Below are positions 1-64,000 of a stretch of DNA of 64,000 bases, piece after piece. The notes beneath the pieces were generated by a model that worked only from the letters and a program-made list of their open reading frames with translations, was not told where the DNA came from and did no database searches. Source of the stretch: Gammaproteobacteria bacterium. Lineage in GTDB: Bacteria > Pseudomonadota > Gammaproteobacteria > Eutrophobiales > Eutrophobiaceae. The stretch's first letter is position 1; every line of letters begins with the position of its first letter. The stretch spans positions 1,216,001 to 1,280,000 of the forward strand of contig OZ244905.1 in assembly GCA_965221695.1 (NCBI GenBank), given 5' to 3'. Position numbers and translations under genes: made by a program.

Positions 1-525
1 CAGTGCGACAAAGCGTTGCCGCGTGCTCTGTTTCAAGTCCTTGAGCGCGCTCTGGTAGCCGGGGTTATAGGAAACCGTTAAACAGAACTCCGGCGGCGCT
101 TCCAGCAATTCGCCCAGTTTTTCTATCGACAGCAGCCGCCGATCATCACATAAGGAATGGATTACCACGGTTGTATCCTTCCTGGCCTCGACGATTTCAT
201 CCAGATAGCAGATGGCGCCGCTACGCACCGCGCGCGTTAACGGGCCATCAACCCAGACAGTCTCGCCGCCCTTGATCAGGTAGCGCCCGACCAGGTCGGA
301 AGAAGATAGATCATCATGGCAGGACACCGTGATCACCGGCCGGTCCAGACGCCAGCTCATATATTCCATGAACCGTGTTTTTCCACAGCCGGTGGGCCCC
401 TTCAGCAATACAGGCAGCCCGTTGGCAACGGCTGCCGCAAATATATCTATCTCGTTGCCGGCAGGCTCATAATACGGTTCTTGCCGGATCGCATATTCTT
501 CAAACCTGATGGTGTTGGCGCTCAT
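1..525 (-). CDS. CbbQ/NirQ/NorQ-family MoxR-type AAA+ ATPase (3' end runs off the window)
   Basis: Not in the ORF track; manual translation from ATG at 525 gives [21 protein letters not shown]...[16 protein letters not shown] (Walker A)...[14 protein letters not shown]...[13 protein letters not shown] (Walker B)...[20 protein letters not shown], typical CbbQ/NorQ motifs. Confidence 0.9.
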
Positions 526-527
526 CG

Positions 528-917
528 TCAGTCATACTTGATGTACTTGAAGCGCTGGTCGTCCGGTGTGCCGTCCAGGGCGCTGTCTTCGTCCACGCCC
601 GGTTGCCACATGATCACGTCTTCGATCTTTTTTGCCAGCTCGAAATCCTTGTCGGTCACCCCTTTGGCCGCATGGTTCATCAGTTTGACGATGACGAAGG
701 CATAGCTTGCAGTCAGGTCAGGATGGTGCCAGCCCGCTTCAGCCAGGTGACCGACCGTATTGATCACCATCAGCGTGCCTTTCCAGCCGCTGGTCTTGTA
801 CTTGCGGCGGATCCAGCCGTCTTCGTAATACCAGTTTGGCAGTTCTTCCTTGAGCCGCTGTTCTATCTCGGCCACCTCGTAGGTGGCATCTTTCGTTTCT
901 TTACGCCACTTTGCCAT
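528..917 (-). CDS. Pterin-4a-carbinolamine dehydratase family protein (PcbD type of H4MPT clusters)
   Basis: [13 protein letters not shown] motif, H-A[11 protein letters not shown]; start placed at MAKWRK (917), ORF track extends to 941. Confidence 0.85.
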
Positions 918-944
918 GGTAATACCTCTGTTTTTGCCCATTGT

Positions 945-1649
945 TCACGCGGATATTGTAGCAAATCGTTGCTTGCCGGGAATCAGCTTCCTGATGGCGG
1001 CGACTTGCGCGCCGTCCAGCTCTGAAGTGCGCCGGTTCTGTTTGCACAACGCGCCACGAAATCCCAGGTAGTTCGGGCCGATGCGCAGCAACGGCGGGAT
1101 GTCCGCGCGAGTAAGCGAGCCCGCCAGGCCGTTGATCAGCCCTGCGCGCCCGGCCTCTCGCACGAACCCGGCCAGGGCGCCGTCGTCAAGCTTGTCCCGC
1201 AGGTTGCCGTTTGCCTTCTCGCAGGTATCCAGCATCACTCCCATGATGCCGATGCGCCGGAGCCGGCGGAAGTCGACCGCAGGCGGATACAGCTCGGCAA
1301 AAAATACCAGGACAATACGGATGCCCCCGGACGTAAGCCGGTCCAGGACGGAGAGCATGAATGGCGACAGGGTTTTGTCAAAAACACCGACCTTAACGAT
1401 ATCGACGCCGCAGTCGTGCATCGCGATCACCGCGCTCTCAAGTTCGGCGGCGTAGGCCGGGAGATCGCCCACCGTGGCGCTGAGCGTGGCGCCCTCATCC
1501 ATCGATGCGACTATGGCGCGCACGCTGGCCTGGTCCAGCGCGCCCAGCGCGCCGCTGGCCGGATCTTTCAAATCAATCACATCCGCGCCTTGCGCGCAGA
1601 CCAGTCGCGCCTCATCCACGGATGAAACGCTGGCAAGGAATCCTGTCAT
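945..1649 (-). CDS. mfnB: (5-formylfuran-3-yl)methyl phosphate synthase (MfnB/DUF556 family)
   Basis: LASV...ADVIDLKDP.SGALGA, SATVGD, VKVG, GVMLDT..K, GLAGSL, LGFRGALC motifs; context of C1-cofactor genes. Confidence 0.85.
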   Translation of the reverse strand: MTGFLASVSSVDEARLVCAQGADVIDLKDPASGALGALDQASVRAIVASMDEGATLSATVGDLPAYAAELESAVIAMHDCGVDIVKVGVFDKTLSPFMLSVLDRLTSGGIRIVLVFFAELYPPAVDFRRLRRIGIMGVMLDTCEKANGNLRDKLDDGALAGFVREAGRAGLINGLAGSLTRADIPPLLRIGPNYLGFRGALCKQNRRTSELDGAQVAAIRKLIPGKQRFATISA

Positions 1650-1652
1650 GAT

Positions 1653-2231
1653 TTATCTCTTATCAGCATTGCTGGAATTATCCGCATAATATTGTTCAAC
1701 CTTATCCGTCAGCCATTGCCACGCAGTACGCTCATTCTCTCCCGCGGTCTTGCCGACGGCAATGCCCAGGTATTCCAGTTCAGAGCGGATCTTGTGTTCC
1801 GGCAACAGGTGCAAGCGGCTTACCAGGATTGCCGCTTCAATCACTGCGGCCTGGGCGCGGTTGAAACCCCGGAACGGCCCATGGGTCGCTGCATGCGTCT
1901 GCCGGCAGGTAAATACCGGACGCAATTCGTCATCCTTGCGGCTCTCAACCCGGACTTCCACATGCGCCAGCGCAGCGGACAGGCGTTTGCAGGCGATATG
2001 GGTCGCATCCACCACCGGCCAGTCATTGCGCCCGGTCAGGCAACCGGCAAAGATCAATACATCGTCGGTGGTGTTAATCACCGCCACGCCGGAGTGTAGC
2101 AGATTATCCAGGGTGCGGGACGGTTTGAATGGCGCAATCAGGTATTTTCCGTCTTCATCGCGAATACCCATCGGCGCAATGTGCACGCTGCCGTCTGGGT
2201 TCATCGTGGTAATCACCGTTTCGTAGATCAT
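1653..2231 (-). CDS. DUF447 family protein (H4MPT-cluster Orf19-like)
   Basis: MIYETVITT...HIAPMG...APFKPSRTLDNL...GFNRAQAAVIEAAILVSRL; conserved position between the DHPS-like gene and mfnB. Confidence 0.8.
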   Translation of the reverse strand: MIYETVITTMNPDGSVHIAPMGIRDEDGKYLIAPFKPSRTLDNLLHSGVAVINTTDDVLIFAGCLTGRNDWPVVDATHIACKRLSAALAHVEVRVESRKDDELRPVFTCRQTHAATHGPFRGFNRAQAAVIEAAILVSRLHLLPEHKIRSELEYLGIAVGKTAGENERTAWQWLTDKVEQYYADNSSNADKR

Positions 2232-2237
2232 CGCTGC

Positions 2238-3686
2238 TCAGAACTTGCGCCGTTTTGCCTTTAAGGTTGAACCGGCAGGTTTGTATTCCTGCGCGGCCCG
2301 GCTTTTCATGTCATGTGCGGAACGCCGGCGTTGTTCCTGTTCCTCGGCCTGTTCGGGGACGACCGCGACGCCCCAGTTCAGGTCTTCGTCCTGCAGGTAA
2401 CGCTTGCCCAGTTTCAGTGCGGCTTCCGCCTTTGCCAGCTCGGCGCCCATATAGAAGGCATGCGGGGCATCTTCCTGCAACAACGTCAGCGCCGGGAACA
2501 GCTCATAAGGGTCTTGTCCGGTAACCAGGCCATCCCGATTGAATACGTGAATGCCCTCCGGCGTGACTTCCACCCGGTAGCTGGGATCAGTGATCTGGTC
2601 GGCCAGTTCCCTGATCTCATCCAGGTCATACGGGAACGGCTTGCGCTCATGGCCGGTCAGCAAGCCGCGGTGGATGCCTTTCGGCAGCCCTTCATCCTGT
2701 TTCGCCGCATGCATGATGCGCCGCGCCAGGTCCAGTTCGCGCACCACTGAGCAGGCATGCGGGCTGACTTCGGTCGCCAGCACATGGTTGATGTCCAGTT
2801 CCGATATGATACCGCACAGCATGGCATTGATGCCGCTGGTATCGGCTTCGGTCAACTCGGTGAGGTTACCGGTACCCATCATGATCTCAATGCCGGGATA
2901 GCGTTCCCGCAACGCGTGGTAACGCAGTATGGAAGCGGTGAAACCGAAGTGGATCGGGTCCAGGATACTGTCCGCAATGAACGGTTTGTCCTGCGCGATG
3001 AACTTGTCAATGAGCCGGCATAGCGAGGACATGTCGGTGTGCTGTTGCGGGATCAGGACCGGAATCGCCGCGGTCTCGTCGGCTATCCAGGCGTTGCCTT
3101 CATGCAGGCTGAGCAGGTAATCGGCGCCCGCGTTTGCGCCGCGCAGCAGTTCTTCGCTGTCCAGGGAGTCGACGCTGACCGTGTATTCTTGTTCATGCAG
3201 GGCGCGCACAACGTCTTCAAGGTGCGGAAACGGCGTATCCGGCAGGCACCCGATATCAATCACGTCGGCCCCGTCCCGTTTGTACCGGGCGGCCCGGGCG
3301 AGGATCTGATCGACATCGATCTGCGGCGCTTCCACTATCTCGGCAAAAATGCCCATATGGTACTGATCGAGGTTGACCGCTTGCGCCGCACGCCCGAAAA
3401 AAACCGGCAAGTCTTTCACATCCACGCTGCCGCGCTGCACCGGCACGCCCAGGGTCTTGCCCAGCGCGTCCAGGTCGCCCTGACACAGGCCCGGCACTAC
3501 GATGCGGTCGACTCCATCCAGGTCCTGCAGCCGGCGGCCGATCATCTGCGCAGTCATCAGCGCGGCGACGCTGACGCCTATGTTGCGTATCTCGTAGTCA
3601 AACTCCAGCGGTTGCATGCCGTCCAGTACGCGTTGCAGGCGTTTTTCCGCAAGTTTGCCGGTGAGAAAGAGAATATGTTCGGTCAT
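2238..3686 (-). CDS. Dihydropteroate synthase-like methanopterin biosynthesis protein (Orf20-like)
   Basis: N-terminal ILFLTGKLA domain, GADVIDIGC, VSVDS, DPIHFGF, MMGTGNLTELTEAD, C-terminal HAFYMGAELAKA...YxQD. Confidence 0.85.
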   Translation of the reverse strand: MTEHILFLTGKLAEKRLQRVLDGMQPLEFDYEIRNIGVSVAALMTAQMIGRRLQDLDGVDRIVVPGLCQGDLDALGKTLGVPVQRGSVDVKDLPVFFGRAAQAVNLDQYHMGIFAEIVEAPQIDVDQILARAARYKRDGADVIDIGCLPDTPFPHLEDVVRALHEQEYTVSVDSLDSEELLRGANAGADYLLSLHEGNAWIADETAAIPVLIPQQHTDMSSLCRLIDKFIAQDKPFIADSILDPIHFGFTASILRYHALRERYPGIEIMMGTGNLTELTEADTSGINAMLCGIISELDINHVLATEVSPHACSVVRELDLARRIMHAAKQDEGLPKGIHRGLLTGHERKPFPYDLDEIRELADQITDPSYRVEVTPEGIHVFNRDGLVTGQDPYELFPALTLLQEDAPHAFYMGAELAKAEAALKLGKRYLQDEDLNWGVAVVPEQAEEQEQRRRSAHDMKSRAAQEYKPAGSTLKAKRRKF

Positions 3687-3737
3687 GGTTTATCTGATGT
3701 ATGCGCCGATTACGCCTGTTCGCGCAGATAATATAAA

Positions 3738-3805
3738 GGAAACTCGGAACAAGTCCATCCTGGACTTGTCAGAGTACGGAACCTCTGACTTGATTCAGCC
3801 GTTCC
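3738..3805. mobile_element. Internally deleted (68 bp) copy of the IS5-like MITE family
   Basis: GGAAACTCGGAACAAGTCCATCCTGGACTTGTCAGAGTACG joined directly to GAACCTCTGACTTGATTCAGCCGTTCC; both ends match the 151-bp copies; flanks TAAA/TGAA. Confidence 0.75.
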
Positions 3806-3916
3806 TGAACAAAACAGCCGGTAATCGAATCATGATTGGTCCATAAGAACCAAATCCTTATCGGGTGGTTTAATATAACGACTTGTACTGTTATAATTGT
3901 TTTCTTTTTGAAAAGA

Positions 3917-3984
3917 TAACTAATTGTTTTATATGACTTATTTTTTCTTTGGAAAACACTGTACGGTTTGGCATGATTTTCGCT
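3917..3984 (+). promoter_or_regulatory. Putative sigma54 (-24/-12) promoter with upstream IHF-like site for pqqCDE
   Basis: TGGCATGATTTTCGCT at 3969-3984 (GG-N10-GC); TAACTAATTGTTT at 3917-3929 is one mismatch from WATCAANNNNTTR on the minus strand, within an AT-rich tract. Confidence 0.55.
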
Positions 3985-4012
3985 CTCATTTTAGGAGCAG
4001 ATTAACGAAAAG

Positions 4013-4753
4013 ATGAAAATGGGTATGACAGAAACACAGGCTCCCTGGTCCCGGCAAGAGTTCGAGCAGCGTTTGCGCGATAAGGAGAAATACTACCATA
4101 TTCATCATCCGTTCCACGTGTTGATGAATTCGGGACAACTCGACAAGCCGGCGATACAGGGCTGGGTCGCGAACCGGTTTTATTACCAGACCAGCATTCC
4201 TGTGAAGGACGCTGCGATCATGGCCAACTGCCGTGAGCGGGACGTGAGGCGCCAGTGGGTGCAACGCATTATCGACCACGACGGCCAGCAGGGTGAAGAC
4301 GGCGGTATCGAGGCCTGGCTGCAACTGGGCGAGGCCGTGGGCCTTAAGCGGAGCGAATTGGTCTCCGAGGAACGGGTGTTGCCCGGTGTGCGCTTTGCGA
4401 TAGATGCTTACTACAACTTTGCCCGCACGGCCACCTGGCAGGAAGCTGCGTGTTCATCGCTTACGGAACTGTTCGCCCCGAAGATACACCAGAAGCGGCT
4501 GGACAACTGGCCGCAACATTACACCTGGATAGATGCGAAGGGATATAACTACTTCCGCAAGCGGTTGAGCGAAGCAAGACGGGATGTGCAGCACGGCCTT
4601 GACGTCACCCTGGACTATTTCAGGACGCGCGCTGACCAGGAGCGGGCGCTGAACATTCTGCAACTGAAGCTGGACATACTGTGGACGATGCTGGACGCGA
4701 TGTGGATGGCCTATATTGAAAACAAACCGCCGTATCATTGCGTGGAAGCATGA
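4013..4753 (+). CDS. pqqC: Pyrroloquinoline-quinone synthase PqqC
   Basis: [54 protein letters not shown]. Confidence 0.97.
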
Positions 4754-5013
4754 GCAATATTCCTGAAATCGCCCCGACCTTCCGTTTCCAATGGGAAGAA
4801 GCCCAGGACTGTTACGTGATCCTGTACCCGGAGGGGATGGTTAAACTCAGCGGCAGCGCCGGTGAGATCATGAAACGCTGCGATGGCGTCAAGAGCACCG
4901 ATGAGATCATCGCCGAGTTGGAAACAGCGTTTCCCGGGGCAGACCTTGAAAACGATGTGCGTACCTTTTTTGACAATGCGAGAAACAATGGCTGGATCAG
5001 ATACAAATCGTAG
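4750..5013 (+). CDS. pqqD: PQQ biosynthesis peptide chaperone PqqD
   Basis: [30 protein letters not shown]; ATGA overlap with pqqC. Confidence 0.95.
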
Positions 5014-6139
5014 CAAACCACTGTGGCTGTTGGCTGAACTTACCTACCGGTGTCCGTTGCAATGCCCTTACTGCTCCAACCCGGTGGAGATCGCCAAGTA
5101 CAACGACGAACTCGACACCGAGGACTGGATCAGGGTTTTGCAGCAGGCGCGTAAAATGGGCGCAACGCAACTGGGGTTCTCCGGCGGCGAACCCCTGGTG
5201 CGGCGCGACCTGGAAGAGCTGATTGCCGAAGCAAGACGCCTGGGTTATTACACCAACCTGATCACCTCCGGAGTCGGCATGGATGCGCAGCGGGTAAAAG
5301 CCTTCAAGGACGCGGGGCTGGACCATATCCAGATCAGTTTCCAGGCCAGCAATGAAGAGTTGAACAATTATCTCGGCGGCAGCAAAAGTTTCCGCCACAA
5401 ACAGGAGATGGCCAGGGTGGTCAAGGAGTTTGAGTACCCGATGGTGCTGAATATCGTGCTGCACCGGAAAAATGTTGACCAGATCCGGGATATCCTGGAC
5501 ATGACCGTGGATCTGAACGCCGATTACGTGGAACTGGCCAGCACCCAGTATTACGGCTGGTCCAGGGTCAATATCGACCAGTTGCTGCCGACCCGGGAGC
5601 AACTTGTAAAGGCCGAGGCCGTGGCCAAGGAGTACCAGGAGAAGATGAAGGACAGGATGAAAATCATTTATGTGATCCCGGATTATTTCGAAAACCGTCC
5701 CAAGGCCTGTATGAATGGCTGGGGGTCAATCTTCCTGACCATCGCCCCGGATGGCAGCGCGCTGCCATGCCATGCCGCGGCCCAGTTGCCGGGGCTGGAG
5801 TTCCCCAACGTCAGGGACCACAGTATCGATCACATCTGGAACGACTCCGATGCGTTCAACAAATACCGCGGCTTCGACTGGATGCAGGAACCCTGCAGGA
5901 GTTGCCCGGAAAAGGAAAAGGACTTCGGCGGCTGCCGCTGCCAGGCTTACATGCTGACCGGGGACGCGACCAACGCCGACCCCGTCTGCGATAAATCTCC
6001 CCACCACCGGCAGTTGCATGCGGACGTGGAACGGATCGGCGTCCTGTCCGGGACAAAAGAGCTCGAAAGCAAGCCACTGGTGTTCCGGAATATGCGAAAC
6101 TCGAAGGAACTGAGCCGGGAAACAGCTACTACGATTTAG
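4988..6139 (+). CDS. pqqE: Radical SAM/SPASM protein PqqE
   Basis: [19 protein letters not shown] (CX3CX2C), [23 protein letters not shown] motif; start placed at ATG 4988. Confidence 0.97.
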
Positions 6140-6155
6140 ACCGGAATGGGATTAC

Positions 6156-6998
6156 TTAAGCCCTCTGTCTTCTGACCAGAGCCCAGGTTACGTCCAGCGC
6201 TTGGCGGTTTTCTTTTATATCATGCACGCGTAGTATGTGGACGCCGGCCTGCGTGCCGATGGTCGTAGTGGCGCAGGTTGCGCCCACCAGTTCGCTGTAG
6301 CGCGTGATATCGCAAATCGAGCCCATGAAGCGTTTCCGGCTCGCGCCCAGCAATACCTTGTAGCCGGTTGCGGTAAAACTGCCGAGGTTGACTATGATGT
6401 CCAGGTTGTCGCGTTTGGATTTACCGAAACCGATGCCCGGATCGAGTACCAGGTTTTCTCGCCTGATGCCTGCATCTTCGGCGGCCGTGGCGCGTTCAAG
6501 CAGGAATGACCTGATCTCAGCCACGACATCGTCATAGTGCGGGTTATCCTGCATGGTCTTTGGTTTTCCCTGCATGTGCATGATGATGTACATCACCCCG
6601 GCTTCGGCAACCAGCTTGAACATCCCGGGATCGTCCCGTCCCGCGGAAATATCATTGACGATGGTAGCTCCCTGTTCCAGCGCGGCGCCGGCGACCCGGG
6701 CCGAAGTCGTATCGATACTGATGGGGATATCCGCCGGCAGTTCCTGTTGCAACCGCCTGATCACCGGGATCACCCGCTGCAACTGTTCCTCCGCAGATAC
6801 CGGCGCCGCACCCGGGCGGGTGGATTCACCGCCGACATCAATAATATCCGCGCCCTGCTCCACCATTTCGCAGGCGCGCGCAACGGCCTTGTCCTGATCA
6901 TGGTGCTGACCACCGTCGGAGAAACTGTCCGGGGTCACGTTGAGGACACCCATCAGCAAAGGTTTGGCGGCATCCTGTTGATGGTTTACCTTAACCAC
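6156..6998 (-). CDS. folP: Dihydropteroate synthase
   Basis: MGVLNVTPDSFSDGG, DVGGESTRPGA, DPGIGFGK, GASRKRF, LRVHD. Confidence 0.95.
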   Translation of the reverse strand: MVKVNHQQDAAKPLLMGVLNVTPDSFSDGGQHHDQDKAVARACEMVEQGADIIDVGGESTRPGAAPVSAEEQLQRVIPVIRRLQQELPADIPISIDTTSARVAGAALEQGATIVNDISAGRDDPGMFKLVAEAGVMYIIMHMQGKPKTMQDNPHYDDVVAEIRSFLLERATAAEDAGIRRENLVLDPGIGFGKSKRDNLDIIVNLGSFTATGYKVLLGASRKRFMGSICDITRYSELVGATCATTTIGTQAGVHILRVHDIKENRQALDVTWALVRRQRA

Positions 6999-7933
6999 TT
7001 TGCCATCTCATCAGTTGCAGTCACCAGCGCATCCACCATGACCGGCTCGCCGGCCAGGTGGCCTCCTTCCTCGACGATCACCAGGTCAGCGTCTGGCAAG
7101 GCCTGGCGCAGAGACCAGGACGCTTCCAGGGTACAGGTCAGGTCCCGGCGCCCGTGGATAATCCGGACCGGCACGGACGGGAGCGACGCGATACTATCCA
7201 ATATCTGGTTCTCATCGATAAAATAGCGATTCTTGGCATAATGGGTTTCGATCAATACCTCTTGCACAGCTTTTTCGGTATCTCCAGGGGTATAATCCGC
7301 ACCGGGGATCAGGTACGTCACCAGGCGCCCTGCCCATTTCGACCAGGCCAGGGCCGCAGTTTCCCTGGCTTTCCTGTCATCGCCATGAACTCGTCTGTGG
7401 TAGGCTGTGACCAGGTCAGTTCTTTCAGGTTCCGGTATGATTCCCACAAACTCCTGCCAGTAATCCGGAAAAACCCGGCTCGCGCCCTCACTGCTGAACC
7501 AGTCCAGGTCTTTTTGCCGGGCCAGGAAGGCGCCGCGCAGGATCAGACCCAAGACCCGTGAAGGGTAGGACTGCGCGTACAGCAACGCCAGGGTGGCGCC
7601 CCAGGAACCACCGAATACCAGCCATTGTTCTATGCCCAGGCGCTCCCTGATGTGTTCTATGTCCTGCAACAGTTTCGGAGTTGAATTATTGCGCGTCTCC
7701 CCGACCGGCGCCGAGCGATGACAGCCGCGCTGGTCGAACAGGACGACCCGGTATTTTTTTGGATTGAAGTAACGCCGATGATTCTCGTTGCAGCCTGAAC
7801 CCGGACCGCCGTGCAGGAATATCACCGGAATACCCTGCGGATTGCCGGCTTCCTCCACGTATATCGTATGTATCGGGTCCACCTTCAGGCGGTAGCTGTT
7901 GAATGCATCAATAACGGGGTATAACTCACGCAT
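6986..7933 (-). CDS. pip: Prolyl aminopeptidase (alpha/beta hydrolase, S33)
   Basis: LHGGPGSG, FDQRG, FGGSWG nucleophile elbow, HGRRD, GH. Confidence 0.93.
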   Translation of the reverse strand: MRELYPVIDAFNSYRLKVDPIHTIYVEEAGNPQGIPVIFLHGGPGSGCNENHRRYFNPKKYRVVLFDQRGCHRSAPVGETRNNSTPKLLQDIEHIRERLGIEQWLVFGGSWGATLALLYAQSYPSRVLGLILRGAFLARQKDLDWFSSEGASRVFPDYWQEFVGIIPEPERTDLVTAYHRRVHGDDRKARETAALAWSKWAGRLVTYLIPGADYTPGDTEKAVQEVLIETHYAKNRYFIDENQILDSIASLPSVPVRIIHGRRDLTCTLEASWSLRQALPDADLVIVEEGGHLAGEPVMVDALVTATDEMAKWLR

Positions 7934-8088
7934 GGCAGTACGATCTATGTCCGGACAGTTGCAGTTGGAAGCAAGTGACTAAATTATCACACAATCACAT
8001 CAATAGTCCCTGGCTGAGGGAGTGACAGGTTGCTGACAGCGGACAAACTCGTGGGACGTTATCCTGGGCCTGTTCAGGTGGTCTAAAC

Positions 8089-9039
8089 TTATATATCGCC
8101 CAGAATTTCTTCCCGTTTTTGTTGATACTCCTCCGCGCTGATCAGTTCCTTGTCGTGCAGTTCCTTCAAGGTCATCAGTCTTTGCTCAATGGTCTGGCTG
8201 GAATCATTCCCCGCTGAGGAAGATTGCATCTGCTTGCGCATCTTCGCCATTTCCAGGCGCATTTCGCGCCGTTCCCGCGCCAGCTTGTCCGCCTCGGCCT
8301 GCATGGCTGCGCTGGTCGCAGTTTGCTCCGGCGCCGCTTGTTGCGCTTTTTCCGCCAGGTACACTGCCGCCGCTTGTTCCAGGTCGATCTCTATCCAGTC
8401 CCGGCGGGATTTCCCGCCATCGATATGCGGCTCAACGCCGGCCATGGCTACAATTGTACCCTTGAACCCGGCCGACTTTGCCCTGCGTCCGTGTTTGAAG
8501 TATTGTTTCGATTCCGTGATGCCATGGCTTTTTTCAACCGTTTCCTTGAACCTGTCGCCTTCGTTGTCGTAATCACCAATGATGAGATGTAACTTGCCGT
8601 CCAGGTAAAAGGCACGGCCTCCCGTGTAACCCGTATTCTGGAGCACCATGTATTTCTTTTCCGAACGGGCCAGCACAAACACGATATCCTGGTCCGGCCT
8701 GGCCTTGGACAGACCGGCGCTAATGTATTGTCCAAGCAAACGTGACTGTTGCAGCGAGAACAGCGACTTGAGTTTTTTCTTCTTGAACAAGCCGCCGCCA
8801 CTCCAGGCCTGAAGCCCCTCAAGGGCGTTGCTTACCTGGCCTGGATTCAACTGTACCGGGTGCTGGTTGGGTGGCGTCACATCTTTTTTTGACTGGTCCT
8901 GGTCCGTGAGCCGGATATACAGGTTGGCGCCGGATTTCCACAGATCCTCATCATTGGCGCCAAAATTGGGCAACAAATCAGCTTGGATAATGCCGGGGAA
9001 TGAAAGCAGGATGACTAGCAGAGCACAGGGTTTCATCAA
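8089..9039 (-). CDS. Exported protein with coiled coil and C-terminal SHOCT domain
   Basis: N-terminal signal peptide; C-terminus IEQRLMTLKELHDKELISAEEYQQKREEIL fits the SHOCT pattern. Confidence 0.7.
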   Translation of the reverse strand: MMKPCALLVILLSFPGIIQADLLPNFGANDEDLWKSGANLYIRLTDQDQSKKDVTPPNQHPVQLNPGQVSNALEGLQAWSGGGLFKKKKLKSLFSLQQSRLLGQYISAGLSKARPDQDIVFVLARSEKKYMVLQNTGYTGGRAFYLDGKLHLIIGDYDNEGDRFKETVEKSHGITESKQYFKHGRRAKSAGFKGTIVAMAGVEPHIDGGKSRRDWIEIDLEQAAAVYLAEKAQQAAPEQTATSAAMQAEADKLARERREMRLEMAKMRKQMQSSSAGNDSSQTIEQRLMTLKELHDKELISAEEYQQKREEILGDI

Positions 9040-9067
9040 TATCTTATACCGTTATAAAAGTTGCGGT

Positions 9068-9742
9068 TTATCCGGGCAAGAGAAACAGCTTTAAAGCGGC
9101 GATCAGCGAACCTGTGAACGCGGCTTGGATGAGGAATATTTTCACCGTCAGCCGCAATTCCATTTTCTCCATGTCGCCACGCAGGGAAATTTCCATTTTC
9201 TCCATGTCTCCACGCAAAGATATTTCCATTTTCTCCATATCGCTGCGAATCGCGGTTTCCATCTTCTCCATATCGCTGCGAATCGAAGTTTCCATGTTCT
9301 CCATATCGCTACGAAGCGATGCTTCCATCTTCTCCATGTCACCACGCAGATTCTCTATATCGCTACGAAGCGATGCTTCCATCTTCTCCATGTCACCACG
9401 CAGATTCTCTATATCGCTACGAAGCGATGCTTCCATCTTCTCCATGTCACCACGCAGATTCTCTATATCGCTACGAAGCGATGCTTCCATCTTCTCCGTG
9501 TCGCCACGCAGATTCTCTATATCGCTACGAAGCGATGTTTCCATCTTCTCCATGTCGCCCCGCAGATTCTCTATATCGCTACGAAGTGCAGTCTCCGTCC
9601 CAGCCAAGTCAGCCTTGGTCGCTACTCGCTCATTAATCGCATCTTGCACCAGTATCACCACCGATTCCGCTTGTTTGGCCTCCATGCCGGAGTCCTTCAA
9701 GCCTTGCGCCATCTTCAGCGTATCAAAAGCTACATCTGTCAT
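9068..9742 (-). CDS. DUF1640/CCDC90-like membrane-anchored coiled-coil protein with tandem repeats
   Basis: FDTLK.A..L..SG....QAE head, ATKADL neck, repetitive stalk, C-terminal hydrophobic helix; GGAGAGGG RBS before ATG 9742. Confidence 0.8.
   Translation of the reverse strand: MTDVAFDTLKMAQGLKDSGMEAKQAESVVILVQDAINERVATKADLAGTETALRSDIENLRGDMEKMETSLRSDIENLRGDTEKMEASLRSDIENLRGDMEKMEASLRSDIENLRGDMEKMEASLRSDIENLRGDMEKMEASLRSDMENMETSIRSDMEKMETAIRSDMEKMEISLRGDMEKMEISLRGDMEKMELRLTVKIFLIQAAFTGSLIAALKLFLLPG
9152..9586 (-). repeat. Intragenic tandem array: 5 x 54 bp followed by 5 x 33 bp
   Basis: Five LRSDIENLRGDMEKMEAS-like units then five LRGDMEKMEIS-like units; near-identical at DNA level. Confidence 0.92.
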
Positions 9743-9894
9743 TTTTCCCTCTCCGATCTCGTTGTTCATTTCACTTGGCCGGAACGCCGACCTATGCTCC
9801 GCAGGTCATAAACCCAGCGGGAGGCAGCCCGGATTATTGTTCCCTTTGCACCACTGCCGCATCCGGCGACAGTTCGGGACTGCTCTCAGGAGTT

Positions 9895-9924
9895 ACTATA
9901 TACGCGTGACTTCGAGGTTGTCAA
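9895..9924 (-). promoter_or_regulatory. Putative sigma70 promoter for the DUF1640 gene
   Basis: TTGACA-N18-TATAGT on the minus strand. Confidence 0.5.
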
Positions 9925-9960
9925 TCTATGTATTTTGTTTCTCACCCACAGGGCAAACAC

Positions 9961-10110
9961 ACCGTACCACTCCCGCGAACCCCACCACCGCCCCACTCCC
10001 GCGAAAGCGGGAGTCCAGTCAAATACTGTGTCGCCCGCAGGACGACTCTTTGTCCCACTGGATTCCCGCTTGCGCGGGAATGGGGCGGAGACGATTACGC
10101 GGGAATGGGA
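9961..10110. repeat. Composite palindromic repeat (ATTCCC-N8-GGGAAT core, dRS3/REP-like)
   Basis: CACTCCCGCGAAAGCGGGAGTCCAGT-linker-ACTGGATTCCCGCTTGCGCGGGAATGG; same unit and linker recur at 18361-18577 and 48419-48521. Confidence 0.85.
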
Positions 10111-10169
10111 TGGGAGGCGCTTGCACGGAAATGGAATTGGGCGCAGGTTGGTTTGTAAAAGTTACACAC

Positions 10170-10201
10170 AAAAAAAAGGCGCACTATGCGGTGCGCCTTT
10201 T
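10170..10201 (-). terminator. Rho-independent terminator of the porin gene
   Basis: AAAAGGCGCAC-tatgcg-GTGCGCCTTTT hairpin with a T8 tail on the minus strand, about 40 nt after the porin stop. Confidence 0.85.
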
Positions 10202-10238
10202 CTTCAGGTCGAAAGACCTTGTTTTGCTTAATACAGGT

Positions 10239-11456
10239 TTACCAGAGTAGGAACCCGCCGATGGAGAAGGTGTCGACATCGTCCTGACCCAGCAAGCTAT
10301 TCTCGTAATTACCGTACTCGGCAATGACCTTCAGCCATGAATTTACATCATGATATACACCTACTGTCCATAGCTCGCCTTTTGACGAAGGAATTCCATA
10401 TGCTGAATCAGAATCCTGTTTTGACTCGCCGTAACCACCGCCAATCTTAGTTTTGCCATTGAAGGTATAAGATGCCTGCACATAATAGCCATCGTTGTCA
10501 GCCTCATTACAACCTGCGCCATCAACACAAGCAAACCCCTCATTGCCTAGGCTAGGCCCAGGATTGAATAATAAAGTACCCAAAGCCTCGCCGTCATAAT
10601 ATTGACCAGTCATGCTGAATCCCTGAGCAGAAACTTCGGCACCGATGTTCCAACCTACAGTTTCAACATCTCCATAGTCAACTACTTCCATCTCCTGCCA
10701 TATGAAGCCGGCCCAACCGCTGAAGCTCCCGCCCTCGAAGGCGGAATTGAAAGTGGCCTCAGCCTGGAATTGCGGCGTATCTGTCTCATACCCATTATTG
10801 GTTCCAAGAGTAGCGCTGCCAATTGGTTCTTGCGGATCAAAGATACCGACTGACAACTGGAAGCCATTCATATCCGGCGTCTGATAGACAAAGCGAGTGC
10901 GGAAATCTGGATATACATAACCATAACCGATTCGACCCAGGCCAGTACCACCGCCATCAGCCCCTGCCAAAGCACCCATACCAAACAGGGTGTAGTCCTT
11001 CAAAATCGCCTGACGCCCGAACAGGGCCAGGGTGCGGCCTACGCTGATGGTGCCGAAATCACCGGATATGTTGAAGAACACTTCACGCATATCAATATTG
11101 GAACCCGTCCCAAACACACCGGACTTGTTCAATCGGCTGCTCTTCTCACTGGAACTGTCCACGGCGAACGTGATCTGGCCGGTACCTGTCAGACCGTTGA
11201 CCTCAGGGGTCTTGACCGTCATGGTATGGAATGAAGGCAACAGCCCTTCGTTCAAATGGGCACTGTCTTCACTAGTACCGTTAGTGAATTCAAAGTCACT
11301 CTGCGTATAGAACAGGTTGATAAAGCCGCCGTAGCTGACTTCCCAACCGTCTGCGCCGCCAAGGACTATCGCGGCATTGGAGGGCATGCTCAATGCGCCT
11401 GCCAGTGCCAGCGTGCTCAGAACAGTTGTGAGCTTGGTTTTATTTAGTTTCATCAT
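10239..11456 (-). CDS. Gram-negative outer membrane porin
   Basis: Signal peptide, amphipathic beta strands, ISGDFGTISVGR, YQTPDMNGFQLSVG, terminal aromatic W; strong RBS and terminator. Confidence 0.88.
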   Translation of the reverse strand: MMKLNKTKLTTVLSTLALAGALSMPSNAAIVLGGADGWEVSYGGFINLFYTQSDFEFTNGTSEDSAHLNEGLLPSFHTMTVKTPEVNGLTGTGQITFAVDSSSEKSSRLNKSGVFGTGSNIDMREVFFNISGDFGTISVGRTLALFGRQAILKDYTLFGMGALAGADGGGTGLGRIGYGYVYPDFRTRFVYQTPDMNGFQLSVGIFDPQEPIGSATLGTNNGYETDTPQFQAEATFNSAFEGGSFSGWAGFIWQEMEVVDYGDVETVGWNIGAEVSAQGFSMTGQYYDGEALGTLLFNPGPSLGNEGFACVDGAGCNEADNDGYYVQASYTFNGKTKIGGGYGESKQDSDSAYGIPSSKGELWTVGVYHDVNSWLKVIAEYGNYENSLLGQDDVDTFSIGGFLLW

Positions 11457-11697
11457 TCTCCTCCTCAGGAAAAGTATTAAGCGATTAAAAATACTACGAT
11501 TTTTATTACAAACTCTTTGTTATGGCTTATTCAAGCTAGTTCATTGTTAAAGGATATTGCATAACTGGAGAAATTGCAACATATAAAAGGGACATTTACA
11601 ACACTTTTTTGACATTATTATGTTGTGTGCCTTTACTTCGTCTCTTTTGCGCAACAACTGGAACGTCGCGAGGGTGTATATAAGGAGTTTATTGTCT

Positions 11698-11724
11698 ACT
11701 GGATTCCCGCTTTCGCGGGAATGG
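11698..11724. repeat. Solo ATTCCC-N8-GGGAAT palindrome
   Basis: ACTGGATTCCCGCTTTCGCGGGAATGG, identical to 12468-12494. Confidence 0.8.
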
Positions 11725-11799
11725 TATATATCGTGCGGGCGTCCCGTCTGCGGGCAGGCGGGACGCCTGCGGTCCCGGGCGGGCGCCGGCCACAATCGG

Positions 11800-12105
11800 T
11801 CAGCCTCCGCCTCTTTGGTACGCCAGTTCAAAGCGCGCCAGGAACGCTGCCTGATCGGTCGGGGTGAAACCGTTGAATTCCATGCTGACATGTGTGACGG
11901 GAAATTCCAGCAGGCCGAGTTTTCTTACGGTCTCCGGCATCAGGCTGATGTTGATCTGGCCGGCGTTTGTCGTGATGCTTGCGTGGTTGCCGTCGCGGGT
12001 AACCGGCGCGCCGTTCACCGCTCGCGGCAGCAGGCGGAAGAAGTCCTTGTGGGTGATGCTCATCTCCCGGGTCAGGAGACTATCCAACGCTGACGCAGTA
12101 TTCAC
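11800..12105 (-). CDS. Small conserved protein at the end of the aor operon (AorE-like position)
   Basis: REMSIT..DFFRLLP...F...YQRGGG; co-oriented 30 nt after the MoaD-like gene. Confidence 0.6.
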   Translation of the reverse strand: MNTASALDSLLTREMSITHKDFFRLLPRAVNGAPVTRDGNHASITTNAGQINISLMPETVRKLGLLEFPVTHVSMEFNGFTPTDQAAFLARFELAYQRGGG

Positions 12106-12135
12106 GAACGGTGTTAAGTCAGTAGCTGGTCAACG

Positions 12136-12387
12136 TTAGCCGCCGGCTACCGGCGGCCATATCGCAAGGGTGTCTCCTTCATTGAATACCGCTTTGTTCC
12201 GATCTTCCGGTTTGATGTAAACCCCGTTCAGTAACACCAGGTGCGCCATTTCCCTGGGCACGTTGTACCTGTCGATGACTTCATAGGCCGTATTGTGTTC
12301 GGATATCTCGATGAGGAGTTTGTTTTTCTCCGCATCCGGGGGGAGATAGTCGGTTAAACCGGCATAGAGTTTCAGGGTGAGTTTCAT
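12136..12387 (-). CDS. MoaD/ThiS-family sulfur carrier
   Basis: Ubiquitin-like fold, ends LAIWPPVAGG. Confidence 0.92.
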   Translation of the reverse strand: MKLTLKLYAGLTDYLPPDAEKNKLLIEISEHNTAYEVIDRYNVPREMAHLVLLNGVYIKPEDRNKAVFNEGDTLAIWPPVAGG

Positions 12388-12467
12388 GATTATTTTGGGG
12401 CGTTGCGCGTTATGTGATTTGGCTGGCTTCCCGATTTATAAAGTGTCGCTGCGCGACAGGTTTTCTG

Positions 12468-12494
12468 ACTGGATTCCCGCTTTCGCGGGAATGG
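12468..12494. repeat. Solo ATTCCC-N8-GGGAAT palindrome inside the aor operon
   Basis: ACTGGATTCCCGCTTTCGCGGGAATGG. Confidence 0.8.
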
Positions 12495-12568
12495 GATGGC
12501 CCGGAGTTTGTCTGGCATGGTGGCGACGAAGCCTGATCTCGCGGGGCTGTCGGGGTCAGGCAATTCGC

Positions 12569-13834
12569 TCAAAGCAGGGCTGCGTTATGGCCGATGGACT
12601 GGGTTGCCCCCAGGTATGCCTCCATAATCCGGGTCGGGTCCTGCAGCAGGTGGTCCTTCCATTTGCCCAGTTTCAGCTTGGTCTGGATCAGGCCGCGCAG
12701 CACGCCTACGTGATTGGTCAGTCCCAATGCCTGCGCGCCGACGAGGATGTCATCCTGGAATTGCAGGCTGATATAGCGGTATTTTTCCGCATCCACCAAC
12801 TCCACGGATTCGCCGCCTTCGACACCCATCCATAAGCCGTAGGAAGTGGAGATCAGGCCCATGGTATCGAGCACGTTCATATTCACGCTGCCCTGGTGGC
12901 GGGTATCCCGGCCGGCCATGTTCATGGCTGCGAGCCTGCCGTGGTCGGCGGCGGTGGGCTGGATTGCCTGTACATTGAACTCTCCGGTGGAGAAATCCCT
13001 GCCCTGGCATACATCGCCGGCGGCGTACACGTCAGGGTGGCTGCTCTGCAGGCGGTCGTTCACGAGCACGCCGAAATCGGTCTCAATGCCGCTGTCTTGC
13101 AGAAACTGTATATTGGCGCGTACACCGGTGGCGGAGATCACCACGTCGGCGCCCAGCCGGTCGCCGTTATCCAGTTGCACCGACAGTCTGTCTGTACCGT
13201 CCTGTTCAAGCGACTCCACCCGGGTCGAGGTCAGCACGTTGACGCCTTTGTCCAGGCACCATTGTTTAATCAGGTTACCGGCAGTCTGGTTCATCATGCG
13301 CGGCACCATGCGGTCTTCCATCTCGATCACGGTCAGGTTTACGCCGCGCTCGGCCAGCGCCTCAAGGATAATACAGCCGATAAACCCCGCGCCCATCAGA
13401 ATGACGTCGGATCCCTTGCTTGCGTTTTGCGCGATGTTCCTGCCGTCTTCAAGGGTCCAGCAGGAATGCACACCGGGCAAATCCAGGCCGGGGATGGGTG
13501 GCCGGATGGGATGCGAGCCGGTGGCAATCAACAGCTTATCGAAGTTGACCGTTGCGCCGCTCTCCAGTTCCAGGGTGTGGGCGTTCGGGTCCACCGACGC
13601 CACACGGTCCCGGATCAGCTCTATATCCATATCCGCATAATGGCTGGCCGTCTTGCGCAGGTAGGTGCCGGCCTCATCGATGTTGTCGATAAGATAATAT
13701 GGCAGCGCCATGCGCGAGTAAGGTGGTTCCGTTTCGTCGCCGATCAGCTTGATTGAACAGGAAGCGTCGTTTTTCCTCAGCGTTTCCGCTGCGATAACGC
13801 CGGCAGGCCCGGCGCCGATAATGACATGTTGCAT
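12569..13834 (-). CDS. FAD/NAD-dependent oxidoreductase subunit of AOR (AorC-like)
   Basis: IIGAGPAG, LIATGS, GAGFIG, YAAGD motifs; directly downstream of the AOR catalytic subunit. Confidence 0.88.
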   Translation of the reverse strand: MQHVIIGAGPAGVIAAETLRKNDASCSIKLIGDETEPPYSRMALPYYLIDNIDEAGTYLRKTASHYADMDIELIRDRVASVDPNAHTLELESGATVNFDKLLIATGSHPIRPPIPGLDLPGVHSCWTLEDGRNIAQNASKGSDVILMGAGFIGCIILEALAERGVNLTVIEMEDRMVPRMMNQTAGNLIKQWCLDKGVNVLTSTRVESLEQDGTDRLSVQLDNGDRLGADVVISATGVRANIQFLQDSGIETDFGVLVNDRLQSSHPDVYAAGDVCQGRDFSTGEFNVQAIQPTAADHGRLAAMNMAGRDTRHQGSVNMNVLDTMGLISTSYGLWMGVEGGESVELVDAEKYRYISLQFQDDILVGAQALGLTNHVGVLRGLIQTKLKLGKWKDHLLQDPTRIMEAYLGATQSIGHNAALL

Positions 13835-13897
13835 AGTGTCAGTCTCTTGTGTTGCTTGCATGGGGGCGGATTTGAGTCCGCCCCAGGCATCCTTATA

Positions 13898-15748
13898 TTA
13901 AAGGCTGAGGCGTTGCCGGGTTTCGTCAGTCGGCACGCCTTGTTCGTTCCAGCCGCGCACCTCGTAGTACTTCGGCAACATCTCGTGCAGGCGGTTCACA
14001 TTGCCCTTGGCCGGGCCGGTCTGGGCCGGTTCCGTCAGCAGGCGTTTCGGCAACGTGTCGTCTGCCGCAGTCAGCCCCGCCGCAAGATTGAACTCGCGTT
14101 CCAGGTTCCAGATGCGTTCGCCTGCCTCAAGCATGGTCTCGGGGGTCCATTCACCCTCGCAGGCCGCTGCGACCTGGGGTGCGATGTCTTCCAGGGTCCA
14201 GGCAAACGTGGTGAACACGCACAGGCCGCTGGAATCCACGATCGCGGTCGCGTCCTGGAATGCCTTGACCAGTTCCGGCTTGCCTTCCGTGGTTAATGGA
14301 TCGGTTTTTTCCGGCACGCCCATGATTTCCGAAGAGACAGTATAACTGCGCAAGTGGCAGGCGCCGCGGTTGGATGTGGCATAGGTCAGGCCCATGCCCT
14401 GGATACCGCGCGGATCGTAAGCGGGGAACTCCTGGCCCTTGACCGTCATCGACAAATCCGGATGGCCATACTTCTCACACAAGCGCTTTGAACCCAGTCC
14501 AAGGTCCAGGCCAAAACCCTCGCCCTTGCACGTGACTTCCGTCGCCCAGGTCAGCGCTTCGGCCGAGCCGAACTTGAGTTCGACGCCGCCGGTCTCCTTC
14601 TTGGTGATTGCGCCGAGTTGGTAAAGCTCCATCGCCGCGGCTACGGTTGCGCCGAAGGAGATGGGATCGATGCCGTCTTCGTTGCAGATAAAGTTCGCAT
14701 AGGTCAGCGCATCAATGTCGTCGACGCCGGTGTCCGATCCCAGCGCCCAGGCCGCTTCGTATTCCAGGCCGCCGGACGCGCCCCAGTATTGCGGCTTGTT
14801 TTCGATGCTGAAATGGCCCCGGTCGATGGTGGATATGCGCCCGCAAGCGATGGTGCAGCCAAAACAACCGGCGTTGGTGACCAGGTTGGGCTTGCCGTCG
14901 CTCTCGCGCGGCTCATGCATCGCCTCGCCGGAAATCTTGCTTGCGCCCTCGAACTGTACTTCGCGCATGTTGCGGGTAGGCATTGCGCCGACTTCATTGA
15001 TCACGTTCATCAGTACCTGGGTACCGTAGGTAGGCAGCCCCTGTCCGGTGACCGCGTTCTCTGCCAGGACCTGCTTGCCGGCGTTTACCGCCTGCATGAA
15101 AGCGCCCGGGTCCTTGATGTTGCCAACGCCTTTAGTTCCTCTGACCGCCACGGCCTTGAGGTTCTTGGATGCCATAACCGTGCCGACACCGGAGCGCCCG
15201 GCAGCGCGGTGCAGGTCGTTTACGATCGCCGCGTACAGGCAGCCTTTCTCGGCAGCGCGGCCGACGGCGGCGACACGCAGCAGCGGATCCTGGTATTTTT
15301 TGTGCAACCACTCATCCGCAGTCCATACTGATTGTCCCCAGATCTCAGCGGCGGGAACAATCTCCACCTTTTCATTTTCAAGATACAGGTATACAGGCTG
15401 CGGCGATTTGCCCTCAAAGATGATCATGTCGTAGCCTGCGGCCTTCAACTCCGCGCCGATAAAGCCGCCGGAATTCGAGCAGGCTACGGCCCCGGTCAGG
15501 GGGCTCTTGGTAACGACAGAGTAGCGCCCGCCGGTGGATGCCATGGTGCCGGTCAGCGGACCGGTGGTCATGATCAACTTGTTTTCCGGCCCCAACGCGT
15601 CACACTTCGGGTCGATTTCTTCCGTCAGGTACTTGGTAGCAAGACCGCGCTGCCCCAGGTAAAGCCTCGCCCACTCCATGTTCAGTGGCTCATTGCTGGT
15701 AGTGCCCTTGGTCAGGTTTACGCGTAAAACATTATTAGCCCATGCCAT
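13898..15748 (-). CDS. aor: Tungsten-dependent aldehyde oxidoreductase, catalytic subunit (AorB-like)
   Basis: KSPLTG, AAGRSGVGTVMASKNLKA, CFGCTIACG, EYE, D.I, YDPRG..GMGL.YATSNRGACH, DSSGLCVF. Confidence 0.95.
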   Translation of the reverse strand: MAWANNVLRVNLTKGTTSNEPLNMEWARLYLGQRGLATKYLTEEIDPKCDALGPENKLIMTTGPLTGTMASTGGRYSVVTKSPLTGAVACSNSGGFIGAELKAAGYDMIIFEGKSPQPVYLYLENEKVEIVPAAEIWGQSVWTADEWLHKKYQDPLLRVAAVGRAAEKGCLYAAIVNDLHRAAGRSGVGTVMASKNLKAVAVRGTKGVGNIKDPGAFMQAVNAGKQVLAENAVTGQGLPTYGTQVLMNVINEVGAMPTRNMREVQFEGASKISGEAMHEPRESDGKPNLVTNAGCFGCTIACGRISTIDRGHFSIENKPQYWGASGGLEYEAAWALGSDTGVDDIDALTYANFICNEDGIDPISFGATVAAAMELYQLGAITKKETGGVELKFGSAEALTWATEVTCKGEGFGLDLGLGSKRLCEKYGHPDLSMTVKGQEFPAYDPRGIQGMGLTYATSNRGACHLRSYTVSSEIMGVPEKTDPLTTEGKPELVKAFQDATAIVDSSGLCVFTTFAWTLEDIAPQVAAACEGEWTPETMLEAGERIWNLEREFNLAAGLTAADDTLPKRLLTEPAQTGPAKGNVNRLHEMLPKYYEVRGWNEQGVPTDETRQRLSL

Positions 15749-15766
15749 TTCAAATCTCCTCCAATA

Positions 15767-16228
15767 TCAATTCGCGCCTGCCGCTGCGTGAGCACGCATC
15801 CGGGCCAGCCCGGTATGATCAGCATCGACATAGGTGATAGCCGCCGTCGGGCAGGCTTTCGCGCATTCGGGGTCGCCACCACACAGGTCGCATTTGTAGA
15901 CAACCTTGGTGTCCTGGTTGTAGTTTACCGTACCGAACGGGCAGGCAATCGTGCACACCTTGCAGCCGACGCAAACATCGGCCAACACGTCCTTGGAACC
16001 GGTCTCCTCGTTCAGCACGATGGCCTCGACCGGGCAGGCGTGCATACACCAGGCCTCGCTGCACTGGGTGCAGGTGTAGGGGACAAACCGGCCTTCCTCG
16101 TGGAAGGTGAATACCTTGATGCGGGATTTTGCAGGGTTGAATACCCCTTCCGCTTGGTAGGAACAGGCAAGTTCACATTGGAGGCAACCGGTACACTTCT
16201 CCGGTTCGATCTGGAGCGCTCTCAGCAT
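15767..16228 (-). CDS. 4x[4Fe-4S] polyferredoxin subunit (AorA-like)
   Basis: CTGCLQCELAC, CTQC...C..ACP, CVGCKVCTIACP, KCDLC...CAKACP. Confidence 0.93.
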   Translation of the reverse strand: MLRALQIEPEKCTGCLQCELACSYQAEGVFNPAKSRIKVFTFHEEGRFVPYTCTQCSEAWCMHACPVEAIVLNEETGSKDVLADVCVGCKVCTIACPFGTVNYNQDTKVVYKCDLCGGDPECAKACPTAAITYVDADHTGLARMRAHAAAGAN

Positions 16229-16522
16229 CACAATCTCCTTCGATAGCGATAATTAATCAGAATAAGGAACGAAAAAATCTCATGCTTTATCGGGAAAAAC
16301 TCCCAACTGTATCAGTATGATTGTCATATATAATGAGACTGATCGGTTTTAATTTATAGTATAGCTTATTGTTATCAGCCAGGTCAGCCACCTGATGCGA
16401 AGCAGAGCATACAGAATATTTCCGAGGATGGCAACCTGCAATCCTACTTTGTATACGGGATGGCTTGACAGAACTATTTTTCGGGACCCTGGTCAAATAA
16501 CACACTGACGGACAGGACAACA

Positions 16523-17332
16523 ATGAAATCCATAGTTTACAGAATTACCGCGTTACTCTTGTTTGCATCGGCCCCAGCCGGCGCCGCGGACATGACTGAG
16601 ATCAGTTTCGCCTTCATCGGCGCTGCAGACAGCAGCGCGCACCGGGGCGTTGTGCAGGGTATTCACGAGGCAAACCTGCAGGGGCAGTTCCTGGGTCAGA
16701 ACTATACGCTGGAGGAGTTCAGCGGGGACGACCTGGAAGCCATTGACCCTGACAGGTTTATCGCTATTATTGTCGCCGGCAACGCAGACGATGTGACACG
16801 GGCCGGCGCCCGTTACAGCGACCATGCAGTGTTCAATGTGGGCGCGCATGAGGATGCGCTGCGGGAAGCCTGCGCGAGCAACCTGCTGCACGTGATACCC
16901 AGCGCCAGGATGCTGGCCGATGCCGATGCCCAGTGGTTGCAAAAAAACCCGGAAGCCGATATCAGCGCCTCCGGCTGGCACCCCCGGTTCGTGAAATTCG
17001 CCGCGCGGGACCTGAACAAGCGCTACAAAAAGCGGTTCGACCACGCTATGGACCAGTATGCGTGGGCCGGCTGGGCCGCGGTCAAGATGACCTCGGACTC
17101 GGTGGCCAGGCAATCTATCACCGAGCCCGGCGCGATGCTCGAGTTCCTGAAAACGGGCTTGTCGTTCGACGGCCAGAAGGGTTTTGACATGGATTTTCGC
17201 GACACCGGGCAGTTACGCCAGTTGCTGCTGATATCCGGACCCGAAGGGGAGCTGCTGGGCGAGGCGCCGGTGCGGGGCGTTGTCGCTCCGGACGCGGTGG
17301 ACAGCCTGGGCCAGGCGTCTTGCAATGGTTAG
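16523..17332 (+). CDS. Periplasmic binding protein, PQQ-dependent catabolism-associated type
   Basis: Signal peptide; EANLQGQFLGQ.Y.L, LRxxCxxNLLHVIPS..M.ADA, AGWAAVK, FDGQKG...FR...QLRQ, LG...C. Confidence 0.72.
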   Translation: MKSIVYRITALLLFASAPAGAADMTEISFAFIGAADSSAHRGVVQGIHEANLQGQFLGQNYTLEEFSGDDLEAIDPDRFIAIIVAGNADDVTRAGARYSDHAVFNVGAHEDALREACASNLLHVIPSARMLADADAQWLQKNPEADISASGWHPRFVKFAARDLNKRYKKRFDHAMDQYAWAGWAAVKMTSDSVARQSITEPGAMLEFLKTGLSFDGQKGFDMDFRDTGQLRQLLLISGPEGELLGEAPVRGVVAPDAVDSLGQASCNG

Positions 17333-17405
17333 CGGGTGTCCAAAATTTATTCCTGGAGCAGAACAGGTTGTATAATTTTCAGATGTACAAGTTAAGGAGT
17401 CATCA

Positions 17406-18356
17406 ATGAAATATCTTATCAGCGTTATCGTATTGTTCCTGGCCGGCATGCAGCTTGCCACTGCCGCCAGTGGCCGTATCTTTGTCACCAATGAGCGCAG
17501 CAACGACATTTCCGTGATCAATGGCAGCACATTGGAAGTGGAACGCACCATTGAAGTGGGCAACCGACCCAGGGGCATCGGCATCTCGCCCGATGGCAAA
17601 GAGTTGTATGTAGCTGTCAGCGACGAGAATGTGATCGCAGTCATCGACCTTGGAACACTGGAGCTGCTGCGTAAATTCAAGGCCGGATCGGACCCGGAAA
17701 CCTTCGCGGTGCATCCGAACGGCAATATCTACATCTCCAACGAAGATGATGCCAAGGCATCCGCGTTTGACCCCAGGACCGGCGAGCAGATTGCGGAGAT
17801 CCAGGTGGGGCTGGAACCGGAAGGCGTGGCCATCTCCCCCGACGGCAAGCATGTCATCATCACCAGTGAATCGACCAACATGCTGCACGTGATCCAGGTT
17901 CCCGAACACACGATTGTTGCCAATATCCTGGTCGGCGCGCGCCCGCGTGCCGCCACGTTTACCCAAGATGGTTTGACGGCCTACTCCACGTCCGAGATCA
18001 GCGGCGAGGTCAAAAAAGTCGATATGACCAATTTCGAAGTGGTCGCGGTCAGGAAGATCGCCGATGAAAAAGCCAAACCCAAGGATGTGATCCTGAACAA
18101 GGACGAGACCAAGTTGTATGTGGCCGGCGGCAGGTCCAACCAGGTCATCGTCATGGAAGCGGAAACCATGGAAATCCTCAAGGGCATTCCGGTCGGCAAG
18201 CGGGTCTGGGGACTGGCCATGACCAAGGACGGCAGCAAGGTATTCAGCACAGACGGTGTCAGCGGCACGGTTTCAGTGATTGACACCGGCAAAGATGAGG
18301 TGATCAAGACTATTGAGGTCGGCAAATTCCCCTGGGGCGTGGTTGTTCACGACTAA
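17406..18356 (+). CDS. YVTN beta-propeller protein, PQQ-dependent catabolism-associated
   Basis: Signal peptide; repeated blades (FVTNE, VGNRPRG, GSDPETFA, VGLEPEG, VGARPR, VGKRVWG, VGKFPWG). Confidence 0.85.
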   Translation: MKYLISVIVLFLAGMQLATAASGRIFVTNERSNDISVINGSTLEVERTIEVGNRPRGIGISPDGKELYVAVSDENVIAVIDLGTLELLRKFKAGSDPETFAVHPNGNIYISNEDDAKASAFDPRTGEQIAEIQVGLEPEGVAISPDGKHVIITSESTNMLHVIQVPEHTIVANILVGARPRAATFTQDGLTAYSTSEISGEVKKVDMTNFEVVAVRKIADEKAKPKDVILNKDETKLYVAGGRSNQVIVMEAETMEILKGIPVGKRVWGLAMTKDGSKVFSTDGVSGTVSVIDTGKDEVIKTIEVGKFPWGVVVHD

Positions 18357-18360
18357 AGAT

Positions 18361-18577
18361 AAAGGGTCGCCCGGTGGGCGACATAGTATTTGACTGGACA
18401 CCCGCTTCCGCGGGAGTGGTACGGTGGCGGGATTCGCGGGAGCGCCCCCACCCCATTCCCGTGCAAACGGGAATCCAGTAAGGCTAGGGGTCGCCCCCCG
18501 GGCGACACAGTATTCTACTGGACTCCCGCTTCCGCGGGAGTGGTACGGTGGCTGTGTTCGCGGGAGTGGTACGGGGA
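18361..18577. repeat. Tandem cluster of the composite palindromic repeat between convergent genes
   Basis: One and a half units of the 9961-10110 element in reverse orientation plus GGGAGTGGTACGG half-sites. Confidence 0.85.
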
Positions 18578-18590
18578 AAGGCCTTAGGCG

Positions 18591-19412
18591 CTATTCCGGC
18601 TTCATAAACTTCATCGTCATCCGGTCGCTCTCGCCGATGGCGGCATACTTCTCCCGGTCCTCGTCACCCAGCCGGTAGCCCGGTGGCAGCGTCCATACGC
18701 CTTCAGGGTGGTCCTTGGTGTCCTTTGGGTTGGCATTGATCTCGGCCTTGCCGACGAACTGAAACCCGGCCTGTTCTGCCAGGCGCATGACCTCGGCCTC
18801 GGGGACATACCCCTTTTTTGACCATTCCTTGCCGACCATGTGCTCCTCGCCCCTGTGCGTTACCAGGCCCAGGATACCGCCGGGCTTCAAGACCTTGTAC
18901 ATCGCGGCAAACACCTGGTCCACACTATCGTTGTTCAGCCAGTTGTGCACATTACGGAAGGTCAGCACCATGTCCGCCTGCCCCGCCGGTTGCAGGTCCG
19001 GCTTGTTCGGGGGGGCAAATTCGATCACGTTGACCTTATCGTATATTTCCGGCTGCGCCGCCAGCTTGTCGAGGTATCTCCGGTGATTACGGCGGTAGTA
19101 TTCCACTTCGGACTCACTGTCGTAACTTGCCGCGTACAGCTCCCCGTTGTCCCTGAGATACGGCGCCAGTATCTCGGAATACCAGCCGCGTCCACCCGGG
19201 GACATCTCCACCACCGTCAGGTCGTCGCGCAGCCCGAACCAGTCCAGGGTCTCAGCCGGATTTCGATACATGTTGCGGGCCTTGTGGGCGTCGGAACGGT
19301 GGTCGCCGTTGGCAATTTCGTTGAGGCGGTCGATGTTCTCATTCGCGAGCGCCGGGCCTGCGGGCAGGCACAGGATTGTCACAACCAGGATCAGGCAACG
19401 ATATCTCTTCAT
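18591..19412 (-). CDS. Exported class I SAM-dependent methyltransferase-like protein
   Basis: Signal peptide; R.P.ETL..FG, VVEMSPG..GWYSEILAP, LTFRNVHNW, LKPGG.LG...HR, EINANPKD...GVWTLPP, IGESDRM. Confidence 0.82.
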   Translation of the reverse strand: MKRYRCLILVVTILCLPAGPALANENIDRLNEIANGDHRSDAHKARNMYRNPAETLDWFGLRDDLTVVEMSPGGRGWYSEILAPYLRDNGELYAASYDSESEVEYYRRNHRRYLDKLAAQPEIYDKVNVIEFAPPNKPDLQPAGQADMVLTFRNVHNWLNNDSVDQVFAAMYKVLKPGGILGLVTHRGEEHMVGKEWSKKGYVPEAEVMRLAEQAGFQFVGKAEINANPKDTKDHPEGVWTLPPGYRLGDEDREKYAAIGESDRMTMKFMKPE

Positions 19413-19521
19413 GATTTGTTTCCTCCGTCATATCGGTAGACGGGTATATGTTACCCTGTCCGCCAACGGTTGAGAAATGTATTCGCCAGCAAGCGCCGAA
19501 AGTGTTGTATCATAGGCAGCT

Positions 19522-19741
19522 TTATCGAAACCCCAAATGCCGCGCCAGGGATGGCTGCTCTCTATAAAGTTATGCCGGATTAGCTCAGTTGGGCGAACCG
19601 GATTAAGCAAAAGACACTAAATGTGTCTTTTGCCCGGTGAGCGCCACAACACGGATGTTGGGGCCGGAGGTTATCGAAACCTCAAATGCCGCGCCAGGGA
19701 TGGCTGCTTTCTATAAGGTTATGCCGGATTAGCTCAGTTGG
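19522..19741 (+). repeat. 71-bp direct repeat (19522-19592 and 19671-19741) covering the tRNA leader and first 19 nt of tRNA-Thr
   Basis: 68 of 71 positions identical, 149-bp period; first copy stops after GCCGGATTAGCTCAGTTGG. Confidence 0.92.
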
Positions 19742-19795
19742 TAGAGCGCCCGCCTTGTAAGCGGATGGTCGGCGGTTCGAATCCGTCATCCGGCA
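19723..19795 (+). tRNA. tRNA-Thr(TGT), CCA not encoded
   Basis: Acceptor stem GCCGGAT/ATCCGGC+A, D arm GCTCAGTTGGTAGAGC, anticodon loop CTTGTAA, T arm GGCGGTTCGAATCCGTC. Confidence 0.93.
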
Positions 19796-19828
19796 GATTT
19801 TTCCTTATTGACCCTGCTTATATCGTCA

Positions 19829-19858
19829 GGAACCTCTGAGACTTAATCTGAGGTTCTC
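19829..19858. repeat. Isolated terminal hairpin of the IS5-like MITE
   Basis: GGAACCTCTGAGACTTAATCTGAGGTTCTC resembles GGAACCTCTGATTAAGTCAGAGGTTCC at 30998. Confidence 0.6.
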
Positions 19859-19957
19859 TCAGGTAGTATTTCAAAGAAATTTACCATCAACCAGCGCGGG
19901 CTAAATCTCCCGCTGCGTGTTTCCCGTAAACTTATTCCGGCAAAGGGTTTTAAATGA

Positions 19958-20019
19958 TATTGATAATATATTAACAATAAACTAGAATATTACCGCTATG
20001 ATTGATAATATTATATCAA
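19958..20019 (+). promoter_or_regulatory. Two palindromic operators, putative autoregulation of the hipBA-like pair
   Basis: TATTGATAATATATTAACAATA (19958-19979) and TTGATAATATTATATCAA (20002-20019). Confidence 0.55.
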
Positions 20020-20288
20020 ATTATAAGATGCCAAGTGAAATTCAGCGTTCCCTGTCTGAAGCGTTCAGGTCGGTGCGCAAATCCAGACGGCATGGCCGTA
20101 AGGAAACCAGCATCAGAACGGGTGTGCCGGAGGCAACCATTCGGCGCTTTGAGGATACCGGCGAGATATCCTTGAGGCAGTTGTTGATGTTGTGTGATGT
20201 CTACGGAAATGCCAGCGCTACCGATTCACTGTTTCCACTAGAACCACAAAGCATGGATGAGCTGATTGCAATGAGTAACAGGAAGTGA
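19998..20288 (+). CDS. XRE-family HTH antitoxin (HipB-like)
   Basis: R..RK...........TGV...TIRRFE.TGEISL; GTGA overlap with the HipA-like gene. Confidence 0.82.
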   Translation: MIDNIISNYKMPSEIQRSLSEAFRSVRKSRRHGRKETSIRTGVPEATIRRFEDTGEISLRQLLMLCDVYGNASATDSLFPLEPQSMDELIAMSNRK

Positions 20289-21544
20289 AACTGCTGAATG
20301 TCCTCTACCATGGTTCAGGAGGCGACAAGTCGACCAGAATGGGGCGTCTGGCCTGGTACGAGCAGCGCGCGTGGTTTGAGTTTTCCGCGGAATTCATACA
20401 ACAGAATACGAATCCATCCCCTTTCTCACTCGAGCTGACAACAACATTACAGAAAGCGCCACTGGAACCCTTTAATGGATTGCACGGACTGTTCAGCGAT
20501 TCCCTGCCGGATGGCTGGGGCCTGTATCTGATGGACAACGCGATTAAACAATCCGGACGAAACCCCGCCACGCTCAGCCCTCTTGACAGGTTGGCCTTTA
20601 TCGGCAAACGGGCAATGGGAGCGCTATCCTACGAGCCTGATGAGCCGGACTCCGTAGAACGACACACCGCGATGACACTGGATATCGGCGCCACCGGCAA
20701 CGAGGCAACCCGCTTGTACCAGGGGGAACTGTCAGAAGTACTGGACCGCCATGCAATCAATGGCACGCCCTCTGCCGGCGCCAGGCCGAAAATTCTTATT
20801 GGAATAAGCGGCGATACGGTCGTTGAGGGCGCCGGCGAACTGCCGCCTGACTATTCCCATTGGCTGGTTAAGTTTCCAACCGGCCACACCCCCGATAAAA
20901 AATCGGAAGGCGCGATAGAGTATATCTACTCGGTCATGGCCCGTCATGCCGGGATTACTATGGCGGAGACAAGGCTTGCGCCGGCGCAGGACGGCAATGC
21001 TTATTTTATGACGCGCCGGTTTGACAGAGCGCCAGGCAACCAGCGCCGCCATGTACAGAGCGTGGCCGGTATCCTGAATACGGATTTCATAGCGTCAAAC
21101 TTTGGATACAGAGAGCTCATCAAGCTGTGCGGGATGCTCTCCCATTCGTATTCCGAGAAGTTAGAGTTGTTCCGGCGCATGATCTTTAACATCGTCATCG
21201 GCAACCGGGATGACCACACCAAGAATTTTGCTTTCATGCTGTCGGACAAAAATGAATGGCGCAATACACCAGCCTATGACATTACCTGGAACCAGGGAAT
21301 GATGGGCGAACATGCCATGAGCGTTAACGGCAAGGGCAAAGACATTCGCGTTGATGATGTGATTAACATCGCCCGAAGCGCGTCCATCTCCAGGCAGGAT
21401 ATGAGCATTGTGACTGAAGCGGTTTTGGAAGCCGTATCGGACTGGAACAGCCTGGCGCTTCAGTACGATGTTCCAACTCAACAACGTCAGGACATACATC
21501 AGTATATTGCGCGCCAGCAGCGAGCGCTGTCAGACGGCACATAA
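20285..21544 (+). CDS. hipA: HipA-family Ser/Thr kinase toxin
   Basis: GLFSDSLPDGWG, R.MGALSYEP, GARPK, WLVKF, RRFDR, NRDDHTKNF, PAYD. Confidence 0.92.
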   Translation: MKLLNVLYHGSGGDKSTRMGRLAWYEQRAWFEFSAEFIQQNTNPSPFSLELTTTLQKAPLEPFNGLHGLFSDSLPDGWGLYLMDNAIKQSGRNPATLSPLDRLAFIGKRAMGALSYEPDEPDSVERHTAMTLDIGATGNEATRLYQGELSEVLDRHAINGTPSAGARPKILIGISGDTVVEGAGELPPDYSHWLVKFPTGHTPDKKSEGAIEYIYSVMARHAGITMAETRLAPAQDGNAYFMTRRFDRAPGNQRRHVQSVAGILNTDFIASNFGYRELIKLCGMLSHSYSEKLELFRRMIFNIVIGNRDDHTKNFAFMLSDKNEWRNTPAYDITWNQGMMGEHAMSVNGKGKDIRVDDVINIARSASISRQDMSIVTEAVLEAVSDWNSLALQYDVPTQQRQDIHQYIARQQRALSDGT

Positions 21545-21674
21545 GCGCTGGATGCCCTCAACTACCTCCAGTCAGCATACAACCACTGCCAGTGACCAGG
21601 AACGGACCCTGAGACGTGAACGAGACCGGGAAACGGACATTACCCGACGACTGAAACTGACGGCGCGATACGGC

Positions 21675-23792
21675 TTAATCCAGCATCTGCAACATTTCAT
21701 CGTAACGTTTGAGGGCCTTGTCTGCATGCTGTCTTAATGCGGGCAACTGCGCGTTCCAGAGTGGTTGCATCAGGTCTGCCGTTTCCCATCGCTCCAGGTC
21801 GTCATGGGCTTGTGGCGCGGTAGCCAGCAGGGCTTCTATCCTGGCCCTGTACTTTTCCACCAATGCCGGCACGGCTGGCGCGTTCCAGAATTCTTCCACA
21901 CCATCCACATACACGTAAACGGGCGCGCTGTGAGCCAAGGCGCCGTTTTTCCCGTAGGCGCGCACGGCAACCCAGCAACTTTTTTCCGCCTTCAGGTTGT
22001 GTTTCAGCGTCAGACTTTCCGCGCCCTCTTCCGATGCCTCGGCCGCCACTACTTGCCCATGGATGACCAGTTCGACCCGGTCCAGGCTGTCCAGGTCGGG
22101 ATTGAGCCGCGCCTCGGCTGTTATATTCAGCGTCTCGCCGCCGGCCGCCGCCACGGTATCGCCCAGCGTCCCGCCGGCAACATCAAGGCTGAGCATAGGT
22201 CCATTGGTGACAAAAGTCCGTCCCTGCCTTAATCCTTCGAACCAGGCCTGGGGTGAAAACGGGCCGCCGATGCGGACGTAGGAACGTTCGGTTCCGGGCA
22301 GGTTGATATAGGGAAAATCGGATCCAGCAACCGGCGCAAGCCGGAAACCCAGGTTCCAGAAATCGTACAGGAATTCCGTTCCCAACAGGCTGAACTGCAA
22401 TACCTCGATGAAGTCCACCAGCTCCATGGGCACATCCAGCGCCAATCCCCAGGAGACATGAAACGCATCAATCATCGCATGGGCATAGCCGAAGAGCCCG
22501 CCGTCCGCCTGCGCCGCCCTTGCCGTAGCATGATAAAGGTAGAAATCAACCGGGTCGTGATAGCGGCTGATGTTCAGGCTGATGGTATGGCCGCGCTGGC
22601 CGGTGCGCGGCGCCTCCTGGCCTGACACCAGCGCATGGTTGTCCTGCAAATAATGCCCGTCTTCGCCGAACGCATACTGGGGGAAGTAATATCGGGCAAG
22701 ATTGGCCATTTGCAACAGGTTGCTGACGTGAATATCCTCGGCGCTGAGCAGGGCAAGTATCTCGGGGTTGTCGGCCCGGGCGCGTTCGATATGGATATGT
22801 GCATCGCCGGAGAACCAGCCCTGTTCCGGCATATTGATCCAGCGTTGCAGCGACACCTCCACGCGGGTATGCCCGTGGGCAGCGATCTCCACTTCCTGTG
22901 TATGGATATGATATTCAGGCCCCCTGCCGACCACAAGCTGGTAGCGGCCTGCCGGCAATTGCGCTTCATAGTCGCCGTTCACGTAGAACGCGTGCCCTTT
23001 GCCGGCGGGCCAGAACTCGAAACCTTGTCGTACCGGAACCTGCCTGACGCGATCGGTAAAGCGCGGCACGACCAGGGCCTGTTCACCGGGTGCAGGCATG
23101 CGCCCGTGCGCATCGTACAGTCCTACACGGGCAGGGATGGCGCCGCCGCCTGCGCCATCTCGAATCTGCAAACTCAATGTGCCCACAGGAGTTGAGTCGG
23201 GCGCTTGCCGGCCCTCCCGTGTGATCTTCATGCCACACAGCACAATTTCATGGTCCGCTTGCGCATCATATTCGAGCAGTGCGCCCAGCGCGGCGACACC
23301 GAGGTCGGTATGACCGTGGCGCCGGTTCGCAAGCCCCGCCCGTTCCAGTTCGACGCGTACCCATTGCCAGCGTTGAGCGCGGTCCCGCTCCAGCTTTACC
23401 GTCTTGGCTTGCGGCGAGTCTGACGCATGATCATAGGAAATGATAAGGCCGTCCGTCTCGCTGGCGTCGAACAGCAGGTCCACGGTCACGGTCTCGTCAA
23501 TATTGAACGCAAAATCGTCTTCCACATCAAAAATGAAATTCGGCCCGACCAGACAGCGCTTGCCCGCCACCTCCTCTACCCGGCCGGGAGCCCTCCAGGT
23601 CAGGATCAAGGCGCCGGCATGGAAGTCTTCCCCGAGGGAATATACCCGCTTTATGTTATCCGCCCGCCAGTCCAGTTCCTCCATCGCCAGAGGGTGACGC
23701 TCGTGAGCGCCGGCGAACGGGGACGTTATAAGTGCGAACAGCAATAGCGGCAGGCAAAGGGTGAACAGTTTGAGTGGTGTGCTGATTAGCAT
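21675..23792 (-). CDS. Exported CehA/McbA-like (PHP-fold) metallohydrolase
   Basis: Signal peptide after MLISTP; RGPEY, GWFSGDAHIH, GQE...GH, YAH, GSD, GRTFVTNGP, AHSAPVYV. Confidence 0.78.
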   Translation of the reverse strand: MLISTPLKLFTLCLPLLLFALITSPFAGAHERHPLAMEELDWRADNIKRVYSLGEDFHAGALILTWRAPGRVEEVAGKRCLVGPNFIFDVEDDFAFNIDETVTVDLLFDASETDGLIISYDHASDSPQAKTVKLERDRAQRWQWVRVELERAGLANRRHGHTDLGVAALGALLEYDAQADHEIVLCGMKITREGRQAPDSTPVGTLSLQIRDGAGGGAIPARVGLYDAHGRMPAPGEQALVVPRFTDRVRQVPVRQGFEFWPAGKGHAFYVNGDYEAQLPAGRYQLVVGRGPEYHIHTQEVEIAAHGHTRVEVSLQRWINMPEQGWFSGDAHIHIERARADNPEILALLSAEDIHVSNLLQMANLARYYFPQYAFGEDGHYLQDNHALVSGQEAPRTGQRGHTISLNISRYHDPVDFYLYHATARAAQADGGLFGYAHAMIDAFHVSWGLALDVPMELVDFIEVLQFSLLGTEFLYDFWNLGFRLAPVAGSDFPYINLPGTERSYVRIGGPFSPQAWFEGLRQGRTFVTNGPMLSLDVAGGTLGDTVAAAGGETLNITAEARLNPDLDSLDRVELVIHGQVVAAEASEEGAESLTLKHNLKAEKSCWVAVRAYGKNGALAHSAPVYVYVDGVEEFWNAPAVPALVEKYRARIEALLATAPQAHDDLERWETADLMQPLWNAQLPALRQHADKALKRYDEMLQMLD

Positions 23793-23977
23793 GACGGAAA
23801 GTTTCCTGGCGCTCTTACAATGCAGTTTAATCACAATTCCGGATTGTGTAAATTCAGCAAGAAGACAGATGCCTGTGTAGGCATAATATGGCGGGGTCAC
23901 TATCAACAATTTACCGTCAGGTCACGCGGGATAACACCCTCCACGTCGTGCTTCCTGCAAAATGATAATTTCCCCTC

Positions 23978-24017
23978 TTGACACTTCTGCCAGATCTTGT
24001 ACATAATTGTTGTACAA
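23978..24017 (+). promoter_or_regulatory. Sigma70 promoter overlapped by two TGTACA operator palindromes
   Basis: TTGACA (23978-83)-N18-CATAAT (24002-07); TGTACA at 23998 and 24011. Confidence 0.7.
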
Positions 24018-24038
24018 TATTAGCCACGGAGTGATTTT

Positions 24039-24269
24039 ATGATACAGGTCAACATCAGTGAGTTCAGAACCAATTTATTGAAATACCTGAAAAATGTACA
24101 ACGCGGGGGACAAATCAGTATTACCTCGAAAGGAACCGCACTGGCTACTGTTATTCCGCCGGTCAGCCAACGCGACACCGCCAGAACCGAACTCTCAAAG
24201 CTGGCGAAAACCGCAGTGATACATGACGTGGTATCACCGGTGGAGACCGATTGGGATGTCATGAAATGA
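24039..24269 (+). CDS. Phd/YefM-family antitoxin
   Basis: VNISEFRTNL..YL..V..G..I.IT..G..LA.V.P pattern; ATGA overlap with the toxin. Confidence 0.88.
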   Translation: MIQVNISEFRTNLLKYLKNVQRGGQISITSKGTALATVIPPVSQRDTARTELSKLAKTAVIHDVVSPVETDWDVMK

Positions 24270-24655
24270 TATTGTTGGATACCTGCGCGATAGTCTGGGA
24301 CGCCCTGGAACCCGACAAGCTGACAACTGCGGCCAAGCGGGCAATCGAGCGCTCTAGAAACGAACTAATGATCTGCGATATCTCCTTCTGGGAGATTTCC
24401 ATGCTTATCAGGAAGAAACGCCTGGTCGTCGATGCCACTATCTCCGAATTCATCCAGCTGGCGCTTCAGGCCCGTGACTTGCAGGTATTGCAGATAACGC
24501 CTGAAATAGCTGAACTGTCTGTTAATTTCGGCGCAGATATCAATAAAGACTCCGTTGACCGACTTATTGCAGCCACTTCAATAATACTGAATGCCCCTAT
24601 TGTCACGGCTGACCGGAACCTGAGGGCCGCGACTGTTATTGAGACTATTTGGTAA
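24266..24655 (+). CDS. vapC: PIN-domain VapC toxin
   Basis: LLDT, SFWEI, D..DRLIAAT, VTAD acidic tetrad. Confidence 0.9.
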   Translation: MILLDTCAIVWDALEPDKLTTAAKRAIERSRNELMICDISFWEISMLIRKKRLVVDATISEFIQLALQARDLQVLQITPEIAELSVNFGADINKDSVDRLIAATSIILNAPIVTADRNLRAATVIETIW

Positions 24656-24754
24656 TGGCAAAGACGCTGAACCCGGATACAACCACGGTCGACGACCGGG
24701 AACCGGACTTGAGACATGTTGTTTACATGTAATATTCGTGAGATAATCACGATA

Positions 24755-25987
24755 ATGACAGATAAAAAAAGAAACCTTTATCCCAAATGTCTTAAATTAT
24801 TGGAGTGGTTCCCAGCAGTAGCTATCCTGGGCGCAAGGCAGACAGGGAAAACCACACTTGCCAAGGCGCTTGGAAAAGACTGGACTTATGTAGACCTTGA
24901 ACGTCCTGAGGACCTGGATCGTCTGAGCTATGATCCGTCATTTTTTTTCACCAGGCACCCAGCCTCCCTGATCCTCGACGAGGCTCAGGAATATCCCGAA
25001 ATCTTTAAGGTACTGCGTGGTGTGATTGATGCCGACAGGAAGAAAAACGGGCGGTTTATTCTGACAGGTTCCAGCAGTCTCACCTTGTTTTCAGAGATAT
25101 CGGAAACACTTGCCGGCCGTGTGGCAATCGTTGAACTGGGCACGTTCAAGAGTAATGAGTACTACAGTCTGCCATTGAGTCCGTTTTATTCACTTTTTGA
25201 ATCCAGGTTGAGCAAGGCGCTCCCCGTTGCCGGCGCGCCACCACTCAGCAGAGTTCAAATTCAACGATTCTGGTTTTATGGCGGCTACCCGGAACCGGCG
25301 CTTGCCAACAATCCACAACGCCATGCGGTCTGGATGGACAATTACAGGGACACCTACATCAACCGGGATGTTGCAAAGCTGTTTCCGAAACTCAATCGAC
25401 AGAGATACCGGCGATTTCTTACTATGTTGTGCAAGTTATCCGGTACGCTTATTAATAAAAGCCATGTAGGAAGAGCGGTTGAAGCGAGCGAATCGAGTAT
25501 CCGCGATTATCTTGATATCGCTCATGGCACGTATATCTGGCGGAAACTAAGTTCCTTTGAGGGATCTGTCGCAAAGTCCATCACAAAAATGCCCAAAGGG
25601 TACATACGGGATTCGGGCTTGTTGCATTACCTGCTTGGGATACACAGTACGGATGAATTGATGTCAGACCCGGTCGTCGGCGCTTCTTTCGAGGCTTATG
25701 TGTGTGATGAATTGATTAAGGGCCTTGAAGCGACCATGGTAACCAACTGGTCTGTACACTATTATCGAACCCGTGGCGGCGCAGAAATAGATTTGATCGT
25801 TCAAGGCCCCTTTGGCATTTTACCCGTTGAAATCAAATACGGCAGTTCAGTCAAACGAAGCAGCCTGAAATCCCTGACAAATTTTGTTAAGGACAACGGG
25901 TTGCCAATGGGCCTGCTGGTTAACCAGGGTGAAAAAGTTGAATTTGTTACACCAGAAATCGTTCAAGTGCCGGTGGGATGGTTATAG
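24755..25987 (+). CDS. AAA+ ATPase with DUF4143 and C-terminal PD-(D/E)xK-like motif
   Basis: GARQTGKT, ILDEAQ, FILTGS, ETLAGR, GGYPE, K.PK.Y..DSG, YYRT..GAEIDL...PVEIK. Confidence 0.88.
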   Translation: MTDKKRNLYPKCLKLLEWFPAVAILGARQTGKTTLAKALGKDWTYVDLERPEDLDRLSYDPSFFFTRHPASLILDEAQEYPEIFKVLRGVIDADRKKNGRFILTGSSSLTLFSEISETLAGRVAIVELGTFKSNEYYSLPLSPFYSLFESRLSKALPVAGAPPLSRVQIQRFWFYGGYPEPALANNPQRHAVWMDNYRDTYINRDVAKLFPKLNRQRYRRFLTMLCKLSGTLINKSHVGRAVEASESSIRDYLDIAHGTYIWRKLSSFEGSVAKSITKMPKGYIRDSGLLHYLLGIHSTDELMSDPVVGASFEAYVCDELIKGLEATMVTNWSVHYYRTRGGAEIDLIVQGPFGILPVEIKYGSSVKRSSLKSLTNFVKDNGLPMGLLVNQGEKVEFVTPEIVQVPVGWL

Positions 25988-26071
25988 TGATATGAACAGG
26001 AAAACCAATCACGTCGGGCGCGAAGAGAAGCGGGCAGTACGCGATTTACAACGATTACGCGAGTTTCTTCC

Positions 26072-27673
26072 TCACCCCACAACCAGCGCAAGTATCCAGA
26101 CCAGGAGCAGTCCGGCCAGTACATGCGGGCTGCCGAGGTAGAAGCGGCGTTTCAGTTTCCCTTTGTTGGCGGCCTTCAATTCCTCGCCCAGGGTCCCATA
26201 CCTGCTTGGAAAAAATGTTCCGAGATACTCCTTCAGAAAGTTACTGGTGCGCCTGGTCGGCAGGCCCATATCGCGCATCAGTTCGTCTACGTAGTGGGCG
26301 ATATACGGTCCGGTGAAGACGCCGTCTTCCATTTCCGGCACTCTTTCTTTAGCCCAGTTCTCCAGTCGTTCAATCTCCCAGTCCATCTCTTCGGGTGACG
26401 GCAGGCTCATGTTTCCGGTGAACAACTGCGTTGCCCAGTGCGCGCCGACTTCCGAAGACAGCGGGCAGGTGAGGGTCGGGAAAAATCCGATAAACGCCAG
26501 CCTTTGTTGGCCGGGGGGCAGTATCCGCCGATGCAGATGAAAGCGGCCGTTCCTGATAATCTGCGACCTCAGCTCATCGCTCAGGAACGACATGTCGCGC
26601 TTCCATCCCGTACCCATGATGACCAGGTCCGCTTCTATCTGTGTACCGTCATCGAGTTCGACGCCCAGGTCATAAAACCCCTTGACGTTGGCCCGTATCG
26701 CGCTGATGCTGCCGGCATTGAGCAGGTCAAAAAAGTCGTCCACCTGGCCCACGCTTTCAAAGCCGACCGGCAACTTGTGTTCCGGGGTCATATGTTTGGG
26801 CATGCCCAGGACGCGAGGCGTCACGGCGCTCATGAAACTCCACCACAGCCACACCAGCGGTTTACCGGGACCATGCAGCAGCTTTTCATCCCAGGCGCGG
26901 GTCGGGTAATTGACGAACATCTCGATAAAGCGTGAGATGAAGCGCAGGTCGCTGCGGGCGCCGCCGGGCAGGTAGCGCGGCACCATCCAGTGCGGTTTGC
27001 GGAACACCAGGGTCGCGGTTTTTCCTTCTCTGGCTGCCCAGGCGGCACAGTCCAGCGCAGATTTGCCACCGCCGACAACGACCACGCGCCGCACATCTGC
27101 GACCGCGGGATGGGTCCATTCGCTGGAATGGCGCACCAGGCCCTTAAAATTCTCACGACCGGGTAGTTCCGGCATCATAGGTGTGGAAAACGCGCCTGAG
27201 CAGACGATGACATACGCAAACTCATGGTTCTCCTCCTTGCTCTCCTCGCCGGTTTCATCTGCCGTCGAGCGCGTCAGCAGCTTAAATCCCTGCTTGGCGT
27301 CGGTATTGATCTCTGACAGGCGGACCACTTCGGCGCTGAAACTGATATGCGGATAAAGCCCGAAATGGTCCGCATAGGATTCCAGGTGCGCGCGCACTTC
27401 TTCAGCCACCGGGTAACCGCTGGTGGATGCCGGATACGGAAAATCGCTGAGACTATAGGTTTCCTTTGCAGTATTCGCCCGCAAGCCGGGATAGGCACGC
27501 GATAAGGCCCAGACCCCACCCAGACCGGGTTCCTTTTCAAACACCCGGACATCGAACCCATTCTCGAGAAAGATCTTGGCCGTCACCAGTCCGGCAATGC
27601 CGGCGCCGATGATGCCGACCTGTTGTGCGGGTATCTCGGAATTTGTGGCGCCTGTGTTTGTCGCTTCGTTCAT
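26072..27673 (-). CDS. Flavin-containing monooxygenase (class B) with C-terminal membrane anchor
   Basis: IIGAGIAG, GGVW...YP, FxGxxxHSxxW fingerprint (FKGLVRHSSEW), VVGGGKSA, MGTGW; terminal hydrophobic helix. Confidence 0.88.
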   Translation of the reverse strand: MNEATNTGATNSEIPAQQVGIIGAGIAGLVTAKIFLENGFDVRVFEKEPGLGGVWALSRAYPGLRANTAKETYSLSDFPYPASTSGYPVAEEVRAHLESYADHFGLYPHISFSAEVVRLSEINTDAKQGFKLLTRSTADETGEESKEENHEFAYVIVCSGAFSTPMMPELPGRENFKGLVRHSSEWTHPAVADVRRVVVVGGGKSALDCAAWAAREGKTATLVFRKPHWMVPRYLPGGARSDLRFISRFIEMFVNYPTRAWDEKLLHGPGKPLVWLWWSFMSAVTPRVLGMPKHMTPEHKLPVGFESVGQVDDFFDLLNAGSISAIRANVKGFYDLGVELDDGTQIEADLVIMGTGWKRDMSFLSDELRSQIIRNGRFHLHRRILPPGQQRLAFIGFFPTLTCPLSSEVGAHWATQLFTGNMSLPSPEEMDWEIERLENWAKERVPEMEDGVFTGPYIAHYVDELMRDMGLPTRRTSNFLKEYLGTFFPSRYGTLGEELKAANKGKLKRRFYLGSPHVLAGLLLVWILALVVG

Positions 27674-27836
27674 ATAACTGTCTCCCTTATTGTGTCGCCC
27701 AGAGGGTGACCCTTTGTTCCACTGGATTCTCGTTTTCACGGGAATGGTATGAGACGCAGGCTAGTTAGTAAGGCTTACACAGCATATCCCACCAGGCTGC
27801 GTATTGGTATAGTATGCTATACGATAATTCGCTCGT

Positions 27837-30443
27837 TTGAGGTATCCCGCGTTGAAAGAAGTAAAAACGCTCATGCTGTACGCCTGTTTGTTTGCTTTAC
27901 TTGCTGCCTGTGGTGGCGGTGGAGGAAGCGGCGGTAACAGCAACGTTATGCCGGATCCGACGCCACCGCCTTCGCCGCCGCCCGCGCCGAGTGAAGATGA
28001 ATTAAGAGAAGAATACGCCGCCCATTTCGAGTTTCAGAACCAGCCTGCCCTGGAGCGGATCAACGCGCATTATGCTTATGCGCGCGGCGCTACCGGCGCC
28101 GGGGTCACTGTCGGTATCGTGGACTCCGGCATCGACGGCAATCATCCGGAGTTCAGCGGCAAACTGTCACCGGAATCCTGGAACATCTCAGGGTATGACC
28201 CGGATTATAACCTGTGCACGGGGCGTAATGCCGATGGCGCCTGCGGGTTTGATGCAGGCCCGCCGTCCCATGGCTCGCTGGTTGGCGGAGTCCTGGCCGC
28301 GAACCGCACTGCCGGCGCCGATACACCCGGGGTGGATGTGCCGTCCATACATGGCGTTGCCTTTGACGCAAGGCTGTTATCAGTGGGGCTCCCGCTGAGT
28401 GACCCGCCCGATGTCTATTCTCCTATTGACCTCCAGGACAGCGCCAGTACAACAGGCATTGATCAGCTATTCGCTGATATAACAAGCAGGTTGAATCCCA
28501 GCGTCACGGTCATCAATTTGAGCATTGGCCTGCAGGGAAATATCGAAGCCTATAATGAGGCCGAAATCCGCGCCGCGTTCCCGCTTTTGCTGGAATCCAT
28601 TGCCCAGGCAGAGAGGCCGGCGGCAGAACGCGCGATCTACGTGTGGTCTGCCGGCAACGCCCAGAGCGAGCTGCGTGCCGACGGCAGTTTTGAACAGGCT
28701 ACATCGGTAGAGATCATGGCCGGGCTTCCGGCGCTGGTTCCGGCGTTGCAAGGTCACTCTCTCGCGGTGGTATCGCTGAAAGAGAATGGCGAGATCAGCG
28801 ATTTTTCCAACCGTTGCGGCATTGCCCAGGATTTTTGCCTGGCCGCGCCGGGTGAAAATCTGATCGGGCCGGTTTCCAATATTTTCTGTCCGGCCGGACA
28901 GGGAGACTGTTATGCTCAGGCCAGCGGCACATCCTTGGCCGCACCGTTGGTCAGTGGCGGCGTTGCTTTGCTGGCCCAGCATTATCGCAACCAGTTGGGC
29001 AATGACGAAATCACCAGTCGCTTGCTGGAGACGGCCAACAAAGAAGGGATTTATGCCGATGCGGACATCTATGGTCAAGGCCTGATGGACCTCGACCGCG
29101 CCACCCGCCCGCTGGGTCAGACACGTTTGCTGACCGGGCAGTCAATGTCGGGCGCGGCCGCGCCCGAGAGCCTCAGCGCAGTGAGCCTGGGGCCGGTTTT
29201 TGGCGATGCATTACACCGCGGGCTGGCCGGGCTGGAAATTGCAGCGTTTGATGAGTTGGACGCGCCGTTCTTTCGCCCACTTGCAGATTATGCGCAAATG
29301 TCCACAGTTACCGGCACCCGGCTGGAAAACAGGTTAGGCTCGCTGGGCTATGACCCAAGGGGTAGGGTATGGATGCACAACGGCCTGGAACTCAGGGCGC
29401 AAACTGCGTATGGTTCTGTGCGAGCGCGTTTTGACCCAACCTACCTGTTGCGCAGAGATGGTATGGTATTTGACCCGTGGATTGACCATTCTACCGGTCT
29501 CCACGGGCCTGCGTACAAACCGGTTGAACGGGGAACAAGCGGTCTTGATGCCGGCGCGTTTTCGCTGTTGCGCCGGCAAGCAAACAAGCAACTCTTCCTG
29601 GGGTTCAGACACCATCCCGGTTGGAACCTGGGTCTGCATGCCTCCGCCGCTTTCTCCGGTTCGGCGGCACACCTGGTCGGCGCGTTTACCGATGATGCGG
29701 CCTTCAGCAACCCTTTTCTGTCATTGGCCCGCGACGGTGTAACGGCCGGCTTTTCGACAAAGCTGCCCAGGGGCGCGCTCAGCATTGCGGCATTTCATGG
29801 GGCTGCGCAATATGGCCAACAGCGTGTTGCCGATCGCCACAAGACCAGTGGCGCGCTGGCTGAATACCGCTTCACTGACAGCCGCTTGGCCGGCGTCGCG
29901 CTACAAGCCGGTTGGCTGACAGAGCCGGCCCGCCTCGCGGGCAGCCGCGCGAGTGGCGCCTTTGGTGAGTTGAGCGCGGCCACCGGTTTTATCGGGGTCT
30001 CCGCGCATCGCCGGCTCAGCCGGCATTGGTTGGCGCTGGTGACTGCCCATACCGGCATCAGTCGCGCAAACATGGAGGCGCCGAGTTTGTTGCATGATAT
30101 GTCGGCTTTATGGACCAGCGCGTTTGAATTGGGATTGGTGGGCGAAAATATTGCTTCCGGGCAAGACCGGTTGGCGTTGAAACTGTCTCAACCGTTACGG
30201 GTGGAGTCCGGCCATGTCGGCCTGCGCTGGGCTACCGGGCGCACCCGGGAGCGGCTGGTACAGGTTGTAACAACCGTGCTGGGACTTGAACCCTCTGGTC
30301 GCCAGCTCGATTTGGAACTTGCCTACAGCCGACCCTGGCAAGGTGGTTTTGCGCATATTGCCACACTGGTTACACATAACGCCGGACATACTCACGGGGA
30401 GGAGGATTTGGCGTTACTGATGCGTTATCAGCGCAATTTCTGA
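27837..30443 (+). CDS. S8 subtilisin-like serine protease, lipoprotein with C-terminal beta-barrel (autotransporter-like)
   Basis: LAAC lipobox then Gly/Pro linker; VDSG, HG, SAGN, SGTSLAAP catalytic motifs; YGQGLMDL; ends YQRNF. Confidence 0.87.
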   Translation: MRYPALKEVKTLMLYACLFALLAACGGGGGSGGNSNVMPDPTPPPSPPPAPSEDELREEYAAHFEFQNQPALERINAHYAYARGATGAGVTVGIVDSGIDGNHPEFSGKLSPESWNISGYDPDYNLCTGRNADGACGFDAGPPSHGSLVGGVLAANRTAGADTPGVDVPSIHGVAFDARLLSVGLPLSDPPDVYSPIDLQDSASTTGIDQLFADITSRLNPSVTVINLSIGLQGNIEAYNEAEIRAAFPLLLESIAQAERPAAERAIYVWSAGNAQSELRADGSFEQATSVEIMAGLPALVPALQGHSLAVVSLKENGEISDFSNRCGIAQDFCLAAPGENLIGPVSNIFCPAGQGDCYAQASGTSLAAPLVSGGVALLAQHYRNQLGNDEITSRLLETANKEGIYADADIYGQGLMDLDRATRPLGQTRLLTGQSMSGAAAPESLSAVSLGPVFGDALHRGLAGLEIAAFDELDAPFFRPLADYAQMSTVTGTRLENRLGSLGYDPRGRVWMHNGLELRAQTAYGSVRARFDPTYLLRRDGMVFDPWIDHSTGLHGPAYKPVERGTSGLDAGAFSLLRRQANKQLFLGFRHHPGWNLGLHASAAFSGSAAHLVGAFTDDAAFSNPFLSLARDGVTAGFSTKLPRGALSIAAFHGAAQYGQQRVADRHKTSGALAEYRFTDSRLAGVALQAGWLTEPARLAGSRASGAFGELSAATGFIGVSAHRRLSRHWLALVTAHTGISRANMEAPSLLHDMSALWTSAFELGLVGENIASGQDRLALKLSQPLRVESGHVGLRWATGRTRERLVQVVTTVLGLEPSGRQLDLELAYSRPWQGGFAHIATLVTHNAGHTHGEEDLALLMRYQRNF

Positions 30444-30595
30444 TTTGCCCGACGCAACCCGTCAATGATGTTCTCAACCTGCTTTATCCAGGACTGCCCA
30501 AGCCGGCATCCCAAACCGGGACCCTTGAATTTCGTATGGAAAACCGCTATATTTGTATCTGCTATTCAAGCTGTTGAATAGTACCCGTTGTTCAT

Positions 30596-30953
30596 GGGGG
30601 CGTACCTGGTTTCGACGAGGGCGCTGAAGCCCAAGGGGCATGCCGAGGTGCAGATCACCTCGTAAATCCATCTGCAAACTTCAATAGTTGACGAAAAGTA
30701 CAACTACGCTCTGGCTGCTTAAAGCCGGCCAGCCTCTGACTGAAATGTGCTTGTGCTTTCTACTCAGGGGTCACAAACACAAGCTCGCGATAAAGCCTGT
30801 CCCGGGTGGATTCGCTAAAGCTTAAGGGACTCGTTGCCTGCGTTCCCCTGCCGTTTCGGGTAACAGGCGATTAAATCTAATGAGACGGCTAAGCATGTAG
30901 AACCGAAGGTCGATGGCTCGCGGACGCCGGTTCGACTCCGGCCGCCTCCACCA
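30596..30953 (+). ncRNA. ssrA: tmRNA
   Basis: 5' GGGGGCG pairs with 3' CGCCTCC-ACCA with G3.U; GGTTTCGAC, T arm GCCGGTTCGACTCCGGC; tag frame 30690-30722 DEKYNYALAA*. Confidence 0.97.
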
Positions 30954-30997
30954 ATATTACCTACAGGGATGTAGCTGTCACTCGCCTCCATATCTAG

Positions 30998-31148
30998 GGA
31001 ACCTCTGATTAAGTCAGAGGTTCCTACGATACAAGGATGTATCGTCAATATCAATGACTGTAAGGCATTGATATTGTGAGGAAAACAAAAATCGCATTTT
31101 TGTTTTCCGTACTCTGACAAGTCCAGGATGGACTTGTTCAGAGTTTCC
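30998..31148 (+). mobile_element. 151-bp IS5-like MITE, full copy 1
   Basis: 18-bp imperfect terminal inverted repeats GGAACCTCTGATTAAGTC / GGAAACTCTGAACAAGTC; CTAG duplicated on both flanks. Confidence 0.9.
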
Positions 31149-31223
31149 CTAGTATATATTCCACGGGCAATGTCGCCACAAACCTGACTACGCACAACCA
31201 TCGGATTGATCCCCTGGTCGAAA

Positions 31224-32738
31224 TCATCGCACCAAGCTGCTGAGAAACTCCGCGAATGGCACGATATTCCCTTTTACACTCGCTTCTTCCAATGCCTGCA
31301 TGTAGTCATTGCGGCGTTCGACCGGGATGACCATCCATGGGTAGCCGCCGGAAGCCAGCATGGCATTCATTAAAAAGCGGCCCATCCTTCCATTGCCGTC
31401 AATGTACGGGTGGATGTAGACAAACATAAAATGTCCAAGGATTACGCGTACTGCCGGTTCGGTTTCTTCACGCAACAGATCGAAAAATACCGGCATGCAG
31501 TCCCGCACAGCCTCCCGACTCATCGGCACATGCATCGAACGCCGGATATGGACCTGGCCGTTACGGTAACCGGCAAGGTCGGCAGGTTTTAACAGTCCCG
31601 CCGCGACGCTGGGTTCAAATAACTGCATGTGCCACTCACCGTGATCATCGTCAGCGACGGTGCCAGGGTTTTCGTCTTTCAAGATCCTCTCTACGCTTTT
31701 CCTCACCGCTTGAAAAGCCTGCCAGTAGCCACGTGCAGCTAAAGCATTACGCTGATCGCGGTCCCCTTCATTGTTATCCGGATTCCACGTACCGCTGCGT
31801 ACACGCTCGATCAGTTCAGGTGTGACACGATACCCTTCAATCGAAAGGGAATGATAGGCATCCGTGACATATATCTCATCAACCTCTGTTAAATAGGTTT
31901 TTGTGTCAGATGACAAGCCCTTTGCTTTCGGAAATTTACCAACAATATCCTTGCGCATCTGTTGCCATATCAGCCGTAAACGGTTAACGTAAGGTGAGCG
32001 TTCACGCGGGCATGGCTCGAAGCCGGTTTTCGTTTCAAACGGATCTTCTTCGTAAACCTTGTAGTCGGCTGCACGCATCGTCTTGACAATCCGATCAGCA
32101 ATCCTGTCCTTGCCAATATTGCGGAACGCACCAGCAAGACGGCCCGCAACTTTAGTGTGGCCGCCTTCCAGTAGAATTGCGAGCAGGTCCGATGCATCCT
32201 GGACCATATAGAGGACCACACGCGCATCGGTCGGGTTCTGTTTGAATATGCCGGGGCCAGTTTCGACTAGCACAGAGGGAACCGAGAAAAGACGGAGACC
32301 CCTTTTTTCTGTACTCTGCGCGGGATCCGGTAAGGCGGCGCGCAATTCAAATAACGAGGTGTCATAAGGCAGCGATAGTGGTTTATTACCACCCTTGAGC
32401 GCTCGGACCAAAAGCTGTTGAGGAACTGTCCAGTTCCCGGCGTGCAGTGATAGTGACTGTTCCGGTGATAATGCCCATTGATTTCCGAAACGCTGTTCCA
32501 GGTATGACGCACAAAAATCCCAAAAGGATGTATACCAGACCGTACTCTCTCCCGCTGCCTGATCCGGCCTCGCGGCGATGTACCAGCCTTTCATTACTTC
32601 CTGGAGGAAACTGTTTTTGACGAGTCGCTCGCGGTGGGTTCGCGTTAAATCGCGGGACCGAATAGCAACAACACCTCGCTCCTGTATTTTGTGCAGGACA
32701 TTAAGCGATTCAGCGAGTTTTTCTGAGGGGGTTGCCAT
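31224..32738 (-). CDS. Fic-domain protein
   Basis: HPYIDGNGRMGR catalytic motif; upstream SLSIEG inhibitory-type motif. Confidence 0.92.
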   Translation of the reverse strand: MATPSEKLAESLNVLHKIQERGVVAIRSRDLTRTHRERLVKNSFLQEVMKGWYIAARPDQAAGESTVWYTSFWDFCASYLEQRFGNQWALSPEQSLSLHAGNWTVPQQLLVRALKGGNKPLSLPYDTSLFELRAALPDPAQSTEKRGLRLFSVPSVLVETGPGIFKQNPTDARVVLYMVQDASDLLAILLEGGHTKVAGRLAGAFRNIGKDRIADRIVKTMRAADYKVYEEDPFETKTGFEPCPRERSPYVNRLRLIWQQMRKDIVGKFPKAKGLSSDTKTYLTEVDEIYVTDAYHSLSIEGYRVTPELIERVRSGTWNPDNNEGDRDQRNALAARGYWQAFQAVRKSVERILKDENPGTVADDDHGEWHMQLFEPSVAAGLLKPADLAGYRNGQVHIRRSMHVPMSREAVRDCMPVFFDLLREETEPAVRVILGHFMFVYIHPYIDGNGRMGRFLMNAMLASGGYPWMVIPVERRNDYMQALEEASVKGNIVPFAEFLSSLVR

Positions 32739-32828
32739 GTCTTACTTTTTTAGGTTATTATGCTCTACATATATTAGGTTATCATGTTTTAAATGATTTA
32801 GGGCTTCGTGTCTGTCAAAATTCAGTGG

Positions 32829-32851
32829 ACCTCTGAGATTAAGTCAGAGGT
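32829..32851. repeat. Isolated terminal hairpin of the IS5-like MITE
   Basis: ACCTCTGAGATTAAGTCAGAGGT. Confidence 0.6.
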
Positions 32852-32856
32852 GCAAC

Positions 32857-33339
32857 TTAGATGTACATCATGATGCTGTCCAGCGGTGTGTCTGCGTTGA
32901 GCAGGTCGACCCGCTTGGACTTTATTTTCAGTCCGTCTCCTGTGCGTACCAGGCGCCAGGTGACGGTACCGGCGAATGTGTCCTGTTTGCGGTGGTGGAT
33001 GACGGCGATGATGCCGGCCTTGACGATGATGTCACCCGCCGGTCCCGACGACAGGTCGATTTCCGGTTCTGACAGGATACGCATTGAGCGTACTTCAAGC
33101 TGCATGGACGGCGATAACGGGTTGTGCAGGTTGTGCCGGCGCATCGCCATCAGGGCGCGGTTGTCGTAGATAAGGGAGTCGTGCTGTTCCGGATCGGTCT
33201 GCCCCCGTTCCAGGGGCATCCAGTAATAGCCGTCTTCCGTAAACAGCGAGATCCAGGTGTCGAGATCCGCGTCATTTAGGCAGCGGGTCTCAACGCGGAT
33301 CAGGTCTTTGATTTCTTGCTGTAATTTGCCAACTGCCAT
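32857..33339 (-). CDS. Aromatic ring-hydroxylating oxygenase, beta subunit
   Basis: E...L.......W..LFTEDG.YWMP, SLIYD, G.V..RL......LKI..KRVDLLN. Confidence 0.88.
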   Translation of the reverse strand: MAVGKLQQEIKDLIRVETRCLNDADLDTWISLFTEDGYYWMPLERGQTDPEQHDSLIYDNRALMAMRRHNLHNPLSPSMQLEVRSMRILSEPEIDLSSGPAGDIIVKAGIIAVIHHRKQDTFAGTVTWRLVRTGDGLKIKSKRVDLLNADTPLDSIMMYI

Positions 33340-33340
33340 A

Positions 33341-34654
33341 TCAGGTCATGTAGTCAAGCCAGGCGGCATACTGGTTGCGCAGCGCCAGGTCGCTGGTGCC
33401 CGTGGCCCTGAGCCGTTCCCCGTCGCGGATTTCCCTGCCGAAATGGCGCTGCATGTCTACCCATTCTATCGCGCCGGCCTCGGCGCTCTCCTGGATCCGG
33501 ATATAACAGTCCAGGTCGTCCGGACCGACCATTGATGCCGGGGAGTTGATCAGGCGGGAATAGCGCAGGGTGCGTTCCAACATGTTCGGCGGTGCGCCTT
33601 TCAGCCTGAAAGTCCAGGATTCGATGACGGTCTCGTTGACCGAGACCGGTATGACCACACGCACGGACTGTATGTTGTCGCGTACCGTACAAGATGGGTA
33701 GATCAGACCGTTGTGGCGGTTGAACGACAGTATCTCCTTGACGCGCTCACTGCCGTAGGCCCGTTCCATTGCTTCCAGGTAATCGGGATAGACCTGGTAG
33801 TGGCTGAAAATACTGGTCGTGCCGCCCATGTAACCGTGCCCGCGCGGCAGTCCGACAAAACCCATATCGTCAAAAAAGTCATAGGAACCGCCGAACGGGG
33901 CTATCACTTCCGCTTCCGGCAGCGGGGCATCGTCTGGCGGAAGCTGTTCCTTGTATTGCCTTACTGCGTCAGTAGTGCCGGCATGGGCCACCATGGGATG
34001 CATCGCATCGTGCAGGTTCTCGATGAAGAACTTCCAGTTAACCGGATGGCGAAACCGGTGACAGGTTTTTCCCGTTACTTCCACTTCGCCTGCCGGCGCG
34101 CGGTCGACCATGTTATCAATCGTGTCGCGCATATCGCCGAGGAAATCCGGCAGGTCAGAGCCTGTTGCGGACAGTGACGCAAACACAAACCCGCGATATT
34201 GTCCGCACCGGGGAACCCGGGGCATGCCGAATTCTGCCGCGTTGCGGTCGAAACCCACATCCCTATAGCCGGCGGGACTTGGCTGTGAACGCAATGTGCC
34301 GTCGGTACGGTAGGTCCAGCCGTGATAGGGGCATTTGAATAGTTTGCCCACGTGGCCGGCGCGTGCCTGGCAGACCTGGGCGCCCCGGTGCCCGCAACGG
34401 TTCACCAGTACATTAATATCTTTGCCATTCATGTCCCTGACCATGATGACGGGGGTCAGGCCAATGGTCGTGGTGATATAATCACCGGCGGACCTAACCT
34501 GGCTTTCATGGCCGACATAGATCCAGGCTCGTCCCCAGATACGCGCTATTTCCAGTCTGAAAATCTCTTCCTTGACGTAAACGTCACGGTGTACGCGGGC
34601 CGGATCGACGAGTGACTTCAGAACGTCTGGACTGTCGTAGGAATCAGGTTGCAT
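33341..34654 (-). CDS. Rieske ring-hydroxylating oxygenase, alpha subunit
   Basis: W.YVGHESQ, NRCGHRG...CPYHGW Rieske motif, NWK...ENLHDAMH....H and DD mononuclear iron ligands. Confidence 0.92.
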   Translation of the reverse strand: MQPDSYDSPDVLKSLVDPARVHRDVYVKEEIFRLEIARIWGRAWIYVGHESQVRSAGDYITTTIGLTPVIMVRDMNGKDINVLVNRCGHRGAQVCQARAGHVGKLFKCPYHGWTYRTDGTLRSQPSPAGYRDVGFDRNAAEFGMPRVPRCGQYRGFVFASLSATGSDLPDFLGDMRDTIDNMVDRAPAGEVEVTGKTCHRFRHPVNWKFFIENLHDAMHPMVAHAGTTDAVRQYKEQLPPDDAPLPEAEVIAPFGGSYDFFDDMGFVGLPRGHGYMGGTTSIFSHYQVYPDYLEAMERAYGSERVKEILSFNRHNGLIYPSCTVRDNIQSVRVVIPVSVNETVIESWTFRLKGAPPNMLERTLRYSRLINSPASMVGPDDLDCYIRIQESAEAGAIEWVDMQRHFGREIRDGERLRATGTSDLALRNQYAAWLDYMT

Positions 34655-34687
34655 GCCTGACAGGTTACCAGAATTAGCGGGACGCCC

Positions 34688-34717
34688 AAAACAAAAAGCC
34701 GGACGATGTCCGGCTTT
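34688..34717 (-). terminator. Rho-independent terminator of the alpha operon
   Basis: Minus strand AAAGCCGGAC-ATC-GTCCGGCTTTTTGTTTT. Confidence 0.8.
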
Positions 34718-34752
34718 GAATTGATACAGCTTTTGTTATTATTATTATTTGA

Positions 34753-34903
34753 GGAAGCTCTGAACAAGTCTATCCTGGACTTGTCAGAGCACGCAAAACA
34801 AAAATGCGATTTTTGTTGTGCTCTCAAATTCAATGACTTATCGTCATCGAATTTGGCAATACATCCCTGTATCGCAGGAAACTCTGATTTAATCAGAGTT
34901 TCC
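34753..34903 (-). mobile_element. 151-bp IS5-like MITE, full copy 2
   Basis: Same length and layout as 30998-31148 in reverse orientation; TTGA duplicated on both flanks; lies between the rplQ stop and its terminator. Confidence 0.9.
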
Positions 34904-34907
34904 TTGA

Positions 34908-35306
34908 TCAACTTTCCGTGTCGTTGTTATTTTCTTCCGAGGTCGGTATGGGCCGGTCAACCAGCTCCACAATGGCCATCGGCGCTTTGTCGCCGACTCT
35001 GTAACCACATTTCAGTATGCGCAGGTAACCGCCCGGCCTGCTTTTGTAACGCGGCCCCAGTTCGTTAAACAGTTTTGTCACTGTGGGCCTGTCGCGCAGG
35101 CGCGAGAATGCGAGCCTGCGTCTGGCTACGGAATCGGTTTTTGCGAGCGTAATTAATGGTTCGGCCACCCGGCGCAGTTCCTTCGCTTTGGCCAGGGTGG
35201 TCTTGATCACTTCGTGGCGCACCAACGATGCGGCCATGTTGCGAAACATGGCTTTGCGGTGACTGCTGTTCCGGTTCAGTTTCCGACCACTTTCTCTATG
35301 ACGCAT
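34908..35306 (-). CDS. rplQ: 50S ribosomal protein L17
   Basis: [20 protein letters not shown]. Confidence 0.98.
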
Positions 35307-35324
35307 AGCTATACTCTGTTGCGA

Positions 35325-36341
35325 TTAGTGTGAGAGGGCCGACAGTTCCCTTTCCTCGTACAGATCGGAAGGGGGCCAGTTTTCCAGTCTCATACCAAGC
35401 GAAAGTCCGCGGGAAGCAAGCACGTCCTTAATCTCGGTCAGGGATTTCTTGCCAAGGTTCGGAGTCTTTAATAATTCCATTTCAGTTCGCTGGATCAGGT
35501 CGCCAATGTAGTAGATGCTTTCCGCCTTCAGACAGTTTGCTGATCGCACCGTAAGTTCCAGATCATCGACAGGACGCAGCAGGATGGGATCTATTTCCGG
35601 CTCGTCAGAAACTATCGGGGCTTCATGTGCTTGCTCGGCTTCCAGGTCAACAAAAATGGATAACTGGTTGCGTAGGATCAGAGCCGCTTCACGGATGGCT
35701 TGTTCCGGATCGATAGCGCCGTTGGTTTCCACTTCCAGGATCAGTTTATCCAGATCTGTCTGCTGTTCCACACGGGCGCTCTGCACATCGTAGGAAACGC
35801 GTTTTATTGGACTGAAGGATGCGTCCAGTTTCAGCCGACCTATACTCTGCGCGATATCTTCATCCGGGCTGCCGACTACGACCGGGCGATAACCGCGCCC
35901 GCGCTCTACGATTATGCTCATATTCAATTCGCCGGCGCGGGTGAGATGAGCGATCAAGTGCTCCGGATTTGCAATCTCCACATCGTGGTCCAGCTTGATG
36001 TCACTCGCCCTGACTTCTCCCGGTCCGGTCTTGTTTAAAGACAAAGTGGCATCATCTTTGGCGTTTAAGTTGATTGCCAGGTCTTTCAGGTTCAGCAGGA
36101 TATCCGTAACATCCTCGTGCACACCGTCGATGGTTGTGTACTCATGCAGCACACCTTCGATTTCTACTTCGGTTATTGCGCAACCGGACATGGATGACAA
36201 TAAAACCCGACGCAGGGCATTGCCCAGGGTATGGCCAAAACCGCGATTCAGCGGCTCTATGGTAATTTTCGCTAATGTCGCGCTGATATTTTCCACATCA
36301 ACCCGGCGCGGCTTCAATAATTCACTGAATGTAGAGGGCAT
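35325..36341 (-). CDS. rpoA: RNA polymerase alpha subunit
   Basis: [24 protein letters not shown]. Confidence 0.98.
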
Positions 36342-36359
36342 ATATTGTTCCTGTATCTG

Positions 36360-36980
36360 CTACTTGGAATAAAGTTCTACGACTAACTGTTCGTTTATAT
36401 CCGACGGCAATTCACTGCGCTCTGGCATGGATTTGAATGTTCCCTCCATCTTCTTGGCGTCAACCTCGACCCATTCGGGAAACCCGATCTGTTCCGCAAC
36501 GTTGAGCGCATCCTGGACACGCAGTTGATTCTTGCTTTTTTCCCTTATCTCGACCTTATCTTCAGGTTTGACCTGATATGACGGAATGTTTACCGACTGT
36601 CCGTTCACCAGCACTGATTTATGGCTCACCAGTTGCCTGGCTTCGTTGCGCGTGCAGCCAAACCCCATCCTGAACACCACATTGTCCAAGCGGCACTCGA
36701 GAATCTGCAACAGGTTCTCGCCGGTTGAACCTCGGCGCCGAACCGCTTCTTTATAATAGCGGCGGAACTGCTTTTCCAGCACTCCGTAGATGCGCCGCAG
36801 TTTCTGTTTTTCTCTGAGCTGTACCGCGTAATCCGACAGCCTTTTAGACCTGACCCCTTGCTCTCCGGGCGGCTTGTCAATCTGGCATTTGGATTCAATA
36901 GGCCGGGCGCGGCTTTTCAGAAACAAGTCAACGCCTTCGCGCCGACTCAGCTTGCATTTTGGTCCAAGGTAACGAGCCAT
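36360..36980 (-). CDS. rpsD: 30S ribosomal protein S4
   Basis: [16 protein letters not shown]...VELYSK. Confidence 0.98.
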
Positions 36981-37366
36981 CAGACGCGCCTTTTTTTCGG
37001 TGGACGGCAGCCATTATGGGGAATAGGCGTTACGTCGGTGATATTGGTGATTTTGTAACCCAATGCGTTCAGCGCGCGCACTGCCGACTCACGCCCTGGC
37101 CCCGGACCTTTGATGTTCACATCCAGGTTCTTCACGCCGAAGTCCTTTACTACTTCGCCAACCTTTTGCGCAGCGACCTGGGCCGCAAAGGGCGTACTTT
37201 TCCGTGACCCGCGAAAGCCGCTGCCGCCGGCCGTGGCCCAGGCAAGGGTATTGCCTTGCCGATCGGTAATATTGATGATGGTATTGTTGAAAGACGCGTG
37301 GACATGCGCGATGCCGTCCACTACCGTTTTCTTGACCTTTTTTCTGGCGCTTCTCGGTTTAGCCAT
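36980..37366 (-). CDS. rpsK: 30S ribosomal protein S11
   Basis: [22 protein letters not shown]. Confidence 0.98.
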
Positions 37367-37382
37367 TCACTTTCTCTTCGTG

Positions 37383-37739
37383 TTATTTTTTGATGATACG
37401 GCGCGGTCCTTTGCGCGTTCTCGCGTTGGTGCGGGTGCGCTGGCCGCGCAAAGGCAATCCGCGACGATGGCGGATACCCCGGTACGCTCCCAAGTCCATC
37501 AGCCGCTTAATGTTCATGGATACGTCTCTGCGCAAATCACCTTCCAATTCATATTTCGTGACTGCTGCGCGCAATAAATCCAACTGGTCTTCACTGAGCG
37601 CAGAGACCTTGACATCAGGCGCTATGCCTGCAGCGGAACAGATCTTTTGAGCCGTTGTATTGCCTATACCGTAGATATGAGTCAACGATATGCCAACATG
37701 CTTTTGATCAGGAATATTGATGCCTGCTATACGAGCCAT
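37383..37739 (-). CDS. rpsM: 30S ribosomal protein S13
   Basis: [25 protein letters not shown]. Confidence 0.98.
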
Positions 37740-37830
37740 AGGTTTTCTCTCTCATGCATTTTCCGACATGGTAACGGGATTGAATTCAATCCCCGAATGA
37801 TCCCGACAGAGTCTTGTGGCGCCATGCAGG

Positions 37831-37944
37831 TCACCCCTGCCTCTGCTTGTGACGCGGGTCCGAGCAAATCACCCAAACACGGCCCCGCCTGCGAATTATG
37901 CGGCAGTTACGGCAGATCTTTTTTACCGAAGCTCTGACTTTCAT
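37831..37944 (-). CDS. rpmJ: 50S ribosomal protein L36 (zinc-binding form)
   Basis: Below ORF-track cutoff; [37 protein letters not shown]. Confidence 0.97.
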
Positions 37945-37956
37945 TTCACTCTCCCG

Positions 37957-39303
37957 TTACGCACGTCGGCCGTGGCTTTTCAGATTCGCTTTCTTCAAAG
38001 CGCCTTCATACTGATGTGACATCAGGTGCGCCTGGATTTGTGCCATAAAGTCCATAACCACCACCACGATGATCAATAATGAGGTCCCGCCGAAATAAAA
38101 CGGCACGTTGTACTGCAGGATCAGGAACTCCGGCAGCAGGCACACAAAAGTGATGTAGATAGCGCCGACCATGGTCAGTTTCGTCAATACCCCATCCAGA
38201 TAGCGGGCTGTTTGTTCTCCGGGTCTCATACCGGGAATGAATGCGCCTGATTTTTTCAGGTTATCCGCGGTTTCCCTGGGATCAAACACGATGGCAGTGT
38301 AGAAGAAGCAAAAGAAAATGATGCCCGCAGCATAAAATGCCACATAGATGGGCTGCCCCGGTTGAAGCAGGGTCGCCAGGTCCTGTAACCAGCGCATTTC
38401 CCGAGCCTGGCCCGCCCAGCTTGCCAGGGTGCCGGGGAACAGTATCAGGCTGGAGGCGAATATCGGGGGAATGACGCCCGCCATATTCAGTTTTAAGGGC
38501 AGGTGGCTGGACTGGCCCGCGTACATCTTCCGTCCGACCTGGCGCTGGGCATAGTTCACGGTTATCCTGCGCTGCCCGCGTTCGACAAATACGACAAAAC
38601 CTGTGACGGCAATAGCCAGGGCAAACAGGGTAAAAACCATAATCAGGTGCAGCTCGCCGGTGCGTGACAGTTCCAAGGTGCCGCCGACCGCGGCCGGCAG
38701 CCCTGCGACGATGCCTGCAAAAATGATCAGAGAGATGCCGTTGCCCACGCCCCGCTCGGTAATCTGTTCCCCCAACCACATCAGAAACATGGTTCCGGTT
38801 ACCAATGTGGTCACCGCGGTGACGCGAAAACCTATGCCCGGGTCGATCACGACAGACCCCCCCATGACTTGCTGGCTTTCCAGGGCCAACGACACGCCCA
38901 AGGCCTGGAACGTGGCCAGCAACACCGTCCCGTAGCGCGTGTATTGGGTAATCCTGCGCCGTCCTGATTCGCCTTCCCGGCGCAACTGCTTCAGGCGCGG
39001 GTCCACGAATGACAATATCTGCATGATGATTGAAGCCGATATGTAGGGCATGATGCCAAGGGCAACTACCGACAGGCGTTCCAGCGCGCCGCCGGAAAAC
39101 ATGTTGAACATATCAAGGATAGTGCCCCGTTGCTGCTCAAACAGTTGCGCCAGCGCATCCGGGTTAATCCCCGGAACGGGTATGAACGTGCAGATCCGGT
39201 AAATAAACAGAGCAAACAGGACAAAAAGCAGGCGCCGGCGCAACTCCGTCACCTGGGTCAATCCGGCCAGTCCGCCCGGTATTGCAGGATTTTTTGCCGC
39301 CAT
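37957..39303 (-). CDS. secY: Preprotein translocase SecY
   Basis: [29 protein letters not shown]. Confidence 0.98.
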
Positions 39304-39315
39304 GCGCCGAACTCC

Positions 39316-39750
39316 CTACTCTTCGAACTTCCCGCCGGCTGCCTCAATGGCAGCCCGCGCCCCTTTTGTGGCCCGCAATCCTTTGATGGTCACCGCTTTG
39401 TCGATTGTCCCGCCAGCTATGATTTTCACCCGCTTGATTTTTCCGGAGATCAGACCGGCTTGCCGCAATGCGTTCAAATCGATGACCCCGTCGCCGGCCT
39501 GTTCCAGCTCAGCGAGGCGGATTTCATCGGTGATTCGGGCCAGATAGGACCGGAACCCGACCTTGGGGAGACGTCGCTGCAAGGGCATCTGCCCACCTTC
39601 AAAGCCCACCTTATGGTATCCGCCTGAGCGCGACTTCTGGCCTTTGTGACCACGACCCGCAGTCTTGCCGTTGCCGGATCCGATGCCTCGTCCTACCCGT
39701 TTTGCAGCGCGCTTGGAACCGCTAGCAGGTTTAATCGTATTAAGTCGCAT
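39316..39750 (-). CDS. rplO: 50S ribosomal protein L15
   Basis: [16 protein letters not shown]. Confidence 0.98.
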
Positions 39751-39768
39751 ATTGACGCCCGTATTGCC

Positions 39769-39960
39769 TCAGATTTCATCCACAGCGAGTAAATAGGCCA
39801 CTTTATCGATCATACCGCGGTTTTCCGGGTTATCAGCCACCGTTACCGAATGGCCTATGCGGCGCAACCCCAGCCCCGCAACACAGGCTTTGTGTTTTGC
39901 GGTCCTGCGATTGACGCTGCGTTTCAGCGTGACCTTAAGCTGTTTCGTTTTTCTTGTCAT
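39769..39960 (-). CDS. rpmD: 50S ribosomal protein L30
   Basis: [17 protein letters not shown]. Confidence 0.96.
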
Positions 39961-40469
39961 GATTTACCGGTAATTTCCTCTAACGGTTTACCGCGTTTTG
40001 CCGCAAAATATTCCGGTTCCGATATCGAACGCAGACCTTGCATCGTCGAGCGAACCACGTTAATCGGATTGGTCGAACCGGTACATTTCGCCAACACATT
40101 ATGGATGCCGGCGCATTCGAACACCGCCCGCATGGCGCCGCCGGCAATGATGCCAGTGCCTTCGGATGCGGGTTGCATGTACACCCGGGCAGCGCCGTGC
40201 CGCGCGCTCACCGCGTAATGCAGGGTATCGCCGTTAAGCGGGATGCTGATCATGTTCCGGCGCGCTTTTTCCATCGCCTTCTGTATCGCCATCGGCACCT
40301 CGCGAGCTTTGCCGCGACCGAAGCCAACCTTGCCGTTGCCATCGCCAACCACGGTCAACGCGGTAAAACCGAATATACGTCCGCCCTTGACGACCTTGGC
40401 CACCCGGTTGACCGCAACCAGTTTCTCCAGTAAGTCTTCGTTTCCAGTAATGGATTCTGCTACTGCCAT
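39957..40469 (-). CDS. rpsE: 30S ribosomal protein S5
   Basis: [20 protein letters not shown]. Confidence 0.98.
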
Positions 40470-40491
40470 GCTGATTCTCTCTCTTCGCCTG

Positions 40492-40845
40492 TCAGAATTT
40501 CATGCCTTTCGCCCTGGCTGCGTCCGCCAGCGCTTTTACCCTGCCGTGGAACTTGAAGCCGGAACGGTCAAAAGCAACTACGCTGATACCGGCCTTCAGG
40601 GCGCGTTCCGCAACCACCTGGCCCACTACATCGGCAGCTTCTTTGTTGCCGCCGCTTTTGACCTTGGCGCGTATTTCCTTGTCCAGGGTAGACGCGCTTA
40701 CCAGCACTTCAGCGCCGCTCGGCGCGATCACCTGCGCATAGATATGCCTGGTTGTGCGGAATACGCACAGGCGGTTCACGCCCTTCGACTTGATGCGCCT
40801 GCGTGACTTTACCGCTCTCCTTAACCTTGCTGTCTTCTTTTTCAT
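40492..40845 (-). CDS. rplR: 50S ribosomal protein L18
   Basis: [19 protein letters not shown]. Confidence 0.97.
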
Positions 40846-40860
40846 ACGGGTTAATCCGAA

Positions 40861-41394
40861 TCAAGCCTTCTTCGCTTCTTTGCGCAGGACCTGTTCATCA
40901 GCGTAACGCACACCCTTCCCCTTATAAGGCTCAGGCGGCCGGTAACTGCGCAGGTTCGCGGCCACCTGACCGACCTTCTGCTTATCAGCTCCGCTCACCA
41001 CGATCTGGGTCTGGCTGGGAGTTTCAATGGTGATTCCGGCGGGAACATCCAGTTCCACCGGATGGGAAAACCCAAGGGACAGGCTGATACTACCCGGGTT
41101 TGCCTGCGCCCGATACCCTATGCCGGTGATCTCGAGCTTTATCTCAAAACCTTCTGACACGCCAGTGACCATATTCTGCATAATCGCTCTTGTCGTCCCG
41201 GCCAGGGACCGGGCTGTTTTGGAACTATCCTTTGCCGAGAACTTCAGCAGTTTGCCGTCCTGTTCCATATTCACCAGCGCGTGTAGCGTATGGGTCAGTT
41301 CGCCTTTTCCACCCTTGATACTCACCTGTTCGCCGTTCATGTTGACTTCAACATTGTCCGGGACGGTTATCGGATTGTTGGCTATTCTCGACAT
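40861..41394 (-). CDS. rplF: 50S ribosomal protein L6
   Basis: LGFSHPV, PEPYKGKGVRY. Confidence 0.98.
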   Translation of the reverse strand: MSRIANNPITVPDNVEVNMNGEQVSIKGGKGELTHTLHALVNMEQDGKLLKFSAKDSSKTARSLAGTTRAIMQNMVTGVSEGFEIKLEITGIGYRAQANPGSISLSLGFSHPVELDVPAGITIETPSQTQIVVSGADKQKVGQVAANLRSYRPPEPYKGKGVRYADEQVLRKEAKKA

Positions 41395-41473
41395 GTTTTA
41401 TCTCAGCATGGATAATGTGCAATATCTCTATCTGTTGTTGTCTTTCTCTAGGCGGTCCGGCGTAATATCCGGT

Positions 41474-41869
41474 CTAAGCCACGATGCAGATAACCTCGCC
41501 GCCAATTCCCAACTGCCTGGCGCTCCTGTCCGTCATAACGCCTTTAGATGTGGAGATGATAGCCGTGCCCAAGCCCCCATATACCCGGGGCAACTTGTCA
41601 CAGGAACTGTAACGGCGCAAACCGGGCGAACTCACGCGCTGCAACATCTCGATCACGGGCTTGCCCTCAAAATATTTCAGTTGCACAGTCAGCACCGGCT
41701 TGGCCTGATCGTCGCTCGCGCTAAAGTTGGCAATATAGCCCTCTTCGTGCAGAATTTTGGCAACGGCCAGTTTCAACTTTGACGAAGGCATACTGACTTC
41801 CCGCTTCAGCCTCTCCTGGGCGTTGCGCACCCGGGTCAGCATGTCTGCTACTTGATCCTGTAAACTCAT
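41474..41869 (-). CDS. rpsH: 30S ribosomal protein S8
   Basis: [19 protein letters not shown]. Confidence 0.98.
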
Positions 41870-41896
41870 CTCATATTTGCTCTTTGTGTCGGCAAC

Positions 41897-42202
41897 TTAC
41901 CAACTTGCCTTGACCAGACCGGGTACATCGCCGCGCATGGCCGCCTCGCGCAACATGTTCCTACCCAGTCCGAATTTACGGTAATACCCGTTCGGCCGCC
42001 CCGTTAAGCTGCACCGATTCCTTAACCGGGAGGGGCTAGAATCTCTGGGCATTTTATTCAGTTTTATCCTGGCCTCCTTGCGTTCTTGCGAGGTCAACGA
42101 CATATCTTTGATAATGCGTTTTAAAGCCGCGCGTTTTTCTGCGTATTTTTCAACCAGCCGCTCCCTTTTGCGTTCCCGGTTAACCATTGATCTTTTTGCC
42201 AT
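41897..42202 (-). CDS. rpsN: 30S ribosomal protein S14 (101-aa form)
   Basis: [18 protein letters not shown]. Confidence 0.98.
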
Positions 42203-42229
42203 AAATCTGTTCTGCCTTGTGTGGGCGGG

Positions 42230-42769
42230 TTAACTCCTAAGCGGAAAATTAAATGCCTGTAGCAAGGCCTTTGCCTCCTCGTCGGTGTTTGCCGAAGTTG
42301 TAATCGTTATGTCCAGACCGCGCAACGTATCAATCTTGTCATAATCGATTTCAGGAAAAATGATCTGTTCCTTAACGCCCAGGCTGTAATTACCGCGCCC
42401 GTCAAATGACCGCGGGTTCAAGCCGCGAAAATCCCTGATCCTGGGAATTGCTATTGAAATAAGCCGATCCAGGAACTCATACATGCGATCACGGCGCAGC
42501 GTGACCATGCAACCGTTTGGAAAACCCTTTCTGACCTTGAAGTTCGCCACGGACTTCCTGGCCTTAATCAGTATCGGTTTCTGCCCGGCGATACGCGCCA
42601 TGTCATCCAGCGCATGTTCAATCATTTTTTTATCGGTCATCGCCTTGCCTAATCCCATGTTCAAGGTGATCTTGGTTATCTTTGGCGCCTGCATCGGCGA
42701 TGTATAGCCAAATTGTTCCATCAGTTGCGGGGCAACTGTGTTCCGATAATGTTCTTTAAATCTTGACAT
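42230..42769 (-). CDS. rplE: 50S ribosomal protein L5
   Basis: [23 protein letters not shown]; start placed at MSRFKE. Confidence 0.97.
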
Positions 42770-42783
42770 TCTGAGAACGCCGC

Positions 42784-43104
42784 TCAAACATCGACCACTT
42801 CGTTATTGGACTTGAAATAACGGACCTTGCGGCCGTCCTCCAAAAATCTGAATCCGATACGGTCCGGCCTGTTGGACACCGGATTCCACAAAGCAATATT
42901 GGATATCGAAAACGGCATCTCCTTCTCGATAATGCCGCCAGGGGTTCCGCGTGCAGGATTGCCCTTGGTGTGGCGTTTGGCCATGTTGACATTTTCGACT
43001 ACGACCTTGTGATTACTCATATTGACATTCAGCACCAGACCGCGTTTGCCCTTGTCTTTGCCGGCAATCACGACAACTTCATCACCTTTTCTTATCCTGT
43101 TCAT
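42784..43104 (-). CDS. rplX: 50S ribosomal protein L24
   Basis: [14 protein letters not shown]. Confidence 0.98.
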
Positions 43105-43118
43105 GATCGGCGCTCCAA

Positions 43119-43487
43119 CTACAGGACCTCGGGCGCAAGAGAAACGATTTTCATAAAATTCTCACTCCTCAACTCACGGGTAACCGGGCCGAATATCCGG
43201 GTGCCGATTGGCTGCAACTGGTTATTGAGCAGCACTGCGGCATTGCTGTCGAATCGAATCAGCGAACCATCCGGCCTTCTGACTCCCTTTCTGGTGCGCA
43301 CGACTACTGCGTTGTACAGCTCTCCTTTTTTTACCTTGCTTCTCGGGACGGCCTCCTTGATGCTGACCTTTATCACGTCGCCAACCCGGGCATAGCGCCT
43401 TTTCGAACCGCCCAGGACTTTAACGCACATGAGCCGGCGCGCGCCGCTGTTGTCAGCGGCTCCCAATACTGTTTGCATCTGGATCAT
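43119..43487 (-). CDS. rplN: 50S ribosomal protein L14
   Basis: [21 protein letters not shown]. Confidence 0.98.
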
Positions 43488-43506
43488 TGTTGCGCTCCGT
43501 CCGGTA

Positions 43507-43773
43507 TCATATTTCCTGGGCTTTGCTTACGATACTACGCAAGCGCCAAGCCTTGTTCTTGGAAATGGGCCTGGACGCTTCTATTATCACCATATCGCCT
43601 TGTTTGCACTCGTTATTTTCATCATGGGCAAGCAACTTGGTAGTGCGCCGTATATATTTGCCATATAGCGGATGCTTTACGGTCCTTTGGATATTGACGG
43701 CAATCGACTTGTCCATCTTGCTGCTCACAACTTTGCCGGTCAGTGTCCTGGCTGTGTTCCCGGTTTCACTCAT
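43507..43773 (-). CDS. rpsQ: 30S ribosomal protein S17
   Basis: KMDKS, HPLYGK, AHDE. Confidence 0.98.
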
Positions 43774-43963
43774 CTTGTTTCGCCTTCTCGTTTAATACAG
43801 TCTTAATCCTGGCAATTTCCCGCCGCACTTTCTTGAAATGGCTCGGGTTGCCAAGCTGGCCAGAACCTTTCTGCATACGCAGGTTGAACTGTTCGCGCAG
43901 TTGCTCCACGAGCAACTCCTGCAGTTCACTAGGGGTCCTGGCTCTCAGTTCTGCGGCTTTCAT
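43766..43963 (-). CDS. rpmC: 50S ribosomal protein L29
   Basis: [17 protein letters not shown]. Confidence 0.97.
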
Positions 43964-44376
43964 CACAAAATCGTCCTGTTAACGAACACCGTTTTGACCG
44001 GCAGTTTGGCCGAAGCGAGTTTGAAGGCATCTCTTGCCAGCTCTTCCGATACACCTTCAATCTCATACAACACCTTGCCGGGCCGAATAACGGAAACCCA
44101 GTATTCGACATTGCCCTTGCCCTTGCCCTGACGAACCTCAAGAGGTTTTGTCGTTATCGGCTTGTCCGGGAAAATTCGGATCCAGACCTTACCTCCGCGC
44201 TTGACTTTACGAGTGATCGTTCTGCGAGCAGCCTCAATCTGGCGCGCGGTGATGCGTCCGCGGGTTGTCGCTTTGAGTCCGAACTCGCCGAAACTAACCT
44301 TGTTGCCATTGCCGGCAAGCCCGCGATTCCTACCCTTGCTCTGTTTTCTGAATTTAGTTCGTTTCGGTTGTAACAT
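43963..44376 (-). CDS. rplP: 50S ribosomal protein L16
   Basis: [18 protein letters not shown]. Confidence 0.98.
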
Positions 44377-44380
44377 GGGT

Positions 44381-45052
44381 TCAGCTCCCGATTACAGGCG
44401 CATCGTCCTCACTCTGGTCTTGCCCGTTGAATACTTCACCCTTGAATATCCATACCTTCACGCCGATAACGCCATAGGTCGTATTCGAGTTGGCGACACC
44501 GTAATCAATATCGGCCCGCAAGGTATGCAAGGGCACACGCCCTTCCCGATACCATTCCGAACGGGCTATTTCCGCGCCGTTCAGCCGGCCACTGACACAA
44601 ATTTTTATACCTAACGCGCCAAGCCTCATGGTATTGGTCACCGCCCGTTTCATGGCTCGCCTGAACATGATCTTCCTCTCGATCTGCTGGGCAACACTCT
44701 CCGCCACCAAGCTCGCGTCCAGTTCGGGCTTCCTGATTTCCTGCACGCTGACCTTCGCCCTGACTCCCATCATCCGCGAGACCTCCTGACTTAAACGCTC
44801 AATATCCTCCCCCTTCTTGCCAATCACGATGCCGGGCCTTGCGCTGTGTATGATCACCTTGATTTCGTTGGGAGGACGTTCGATCTGGATGCGGCTCACC
44901 GATGCGTTGACCAGTTTTTTTCTCAGATATTTACGCACCTGCAAGTCCGTATTCAGGTACTTGGCATAATTTTTCGAGTCGGCGTACCAGGTGGAAGTCC
45001 AATCCTTGATAATGCCGATACGGATTCCCGTAGGATGTACTTTCTGCCCCAT
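44381..45052 (-). CDS. rpsC: 30S ribosomal protein S3
   Basis: [21 protein letters not shown]. Confidence 0.98.
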
Positions 45053-45058
45053 GCTGTT

Positions 45059-45394
45059 TTACTCTGTTTTCTCTGTGACCGTTATGACCAGGTGACTCGT
45101 GCGCTTGAAAATCCTGTCCGCGCGTCCGCGCGCTCGGGTGCGCAAGCGTTTGTGGGTTGGCCCCTTGTCAACGCTGATTGCGCTGATTTTCAGTTCGTCT
45201 ATATCAGCAGCCTCGTTGTGTTCGGCATTTGCGATCGCCGACTCGAGAACTTTTTTGACGATGGCGGCGGCTTTCTTATTGCTGTAAGCCAGGATATTAA
45301 TTGCCCGCTCCACCGGCAGGCCGCGCACCTGATCGGCGACCAGGCGCAGTTTCTGTGGCGCCATCCGCACATATTTAAGACATGCTGTCGTCAT
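45059..45394 (-). CDS. rplV: 50S ribosomal protein L22
   Basis: [19 protein letters not shown]. Confidence 0.98.
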
Positions 45395-45410
45395 GTTCTA
45401 TCGCTTCTGC

Positions 45411-45686
45411 CTACTTTGTGGTTTTTTTATCGGCGGCGTGGCCGCGGAATGTCCGGGTAATGGCAAATTCACCCAGTTTGTGGCCGACCATGTTCTCGGT
45501 GATGAACACCGGCACGTGGTCGCGTCCGTTATGTATCGCTATGGTCAGCCCGACCATGTCCGGCACTATCATCGATCTCCTGGACCAGGTCTTAATCGGG
45601 CGCTTATCACTTTTCTCCCTGGCAGTCTCTACCTTGGCCATCAGGTGATGGTCTATGAACGGCCCTTTTTTAATCGAACGCGGCAT
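45411..45686 (-). CDS. rpsS: 30S ribosomal protein S19
   Basis: [18 protein letters not shown]. Confidence 0.98.
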
Positions 45687-46510
45687 CACTGTTTCCTTTT
45701 ACGAATAATCATGTTGTCGGTGCGCTTGTTTTTCCTCGTCTTGTAACCCTTGGTCGGGTAGCCCCAGGGCGTGCACGGGTGCCGCCCGCCTGATGAACGT
45801 CCTTCGCCACCGCCATGGGGGTGGTCAACCGGGTTCATAGCCACGCCGCGCACCGTGGGCCGTATCCCGCGCCAACGTTTGGCCCCGGCCTTGCCCAGTT
45901 TTTGCAACGAATGCTCAACATTGCTTGCCTCGCCGATGCTGGCCCGGCAATCCAGCGACGCTTTCCTCACCTCGCCCGAGCGCAGGCGCAAGGTTGCATG
46001 TGAACCTTCCCGCGCAACCAACTGCACAGCCGCGCCAGCGCTGCGAGCGAGCTGCGCGCCCTTGCCGGGCTTCAATTCCACGCAATGGATGGTGGCGCCC
46101 ACCGGAATATTGCGCAGCGGTAAACAGTTCCCGGGCGCAATATCGGCGCGCGGCCCGGACATCAGGACCGCTCCGACCCCGACCCGCGCCGGGGCAATGA
46201 TGTAACGGCGCTCGCCGTCCGCATAACATAACAGAGCAATGTGCGCGGTGCGGTTGGGATCGTATTCAATTCGCTCTACCCTGGCTTCTATGCCGTCTTT
46301 GTCCCGCTTGAAATCGATAATTCGATAGCGTTGTTTAGCGCCGCCGCCCCGATGTCTTACAGTAATCCGGCCATGATTGTTGCGACCCGCGGTCCTGCCC
46401 TGCTTTTCGACGAGCGGCTGGTACGGAGCGCCCTTGTGCAGGCCCGGATTGACCACCTTGACCATGCCGCGACGGCCGGGCGATGTGGGTTTAGGGTTGA
46501 CTAACGGCAT
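45686..46510 (-). CDS. rplB: 50S ribosomal protein L2
   Basis: [19 protein letters not shown]. Confidence 0.98.
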
Positions 46511-46522
46511 TTCTCATCTCTC

Positions 46523-46819
46523 CTATGCGCCCATAAAGTCTATATCGAACCCGGGTTTCAGCCTGACGTAGGCCTTCTTCCAGTCCGGACGTTTGCCGGG
46601 GGCGCGCCGGAACATCTTGCTCTTGCCGCGCACGTTCAAAACCTGAACCGACTCGACTTCAACCTCGAACATTTTCTCCACAGCTTTTCTGATCTCCGGT
46701 TTGCTGGCGTCACGCATGACCTTAAACACGAATTGCCCGTGTTTATCCGCAGTATATGTGCTTTTTTCCGTCACGCGCGGTTCCAGCAGAACTTTCATCA
46801 GCCTTTCGTCAGTCATCAT
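46523..46819 (-). CDS. rplW: 50S ribosomal protein L23
   Basis: P.VTEK, WKKAYVRL. Confidence 0.97.
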   Translation of the reverse strand: MMTDERLMKVLLEPRVTEKSTYTADKHGQFVFKVMRDASKPEIRKAVEKMFEVEVESVQVLNVRGKSKMFRRAPGKRPDWKKAYVRLKPGFDIDFMGA

Positions 46820-46860
46820 CCCGGCCTGTGCATTGTGTCTTTCAGAAAGTAATTCACAGT

Positions 46861-47052
46861 TTACCCTCCTGTTTCAGAGCTTATGTGCTGACTCGGGCGA
46901 AGATCCTGTTTTAGCAGCGGCCAAGCGTCTTCATAGGGCATAATATCTTCGTGTCCGTGCTTGGTAGAGTGCCAGTGGGCGTCTATACCATCCCACCCAT
47001 TTCCCTGAAAAACATGACCGCACTCAGGACATATCTTGCGTTCATCTGTCAT
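46861..47052 (-). CDS. 63-aa CxxC/His (C2H2 zinc-finger-like) hypothetical protein inserted in the S10 operon
   Basis: CPEC-x14-H-x-H-x3-H-x-H; fills the rplD-rplW gap, start overlaps the rplD stop, purine-rich RBS-like tract upstream. Confidence 0.72.
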   Translation of the reverse strand: MTDERKICPECGHVFQGNGWDGIDAHWHSTKHGHEDIMPYEDAWPLLKQDLRPSQHISSETGG

Positions 47053-47701
47053 CTGAGCCCTTTCCCCCGTCTTCTGTCTTCTGTGCGCCTAACCATTTTT
47101 CTACTGATTTCAGGGCTGGCTTGGTTATCAGCGCCCGGTCAAACCCGATCAGCGAATAAGGATCGAGCTCATGGACGCTGATGACGGCCACGCGGGCCAA
47201 GTTACGGGTCGACAAGCGCAGTTCCTCGCTGATGGTATCGGTAATGATCAATACTTCTTCCAGGCCCAGTTCTGCCAGCATTGCCAGCGCAGCTTTTGTT
47301 TTGGCCGAATCGATATTCAATTTATCGATGCACAGCAGTCGCTCCTGGCGAACCAGTTCCGAAAAGATGGCGCGCAGCGCGCCACGGTACATTTTCCTGT
47401 TTATTTTCCTGGCGTGCCGACGCTGATTGTTTGTGAAGGTGACACCGCCTCCACGCCACAGCGGACTCCGGATAGTGCCTGCCCTGGCCCGACCCAGACC
47501 CTTCTGGCGCCAAGGCTTTTTTCCGCCTCCTCTTACGGCCGAACGGTTTTTCATCGACTTGGCCGCTGATCTGCCCGTCGCCAGGTAAGCAGTCAGCGCC
47601 TGGTGCACCAGAGGCTCATTGTATGCGACGGCAAATACCTCATCGGCGACGGTGATGCTTCCCGTCTGTTTCTTTCCCGCTTTGTGCAATACCAGTTTCA
47701 C
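47042..47701 (-). CDS. rplD: 50S ribosomal protein L4
   Basis: GGGKKPWRQKG.GRARAG.IRSPLWRGGG; GTG start at 47701 after GGGAGGG. Confidence 0.97.
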   Translation of the reverse strand: MKLVLHKAGKKQTGSITVADEVFAVAYNEPLVHQALTAYLATGRSAAKSMKNRSAVRGGGKKPWRQKGLGRARAGTIRSPLWRGGGVTFTNNQRRHARKINRKMYRGALRAIFSELVRQERLLCIDKLNIDSAKTKAALAMLAELGLEEVLIITDTISEELRLSTRNLARVAVISVHELDPYSLIGFDRALITKPALKSVEKWLGAQKTEDGGKGSDDR

Positions 47702-47717
47702 CCTAGCCCTCCCGCAT

Positions 47718-48359
47718 TCAGAGCGACTTGACCGAAGGCCTGACAACCAGGGTTCCGCCTGCCGCGCCAGGCACGGATCCCTTGACCAGCACCAGGTTCC
47801 GATCCGGGTCAACCTTGATAACTTCCAGGTTCTGCGCAGTCTGTTTTACATTGCCCATATGTCCCGCCATCTTCTTGCCGGGGAAAACCCGACCGGGCGA
47901 CTGGTTCTGCCCTATCGAGCCGGGAGCCCGATGCGCGCGGGAATTGCCGTGACTATTGCGCTGGCTGCTGAAGTTGTGCCGCTTTATCACACCCGCATAA
48001 CCTTTTCCGATTGTCTTTCCCGTTACATCCACTTTCTGCCCGACCTGGAAAATCTCCACAGTGATGTCCGAACCGGTAGCGAATTCTTCGCCCTCGCTAC
48101 CATTCAGCCTGAATTCGTGTAAACCCTCAGCGGTCTCGACCCCGGCTCTGGCCAGCGCGCCCACCAAGGGTTTGTTGATCAGGCTGCGGCGTTTGCTCCC
48201 ATAAGCGACCTGCAACGCACTGTAACCACGCTGTTCATCAGTCGCCAGAGCGGTAACCCTGTTAGGGGTCGCCTCAATCACCGTTACCGGCACGGACTGG
48301 CCGGCTTCGGTAAATATCCGGGTCATGCCCCGCTTTTTGCCTACGATGCCAATCGTCAT
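47718..48359 (-). CDS. rplC: 50S ribosomal protein L3
   Basis: K.GMTRIF, HGNS..HR.PGSIGQ, KGSVPG. Confidence 0.98.
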
Positions 48360-48418
48360 AATACTCACACCCGTTGCGAGCTCTTACCTTTGTTATGTAA
48401 ATTTTGCCAACTGACCTG

Positions 48419-48521
48419 CGCCCCACACCATTCCTGGATAAACGGGAATCCAGTAGAACAAAGGGTCGCTCTCCGGGCGACACTGTATTTGACTGGACTC
48501 CCGCTGCTGCGGGAGTGGCAC
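48419..48521. repeat. Composite palindromic repeat between rpsJ and rplC
   Basis: CCATTCC..AAACGGGAATCCAGT-linker-ACTGGACTCCCGCTGCTGCGGGAGTGG, same family as 9961-10110. Confidence 0.82.
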
Positions 48522-48583
48522 AAGGGAATGCCCTGACCTGTGCCAACAGTTACATGCTTGTGCAAAGACTTGATCATGGAGGT

Positions 48584-48898
48584 TTAGCTCAGCCTGATCT
48601 GGACATCCACGCCTGCGGCAAGGTCCAGTTTCATCAACGCGTCAACCGTCTTGTCAGTGGGGTTGACGATGTCCACCAGGCGCTTATGAGTCCTGATTTC
48701 ATACTGATCTCTGGCATCCTTGTTCACGTGGGGCGATATCAGCACCGTATATCGCTCTTTTTTTGTCGGCAACGGGATAGGGCCTTTCACATGGGCGCCG
48801 GTGCGGCGCGCAGTCTCGACGATTTCCCGGGTCGACTGATCGATCAGCCGATGGTCGAACGCTTTCAATCTTATTCGTATAACCTGTTCTGTTGCCAT
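48584..48898 (-). CDS. rpsJ: 30S ribosomal protein S10
   Basis: [25 protein letters not shown]. Confidence 0.98.
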
Positions 48899-48925
48899 GA
48901 TTTTTCGCTCTATAACCGGGTCTGC

Positions 48926-51031
48926 TCAAGCCGCTTTTCGTTTTGTGAGTTCTTCTGCAATCCCGGGAGGAACAGGTATGTATTTCAAGAATTCCATGGT
49001 GTATGTCGCGCGCCCCTGGGTGGCCGAACGCAACGCTGTGGCATAACCGAACATCTGCTCAAGAGGAACTTCCGCCTTGATTATCCTGCCTGCAGCGGAG
49101 CTTACTGTTTCCGACAGGATGCCGCGCCGTCGGCTCAAATCGCCGGTCACGGAACCCAGGTAATCTTCCGGGGTAACGACTTCCACTTTCATAACTGGTT
49201 CCAGCAGTGTTGGCGCGGCGCGCAGGGCGCCGTCCCTGAAGCCTATGGAACCGGCAATCTTGAAGGCCATTTCGCTGGAATCCACTTCATGGAAAGAACC
49301 ATCATACAAGGTGACTTTGACATCCACCACCGGGTAGCCGGCGATAATGCCGCTCTCCATCTGCTCCTGAATGCCCTTGTTTACGGCCGGGATATATTCC
49401 TTCGGTATGGCGCCGCCGACAATATTGTTGATGAACTCGAAGCCTTGACCCGGTTGCTGCGGCTCAATTTTCAATATGACATGACCGTACTGGCCGCGTC
49501 CGCCGGACTGACGCACAAACCGCCCTTCCGCCTTATCCACTGATTTGCTAAGGGTTTCGCGATATGCCACCTGGGGCCTGCCGACATTGGCGTCGACCTT
49601 GAATTCCCGCTTCAACCGGTCCACGATGATCTCGAGGTGCAACTCACCCATGCCCGATATGATGGTTTGCCCGGACTCATCGTCGGTATGCACACGGAAC
49701 GAGGGATCCTCCTGCGCCAGTTTACCCAGGGCAATACCCATTTTTTCCTGGTCAGGCCTGGTTTTCGGTTCCACAGCGACGGATATGACCGGATCTGGAA
49801 ACTCCATCCTTTCCAGAATAATGGCATTATGCGTCGGGCATAAGGTGTCACCCGTGGTCACGTCCTTGAGCCCGACAGCGGCGGCAATATCACCCGCCCT
49901 TACCTCGTTTATTTCCTCCCTGGAGTTGGCATGCATTTGCAGGATCCGCCCGATACGCTCTTTCTTGTCTTTCACCGTGTTCAGAATCGTGTCGCCAGAC
50001 TTGAGAACACCGGAATAGACCCGGAAAAAAGTCAATGACCCGACAAACGGATCCGCGGCAATCTTGAATGCAAGCGCCGCAAATGGCTCATCATCGGAAG
50101 ACTGCCGGGAAATTTCGGTTTTGGGATCGTTTGCCAGCGCGCCCTTTACGGCAGGCACGTCAACAGGCGCGGGCAGGTAGTCGATGATTGCATCCAGCAT
50201 GCACTGCACGCCCTTGTTCTTGAATGCCGACCCGCATAGCGCCGGCACTATCTCGTTGCTCAAGGTCCTTTTCCTGATACCTTGCTTGATTTGTTCCACT
50301 GACAGGTCGCCTTCTTCCAGATAGAGTTCCATTAATTCCTCATCCGCCTCGGCGGCGGCCGCCACCAGTGTTTCGCGGGCTTCCCGACAGGCGTCGATCA
50401 TATGCTCTGGAATATCTCCTTCGGTAAAGTTCATGCCCATGCTGACATCATCCCAGTGAATCGACTTGCCGCGCACAAGGTCGACAATGCCTTGATACCT
50501 GTCTTCTGCGCCGATGGGTAGTTGCAACGGCACAACATCACTGCCGAGGCGATCCCTTATCTGCTCGACCACCCTGAGAAAATCCGCGCCGGAGCGATCC
50601 ATTTTATTGATGAAGGCCAATCTTGGCACGTTATACTTATCCGCCTGGCGCCATACTGTTTCTGATTGCGGCTCAACGCCGCCAACTGCGCAGAACACCG
50701 CGCAAGCGCCATCCAGGACCCTCAGCGATCGCTCAACCTCAATGGTAAAATCCACGTGCCCGGGGGTGTCGATGATGTTGATCCGGTGTTCCGGATACTG
50801 GCCCGCCATACCTTTCCAAAAACAGGTTGTCGCCGCCGAAGTGATCGTGATGCCTCGCTCCTGTTCCTGCTCCATCCAATCCATGGTGGCGGCGCCGTCA
50901 TGCACCTCGCCTATCTTGTGGGAAACGCCTGTGTAATACAGGATGCGTTCCGTGGTGGTCGTTTTACCGGCATCTATGTGAGCCATAATGCCGATATTAC
51001 GGTAACGTTCTATAGCTGTGCTGCGCGCCAT
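48926..51031 (-). CDS. fusA: Elongation factor G
   Basis: [35 protein letters not shown]. Confidence 0.98.
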
Positions 51032-51056
51032 GGCTGAATCACTCCTTTACCTGCTA

Positions 51057-51530
51057 TCACCATCGGTAATGGGAGAAGGCCTTGTTGGCCTCAGCCATCT
51101 TGTGGGTGTCTTCTCTCTTTTTTATCGCGGTCCCCTTGTTCTCCGAAGCGTCCAGAATCTCGCCCGCCAGGCGCAGTCCCATACTTTTCTCTCCACGATT
51201 CTTTGCGGCATCAACCAACCAACGCATAGCCAGCGTTATACTGCGCTCCGCGCGCACTTCAATCGGAATCTGGTAGGTAGCGCCGCCTACCCGCCTGGAT
51301 TTCACTTCAACCACCGGCTTCACGTTATCCAGCGCCTCGATAAACACCTCCAGTGAGTTCTCCGTTTTTTTTCTGGCGCCGATTTGATCGAGCGCGCCGT
51401 AAACGATTTTTTCCGCGATGGATTTCTTACCACTGCGCATGACCATGTTGATAAACTTTGCCAGGACCGTATTGTGGTACTTCGGATCCGGCAAGATTTC
51501 CCGTTTTTCGGCTTCTCTTCTTCTGGACAT
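51057..51530 (-). CDS. rpsG: 30S ribosomal protein S7
   Basis: [23 protein letters not shown]. Confidence 0.98.
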
Positions 51531-51564
51531 GACAGGCGCTTAGCAAATGGGTGAAGTATTACGT

Positions 51565-51939
51565 TTATGACTTGGGTTTCTTTGCGCCGTACTTGGAGCG
51601 GCGCTGGCGCCTATCAACTACGCCGGAGGTATCCAGAGTGCCCCGCACCGTATGGTAGCGCACGCCCGGCAGATCCTTTACCCGGCCGCCGCGTATCAGA
51701 ATGACGGAGTGTTCCTGCAGATTATGTCCCTCGCCACCGATATAGGTGGTCACTTCATAACCGTTGGTGAGCCGCACCCGGGCAACCTTGCGCAGAGCGG
51801 AGTTGGGTTTTTTCGGCGTGGTGGTGTAGACGCGGGTACACACCCCGCGTTTCTGGGGACAACTGTCAAGAGCAGGCACATTGCTCTTTGCCCGTTGCCG
51901 TTTTCTCGGCTTGCGCACCAACTGACTGATTGTAGCCAT
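51565..51939 (-). CDS. rpsL: 30S ribosomal protein S12
   Basis: [23 protein letters not shown]. Confidence 0.98.
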
Positions 51940-52140
51940 GAATAACTCTTCGTTTTAACCTGTTGTAGTTAACCGCGCCGCATGCGTGGTTTCCAGCAGC
52001 GCTGTAAATCAGCGCGTCCTAAGACATACCGGGCTTACGCTGATTGATAAAACAAAAAAACAACCACTACATCGGTCGTTTTTTGCCGCTGAATGGAAGG
52101 TTGGACACTTGTGTCCTTCAGCTTCCCAAAAAGAAGCGGG

Positions 52141-52170
52141 ATTTTAACCCGATATAAATCAGTATGTCAA
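52141..52170 (-). promoter_or_regulatory. Putative str operon sigma70 promoter
   Basis: TTGACA-N18-TAAAAT on the minus strand followed by a GC-rich discriminator-like CCCGC. Confidence 0.6.
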
Positions 52171-52191
52171 GAACAAGAAGAGAAAAAATCT

Positions 52192-52266
52192 TAAACCGAA
52201 TATCTCACCGATTCGCTTGTTAACATCAGAGTGATCATCGCATCAATCGGTGAGATATTCGGGTTA
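52192..52266. repeat. 75-bp inverted-repeat element (perfect 18-bp arms)
   Basis: CCGAATATCTCACCGATT (52196-52213) / AATCGGTGAGATATTCGG (52245-52262). Confidence 0.8.
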
Positions 52267-52362
52267 GCGTACGCATCGTTTGTGCTTTAACGTTTCCACT
52301 GGGGGCGCGGACGTCTCGCCCGAGCCCCCAGGGAAACAAGTGACCGATGTCTGGCGCTTCTA

Positions 52363-52403
52363 CGCGCTCTCACCAGTCCTGGATGGACTTGTTCGAAGAT
52401 TCC
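52363..52403. mobile_element. Degenerate end of the IS5-like MITE abutting the rpoC stop codon
   Basis: Minus strand TTAA|GGAATCTTCGAACAAGTCCATCCAGGACTGGTGAGAGCGCG aligns to GGAAGCTCTGAACAAGTCTATCCTGGACTTGTCAGAGCACG. Confidence 0.65.
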
Positions 52404-55400
52404 TTAACTGGAAAGAGTGCTGGTAGCGTATTCCGCCGAATCTTCCCGCGTCGGAGGCAGGATAATTACCTCCGTGCCATCGCTGCCATCCCCGTCTTCC
52501 ACAGCATGTTCCTTGAGACCTTGCTGTACTTCCATTTCATCCTCAGCGCGCTGTTTTCTCCGCTCGTTATGGTACGCAAGCCCTGTGCCTGCCGGCACCA
52601 GGCGACCAACGATGACGTTTTCCTTCAATCCGCGCAGGTCATCCCGTTTGCTGTTGACGCTGGCTTCAGTCAGCACTCGGGTAGTCTCCTGGAACGATGC
52701 CGCTGAGATAAATGATTCGGTAGACAGTGACGCCTTGGTAATACCCAGCAACACCGGTTCCCATTGCGCCTCCAGCTTGTCGTTCGTCCGCAGCTCCTCA
52801 TTCTCATTCATGACCCTGGCTTTCTCCATCTGTTCGCCCTTGAGAAAAACTGATTCGCCCGGATCTGTGATTTCGACCTTGCGCAACATCTGCCTGACAA
52901 TGATTTCGATATGCTTGTCGTTAATCTTAACGCCTTGCAAGCGGTAGACCTCCTGGATTTCGTTCACGATATAATTCGCCAAGGCATGCGCGCCCTTCAA
53001 CCTGAGGATATCATGGGGTGTCGGGGGACCGTCAGCGACTGCCTCGCCTTTTTCCACATGCTCTCCCTCAAACACATTGATGTGACGCCATTTCGGCACC
53101 AGCAACTCATGGTCTTCTCCATTTTTGTCGGTGATAACCAAGCGCTGTTTGCCTTTTGTATCCTTGCCGAAACTTACCAAGCCGCTCGCTTCAGCCAGGA
53201 TCCCCGGCTCCTTGGGTTTTCTGGCTTCAAACAGATCGGCAACCCTGGGCAGACCACCGGTGATATCGCGGGTTTTCAGCGACTCCTCCGGCATTTTAGC
53301 GATCTCATCGCCGACTTTTACCTCAGCGCCTTCGCGCACACTAATAATCGTCTTCGATTTCAGTGGATAATGCGCGGGAATGGATGTGTCAGGAAAGGTC
53401 AACTGCGCTCCATCCGCATCCACGAGGATCACGACCGGACGCATTTCTCTTGCGTCACTGGGACGTTCCTTGGGATCCATGATCATCATGTTGGTCAAGC
53501 CAGTGATCTCGTCAATGTGTCGGGAAACAGTCTTGCCTTCGACAATATCGGCGAATCGGACCGTGCCCGAAACCTCGGTGATGAGCGGGCGTGTATGCGG
53601 GTCCCAACTGGCGATTTTCACGCCGGGTTCCACCACATCGCCGTCTTGTACGGTAAGCACCGCCCCGTACTCAAGCTTGTAACGCTCGCGCTCTCTGCCG
53701 ACCTCATCCAGCAACGACACATCCCCGGAGCGTGATACAACCACGCTGTTGCCGCTCTCTTGCTCAAGCAGTTTGACGTTATCCAAACGCACGCTGCCGC
53801 CGTATTTCACGTCGATGCTGCTGGTCGCAGCCACCCGGGAGGCGGCGCCGCCTATATGGAATGTTCTCATCGTTAATTGCGTGCCGGGTTCGCCGATCGA
53901 TTGCGCAGCCACGACGCCGACAGCCTCGCCAATATTAACCAGATGGCCGCGCGCCAGATCTCTGCCGTAACAGCGCGCGCAGATCCCATAACGGGTCTCA
54001 CAGGTTATCGGCGAACGCACCTCTACCTCATCAACGCCGTTTTCATCCATCAGTTCGGCCAGTTCCTCATCCAGCAAAGTACCGGCAGGAATAATTATCT
54101 CCTCGGGAGAACCAGGTTTGGTGATATCACTGACCAGGACCCGCCCCAGCACTCTTTCCCGCAGAGGTTCGACAACATCTCCTCCTTCAATCAGGGAAGT
54201 CAGCTTGATGCCGGCCTCCGTGCCGCAATCGTCTTCAGTGACGACCAGGTCTTGGGCAACATCCACCAGACGCCGGGTCAGGTACCCGGAATTGGCGGTT
54301 TTCAAGGCTGTATCCGCAAGACCTTTGCGCGCGCCATGGGTGGATATAAAATACTGGAGCACATCAAGACCTTCTCTGAAGTTCGCAGTGATAGGTGTTT
54401 CAATGATCGAACCATCTGGTTTTGCCATCAGTCCGCGCATGCCGGCCAGTTGTCTGATTTGGGCTGCAGAGCCGCGCGCGCCGGAATCTGCCATCATGAA
54501 AATCGAATTGAACGAGGGCTCATCAACCTCGGCGTCATTCTTGTCTCGGACTGTTTCCACACCCAGCTTGTCCATCATGGCCTTGGCTACCTGATCGCTG
54601 GTACGCGACCAGATATCGACCACCTTGTTATAGCGCTCGCCGTTGGTGATCAACCCTGAGGTATACTGCTGCTCGAACTGTTTGACATGCTCTTCCGTCT
54701 CGCCAATGATGTCGCTCTTGTCTTCCGGAACTACCATATCATCAACACCGAAGGAAACGCCGGCGCGGGTCGAGTAATGAAACCCGGTGTACATCAGTCG
54801 ATCTGAGAATATAACGGTTGTTTTCAGGCCAAGTCGCCGATAGCAGACATTAATCAGCCTGGAAATGGAGCGTTTGTTAAGAACCTGATTGACCAGTGAA
54901 AACGGCATCTCCTCGGGCAAAATACGCGACAGCAATGCCCTGCCGACCGTGGTTTCTACGCGCTCGTAATTTGGCAGCGCATCGTTATCGCGGTCGTTGC
55001 CGGGCGCTGCCTGCCTGATGCGCACACTGATCTTTGCGTGCAAATCAACTGCGCCGCATTCGTATGCGCGATGGACTTCGTCCACATCGACGAACACTTT
55101 GCCGGCGCCTTTTGCCTGCGCCGACTCCCGGGTCATGTAATACAGCCCAAGCACTACGTCCTGGGTGGGCACGATAATGGGTTCGCCGTTAGCAGGCGAT
55201 AGAATATTATTAGTGGACATCATCAAGGTGCGCAATTCCAGTTGCGCCTCAATGGAAAGCGGGACATGCACGGCCATCTGGTCGCCGTCGAAATCCGCAT
55301 TGAATGCCGTGCACACCAAGGGGTGCAACTGGATTGCCTTGCCTTCGATCAGCACAGGCTCAAACGCCTGGATGCCGAGGCGGTGCAGGGTGGGCGCCCG

Positions 55401-56672
55401 GTTCAGCATGACCGGGTGCTCGCGGATAACCTCTTCCAGGATATCCCAGACTTCAGGCCCTTCTTTCTCCACCAGTTTTTTTGCCGCCTTAATGGTTGTG
55501 GCCAATCCCCTGCCTTCCAACTTGCTGAAAATAAAGGGCTTAAACAACTCCAGCGCCATTTTTTTGGGCAAGCCGCACTGGTGCAGCTTTAGGGTAGGGC
55601 CCACCACAATGACCGATCGCCCTGAATAGTCGACCCGCTTGCCCAACAGGTTCTGGCGGAAGCGGCCTTGTTTGCCTTTGATCATATCGGCCAGGGATTT
55701 CAAGGGCAGTTTGTTGGCGCCGGTAATGGCCCGGCCTCGGCGTCCGTTATCCAATAGCGCGTCAACCGCCTCCTGCAACATGCGCTTCTCGTTACGCACG
55801 ATAATATCGGGCGCGTTCAAGTCCAGCAAACGCTTCAAGCGGTTGTTGCGGTTGATTACCCGGCGATACAGGTCATTCAGATCAGAGGTGGCAAAACGCC
55901 CGCCGTCCAATGGGACCAACGGCCGCAAATCAGGGGGCAGCACCGGCAGCGCTTCCATGACCATCCACTTCGGGTGGTTGCCGGAACGCTGGAAAGCTTC
56001 CAGCAGTTTGAGCCGTTTTGAAAGTTTTTTCAGCTTGGTTTCCGACTTGGTCTGCGGCATTTCCTCGCGCAGTTTCTTTATCTCGGCGTCGAGGTCTATA
56101 TTAGCCAGCAGCTCGCGGATCGCCTCAGCGCCCATTTTTGCCTCGAACTCATCGCCATACTGTTCAATAGCCTCAAGATAACTGTCTTCCGCCAGCAACT
56201 GTCCAGGCTGCAATTGGGTCAGGCCCGGATCAATGACTACATAGGCTTCAAAGTACAATACCCGCTCTATCTCGCGCAGAGTCATATCCAACAGCAGTCC
56301 CATCCGGGATGGCAAAGACTTCAGGTACCAGATATGCGCAACGGGGCTGGCCAACTCGATATGTCCCATACGCTCGCGCCGCTCCTTGGAAAGTGTGACT
56401 TCCACGCCACATTTCTCACATTTCACGCCGCGGTGTTTCAGACGCTTGTACTTGCCGCACAAACATTCGTAATCCTTGACCGGGCCAAAGATTTTTGCGC
56501 AGAACAAACCGTCCCGTTCCGGCTTGAAGGTACGGTAATTGATGGTCTCCGGTTTTTTGACTTCTCCCATCGACCAGGAATGGATCTTATCAGGCGACGC
56601 CAAGCCGATGACAATAGCATCGAACTCTTCGATCTGGTTCTGTTGTTTCAGCAGCTTTAATAAATCTTTCAA
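52404..56672 (-). CDS. rpoC: RNA polymerase beta' subunit
   Basis: NADFDGD active-site motif, [12 protein letters not shown] start. Confidence 0.99.
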
Positions 56673-56683
56673 TGTTCACTACC

Positions 56684-59600
56684 TCATTCAAGTTCTATGT
56701 CTATGCCCAGGGACTTGATCTCCTTCAGCAGAACGTTGAAGGACTCGGGCATGCCGGCTTCTATCTGGTGATTGCCATCGACGATGTTCTTGTACATTTT
56801 CGTACGGCCGTTCACGTCGTCGGACTTGACTGTCAGCATTTCCTGCAAGGTATAAGCGGCGCCGTATGCCTCCAGCGCCCAGACCTCCATTTCGCCAAAA
56901 CGCTGGCCGCCGAATTGAGCCTTACCGCCCAGGGGTTGCTGTGTTACCAGACTGTAGGGCCCGGTGGAACGGGCATGCATCTTGTCGTCAACAAGATGGT
57001 TGAGTTTCAACATGTACATGTACCCCACAGTAATCGGCCGGTCGAACGGGTCGCCGGTCCTGCCGTCATACAAAATGCTCTGGCCGTCGCGGCTCAGCCC
57101 GGCCAGTTCAAGCATGTCCTTGATTTCCTGTTCGCTGGCCCCGTCAAAAACCGGTGTGGCGATGGGCACACCATCCTTGAGGTTCTCCGCCAGGTGCAGA
57201 ATTTCGTCATCAGAAAGCTGGTCCAGTTGCTCCGTTCTGCCGCCGCTGTCGTTGTAAATCTTTTCCAGCAGCGCGCGCAGGTCTTTGGTTTTCTGCTGCG
57301 CAGCAAGCAGCGCGCCGATGCGCTGTCCCAGGCCCTTGGCGGCCCAACCCAAGTGGGTTTCCAACACCTGGCCCACGTTCATGCGGGAAGGCACGCCCAG
57401 AGGGTTCAATACGATATCTACTGGTGTTCCATCCTCCAGATAAGGCATGTCCTCTACGGGTATGATGGTGGAAATAACGCCTTTGTTGCCATGCCGGCCC
57501 GCCATTTTGTCACCAGGCTGGATATGCCGTTTGACCGCAAGATAAACCTTGACGATCTTCAATACACCGGGCGCTAGATCGTCTCCAGTGGTCAACTTGT
57601 CTCGCTGGTCCTTGAACTTGTCGTCAAATTCCTCCTTGAGCTGGCGCAACTGCTCTGCGGCCTGTTCCAGAATGCGAGTCTGCGCATTGCTGCGAAAACG
57701 AATTTCAAACCATTTGTCGCGGGGGGTATCCGCCAGAAATTCACTCTTGATGACCGTGCCGCGCTTGTATCCGTTCGGCCCGCCCTCTGCCTTCTTGCCG
57801 ACGAGATTGCGTTCCAATCTTTGGTATACCCCGTCTTCCATGATTCGCAACTGGTCGTTCAAATCCTTTCTGATCCGATTCAATTCCGCCTCTTCAATTT
57901 CCATGGCCCGGGCATCTTTTTCCACACCGTCGCGGGTAAATACCTGCACATGTATCACCGTGCCGTTCATGCCTGAGGGCACCCTCAGGGAGGTATCTTT
58001 GACATCGGAAGCCTTCTCGCCAAATATCGCCCGCAGCAGTTTCTCTTCCGGGGTGAGTTGCGTCTCGCCTTTCGGCGTCACCTTGCCGACCAGGATATCG
58101 CCGGGGCTGACCTCTGCGCCGATATACACGATGCCGGATTCATCCAGCTTGCTCAAGGCGCTCTCGCTGACATTCGGGATATCCGCGGAAATCTCCTCCG
58201 GACCAAGCTTGATATCCCGCGCGACGCAACTGAGTTCTTCAATATGAATACTGGTGTAGCGTTCATCCTTGACCAGTCGCTCGGAAATCAGGATGGAGTC
58301 CTCGAAGTTATAGCCGTTCCAGGGCATGAATGCGACCATGAGATTCTGCCCCAGGGCCAACTCTCCAAGATCCGTTGCGGGACCATCAGCCAGCACATCC
58401 TTGCTGGCAATCATGTCGCCCGGTTTGACCAACGGCTTCTGGTTGATGCAAGTGTTCTGGTTGGAGCGGGTATACTTGACCAGGTTGTAGATATCGACAC
58501 CTGGATCCCCAGGCGCTATCTCTTCATCATTCACGCGCACGACGATACGACTGGCATCGACGGAATCAACCACGCCGCCGCGATCGGCGGTCACCGTGAC
58601 ACCGGAATCCTTTGCTACCGTCCGTTCAATGCCGGTTCCGACCAGCGGTTTCTCGGCGCGGATCGTCGGCACCGCCTGGCGCTGCATATTGGAACCCATC
58701 AATGCCCTGTTGGCGTCATCATGTTCCAGAAAGGGAATTAGCGCCGCCGCGACCGATACGATCTGCCGCGGTGAAACGTCCATGTATTCGACCCGATCAG
58801 GCGTGGACATGGTGAACTCGTTCTGGCGTCGGCATGACACCAGTTCGTCGGTCAGCCTTCCGTCAGCATCCAGGTTCGAGTTGGCCTGGGCGATCATGTA
58901 GTCTCCTTCTTCAATGGCAGACAGGTACTCGATATCGTTGGAAACCTTGCCGTCCTGAACTTTTCTGTAAGGCGTTTCCAGAAAACCGTATTCATTCGCG
59001 CGCGCGTACACCGCAAGGGAATTTATCAGACCGATATTGGGTCCTTCCGGCGTTTCGATGGGGCAAACCCGGCCATAGTGGGTCGGGTGCACATCCCGTA
59101 CCTCAAACCCGGCCCTTTCCCGGGTCAATCCGCCGGGACCCAGCGCGGAGATACGCCGTTTATGGGTAATTTCTGACAACGGATTGTTCTGGTCCATGAA
59201 CTGGGAAAGCTGGCTCGAGCCGAAAAACTCCTTGACCACCGCCGAAACAGGTTTCGCATTGATGATCTCCTGGGGCATCAGCCCTTCAGATTCAGCCAGG
59301 CTCAGCCGCTCTTTGACCGCGCGCTCCAGCCGTACGAGTCCGATCCTGAACTGGTTCTCGACCATCTCTCCGACGCTGCGCACCCGGCGGTTGCCCAGGT
59401 GGTCAATATCATCAACCGTGCCTTTGCCATTGCGAATGTCCATCAATGTCCGCAACACATCGATGATGTCCGAGCTGTCGCCCAGTTCTTCGCGCATCTT
59501 CTTGGACGTCTCATCGTTCCGTTCGCTGAAATATTTTCCGTCATAGATTACGCCCGGCCCGGTGACCTCCTGGCGGTTAACCCGGCGATTGAACTTCATC

Positions 59601-60826
59601 CGTCCGACTGCGGACAGGTCATAACGATCCTGGGAGAAAAACAGGTTTTTGAACAGATTTTCCGCTGATTCCTTGGTCGGCGGTTCACCCGGACGCATGA
59701 CCCGGTAGATTTCAATCTGCGCGTCCTGTTGCGACGCAGTCTGGTCCATGCGCAGCGTATCGGCAATAAACGGTCCGCAATTCAGGTCGTTGACAAACAG
59801 GGTTTCCAGTTCCAGCTTGCCCTGCTGACGCAGGGAATCCAGAGTTTCCTGTGTTATCTCGGTATTGGCCTGCGCCAGGATTTCACCGGTCTCCATATCG
59901 ACCACATCTCTGGCAAGCGCCTTGCCGATGAGGAATTCATCGGGCACTTTCAGTTCCTTGAGTTTAGCTTTTTCCAGGGCGCGGATATGTCTCACGGTAA
60001 TGCGCTTTTCACTTTCTATGATTACATTTCCAGCTTTGTCCGCGATATCGAAGGTAACTGTTTCGCCGCGCAAGCGTTCCGCTATCAGTTTCAGATAGAT
60101 GCCGTTCTGATCGATCCTGAACTGGTCCGTTTCAAAAAATATGTCCAGGATGTCCTGGGAGGTATAACCCAACGCCTGCAACAATATAGTAGCGAGTATC
60201 TTGCGACGCCGGTCGATACGGCAAAATACAATGTCTTTCGGGTCAAATTCAAAATCCAACCAGGACCCGCGATAAGGAATCACCCTGGCGGAATAAAGCA
60301 GTTTCCCCGATGAGTGGGTCTTGCCCTTATCGCTTTCAAAAAACACGCCGGGCGACCTGTGCAACTGGAATACGATCACCCGCTCCGTGCCGTTGATCAC
60401 GAATGTTCCGGTTTCCGTCATCAGCGGAAGCTCGCCCATATAGACTTCCTGCTCCCTGATATCTTTTACTACCCTGTTGCTCAGGCCCGCGTCCTTATCA
60501 AAAATAACCAACCTTACCCTCGCCTTCATCGACGCCGCGTAAGTGAGCCCTCTCATTTTGCATTCTTTGACGTCAAACTGCGGTTGCTCCAGCCTGTAGC
60601 TGACATATTCCAGGCTGGCATTACCGGAATAACTGTCTATCGGAAAAACAGATTGGAACGCGGCATGCAAACCGGCGTTTTGCCGTTGTTCGGGCGCGCG
60701 GCCGGATTGCAGAAATTCGTCGTAGGAATTTCTCTGGGTCGCCAGCAGGTAAGGCACATCCAGTATGCTTTGTCTTTTTCCGAAATCCTTGCGCAGGCGT
60801 TTCTTTTCAGTATAGGAGTAGGTCAT
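56684..60826 (-). CDS. rpoB: RNA polymerase beta subunit
   Basis: [33 protein letters not shown]. Confidence 0.99.
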
Positions 60827-61061
60827 TACATACCCTCTTCATGAAGAAAAGTGAGGAAAGTGGCTGGCGTCGGAAGTAAATATGCCCAGGCAGATCGCGG
60901 GCAGGCAGCCGCCTCCATAGATTTTCCGAACGCGGGCAGCGCAAACGATACCGACCTGTTCATGCAGGTCCCTGACAACAGGGACAGATTCAAATCTGTC
61001 CCGGTCTTGCGCCGATTGCCGTGTTGTTGGCAGGCGTGGCCAAAAATACGACACAGTTGAA

Positions 61062-61442
61062 CTATTTAAGTTCAACTGTGGCGCCGGCCTCTTCCAACTT
61101 CGCCTTTGCCTCTTCGGCCTCCTCCTTGTTTACCGCTTCCCTGATTGTAGCCGGCACGCCTTCCACCAGATCTTTCGCTTCTTTCAACCCCATACCGGTA
61201 ATAGCCCGTACTACCTTGATAACAGGCACCTTGCTGTTGCCGAAGCTGCTCATGACCACATCGAATTCGGTTTTTTCCTCAGCTTCCTCCACTACCGCAG
61301 CAGTTCCGGCTGCAGCCACGGCGGCAACAGGCGCAGCAGCGCTTACGCCCCATTCTTCTTCCAGTTCCGAGATAAGACCCACCAGGTCAATGACCGGCAT
61401 ACTGCTCAGGGCCGCTTTGATTTCATCTTTTGAGACAGACAT
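61062..61442 (-). CDS. rplL: 50S ribosomal protein L7/L12
   Basis: Ala-rich hinge, [18 protein letters not shown]. Confidence 0.98.
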
Positions 61443-61478
61443 TTTCTACTCCTCTTCGATACACTAACTGAATATGGG

Positions 61479-62003
61479 TTATGTGGCTTGCTGCTCACGG
61501 CGAGCGTCAAGCACACGCAACAATTTCGCCTCCGGCTCCGACAGAACGCGCAGGAATTTACTGAGCGGCGCCTGCATTAAGCCGAGCAACATGGATCGCG
61601 CCTGATCCTGGGTCGGCATATTCGCAACGCTTTCAATCTGAGCGCTATCAAGCAGTTGCCCGTCAACGGCAATCAGCCTGACAACCAGCTTTTCATTTTC
61701 CTTGGCAAAGTCGCGAATCACCTTTGCCGCCGAGCCCGGTTCCTCATTGGAAAAAGCCAGCAGCAGCGGGCCGGAAAGCGTCTCGCGCATACATTCAAAC
61801 TTTGTTCCTTCCAAGGCGCGGCGCGCCAGGGTATTCCGCACCACCCTGAGATAAATCCCGGCAGAACGGGCCGAGGACCGCAACGCCGTCATCTCGGCAA
61901 CGTCCAGCCCCTTGTACTCTGCTGCAATGGCCGCGGGCGCCGCAGCGGCGACTGCTGCCACCTCAGCCACAACGGCCTCCTTCTGTTTCAGTGTAAGACT
62001 CAT
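61479..62003 (-). CDS. rplJ: 50S ribosomal protein L10
   Basis: RVVRNTLARRA, EPGSAAK. Confidence 0.97.
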   Translation of the reverse strand: MSLTLKQKEAVVAEVAAVAAAAPAAIAAEYKGLDVAEMTALRSSARSAGIYLRVVRNTLARRALEGTKFECMRETLSGPLLLAFSNEEPGSAAKVIRDFAKENEKLVVRLIAVDGQLLDSAQIESVANMPTQDQARSMLLGLMQAPLSKFLRVLSEPEAKLLRVLDARREQQAT

Positions 62004-62020
62004 AATTCCATCTCCGGTTC

Positions 62021-62707
62021 CTAGCCGACTTCGTCAACCGCGATGCCGGGACCCATGGTGGTTGAAAGACTGATTTTCTTCAGATATACACCCTTGGAAG
62101 CGCTTGGTTTCGCCTTTTTCAGATCCGCCAGCAGGGCATCCAGATTTTCCTTCAACGCCTCTGTGGCGAACGATGTCTTGCCAATTCCGCAATGGATAAT
62201 ACCGTTTTTATCTGTGCGGTAACGTACCTGACCCGCTTTGGCATTGCGCACCGCATGACCGATATCCTTGGTCACCGTGCCCACTTTCGGGTTGGGCATT
62301 AAACCCCGGGGACCGAGGATTTTGCCCAGCTTGCCGACTACCGGCATGGCATCCGGCGCGGCAATCACAACATTGAAGTCCATCAACCCACCCTGTACCT
62401 GCTCTGCCAGGTCCTGCAGACCGATGTATTCGGCGCCGGCGGCCTGGGCCTGGTCCGCCTGTTCTCCCTGGGCAAATACGGCCACTTTAACGACTTTGCC
62501 CGTACCTTGCGGCAGAACGGTCGAGCCCCTGACGATTTGGTCAGATTTTCTAGGGTCCACACCGAGGTTGACAGCCACCTCAACCGTCTCGTCAAACTTT
62601 GCATTTGCGTTCTCCTTGAGCAGGTTGAGAGCCTCCATCGCTGCATAGGATTTCCCGGTGTCGATTTTTTCCCTGGCCTCACGCGTACGTTTCGATAATC
62701 TTGCCAT
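62021..62707 (-). CDS. rplA: 50S ribosomal protein L1
   Basis: [28 protein letters not shown]; start placed at MARLSK. Confidence 0.98.
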
Positions 62708-62708
62708 A

Positions 62709-63155
62709 TCAGGCCACCTCGGTCTCAATACCCATGCTTCTCGCGGTGCCGGCAATGGTAAGCACAGCCGCGTCCAAGCCGCCCGCGGTCAGATCAGGCT
62801 GCTTGGCTTTGGCAATTTCCTCCAGTTGCGCGCGCGTCACCTTGCCGACCTTTTCCTTATTGGGCTCGCCACTACCGCCTTCAATGCCCGCGGCCTTTTT
62901 CAGCAAGTAGGAAGCCGGAGGCGTTTTCGTTACAAAAGAGAAACTCTTGTCCGTATACACGCTGATAATCGTCGGCACCGGCAAGCCTTCCTCCATATTC
63001 TGGGTCTGCGCATTGAATGCTTTGCAGAACTCCATGATATTCAAGCCATGCTGGCCCAGAGCCGGACCAACCGGCGGACTCGGGTTTGCCTGCCCCGCCT
63101 GCACCTGCAACTTGATATAAGCGCTGATTTTCTTTGAACCGGTTTTTTTTGCCAC
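62709..63155 (-). CDS. rplK: 50S ribosomal protein L11
   Basis: [22 protein letters not shown]. Confidence 0.98.
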
Positions 63156-63191
63156 TGTCTTACTCCCGCATATCGCGCAGCGATATTGCCT

Positions 63192-63725
63192 CTACTCTTT
63201 TTCCACTTGGGTGAACTCAAGCTCTACCGGCGTTGAGCGCCCGAAGATCAATACGGAAACCACCAATCGACTCTTTTCATAATTCACTTCTTCCACCACA
63301 CCGTTAAAATCCGTAAACGGCCCATCGTTGACCCGCACCACTTCGCCCGGCTCGAACAATACCTTTGGCCTGGGTTTGTCCGCTCCGTCCTCGACCCGCT
63401 GCAGGATGGAATTCGCCTCAGCAGTGGAGATAGGCGCCGGATTGCCCGTTGTCCCGCCGATAAAGCCCAGCACCCGGGGCGCTTCCTTGACCAGATGCCA
63501 GGTCGCATCGTTCATTTCCATCTGCACCAGCACATAGCCGGGGAAAAACTTGCGATCACTCTTGCGCTTCTTGCCGTCCCGCATTTCCACGACTTCCTCG
63601 GTAGGCACCAGTATCTCGCCGAACTGTTCCTTGAGTTCGCTTCGTTCAATACGCTCCATGAGCGAACGCATCACATTCTGTTCATGGCCGGAATAAGCCT
63701 GCACCACATACCATTTAAGCGCCAC
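63192..63725 (-). CDS. nusG: Transcription termination/antitermination factor NusG
   Basis: [27 protein letters not shown]. Confidence 0.98.
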
Positions 63726-63729
63726 CGAC

Positions 63730-64000
63730 CTACCCTCCCGGACCGCCGATCAATGACCTGATTGCCCAACCCAGTACCGAGTCCAACGCCCATAGTATGA
63801 GGGCGGCCAGGATAACCACTCCAATGACAAGCAGCGTCGTCTGTAGCGTCTCCGGGCGGGTCGGCCAGACAACCTTGCGCACTTCGTGTTGGGCCTCCTG
63901 CAGGAAATTCCAGAGTTTTCTGCCAGGTTCCGTCTGCAAGCCAATCCAGGCGCCGACTCCTGTTGCCGCCAGCAATCCCACTACCCGCAACGGCGTTGAC
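63730..64000 (-). CDS. secE: Preprotein translocase SecE (5' end outside the window)
   Basis: [14 protein letters not shown] motif upstream of nusG. Confidence 0.95.

Follow-up and report, generated by a model that had tools for sequence, protein, structure and literature searches.

The long GGA-loop hairpins that accompany the tmRNA and rplQ genes of this uncultured gammaproteobacterium are probably best explained as modules B and E of one MITE of ~151 nt, which came to lie beside abundant RNAs by accident and whose orientation is the opposite of that expected of a CsrA sponge. The element represents an ordinary MITE family, albeit a new one, whose CsrA-like module is striking; it does not amount to a demonstrated sponge system. 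In the window, that is, the whole 64,000-nucleotide stretch of DNA that was analysed, an initial annotation had described nine GGA hairpins (eight, plus one upstream of a further gene), carried by mobile repeats, as a candidate CsrA sponge distributed over abundant transcripts. A hairpin scan and direct reading recovered all nine where they had been placed, and the tmRNA, tRNA-Thr and rplQ genes as well as the rplQ terminator were correctly identified (Table 1).

A MITE family with five hairpins

The non-coding element has 220 genomic matches (112 on the plus and 108 on the minus strand; blastn and nhmmer), 91 of them full length and many 98-100% identical, which bears out the proposed carriage by mobile repeats. 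Five consecutive hairpins, A to E, make up its length, with fold z-scores of -8.5 and -9.9 for the tmRNA- and rplQ-linked copies, respectively (RNA folding). The termini are 11-nt inverted repeats (GGAACCTCTGA and TCAGAGKTTCC in the listed copies), and the terminal-repeat motif has 333 occurrences on one genome strand and 323 on the other. Hairpins A and E, both nearly invariant, are built on these repeats. A 4-bp target duplication of consensus YTAR is the same on both sides in 60 of the 79 scorable copies (TTAA in 30, CTAA in 7 and TTAG in 6), and the flanks are asymmetric: in the element frame, A at the mirrored positions -5 to -7 accounts for 46-70% on the right versus 23-48% on the left. 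Modular derivatives consist of A alone or of A+E, or carry extra modules, the last in G003 and G014 (G000 denotes the genome under study; G003, G004, G008, G014, G018 and G019, the relatives compared). Short, non-coding and dispersed, with terminal inverted repeats, a target duplication, and filled and empty sites, the element is a MITE.

Table 1. Genes, repeats and GGA hairpins discussed in the text (positions within the window)
Feature	Position	Strand	Remarks
Short A+E MITE derivative	3738-3805	-	lacks hairpins B-D; lies about 50 nt ahead of the ATG of gene 2238-3686
Ninth GGA hairpin	about 3749-3770	-	some 50-65 nt ahead of the ATG at 3686; GGA strand is the gene strand
tRNA-Thr leader	19513-19745	+	duplication, second repeat and three GGA hairpins
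Leader duplicates, ~75 nt	19520-19595 and 19670-19745		direct; upstream sequence plus first ~22 nt of the tRNA
Leader hairpins GCCA-GGGA-TGGC	19544-19555 and 19693-19704		stems only 4 bp
Leader repeat unit, ~115 nt	about 19592-19706		flanked and overlapped by the duplicates
Leader hairpin CAACA-CGGA-TGTTG	19647-19660		
tRNA-Thr (TGT)	19722-19796	+	
Solo hairpin-A-like palindrome	19829-19858	+	GGAACCTCTGA...TCTGAGGTTC; just past tRNA-Thr; without GGA loop
tmRNA gene	30596-30953	+	
Hairpin CTACA-GGGA-TGTAG	30961-30974	+	tmRNA 3' trailer; outside any repeat
tmRNA-linked MITE, full length	30998-31148	+	44 nt past the tmRNA 3' end; target duplication CTAG at 30994-30997 and 31149-31152
 module A	30998-31024		
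 module B	31026-31045	+	ACGATACA-AGGA-TGTATCGT; exact SELEX consensus at 31029-31040
 module C	31046-31076		
 module D	about 31080-31108		
 module E	31112-31143	+	stem-loop with GGA loop
Intrinsic rplQ terminator	34695-34717	-	kept in relatives without the MITE
rplQ-linked MITE, full length	34753-34903	-	between rplQ stop and terminator; TCAA (minus-strand reading) at 34904-34907 and 34749-34752
 hairpin E	34758-34789	-	
 hairpin B	34856-34875	-	GCGATACA-GGGA-TGTATTGC
rplQ (ribosomal protein L17)	34908-35306	-	stop codon 34908-34910
Degenerate hairpin-E piece	52358-52408	+	directly adjoins the stop codon of rpoC, in antisense orientation

The tmRNA-linked copy has an identical twin at another genomic site, and the rplQ-linked copy, 85% identical to it, represents an older subfamily. 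G008, with a 100% identical tmRNA, has no insertion at the tmRNA site, and the five closest rpoA loci (L002-L006) lack the one at rplQ and retain the terminator. Because they are missing in the nearest relatives, both insertions are recent and lineage-specific, and their neighbourhood with abundant RNAs is thus most simply regarded as accidental. The family as such is present in 23 of the 41 genomes searched, including 18 of the 22 sister genomes of the genus.

The hairpins had been assigned to at least two unrelated repeat types. This held for five that belong to the MITE and for the three of the tRNA-Thr leader, which belong to another small repeat (four more copies of its ~115-nt unit are present in G003) combined with a local duplication; the remaining one, in the tmRNA trailer, is not repeated, and is retained in G008 and partly in G019 but absent from G003, G004 and G014. 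Short GGA-loop hairpins are common in the window, where the scan counted 52 on the plus and 68 on the minus strand with stems of at least 4 bp, and 16 and 25, respectively, with stems of at least 5 bp. Hairpins with stems of 4-5 bp therefore carry little weight, and those with stems of 8-15 bp lie far above chance only because they are copies of one repeat.

No cognate transposase was found in this genome among repeat-flanked segments of 0.7-3 kb, in two 363-aa ORFs or by self-megablast for IS copies; all 10 of the 10 repeat-flanked ORFs tested by Pfam were metabolic genes, and the multi-copy IS3-like and IS21-like elements of the genome have ends that differ from those of the MITE. A plasmid collection searched for a transposase partner likewise yielded no match. 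A 4-bp YTAR duplication is a feature of the IS5 group. The MITE has this duplication, and PF01609 (DDE_Tnp_1, IS4/IS5-type) gave 0 matches in G000, with 9 of 14 control genomes positive.

CsrA-like loops and their conservation

The genome does encode CsrA, in a single gene (91-aa ORF; PF02599 at 90 bits), and the N-terminal RNA-binding half of the protein is very similar to that of E. coli CsrA. Hairpin E has a GGA loop within CAGGAUG, a known type of CsrA site in sponge RNAs; hairpin B is topped by ACA-NGGA-UGU, and the two GGA loops lie on one strand, direct rather than inverted. The high-affinity SELEX consensus RUACARGGAUGU, as given in PMC4347634, has 103 exact matches in the genome versus 1.3 expected, and 100 of the 103 fall inside MITE matches. 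Both full-length copies in the window display it in hairpin B with GGA in the loop, so the two exact matches reported earlier are real. At the variable loop position, 117 of 127 copies have A or G, in keeping with the R of the consensus. The top of hairpin B and the E loop equal the consensus of high-affinity sites, so the resident CsrA would very probably bind a GGA-strand transcript.

Rfam covariance models of the canonical sponge RNAs CsrB, RsmY and RsmZ (RF00018, RF00195 and RF00166) detected no match in the genome, so that the sponge role appears vacant as far as these searches see. The MITE itself scored nowhere above the Rfam thresholds (RsmV, 12 bits against a cut-off of 100). A GacA-type box had no match with up to one mismatch in the genome spacers, and the sense strand of the tmRNA-linked copy contains no promoter-like or terminator-like site. 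Twenty 140-nt spacer windows contained at least nine GGA; two sponge candidates, at genome positions 755,250 and 1,395,220, were rejected because they consist of a ~26-nt repeat, arrayed in inverted fashion, that recurs at about 20 loci. Metatranscriptome contigs from three RNA runs matched the region 30400-31400 through the tmRNA of relatives (90-99% likeness); these contigs are strandless, and none bridges tmRNA to the MITE. In one run, MITE-like contigs occurred at low depth, strandless and not assignable to a locus.

Across genera, no internal positions of the element are as well conserved as the GGA loops. Of 29 copies belonging to four other genera, 27 retain GGA in hairpin B and 27 retain it in hairpin E, versus 17 of 29 with an intact loop A, 4 of 29 with loop D and 0 of 29 with loop C. 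In these copies the lower stem of hairpin B is wholly replaced by compensatory pairs, and over the stems of the element 93.7% of cells are paired versus 86.0% in shuffles (0 of 500 as high), with 16 double-change pairs. Across genera the stems covary and ACA-NGGA-UGU of hairpin B and GGA of hairpin E stay fixed, nearly invariant, the one point that still favours the initial annotation; hairpin E is conserved as a whole sequence, its stem included. The GGA loops are conserved beyond what would be expected of a neutral passenger. Mismatches in the stems amount to 132 G·U versus 77 A·C on the GGA strand, the excess lying in states common to at least three copies, and the copy-specific ones (at most two copies) are strand-symmetric, with 51 G·U versus 50 A·C. 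The asymmetry was therefore dropped as a sign of RNA-strand selection on the dispersed copies, which show no strand-specific stem constraint.

Orientation relative to transcription

The initial annotation had placed eight of the hairpins on the transcribed strand of abundant RNAs. In the window they do lie on the gene strand, and three of the four MITE pieces are sense, the one at rpoC being antisense, as had been noted; however, this local ratio reverses the genome-wide pattern. With our own crude ORF-based gene calls, the GGA strand is on the transcript (sense) in 19 copies versus 49 antisense in the co-directional spacers of G000 (p = 0.0004), and stricter calls gave 12 versus 34 and 8 versus 28. 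Co-directional spacers of the sister genomes G003, G014, G019 and G018, each represented by its best 30 matches, gave 9 versus 32 when pooled (p = 0.0004), for an overall total of 28 sense versus 81 antisense. Entry or survival of the MITE thus favours copies whose GGA strand is not on the mRNA. There is an orientation bias, then, but the reverse of the one a sponge would have.

The bias is confined to spacers that are transcribed through: none was detected relative to replication (46 versus 45) or in divergent spacers (13 versus 15). Nor do the 130 GGA-loop hairpins located in spacers outside the MITE show any (37 sense versus 30 antisense in co-directional spacers). Young copies are distributed 4 sense versus 15 antisense and older ones 7 versus 14; the youngest copies are thus biased no less strongly than the older ones, which points to an insertion preference rather than to gradual purging. 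Copies in short residual spacers make up similar shares of both classes (6 of 19 sense and 15 of 49 antisense). Terminators as a cause of the bias found no support, terminator-like sites being present in 4 of 91 copies on the sense and 12 of 91 on the antisense strand. A possible outward promoter, a single 9-of-12 match on the antisense strand of the tmRNA-linked copy, was dropped, since the rplQ subfamily lacks it.

Within 150 nt of gene 3' ends, 47 copies are sense versus 74 antisense. Codon adaptation, with the ribosomal-protein operon as reference, did not differ between genes with sense and antisense 3' copies (p = 0.71), although this is a weak test because the index barely separates ribosomal genes (0.71 versus 0.70). 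Since the GGA strand avoids transcripts genome-wide, the MITE does not look purpose-built as a CsrA sponge.

Explanations and related systems

According to the explanation that we favour, a transposase supplied in trans would move the MITE into spacers at AT-rich sites, often directly adjoining a stop codon, and the position of the recent tmRNA and rplQ copies beside abundant RNAs would be an accident of landing. Compensatory changes would maintain the hairpin architecture in the lineage of the element. Between co-directional genes the GGA strand lies on the transcript about three times more rarely than the opposite strand, as is already so in the youngest copies, and the sense copies, a minority, would titrate CsrA, if at all, as a side effect. 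What speaks against this explanation is the conservation of the GGA loops beyond that of a neutral passenger, the location of both on one strand, the G·U excess among mismatch states common to at least three copies, and the presence of CA-NGGA-UG hairpins in other repeat families of this genome.

We consider it possible, though not likely, that the likeness to CsrA sites has no significance, the GGATG hairpin tops serving transposition or another DNA-level process and the bias reflecting an asymmetric target preference. The near-invariance of hairpins A and E, built on the terminal repeats, the asymmetric flanks and the bias of the young copies are consistent with this. So are the similar loops of several unrelated repeats in this genome, some of which have GGA loops together with TCC loops on one strand. 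However, the two GGA loops are direct, unlike paired transposase sites, and hairpin B is internal, with a stem free to covary.

It is unlikely, in our judgement, that the loops are selected because CsrA binding to co-transcribed copies matters, by protecting or silencing the neighbours, so that insertions would bring adjacent genes under CsrA and the bias would express a cost inside operons. The loops that stay fixed across genera on covarying stems, the A or G at the variable position of hairpin B, the location of both loops on one strand and the restriction of the bias to transcribed-through spacers would all fit. The gene csrA is found in 38 of the 41 genomes, including all MITE-bearing ones but one, which is 83% complete, but co-occurrence is uninformative because csrA is almost universal here. 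Against such selection stand the bias of the youngest copies, no weaker than that of older ones, the strand symmetry of rare stem mismatches, and the conservation of hairpin E with its stem, as for a subterminal transposase site. The bolder form of this idea, which we likewise regard as doubtful, is that the MITE is a vehicle of working CsrA sites, with ~100 perfect sites per genome: each sense insertion would tag a message, the threefold deficit in operon spacers would be the footprint of CsrA, and the surviving sense copies would form a diffuse, unregulated sink for it.

The tmRNA trailer and the tRNA leader are removed during maturation, so the abundance of the mature RNAs is not passed on to the hairpins. 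A distributed sponge on translation-machinery transcripts that titrates CsrA in proportion to their expression is very unlikely: the csrA gene, the consensus match of hairpin B, the CAGGAUG of hairpin E, the vacant sponge role and the local sense majority speak for it, but the orientation is reversed genome-wide and near gene 3' ends, codon adaptation is equal by that weak test, the nearest relatives lack the tmRNA and rplQ insertions, the copy at rpoC, the remaining large translation-machinery gene that carries one, is antisense, and the stems of dispersed copies are free of strand-specific constraint.

Like the Correia/NEMIS, RUP and RPE MITEs, as reviewed in PMC2229807, the element is short (~100-160 nt in those families), lacks an ORF, and has terminal inverted repeats and TA-containing duplicated sites. 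Those MITEs have hundreds of intergenic copies and filled and empty sites between relatives, as here, together with co-transcription with neighbours and stable RNA stem-loops, which the present MITE may share. It differs from them in having five separate hairpin modules rather than one end-to-end stem, a 4-bp YTAR duplication rather than TA, modular derivatives, no cognate IS found, and two loops matching the CsrA consensus. The ERIC/IRU elements of Yersinia, also intergenic MITEs co-transcribed with flanking genes, affect mRNA stability depending on orientation, which decides the outcome of the message (De Gregorio et al. 2005, as cited in PMC2229807). Their sequences are unrelated to this one, in which orientation dependence is deduced from a 1:3 bias in counts rather than from mRNA decay. 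REP/BIME sequences, mobilised by RAYTs (PMC3733652), resemble it as high-copy extragenic palindromes often near gene 3' ends; the MITE differs from them by its target duplications (60 of 79), terminal inverted repeats, GGAAC ends instead of a GTAG/CGTC tag, greater length and multiple hairpins. With CsrB/CsrC and RsmX/Y/Z it shares GGA in hairpin loops and the CAGGAUG and ACARGGAUGU site types. Unlike those RNAs, it has no discrete gene, no promoter or GacA-type box found in it and two looped GGA per unit, and it is mobile, present in both orientations and mostly antisense to local transcription.

A full-text literature search found no description of transposon-spread CsrA sites of this kind. 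If the ordinary reading holds, about 200 MITE copies and other hairpin-rich repeats would give rise to spurious 'regulatory RNA motif' calls across this uncultured gammaproteobacterial genus, for which reason these repeats need masking. The orientation result does not depend on either reading: a MITE of the double-stranded-DNA type lies 3:1 against transcription in four genomes, in its youngest copies too and without a replication bias, and this requires a mechanism. Were the bolder reading true, a bacterial transposon would be spreading the sites of a global RNA-binding regulator across the transcriptome, and this would offer a testable way for genes to enter or leave the Csr regulon.

A mobile repeat beside tmRNA and rplQ

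The initial annotation had read eight GGA-loop hairpins on abundant transcripts (tRNA-Thr leader, tmRNA, rplQ), with a ninth upstream of an Orf20-like start, as a candidate distributed CsrA/RsmA sponge. All nine are present in the window, two of them match the CsrA SELEX consensus RUACARGGAUGU exactly, as had been claimed, and tRNA-Thr, tmRNA, rplQ and rpoA lie where they had been placed. A hairpin scan of the window recovered 52 GGA-loop hairpins with stems of at least 4 bp on the plus strand and 68 on the minus strand. Because such short hairpins are common background, the 4-5 bp examples carry little weight, and those of 8-15 bp are conspicuous only as copies of a repeat.

The segments after tmRNA and rplQ, 151 nt each, are two copies of the same MITE. 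The window corresponds to G000:C1:1216001-1280000. Searches with blastn and with a profile derived from full-length copies gave 220 matches in the host genome (3.54 Mb, single contig, 55% G+C), 112 on the plus and 108 on the minus strand; 91 are full-length, and many are 98-100% identical. The termini are inverted repeats, GGAACCTCTGA and TCAGAGKTTCC, and the 4 bp outside the ends are identical on both sides in 60 of the 79 scorable copies, mostly as TTAA, CTAA or TTAG (YTAR). In RNA, both window copies are predicted to form five consecutive hairpins, A-E (z = -8.5 and -9.9), with AGGA or GGGA in loop B and GGA in loop E. Derivatives include A+E elements and a solo hairpin A, an example of which directly follows tRNA-Thr, and forms carrying additional modules occur in the related genomes G003 and G014.

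By RpoA (93-80% identity), the nearest relatives are without exception MAGs of uncultured organisms labelled 'Gammaproteobacteria bacterium'. Of 41 related genomes searched, 23 carry the family. Among these 23 are 18 of the 22 sister genomes within the genus, and four other genera are represented by one genome each. The tmRNA-linked site is empty in the relative G008, where tmRNA is 100% identical and the flanks align across the gap; likewise, the five closest rpoA loci lack the rplQ-linked copy at its site but retain the rplQ terminator. Thus, the insertions beside tmRNA and rplQ are recent and local. A more distant relative (locus L016, RpoA 78% identity) has an independent copy after rplQ, in sense orientation and beyond the terminator.

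A cognate transposase was not found in this genome: the multi-copy IS3-like and IS21-like elements differ from the MITE at their ends, a Pfam search gave no PF01609 match, and the ten repeat-flanked ORFs examined were all metabolic genes.

The region downstream of tmRNA is wholly different among sister genomes. In this genome, the 3' end of tmRNA is faced by a Fic-domain gene; in the relative G004, the final ~90 nt of tmRNA recur 1.9 kb downstream, as is usual where an island has integrated at ssrA.

Coordinates of the repeats and neighbouring features
Feature	Position	Strand	Remark
A+E derivative of the MITE	window 3738-3805		contains the ninth reported hairpin
G+C-rich palindromic repeat	window 9988-10179, 18401-18540; genome 775,106; 1,605,936; 1,656,573		
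tRNA-Thr leader arrangement	window 19513-19745		
Leader duplicates	window 19520-19595 and 19670-19745		direct
~115-nt leader stretch	window about 19592-19706		
tRNA-Thr	window 19722-19796		
Small ORF, then HipA-family kinase gene	window 19998-21544		HipA_C, Couple_hipA domains
tmRNA	window 30596-30953		
MITE copy after tmRNA	window 30998-31148		
Fic-domain gene	window 31224-32738	minus	
MITE copy after rplQ	window 34753-34903	minus	
rplQ	window 34908-35306	minus	
Second copy of tmRNA end	G004:C1:799858-799949		
Separate MITE copy after rplQ	L016 4541-4663		
Partial MITE past tRNA-Ser	L001 1071-1159 (G000:C1, this genome, about 1,649,604-1,649,692)		modules C-E
Inverted ~26-nt arrays	genome 755,250-755,480 and 1,395,220-1,395,520		outside window
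170-470-nt family	genome 39,230-39,700; 2,919,400-2,919,700; 3,195,330-3,195,620; others		outside window
Repeated coding block	genome 1,041,000-1,107,000		outside window

The tRNA-Thr leader and other repeats

The hairpins of the tRNA-Thr leader have a different origin. A block of upstream sequence plus the first ~22 nt of tRNA-Thr is directly duplicated, with the copies about 150 nt apart, so that two of the three reported hairpins are one sequence present twice. Between and overlapping the duplicates, the ~115-nt stretch holds CAACA-CGGA-TGTTG and GCCA-GGGA-TGGC. It is single-copy in this genome, but G003 has four more copies (about 80% identity) and G019 at least one; the stretch is thus a small repeat of its own that is not related to the MITE. 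The whole leader arrangement is shared with G008, whereas G004, G014 and G019 share the tRNA only. Directly downstream of tRNA-Thr, the small ORF and HipA-family kinase gene form a neighbourhood that resembles a toxin-antitoxin islet at a tRNA site.

Other repeats were also encountered. A ~26-nt unit, ACATGGATG-N-ACAGGAT-NN-ACAGGAT, occurs at about 20 loci. At two of them it forms inverted arrays, separated by about 100 nt and located in spacers, that resemble a protein-binding array or the termini of a further mobile element rather than a sponge RNA. A second modular, hairpin-rich family of about 170-470 nt with variable modules includes GTTGCRCACA-GGGA-TGTGTGCAAT as well as hairpins with TCC in their loops on the same strand. 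The G+C-rich palindrome CACTCCCGC-GGAA-GCGGGAGT, with ...GCGGGAATGGGATGGGA... close by, recurs in spacers, at times in tandem. Finally, a very large coding block is internally repeated (tandem units of about 279 nt and of about 1.2 kb, 90-99% identical) and may represent giant genes for repetitive surface proteins.

CsrA and constraint on the hairpins

A csrA gene, the presence of which the sponge proposal presupposed, was found once (90 bits, 91-aa product), in the order lysC-csrA-tRNA-Ser. The N-terminus of the product reads MLILTRRIGESLMIGDDV..., a start that we take to be closely like that of E. coli CsrA. A partial MITE lies antisense just past tRNA-Ser. Among the relatives, 38 of 41 carry csrA, and its co-occurrence with the MITE is uninformative because the gene is nearly universal. 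No homologues of CsrB, RsmY or RsmZ were found in the genome with the Rfam families. The SELEX consensus is given in PMC4347634, together with the rule that a hairpin loop displays the GGA; the genome holds 103 exact RUACARGGAUGU matches, against 1.3 expected by composition, 100 of them within MITE hits and the remaining 3 in MITE-like sequence.

Many stem pairs swap Watson-Crick type among the 127 distinct full copies, such as from A-U to G-C and from G-C to C-G. When 18 sequences from five genera are aligned, 93.7% of the cells are paired, compared to 86.0% in column shuffles (0 of 500 as high), double changes occur in 16 pairs, and sliding the partner column brings the paired share down to 34-48%. 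Helices B, C and D show covariation; A and E hardly vary in sequence. Among 29 copies drawn from four other genera, loops B and E each retain GGA in 27, compared to an intact loop in 17 for A, 4 for D and none for C; in hairpin B, ACA is intact in 25 and UGU in 22, and the lower stem is wholly replaced. This pattern favours the GGA hairpin tops being under real constraint. Mismatch states shared by at most two copies comprise 51 G·U and 50 A·C, which counts against selection acting on every inserted copy.

Orientation relative to transcription and the class of the element

The initial annotation had itself proposed testing strand bias against flanking transcription. Simple gene calling, based on codon log-odds and the length of ORFs, gave 2764 genes covering 88% of the genome, to which tRNA and tmRNA genes were added. 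The 91 full copies comprise 17 in convergent, 28 in divergent and 40 in co-directional spacers and 6 within called genes. In co-directional spacers, 11 full copies place the GGA strand on the transcript (sense) versus 29 antisense; including split and E-only elements, the counts are 19 versus 49 (p = 0.0004), changing to 12 versus 34 and 8 versus 28 under stricter gene calls. Orientation is unbiased relative to replication (46 versus 45) and in divergent spacers (13 versus 15). Within 150 nt of a gene 3' end, the counts are 47 sense and 74 antisense. For the relatives, the count used the 30 best-scoring loci per genome in G003, G014 and G019, together with a few single loci; split hits were merged, hairpin B or E was required, and convergent, divergent, intragenic and edge contexts were excluded. 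These loci gave 9 sense versus 32 antisense (p = 0.0004; G003 2:15, G014 4:9, G019 3:7, G018 0:1). Pooled with this genome, the totals are 28 versus 81; the bias thus runs against the GGA strand on transcripts, the reverse of what the initial annotation anticipated.

Among the youngest copies (nearest sibling within 3 differences), 4 are sense and 15 antisense, compared to 7 and 14 among older ones. As the youngest copies are already biased, the asymmetry arises at or soon after insertion rather than by slow purging. Sense copies are also farther from the family consensus (median 18 differences versus 4, p = 0.009). The more interesting alternative for the bias is that GGA hairpins, by acting as SD-like or CsrA-binding sites, would be costly from the outset on polycistronic messages. 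The data also leave room for a target-site preference, the flanks being mildly asymmetric in the element's frame. Terminator-like features do not account for the bias.

A CsrA-soaking device on abundant transcripts is expected to show sense enrichment and conservation at such loci; the reverse is observed, with sense orientation depleted and the insertions not conserved, which speaks against a purpose-built sponge. The MITE fails the sequence-based tests for a Csr/Rsm sponge gene. A GGA-strand transcript would very probably bind CsrA, given that hairpin B is the textbook ligand of high affinity and that the protein is conserved. We consider it unlikely that the resemblance to CsrA sites is functional.

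The element combines terminal repeats, target duplication, modular hairpins and recent mobility with a strong bias against the GGA strand on co-directional transcripts. Unlike REP/BIME, it makes target duplications, and hence is not one of them; it belongs to the same class as Correia/NEMIS, RUP and ERIC, bacterial MITEs reviewed in PMC2229807, where ERIC provides a precedent for orientation-dependent effects on messages. On the MITE itself, Rfam gave sub-threshold matches only, and neither the MITE nor the idea of MITE-borne CsrA sites had a match in Rfam, the plasmid collection or the literature searched. We rate the element as a new member of the bacterial MITE class, the propagation or tolerance of which probably depends on its hairpins, since the stems covary.
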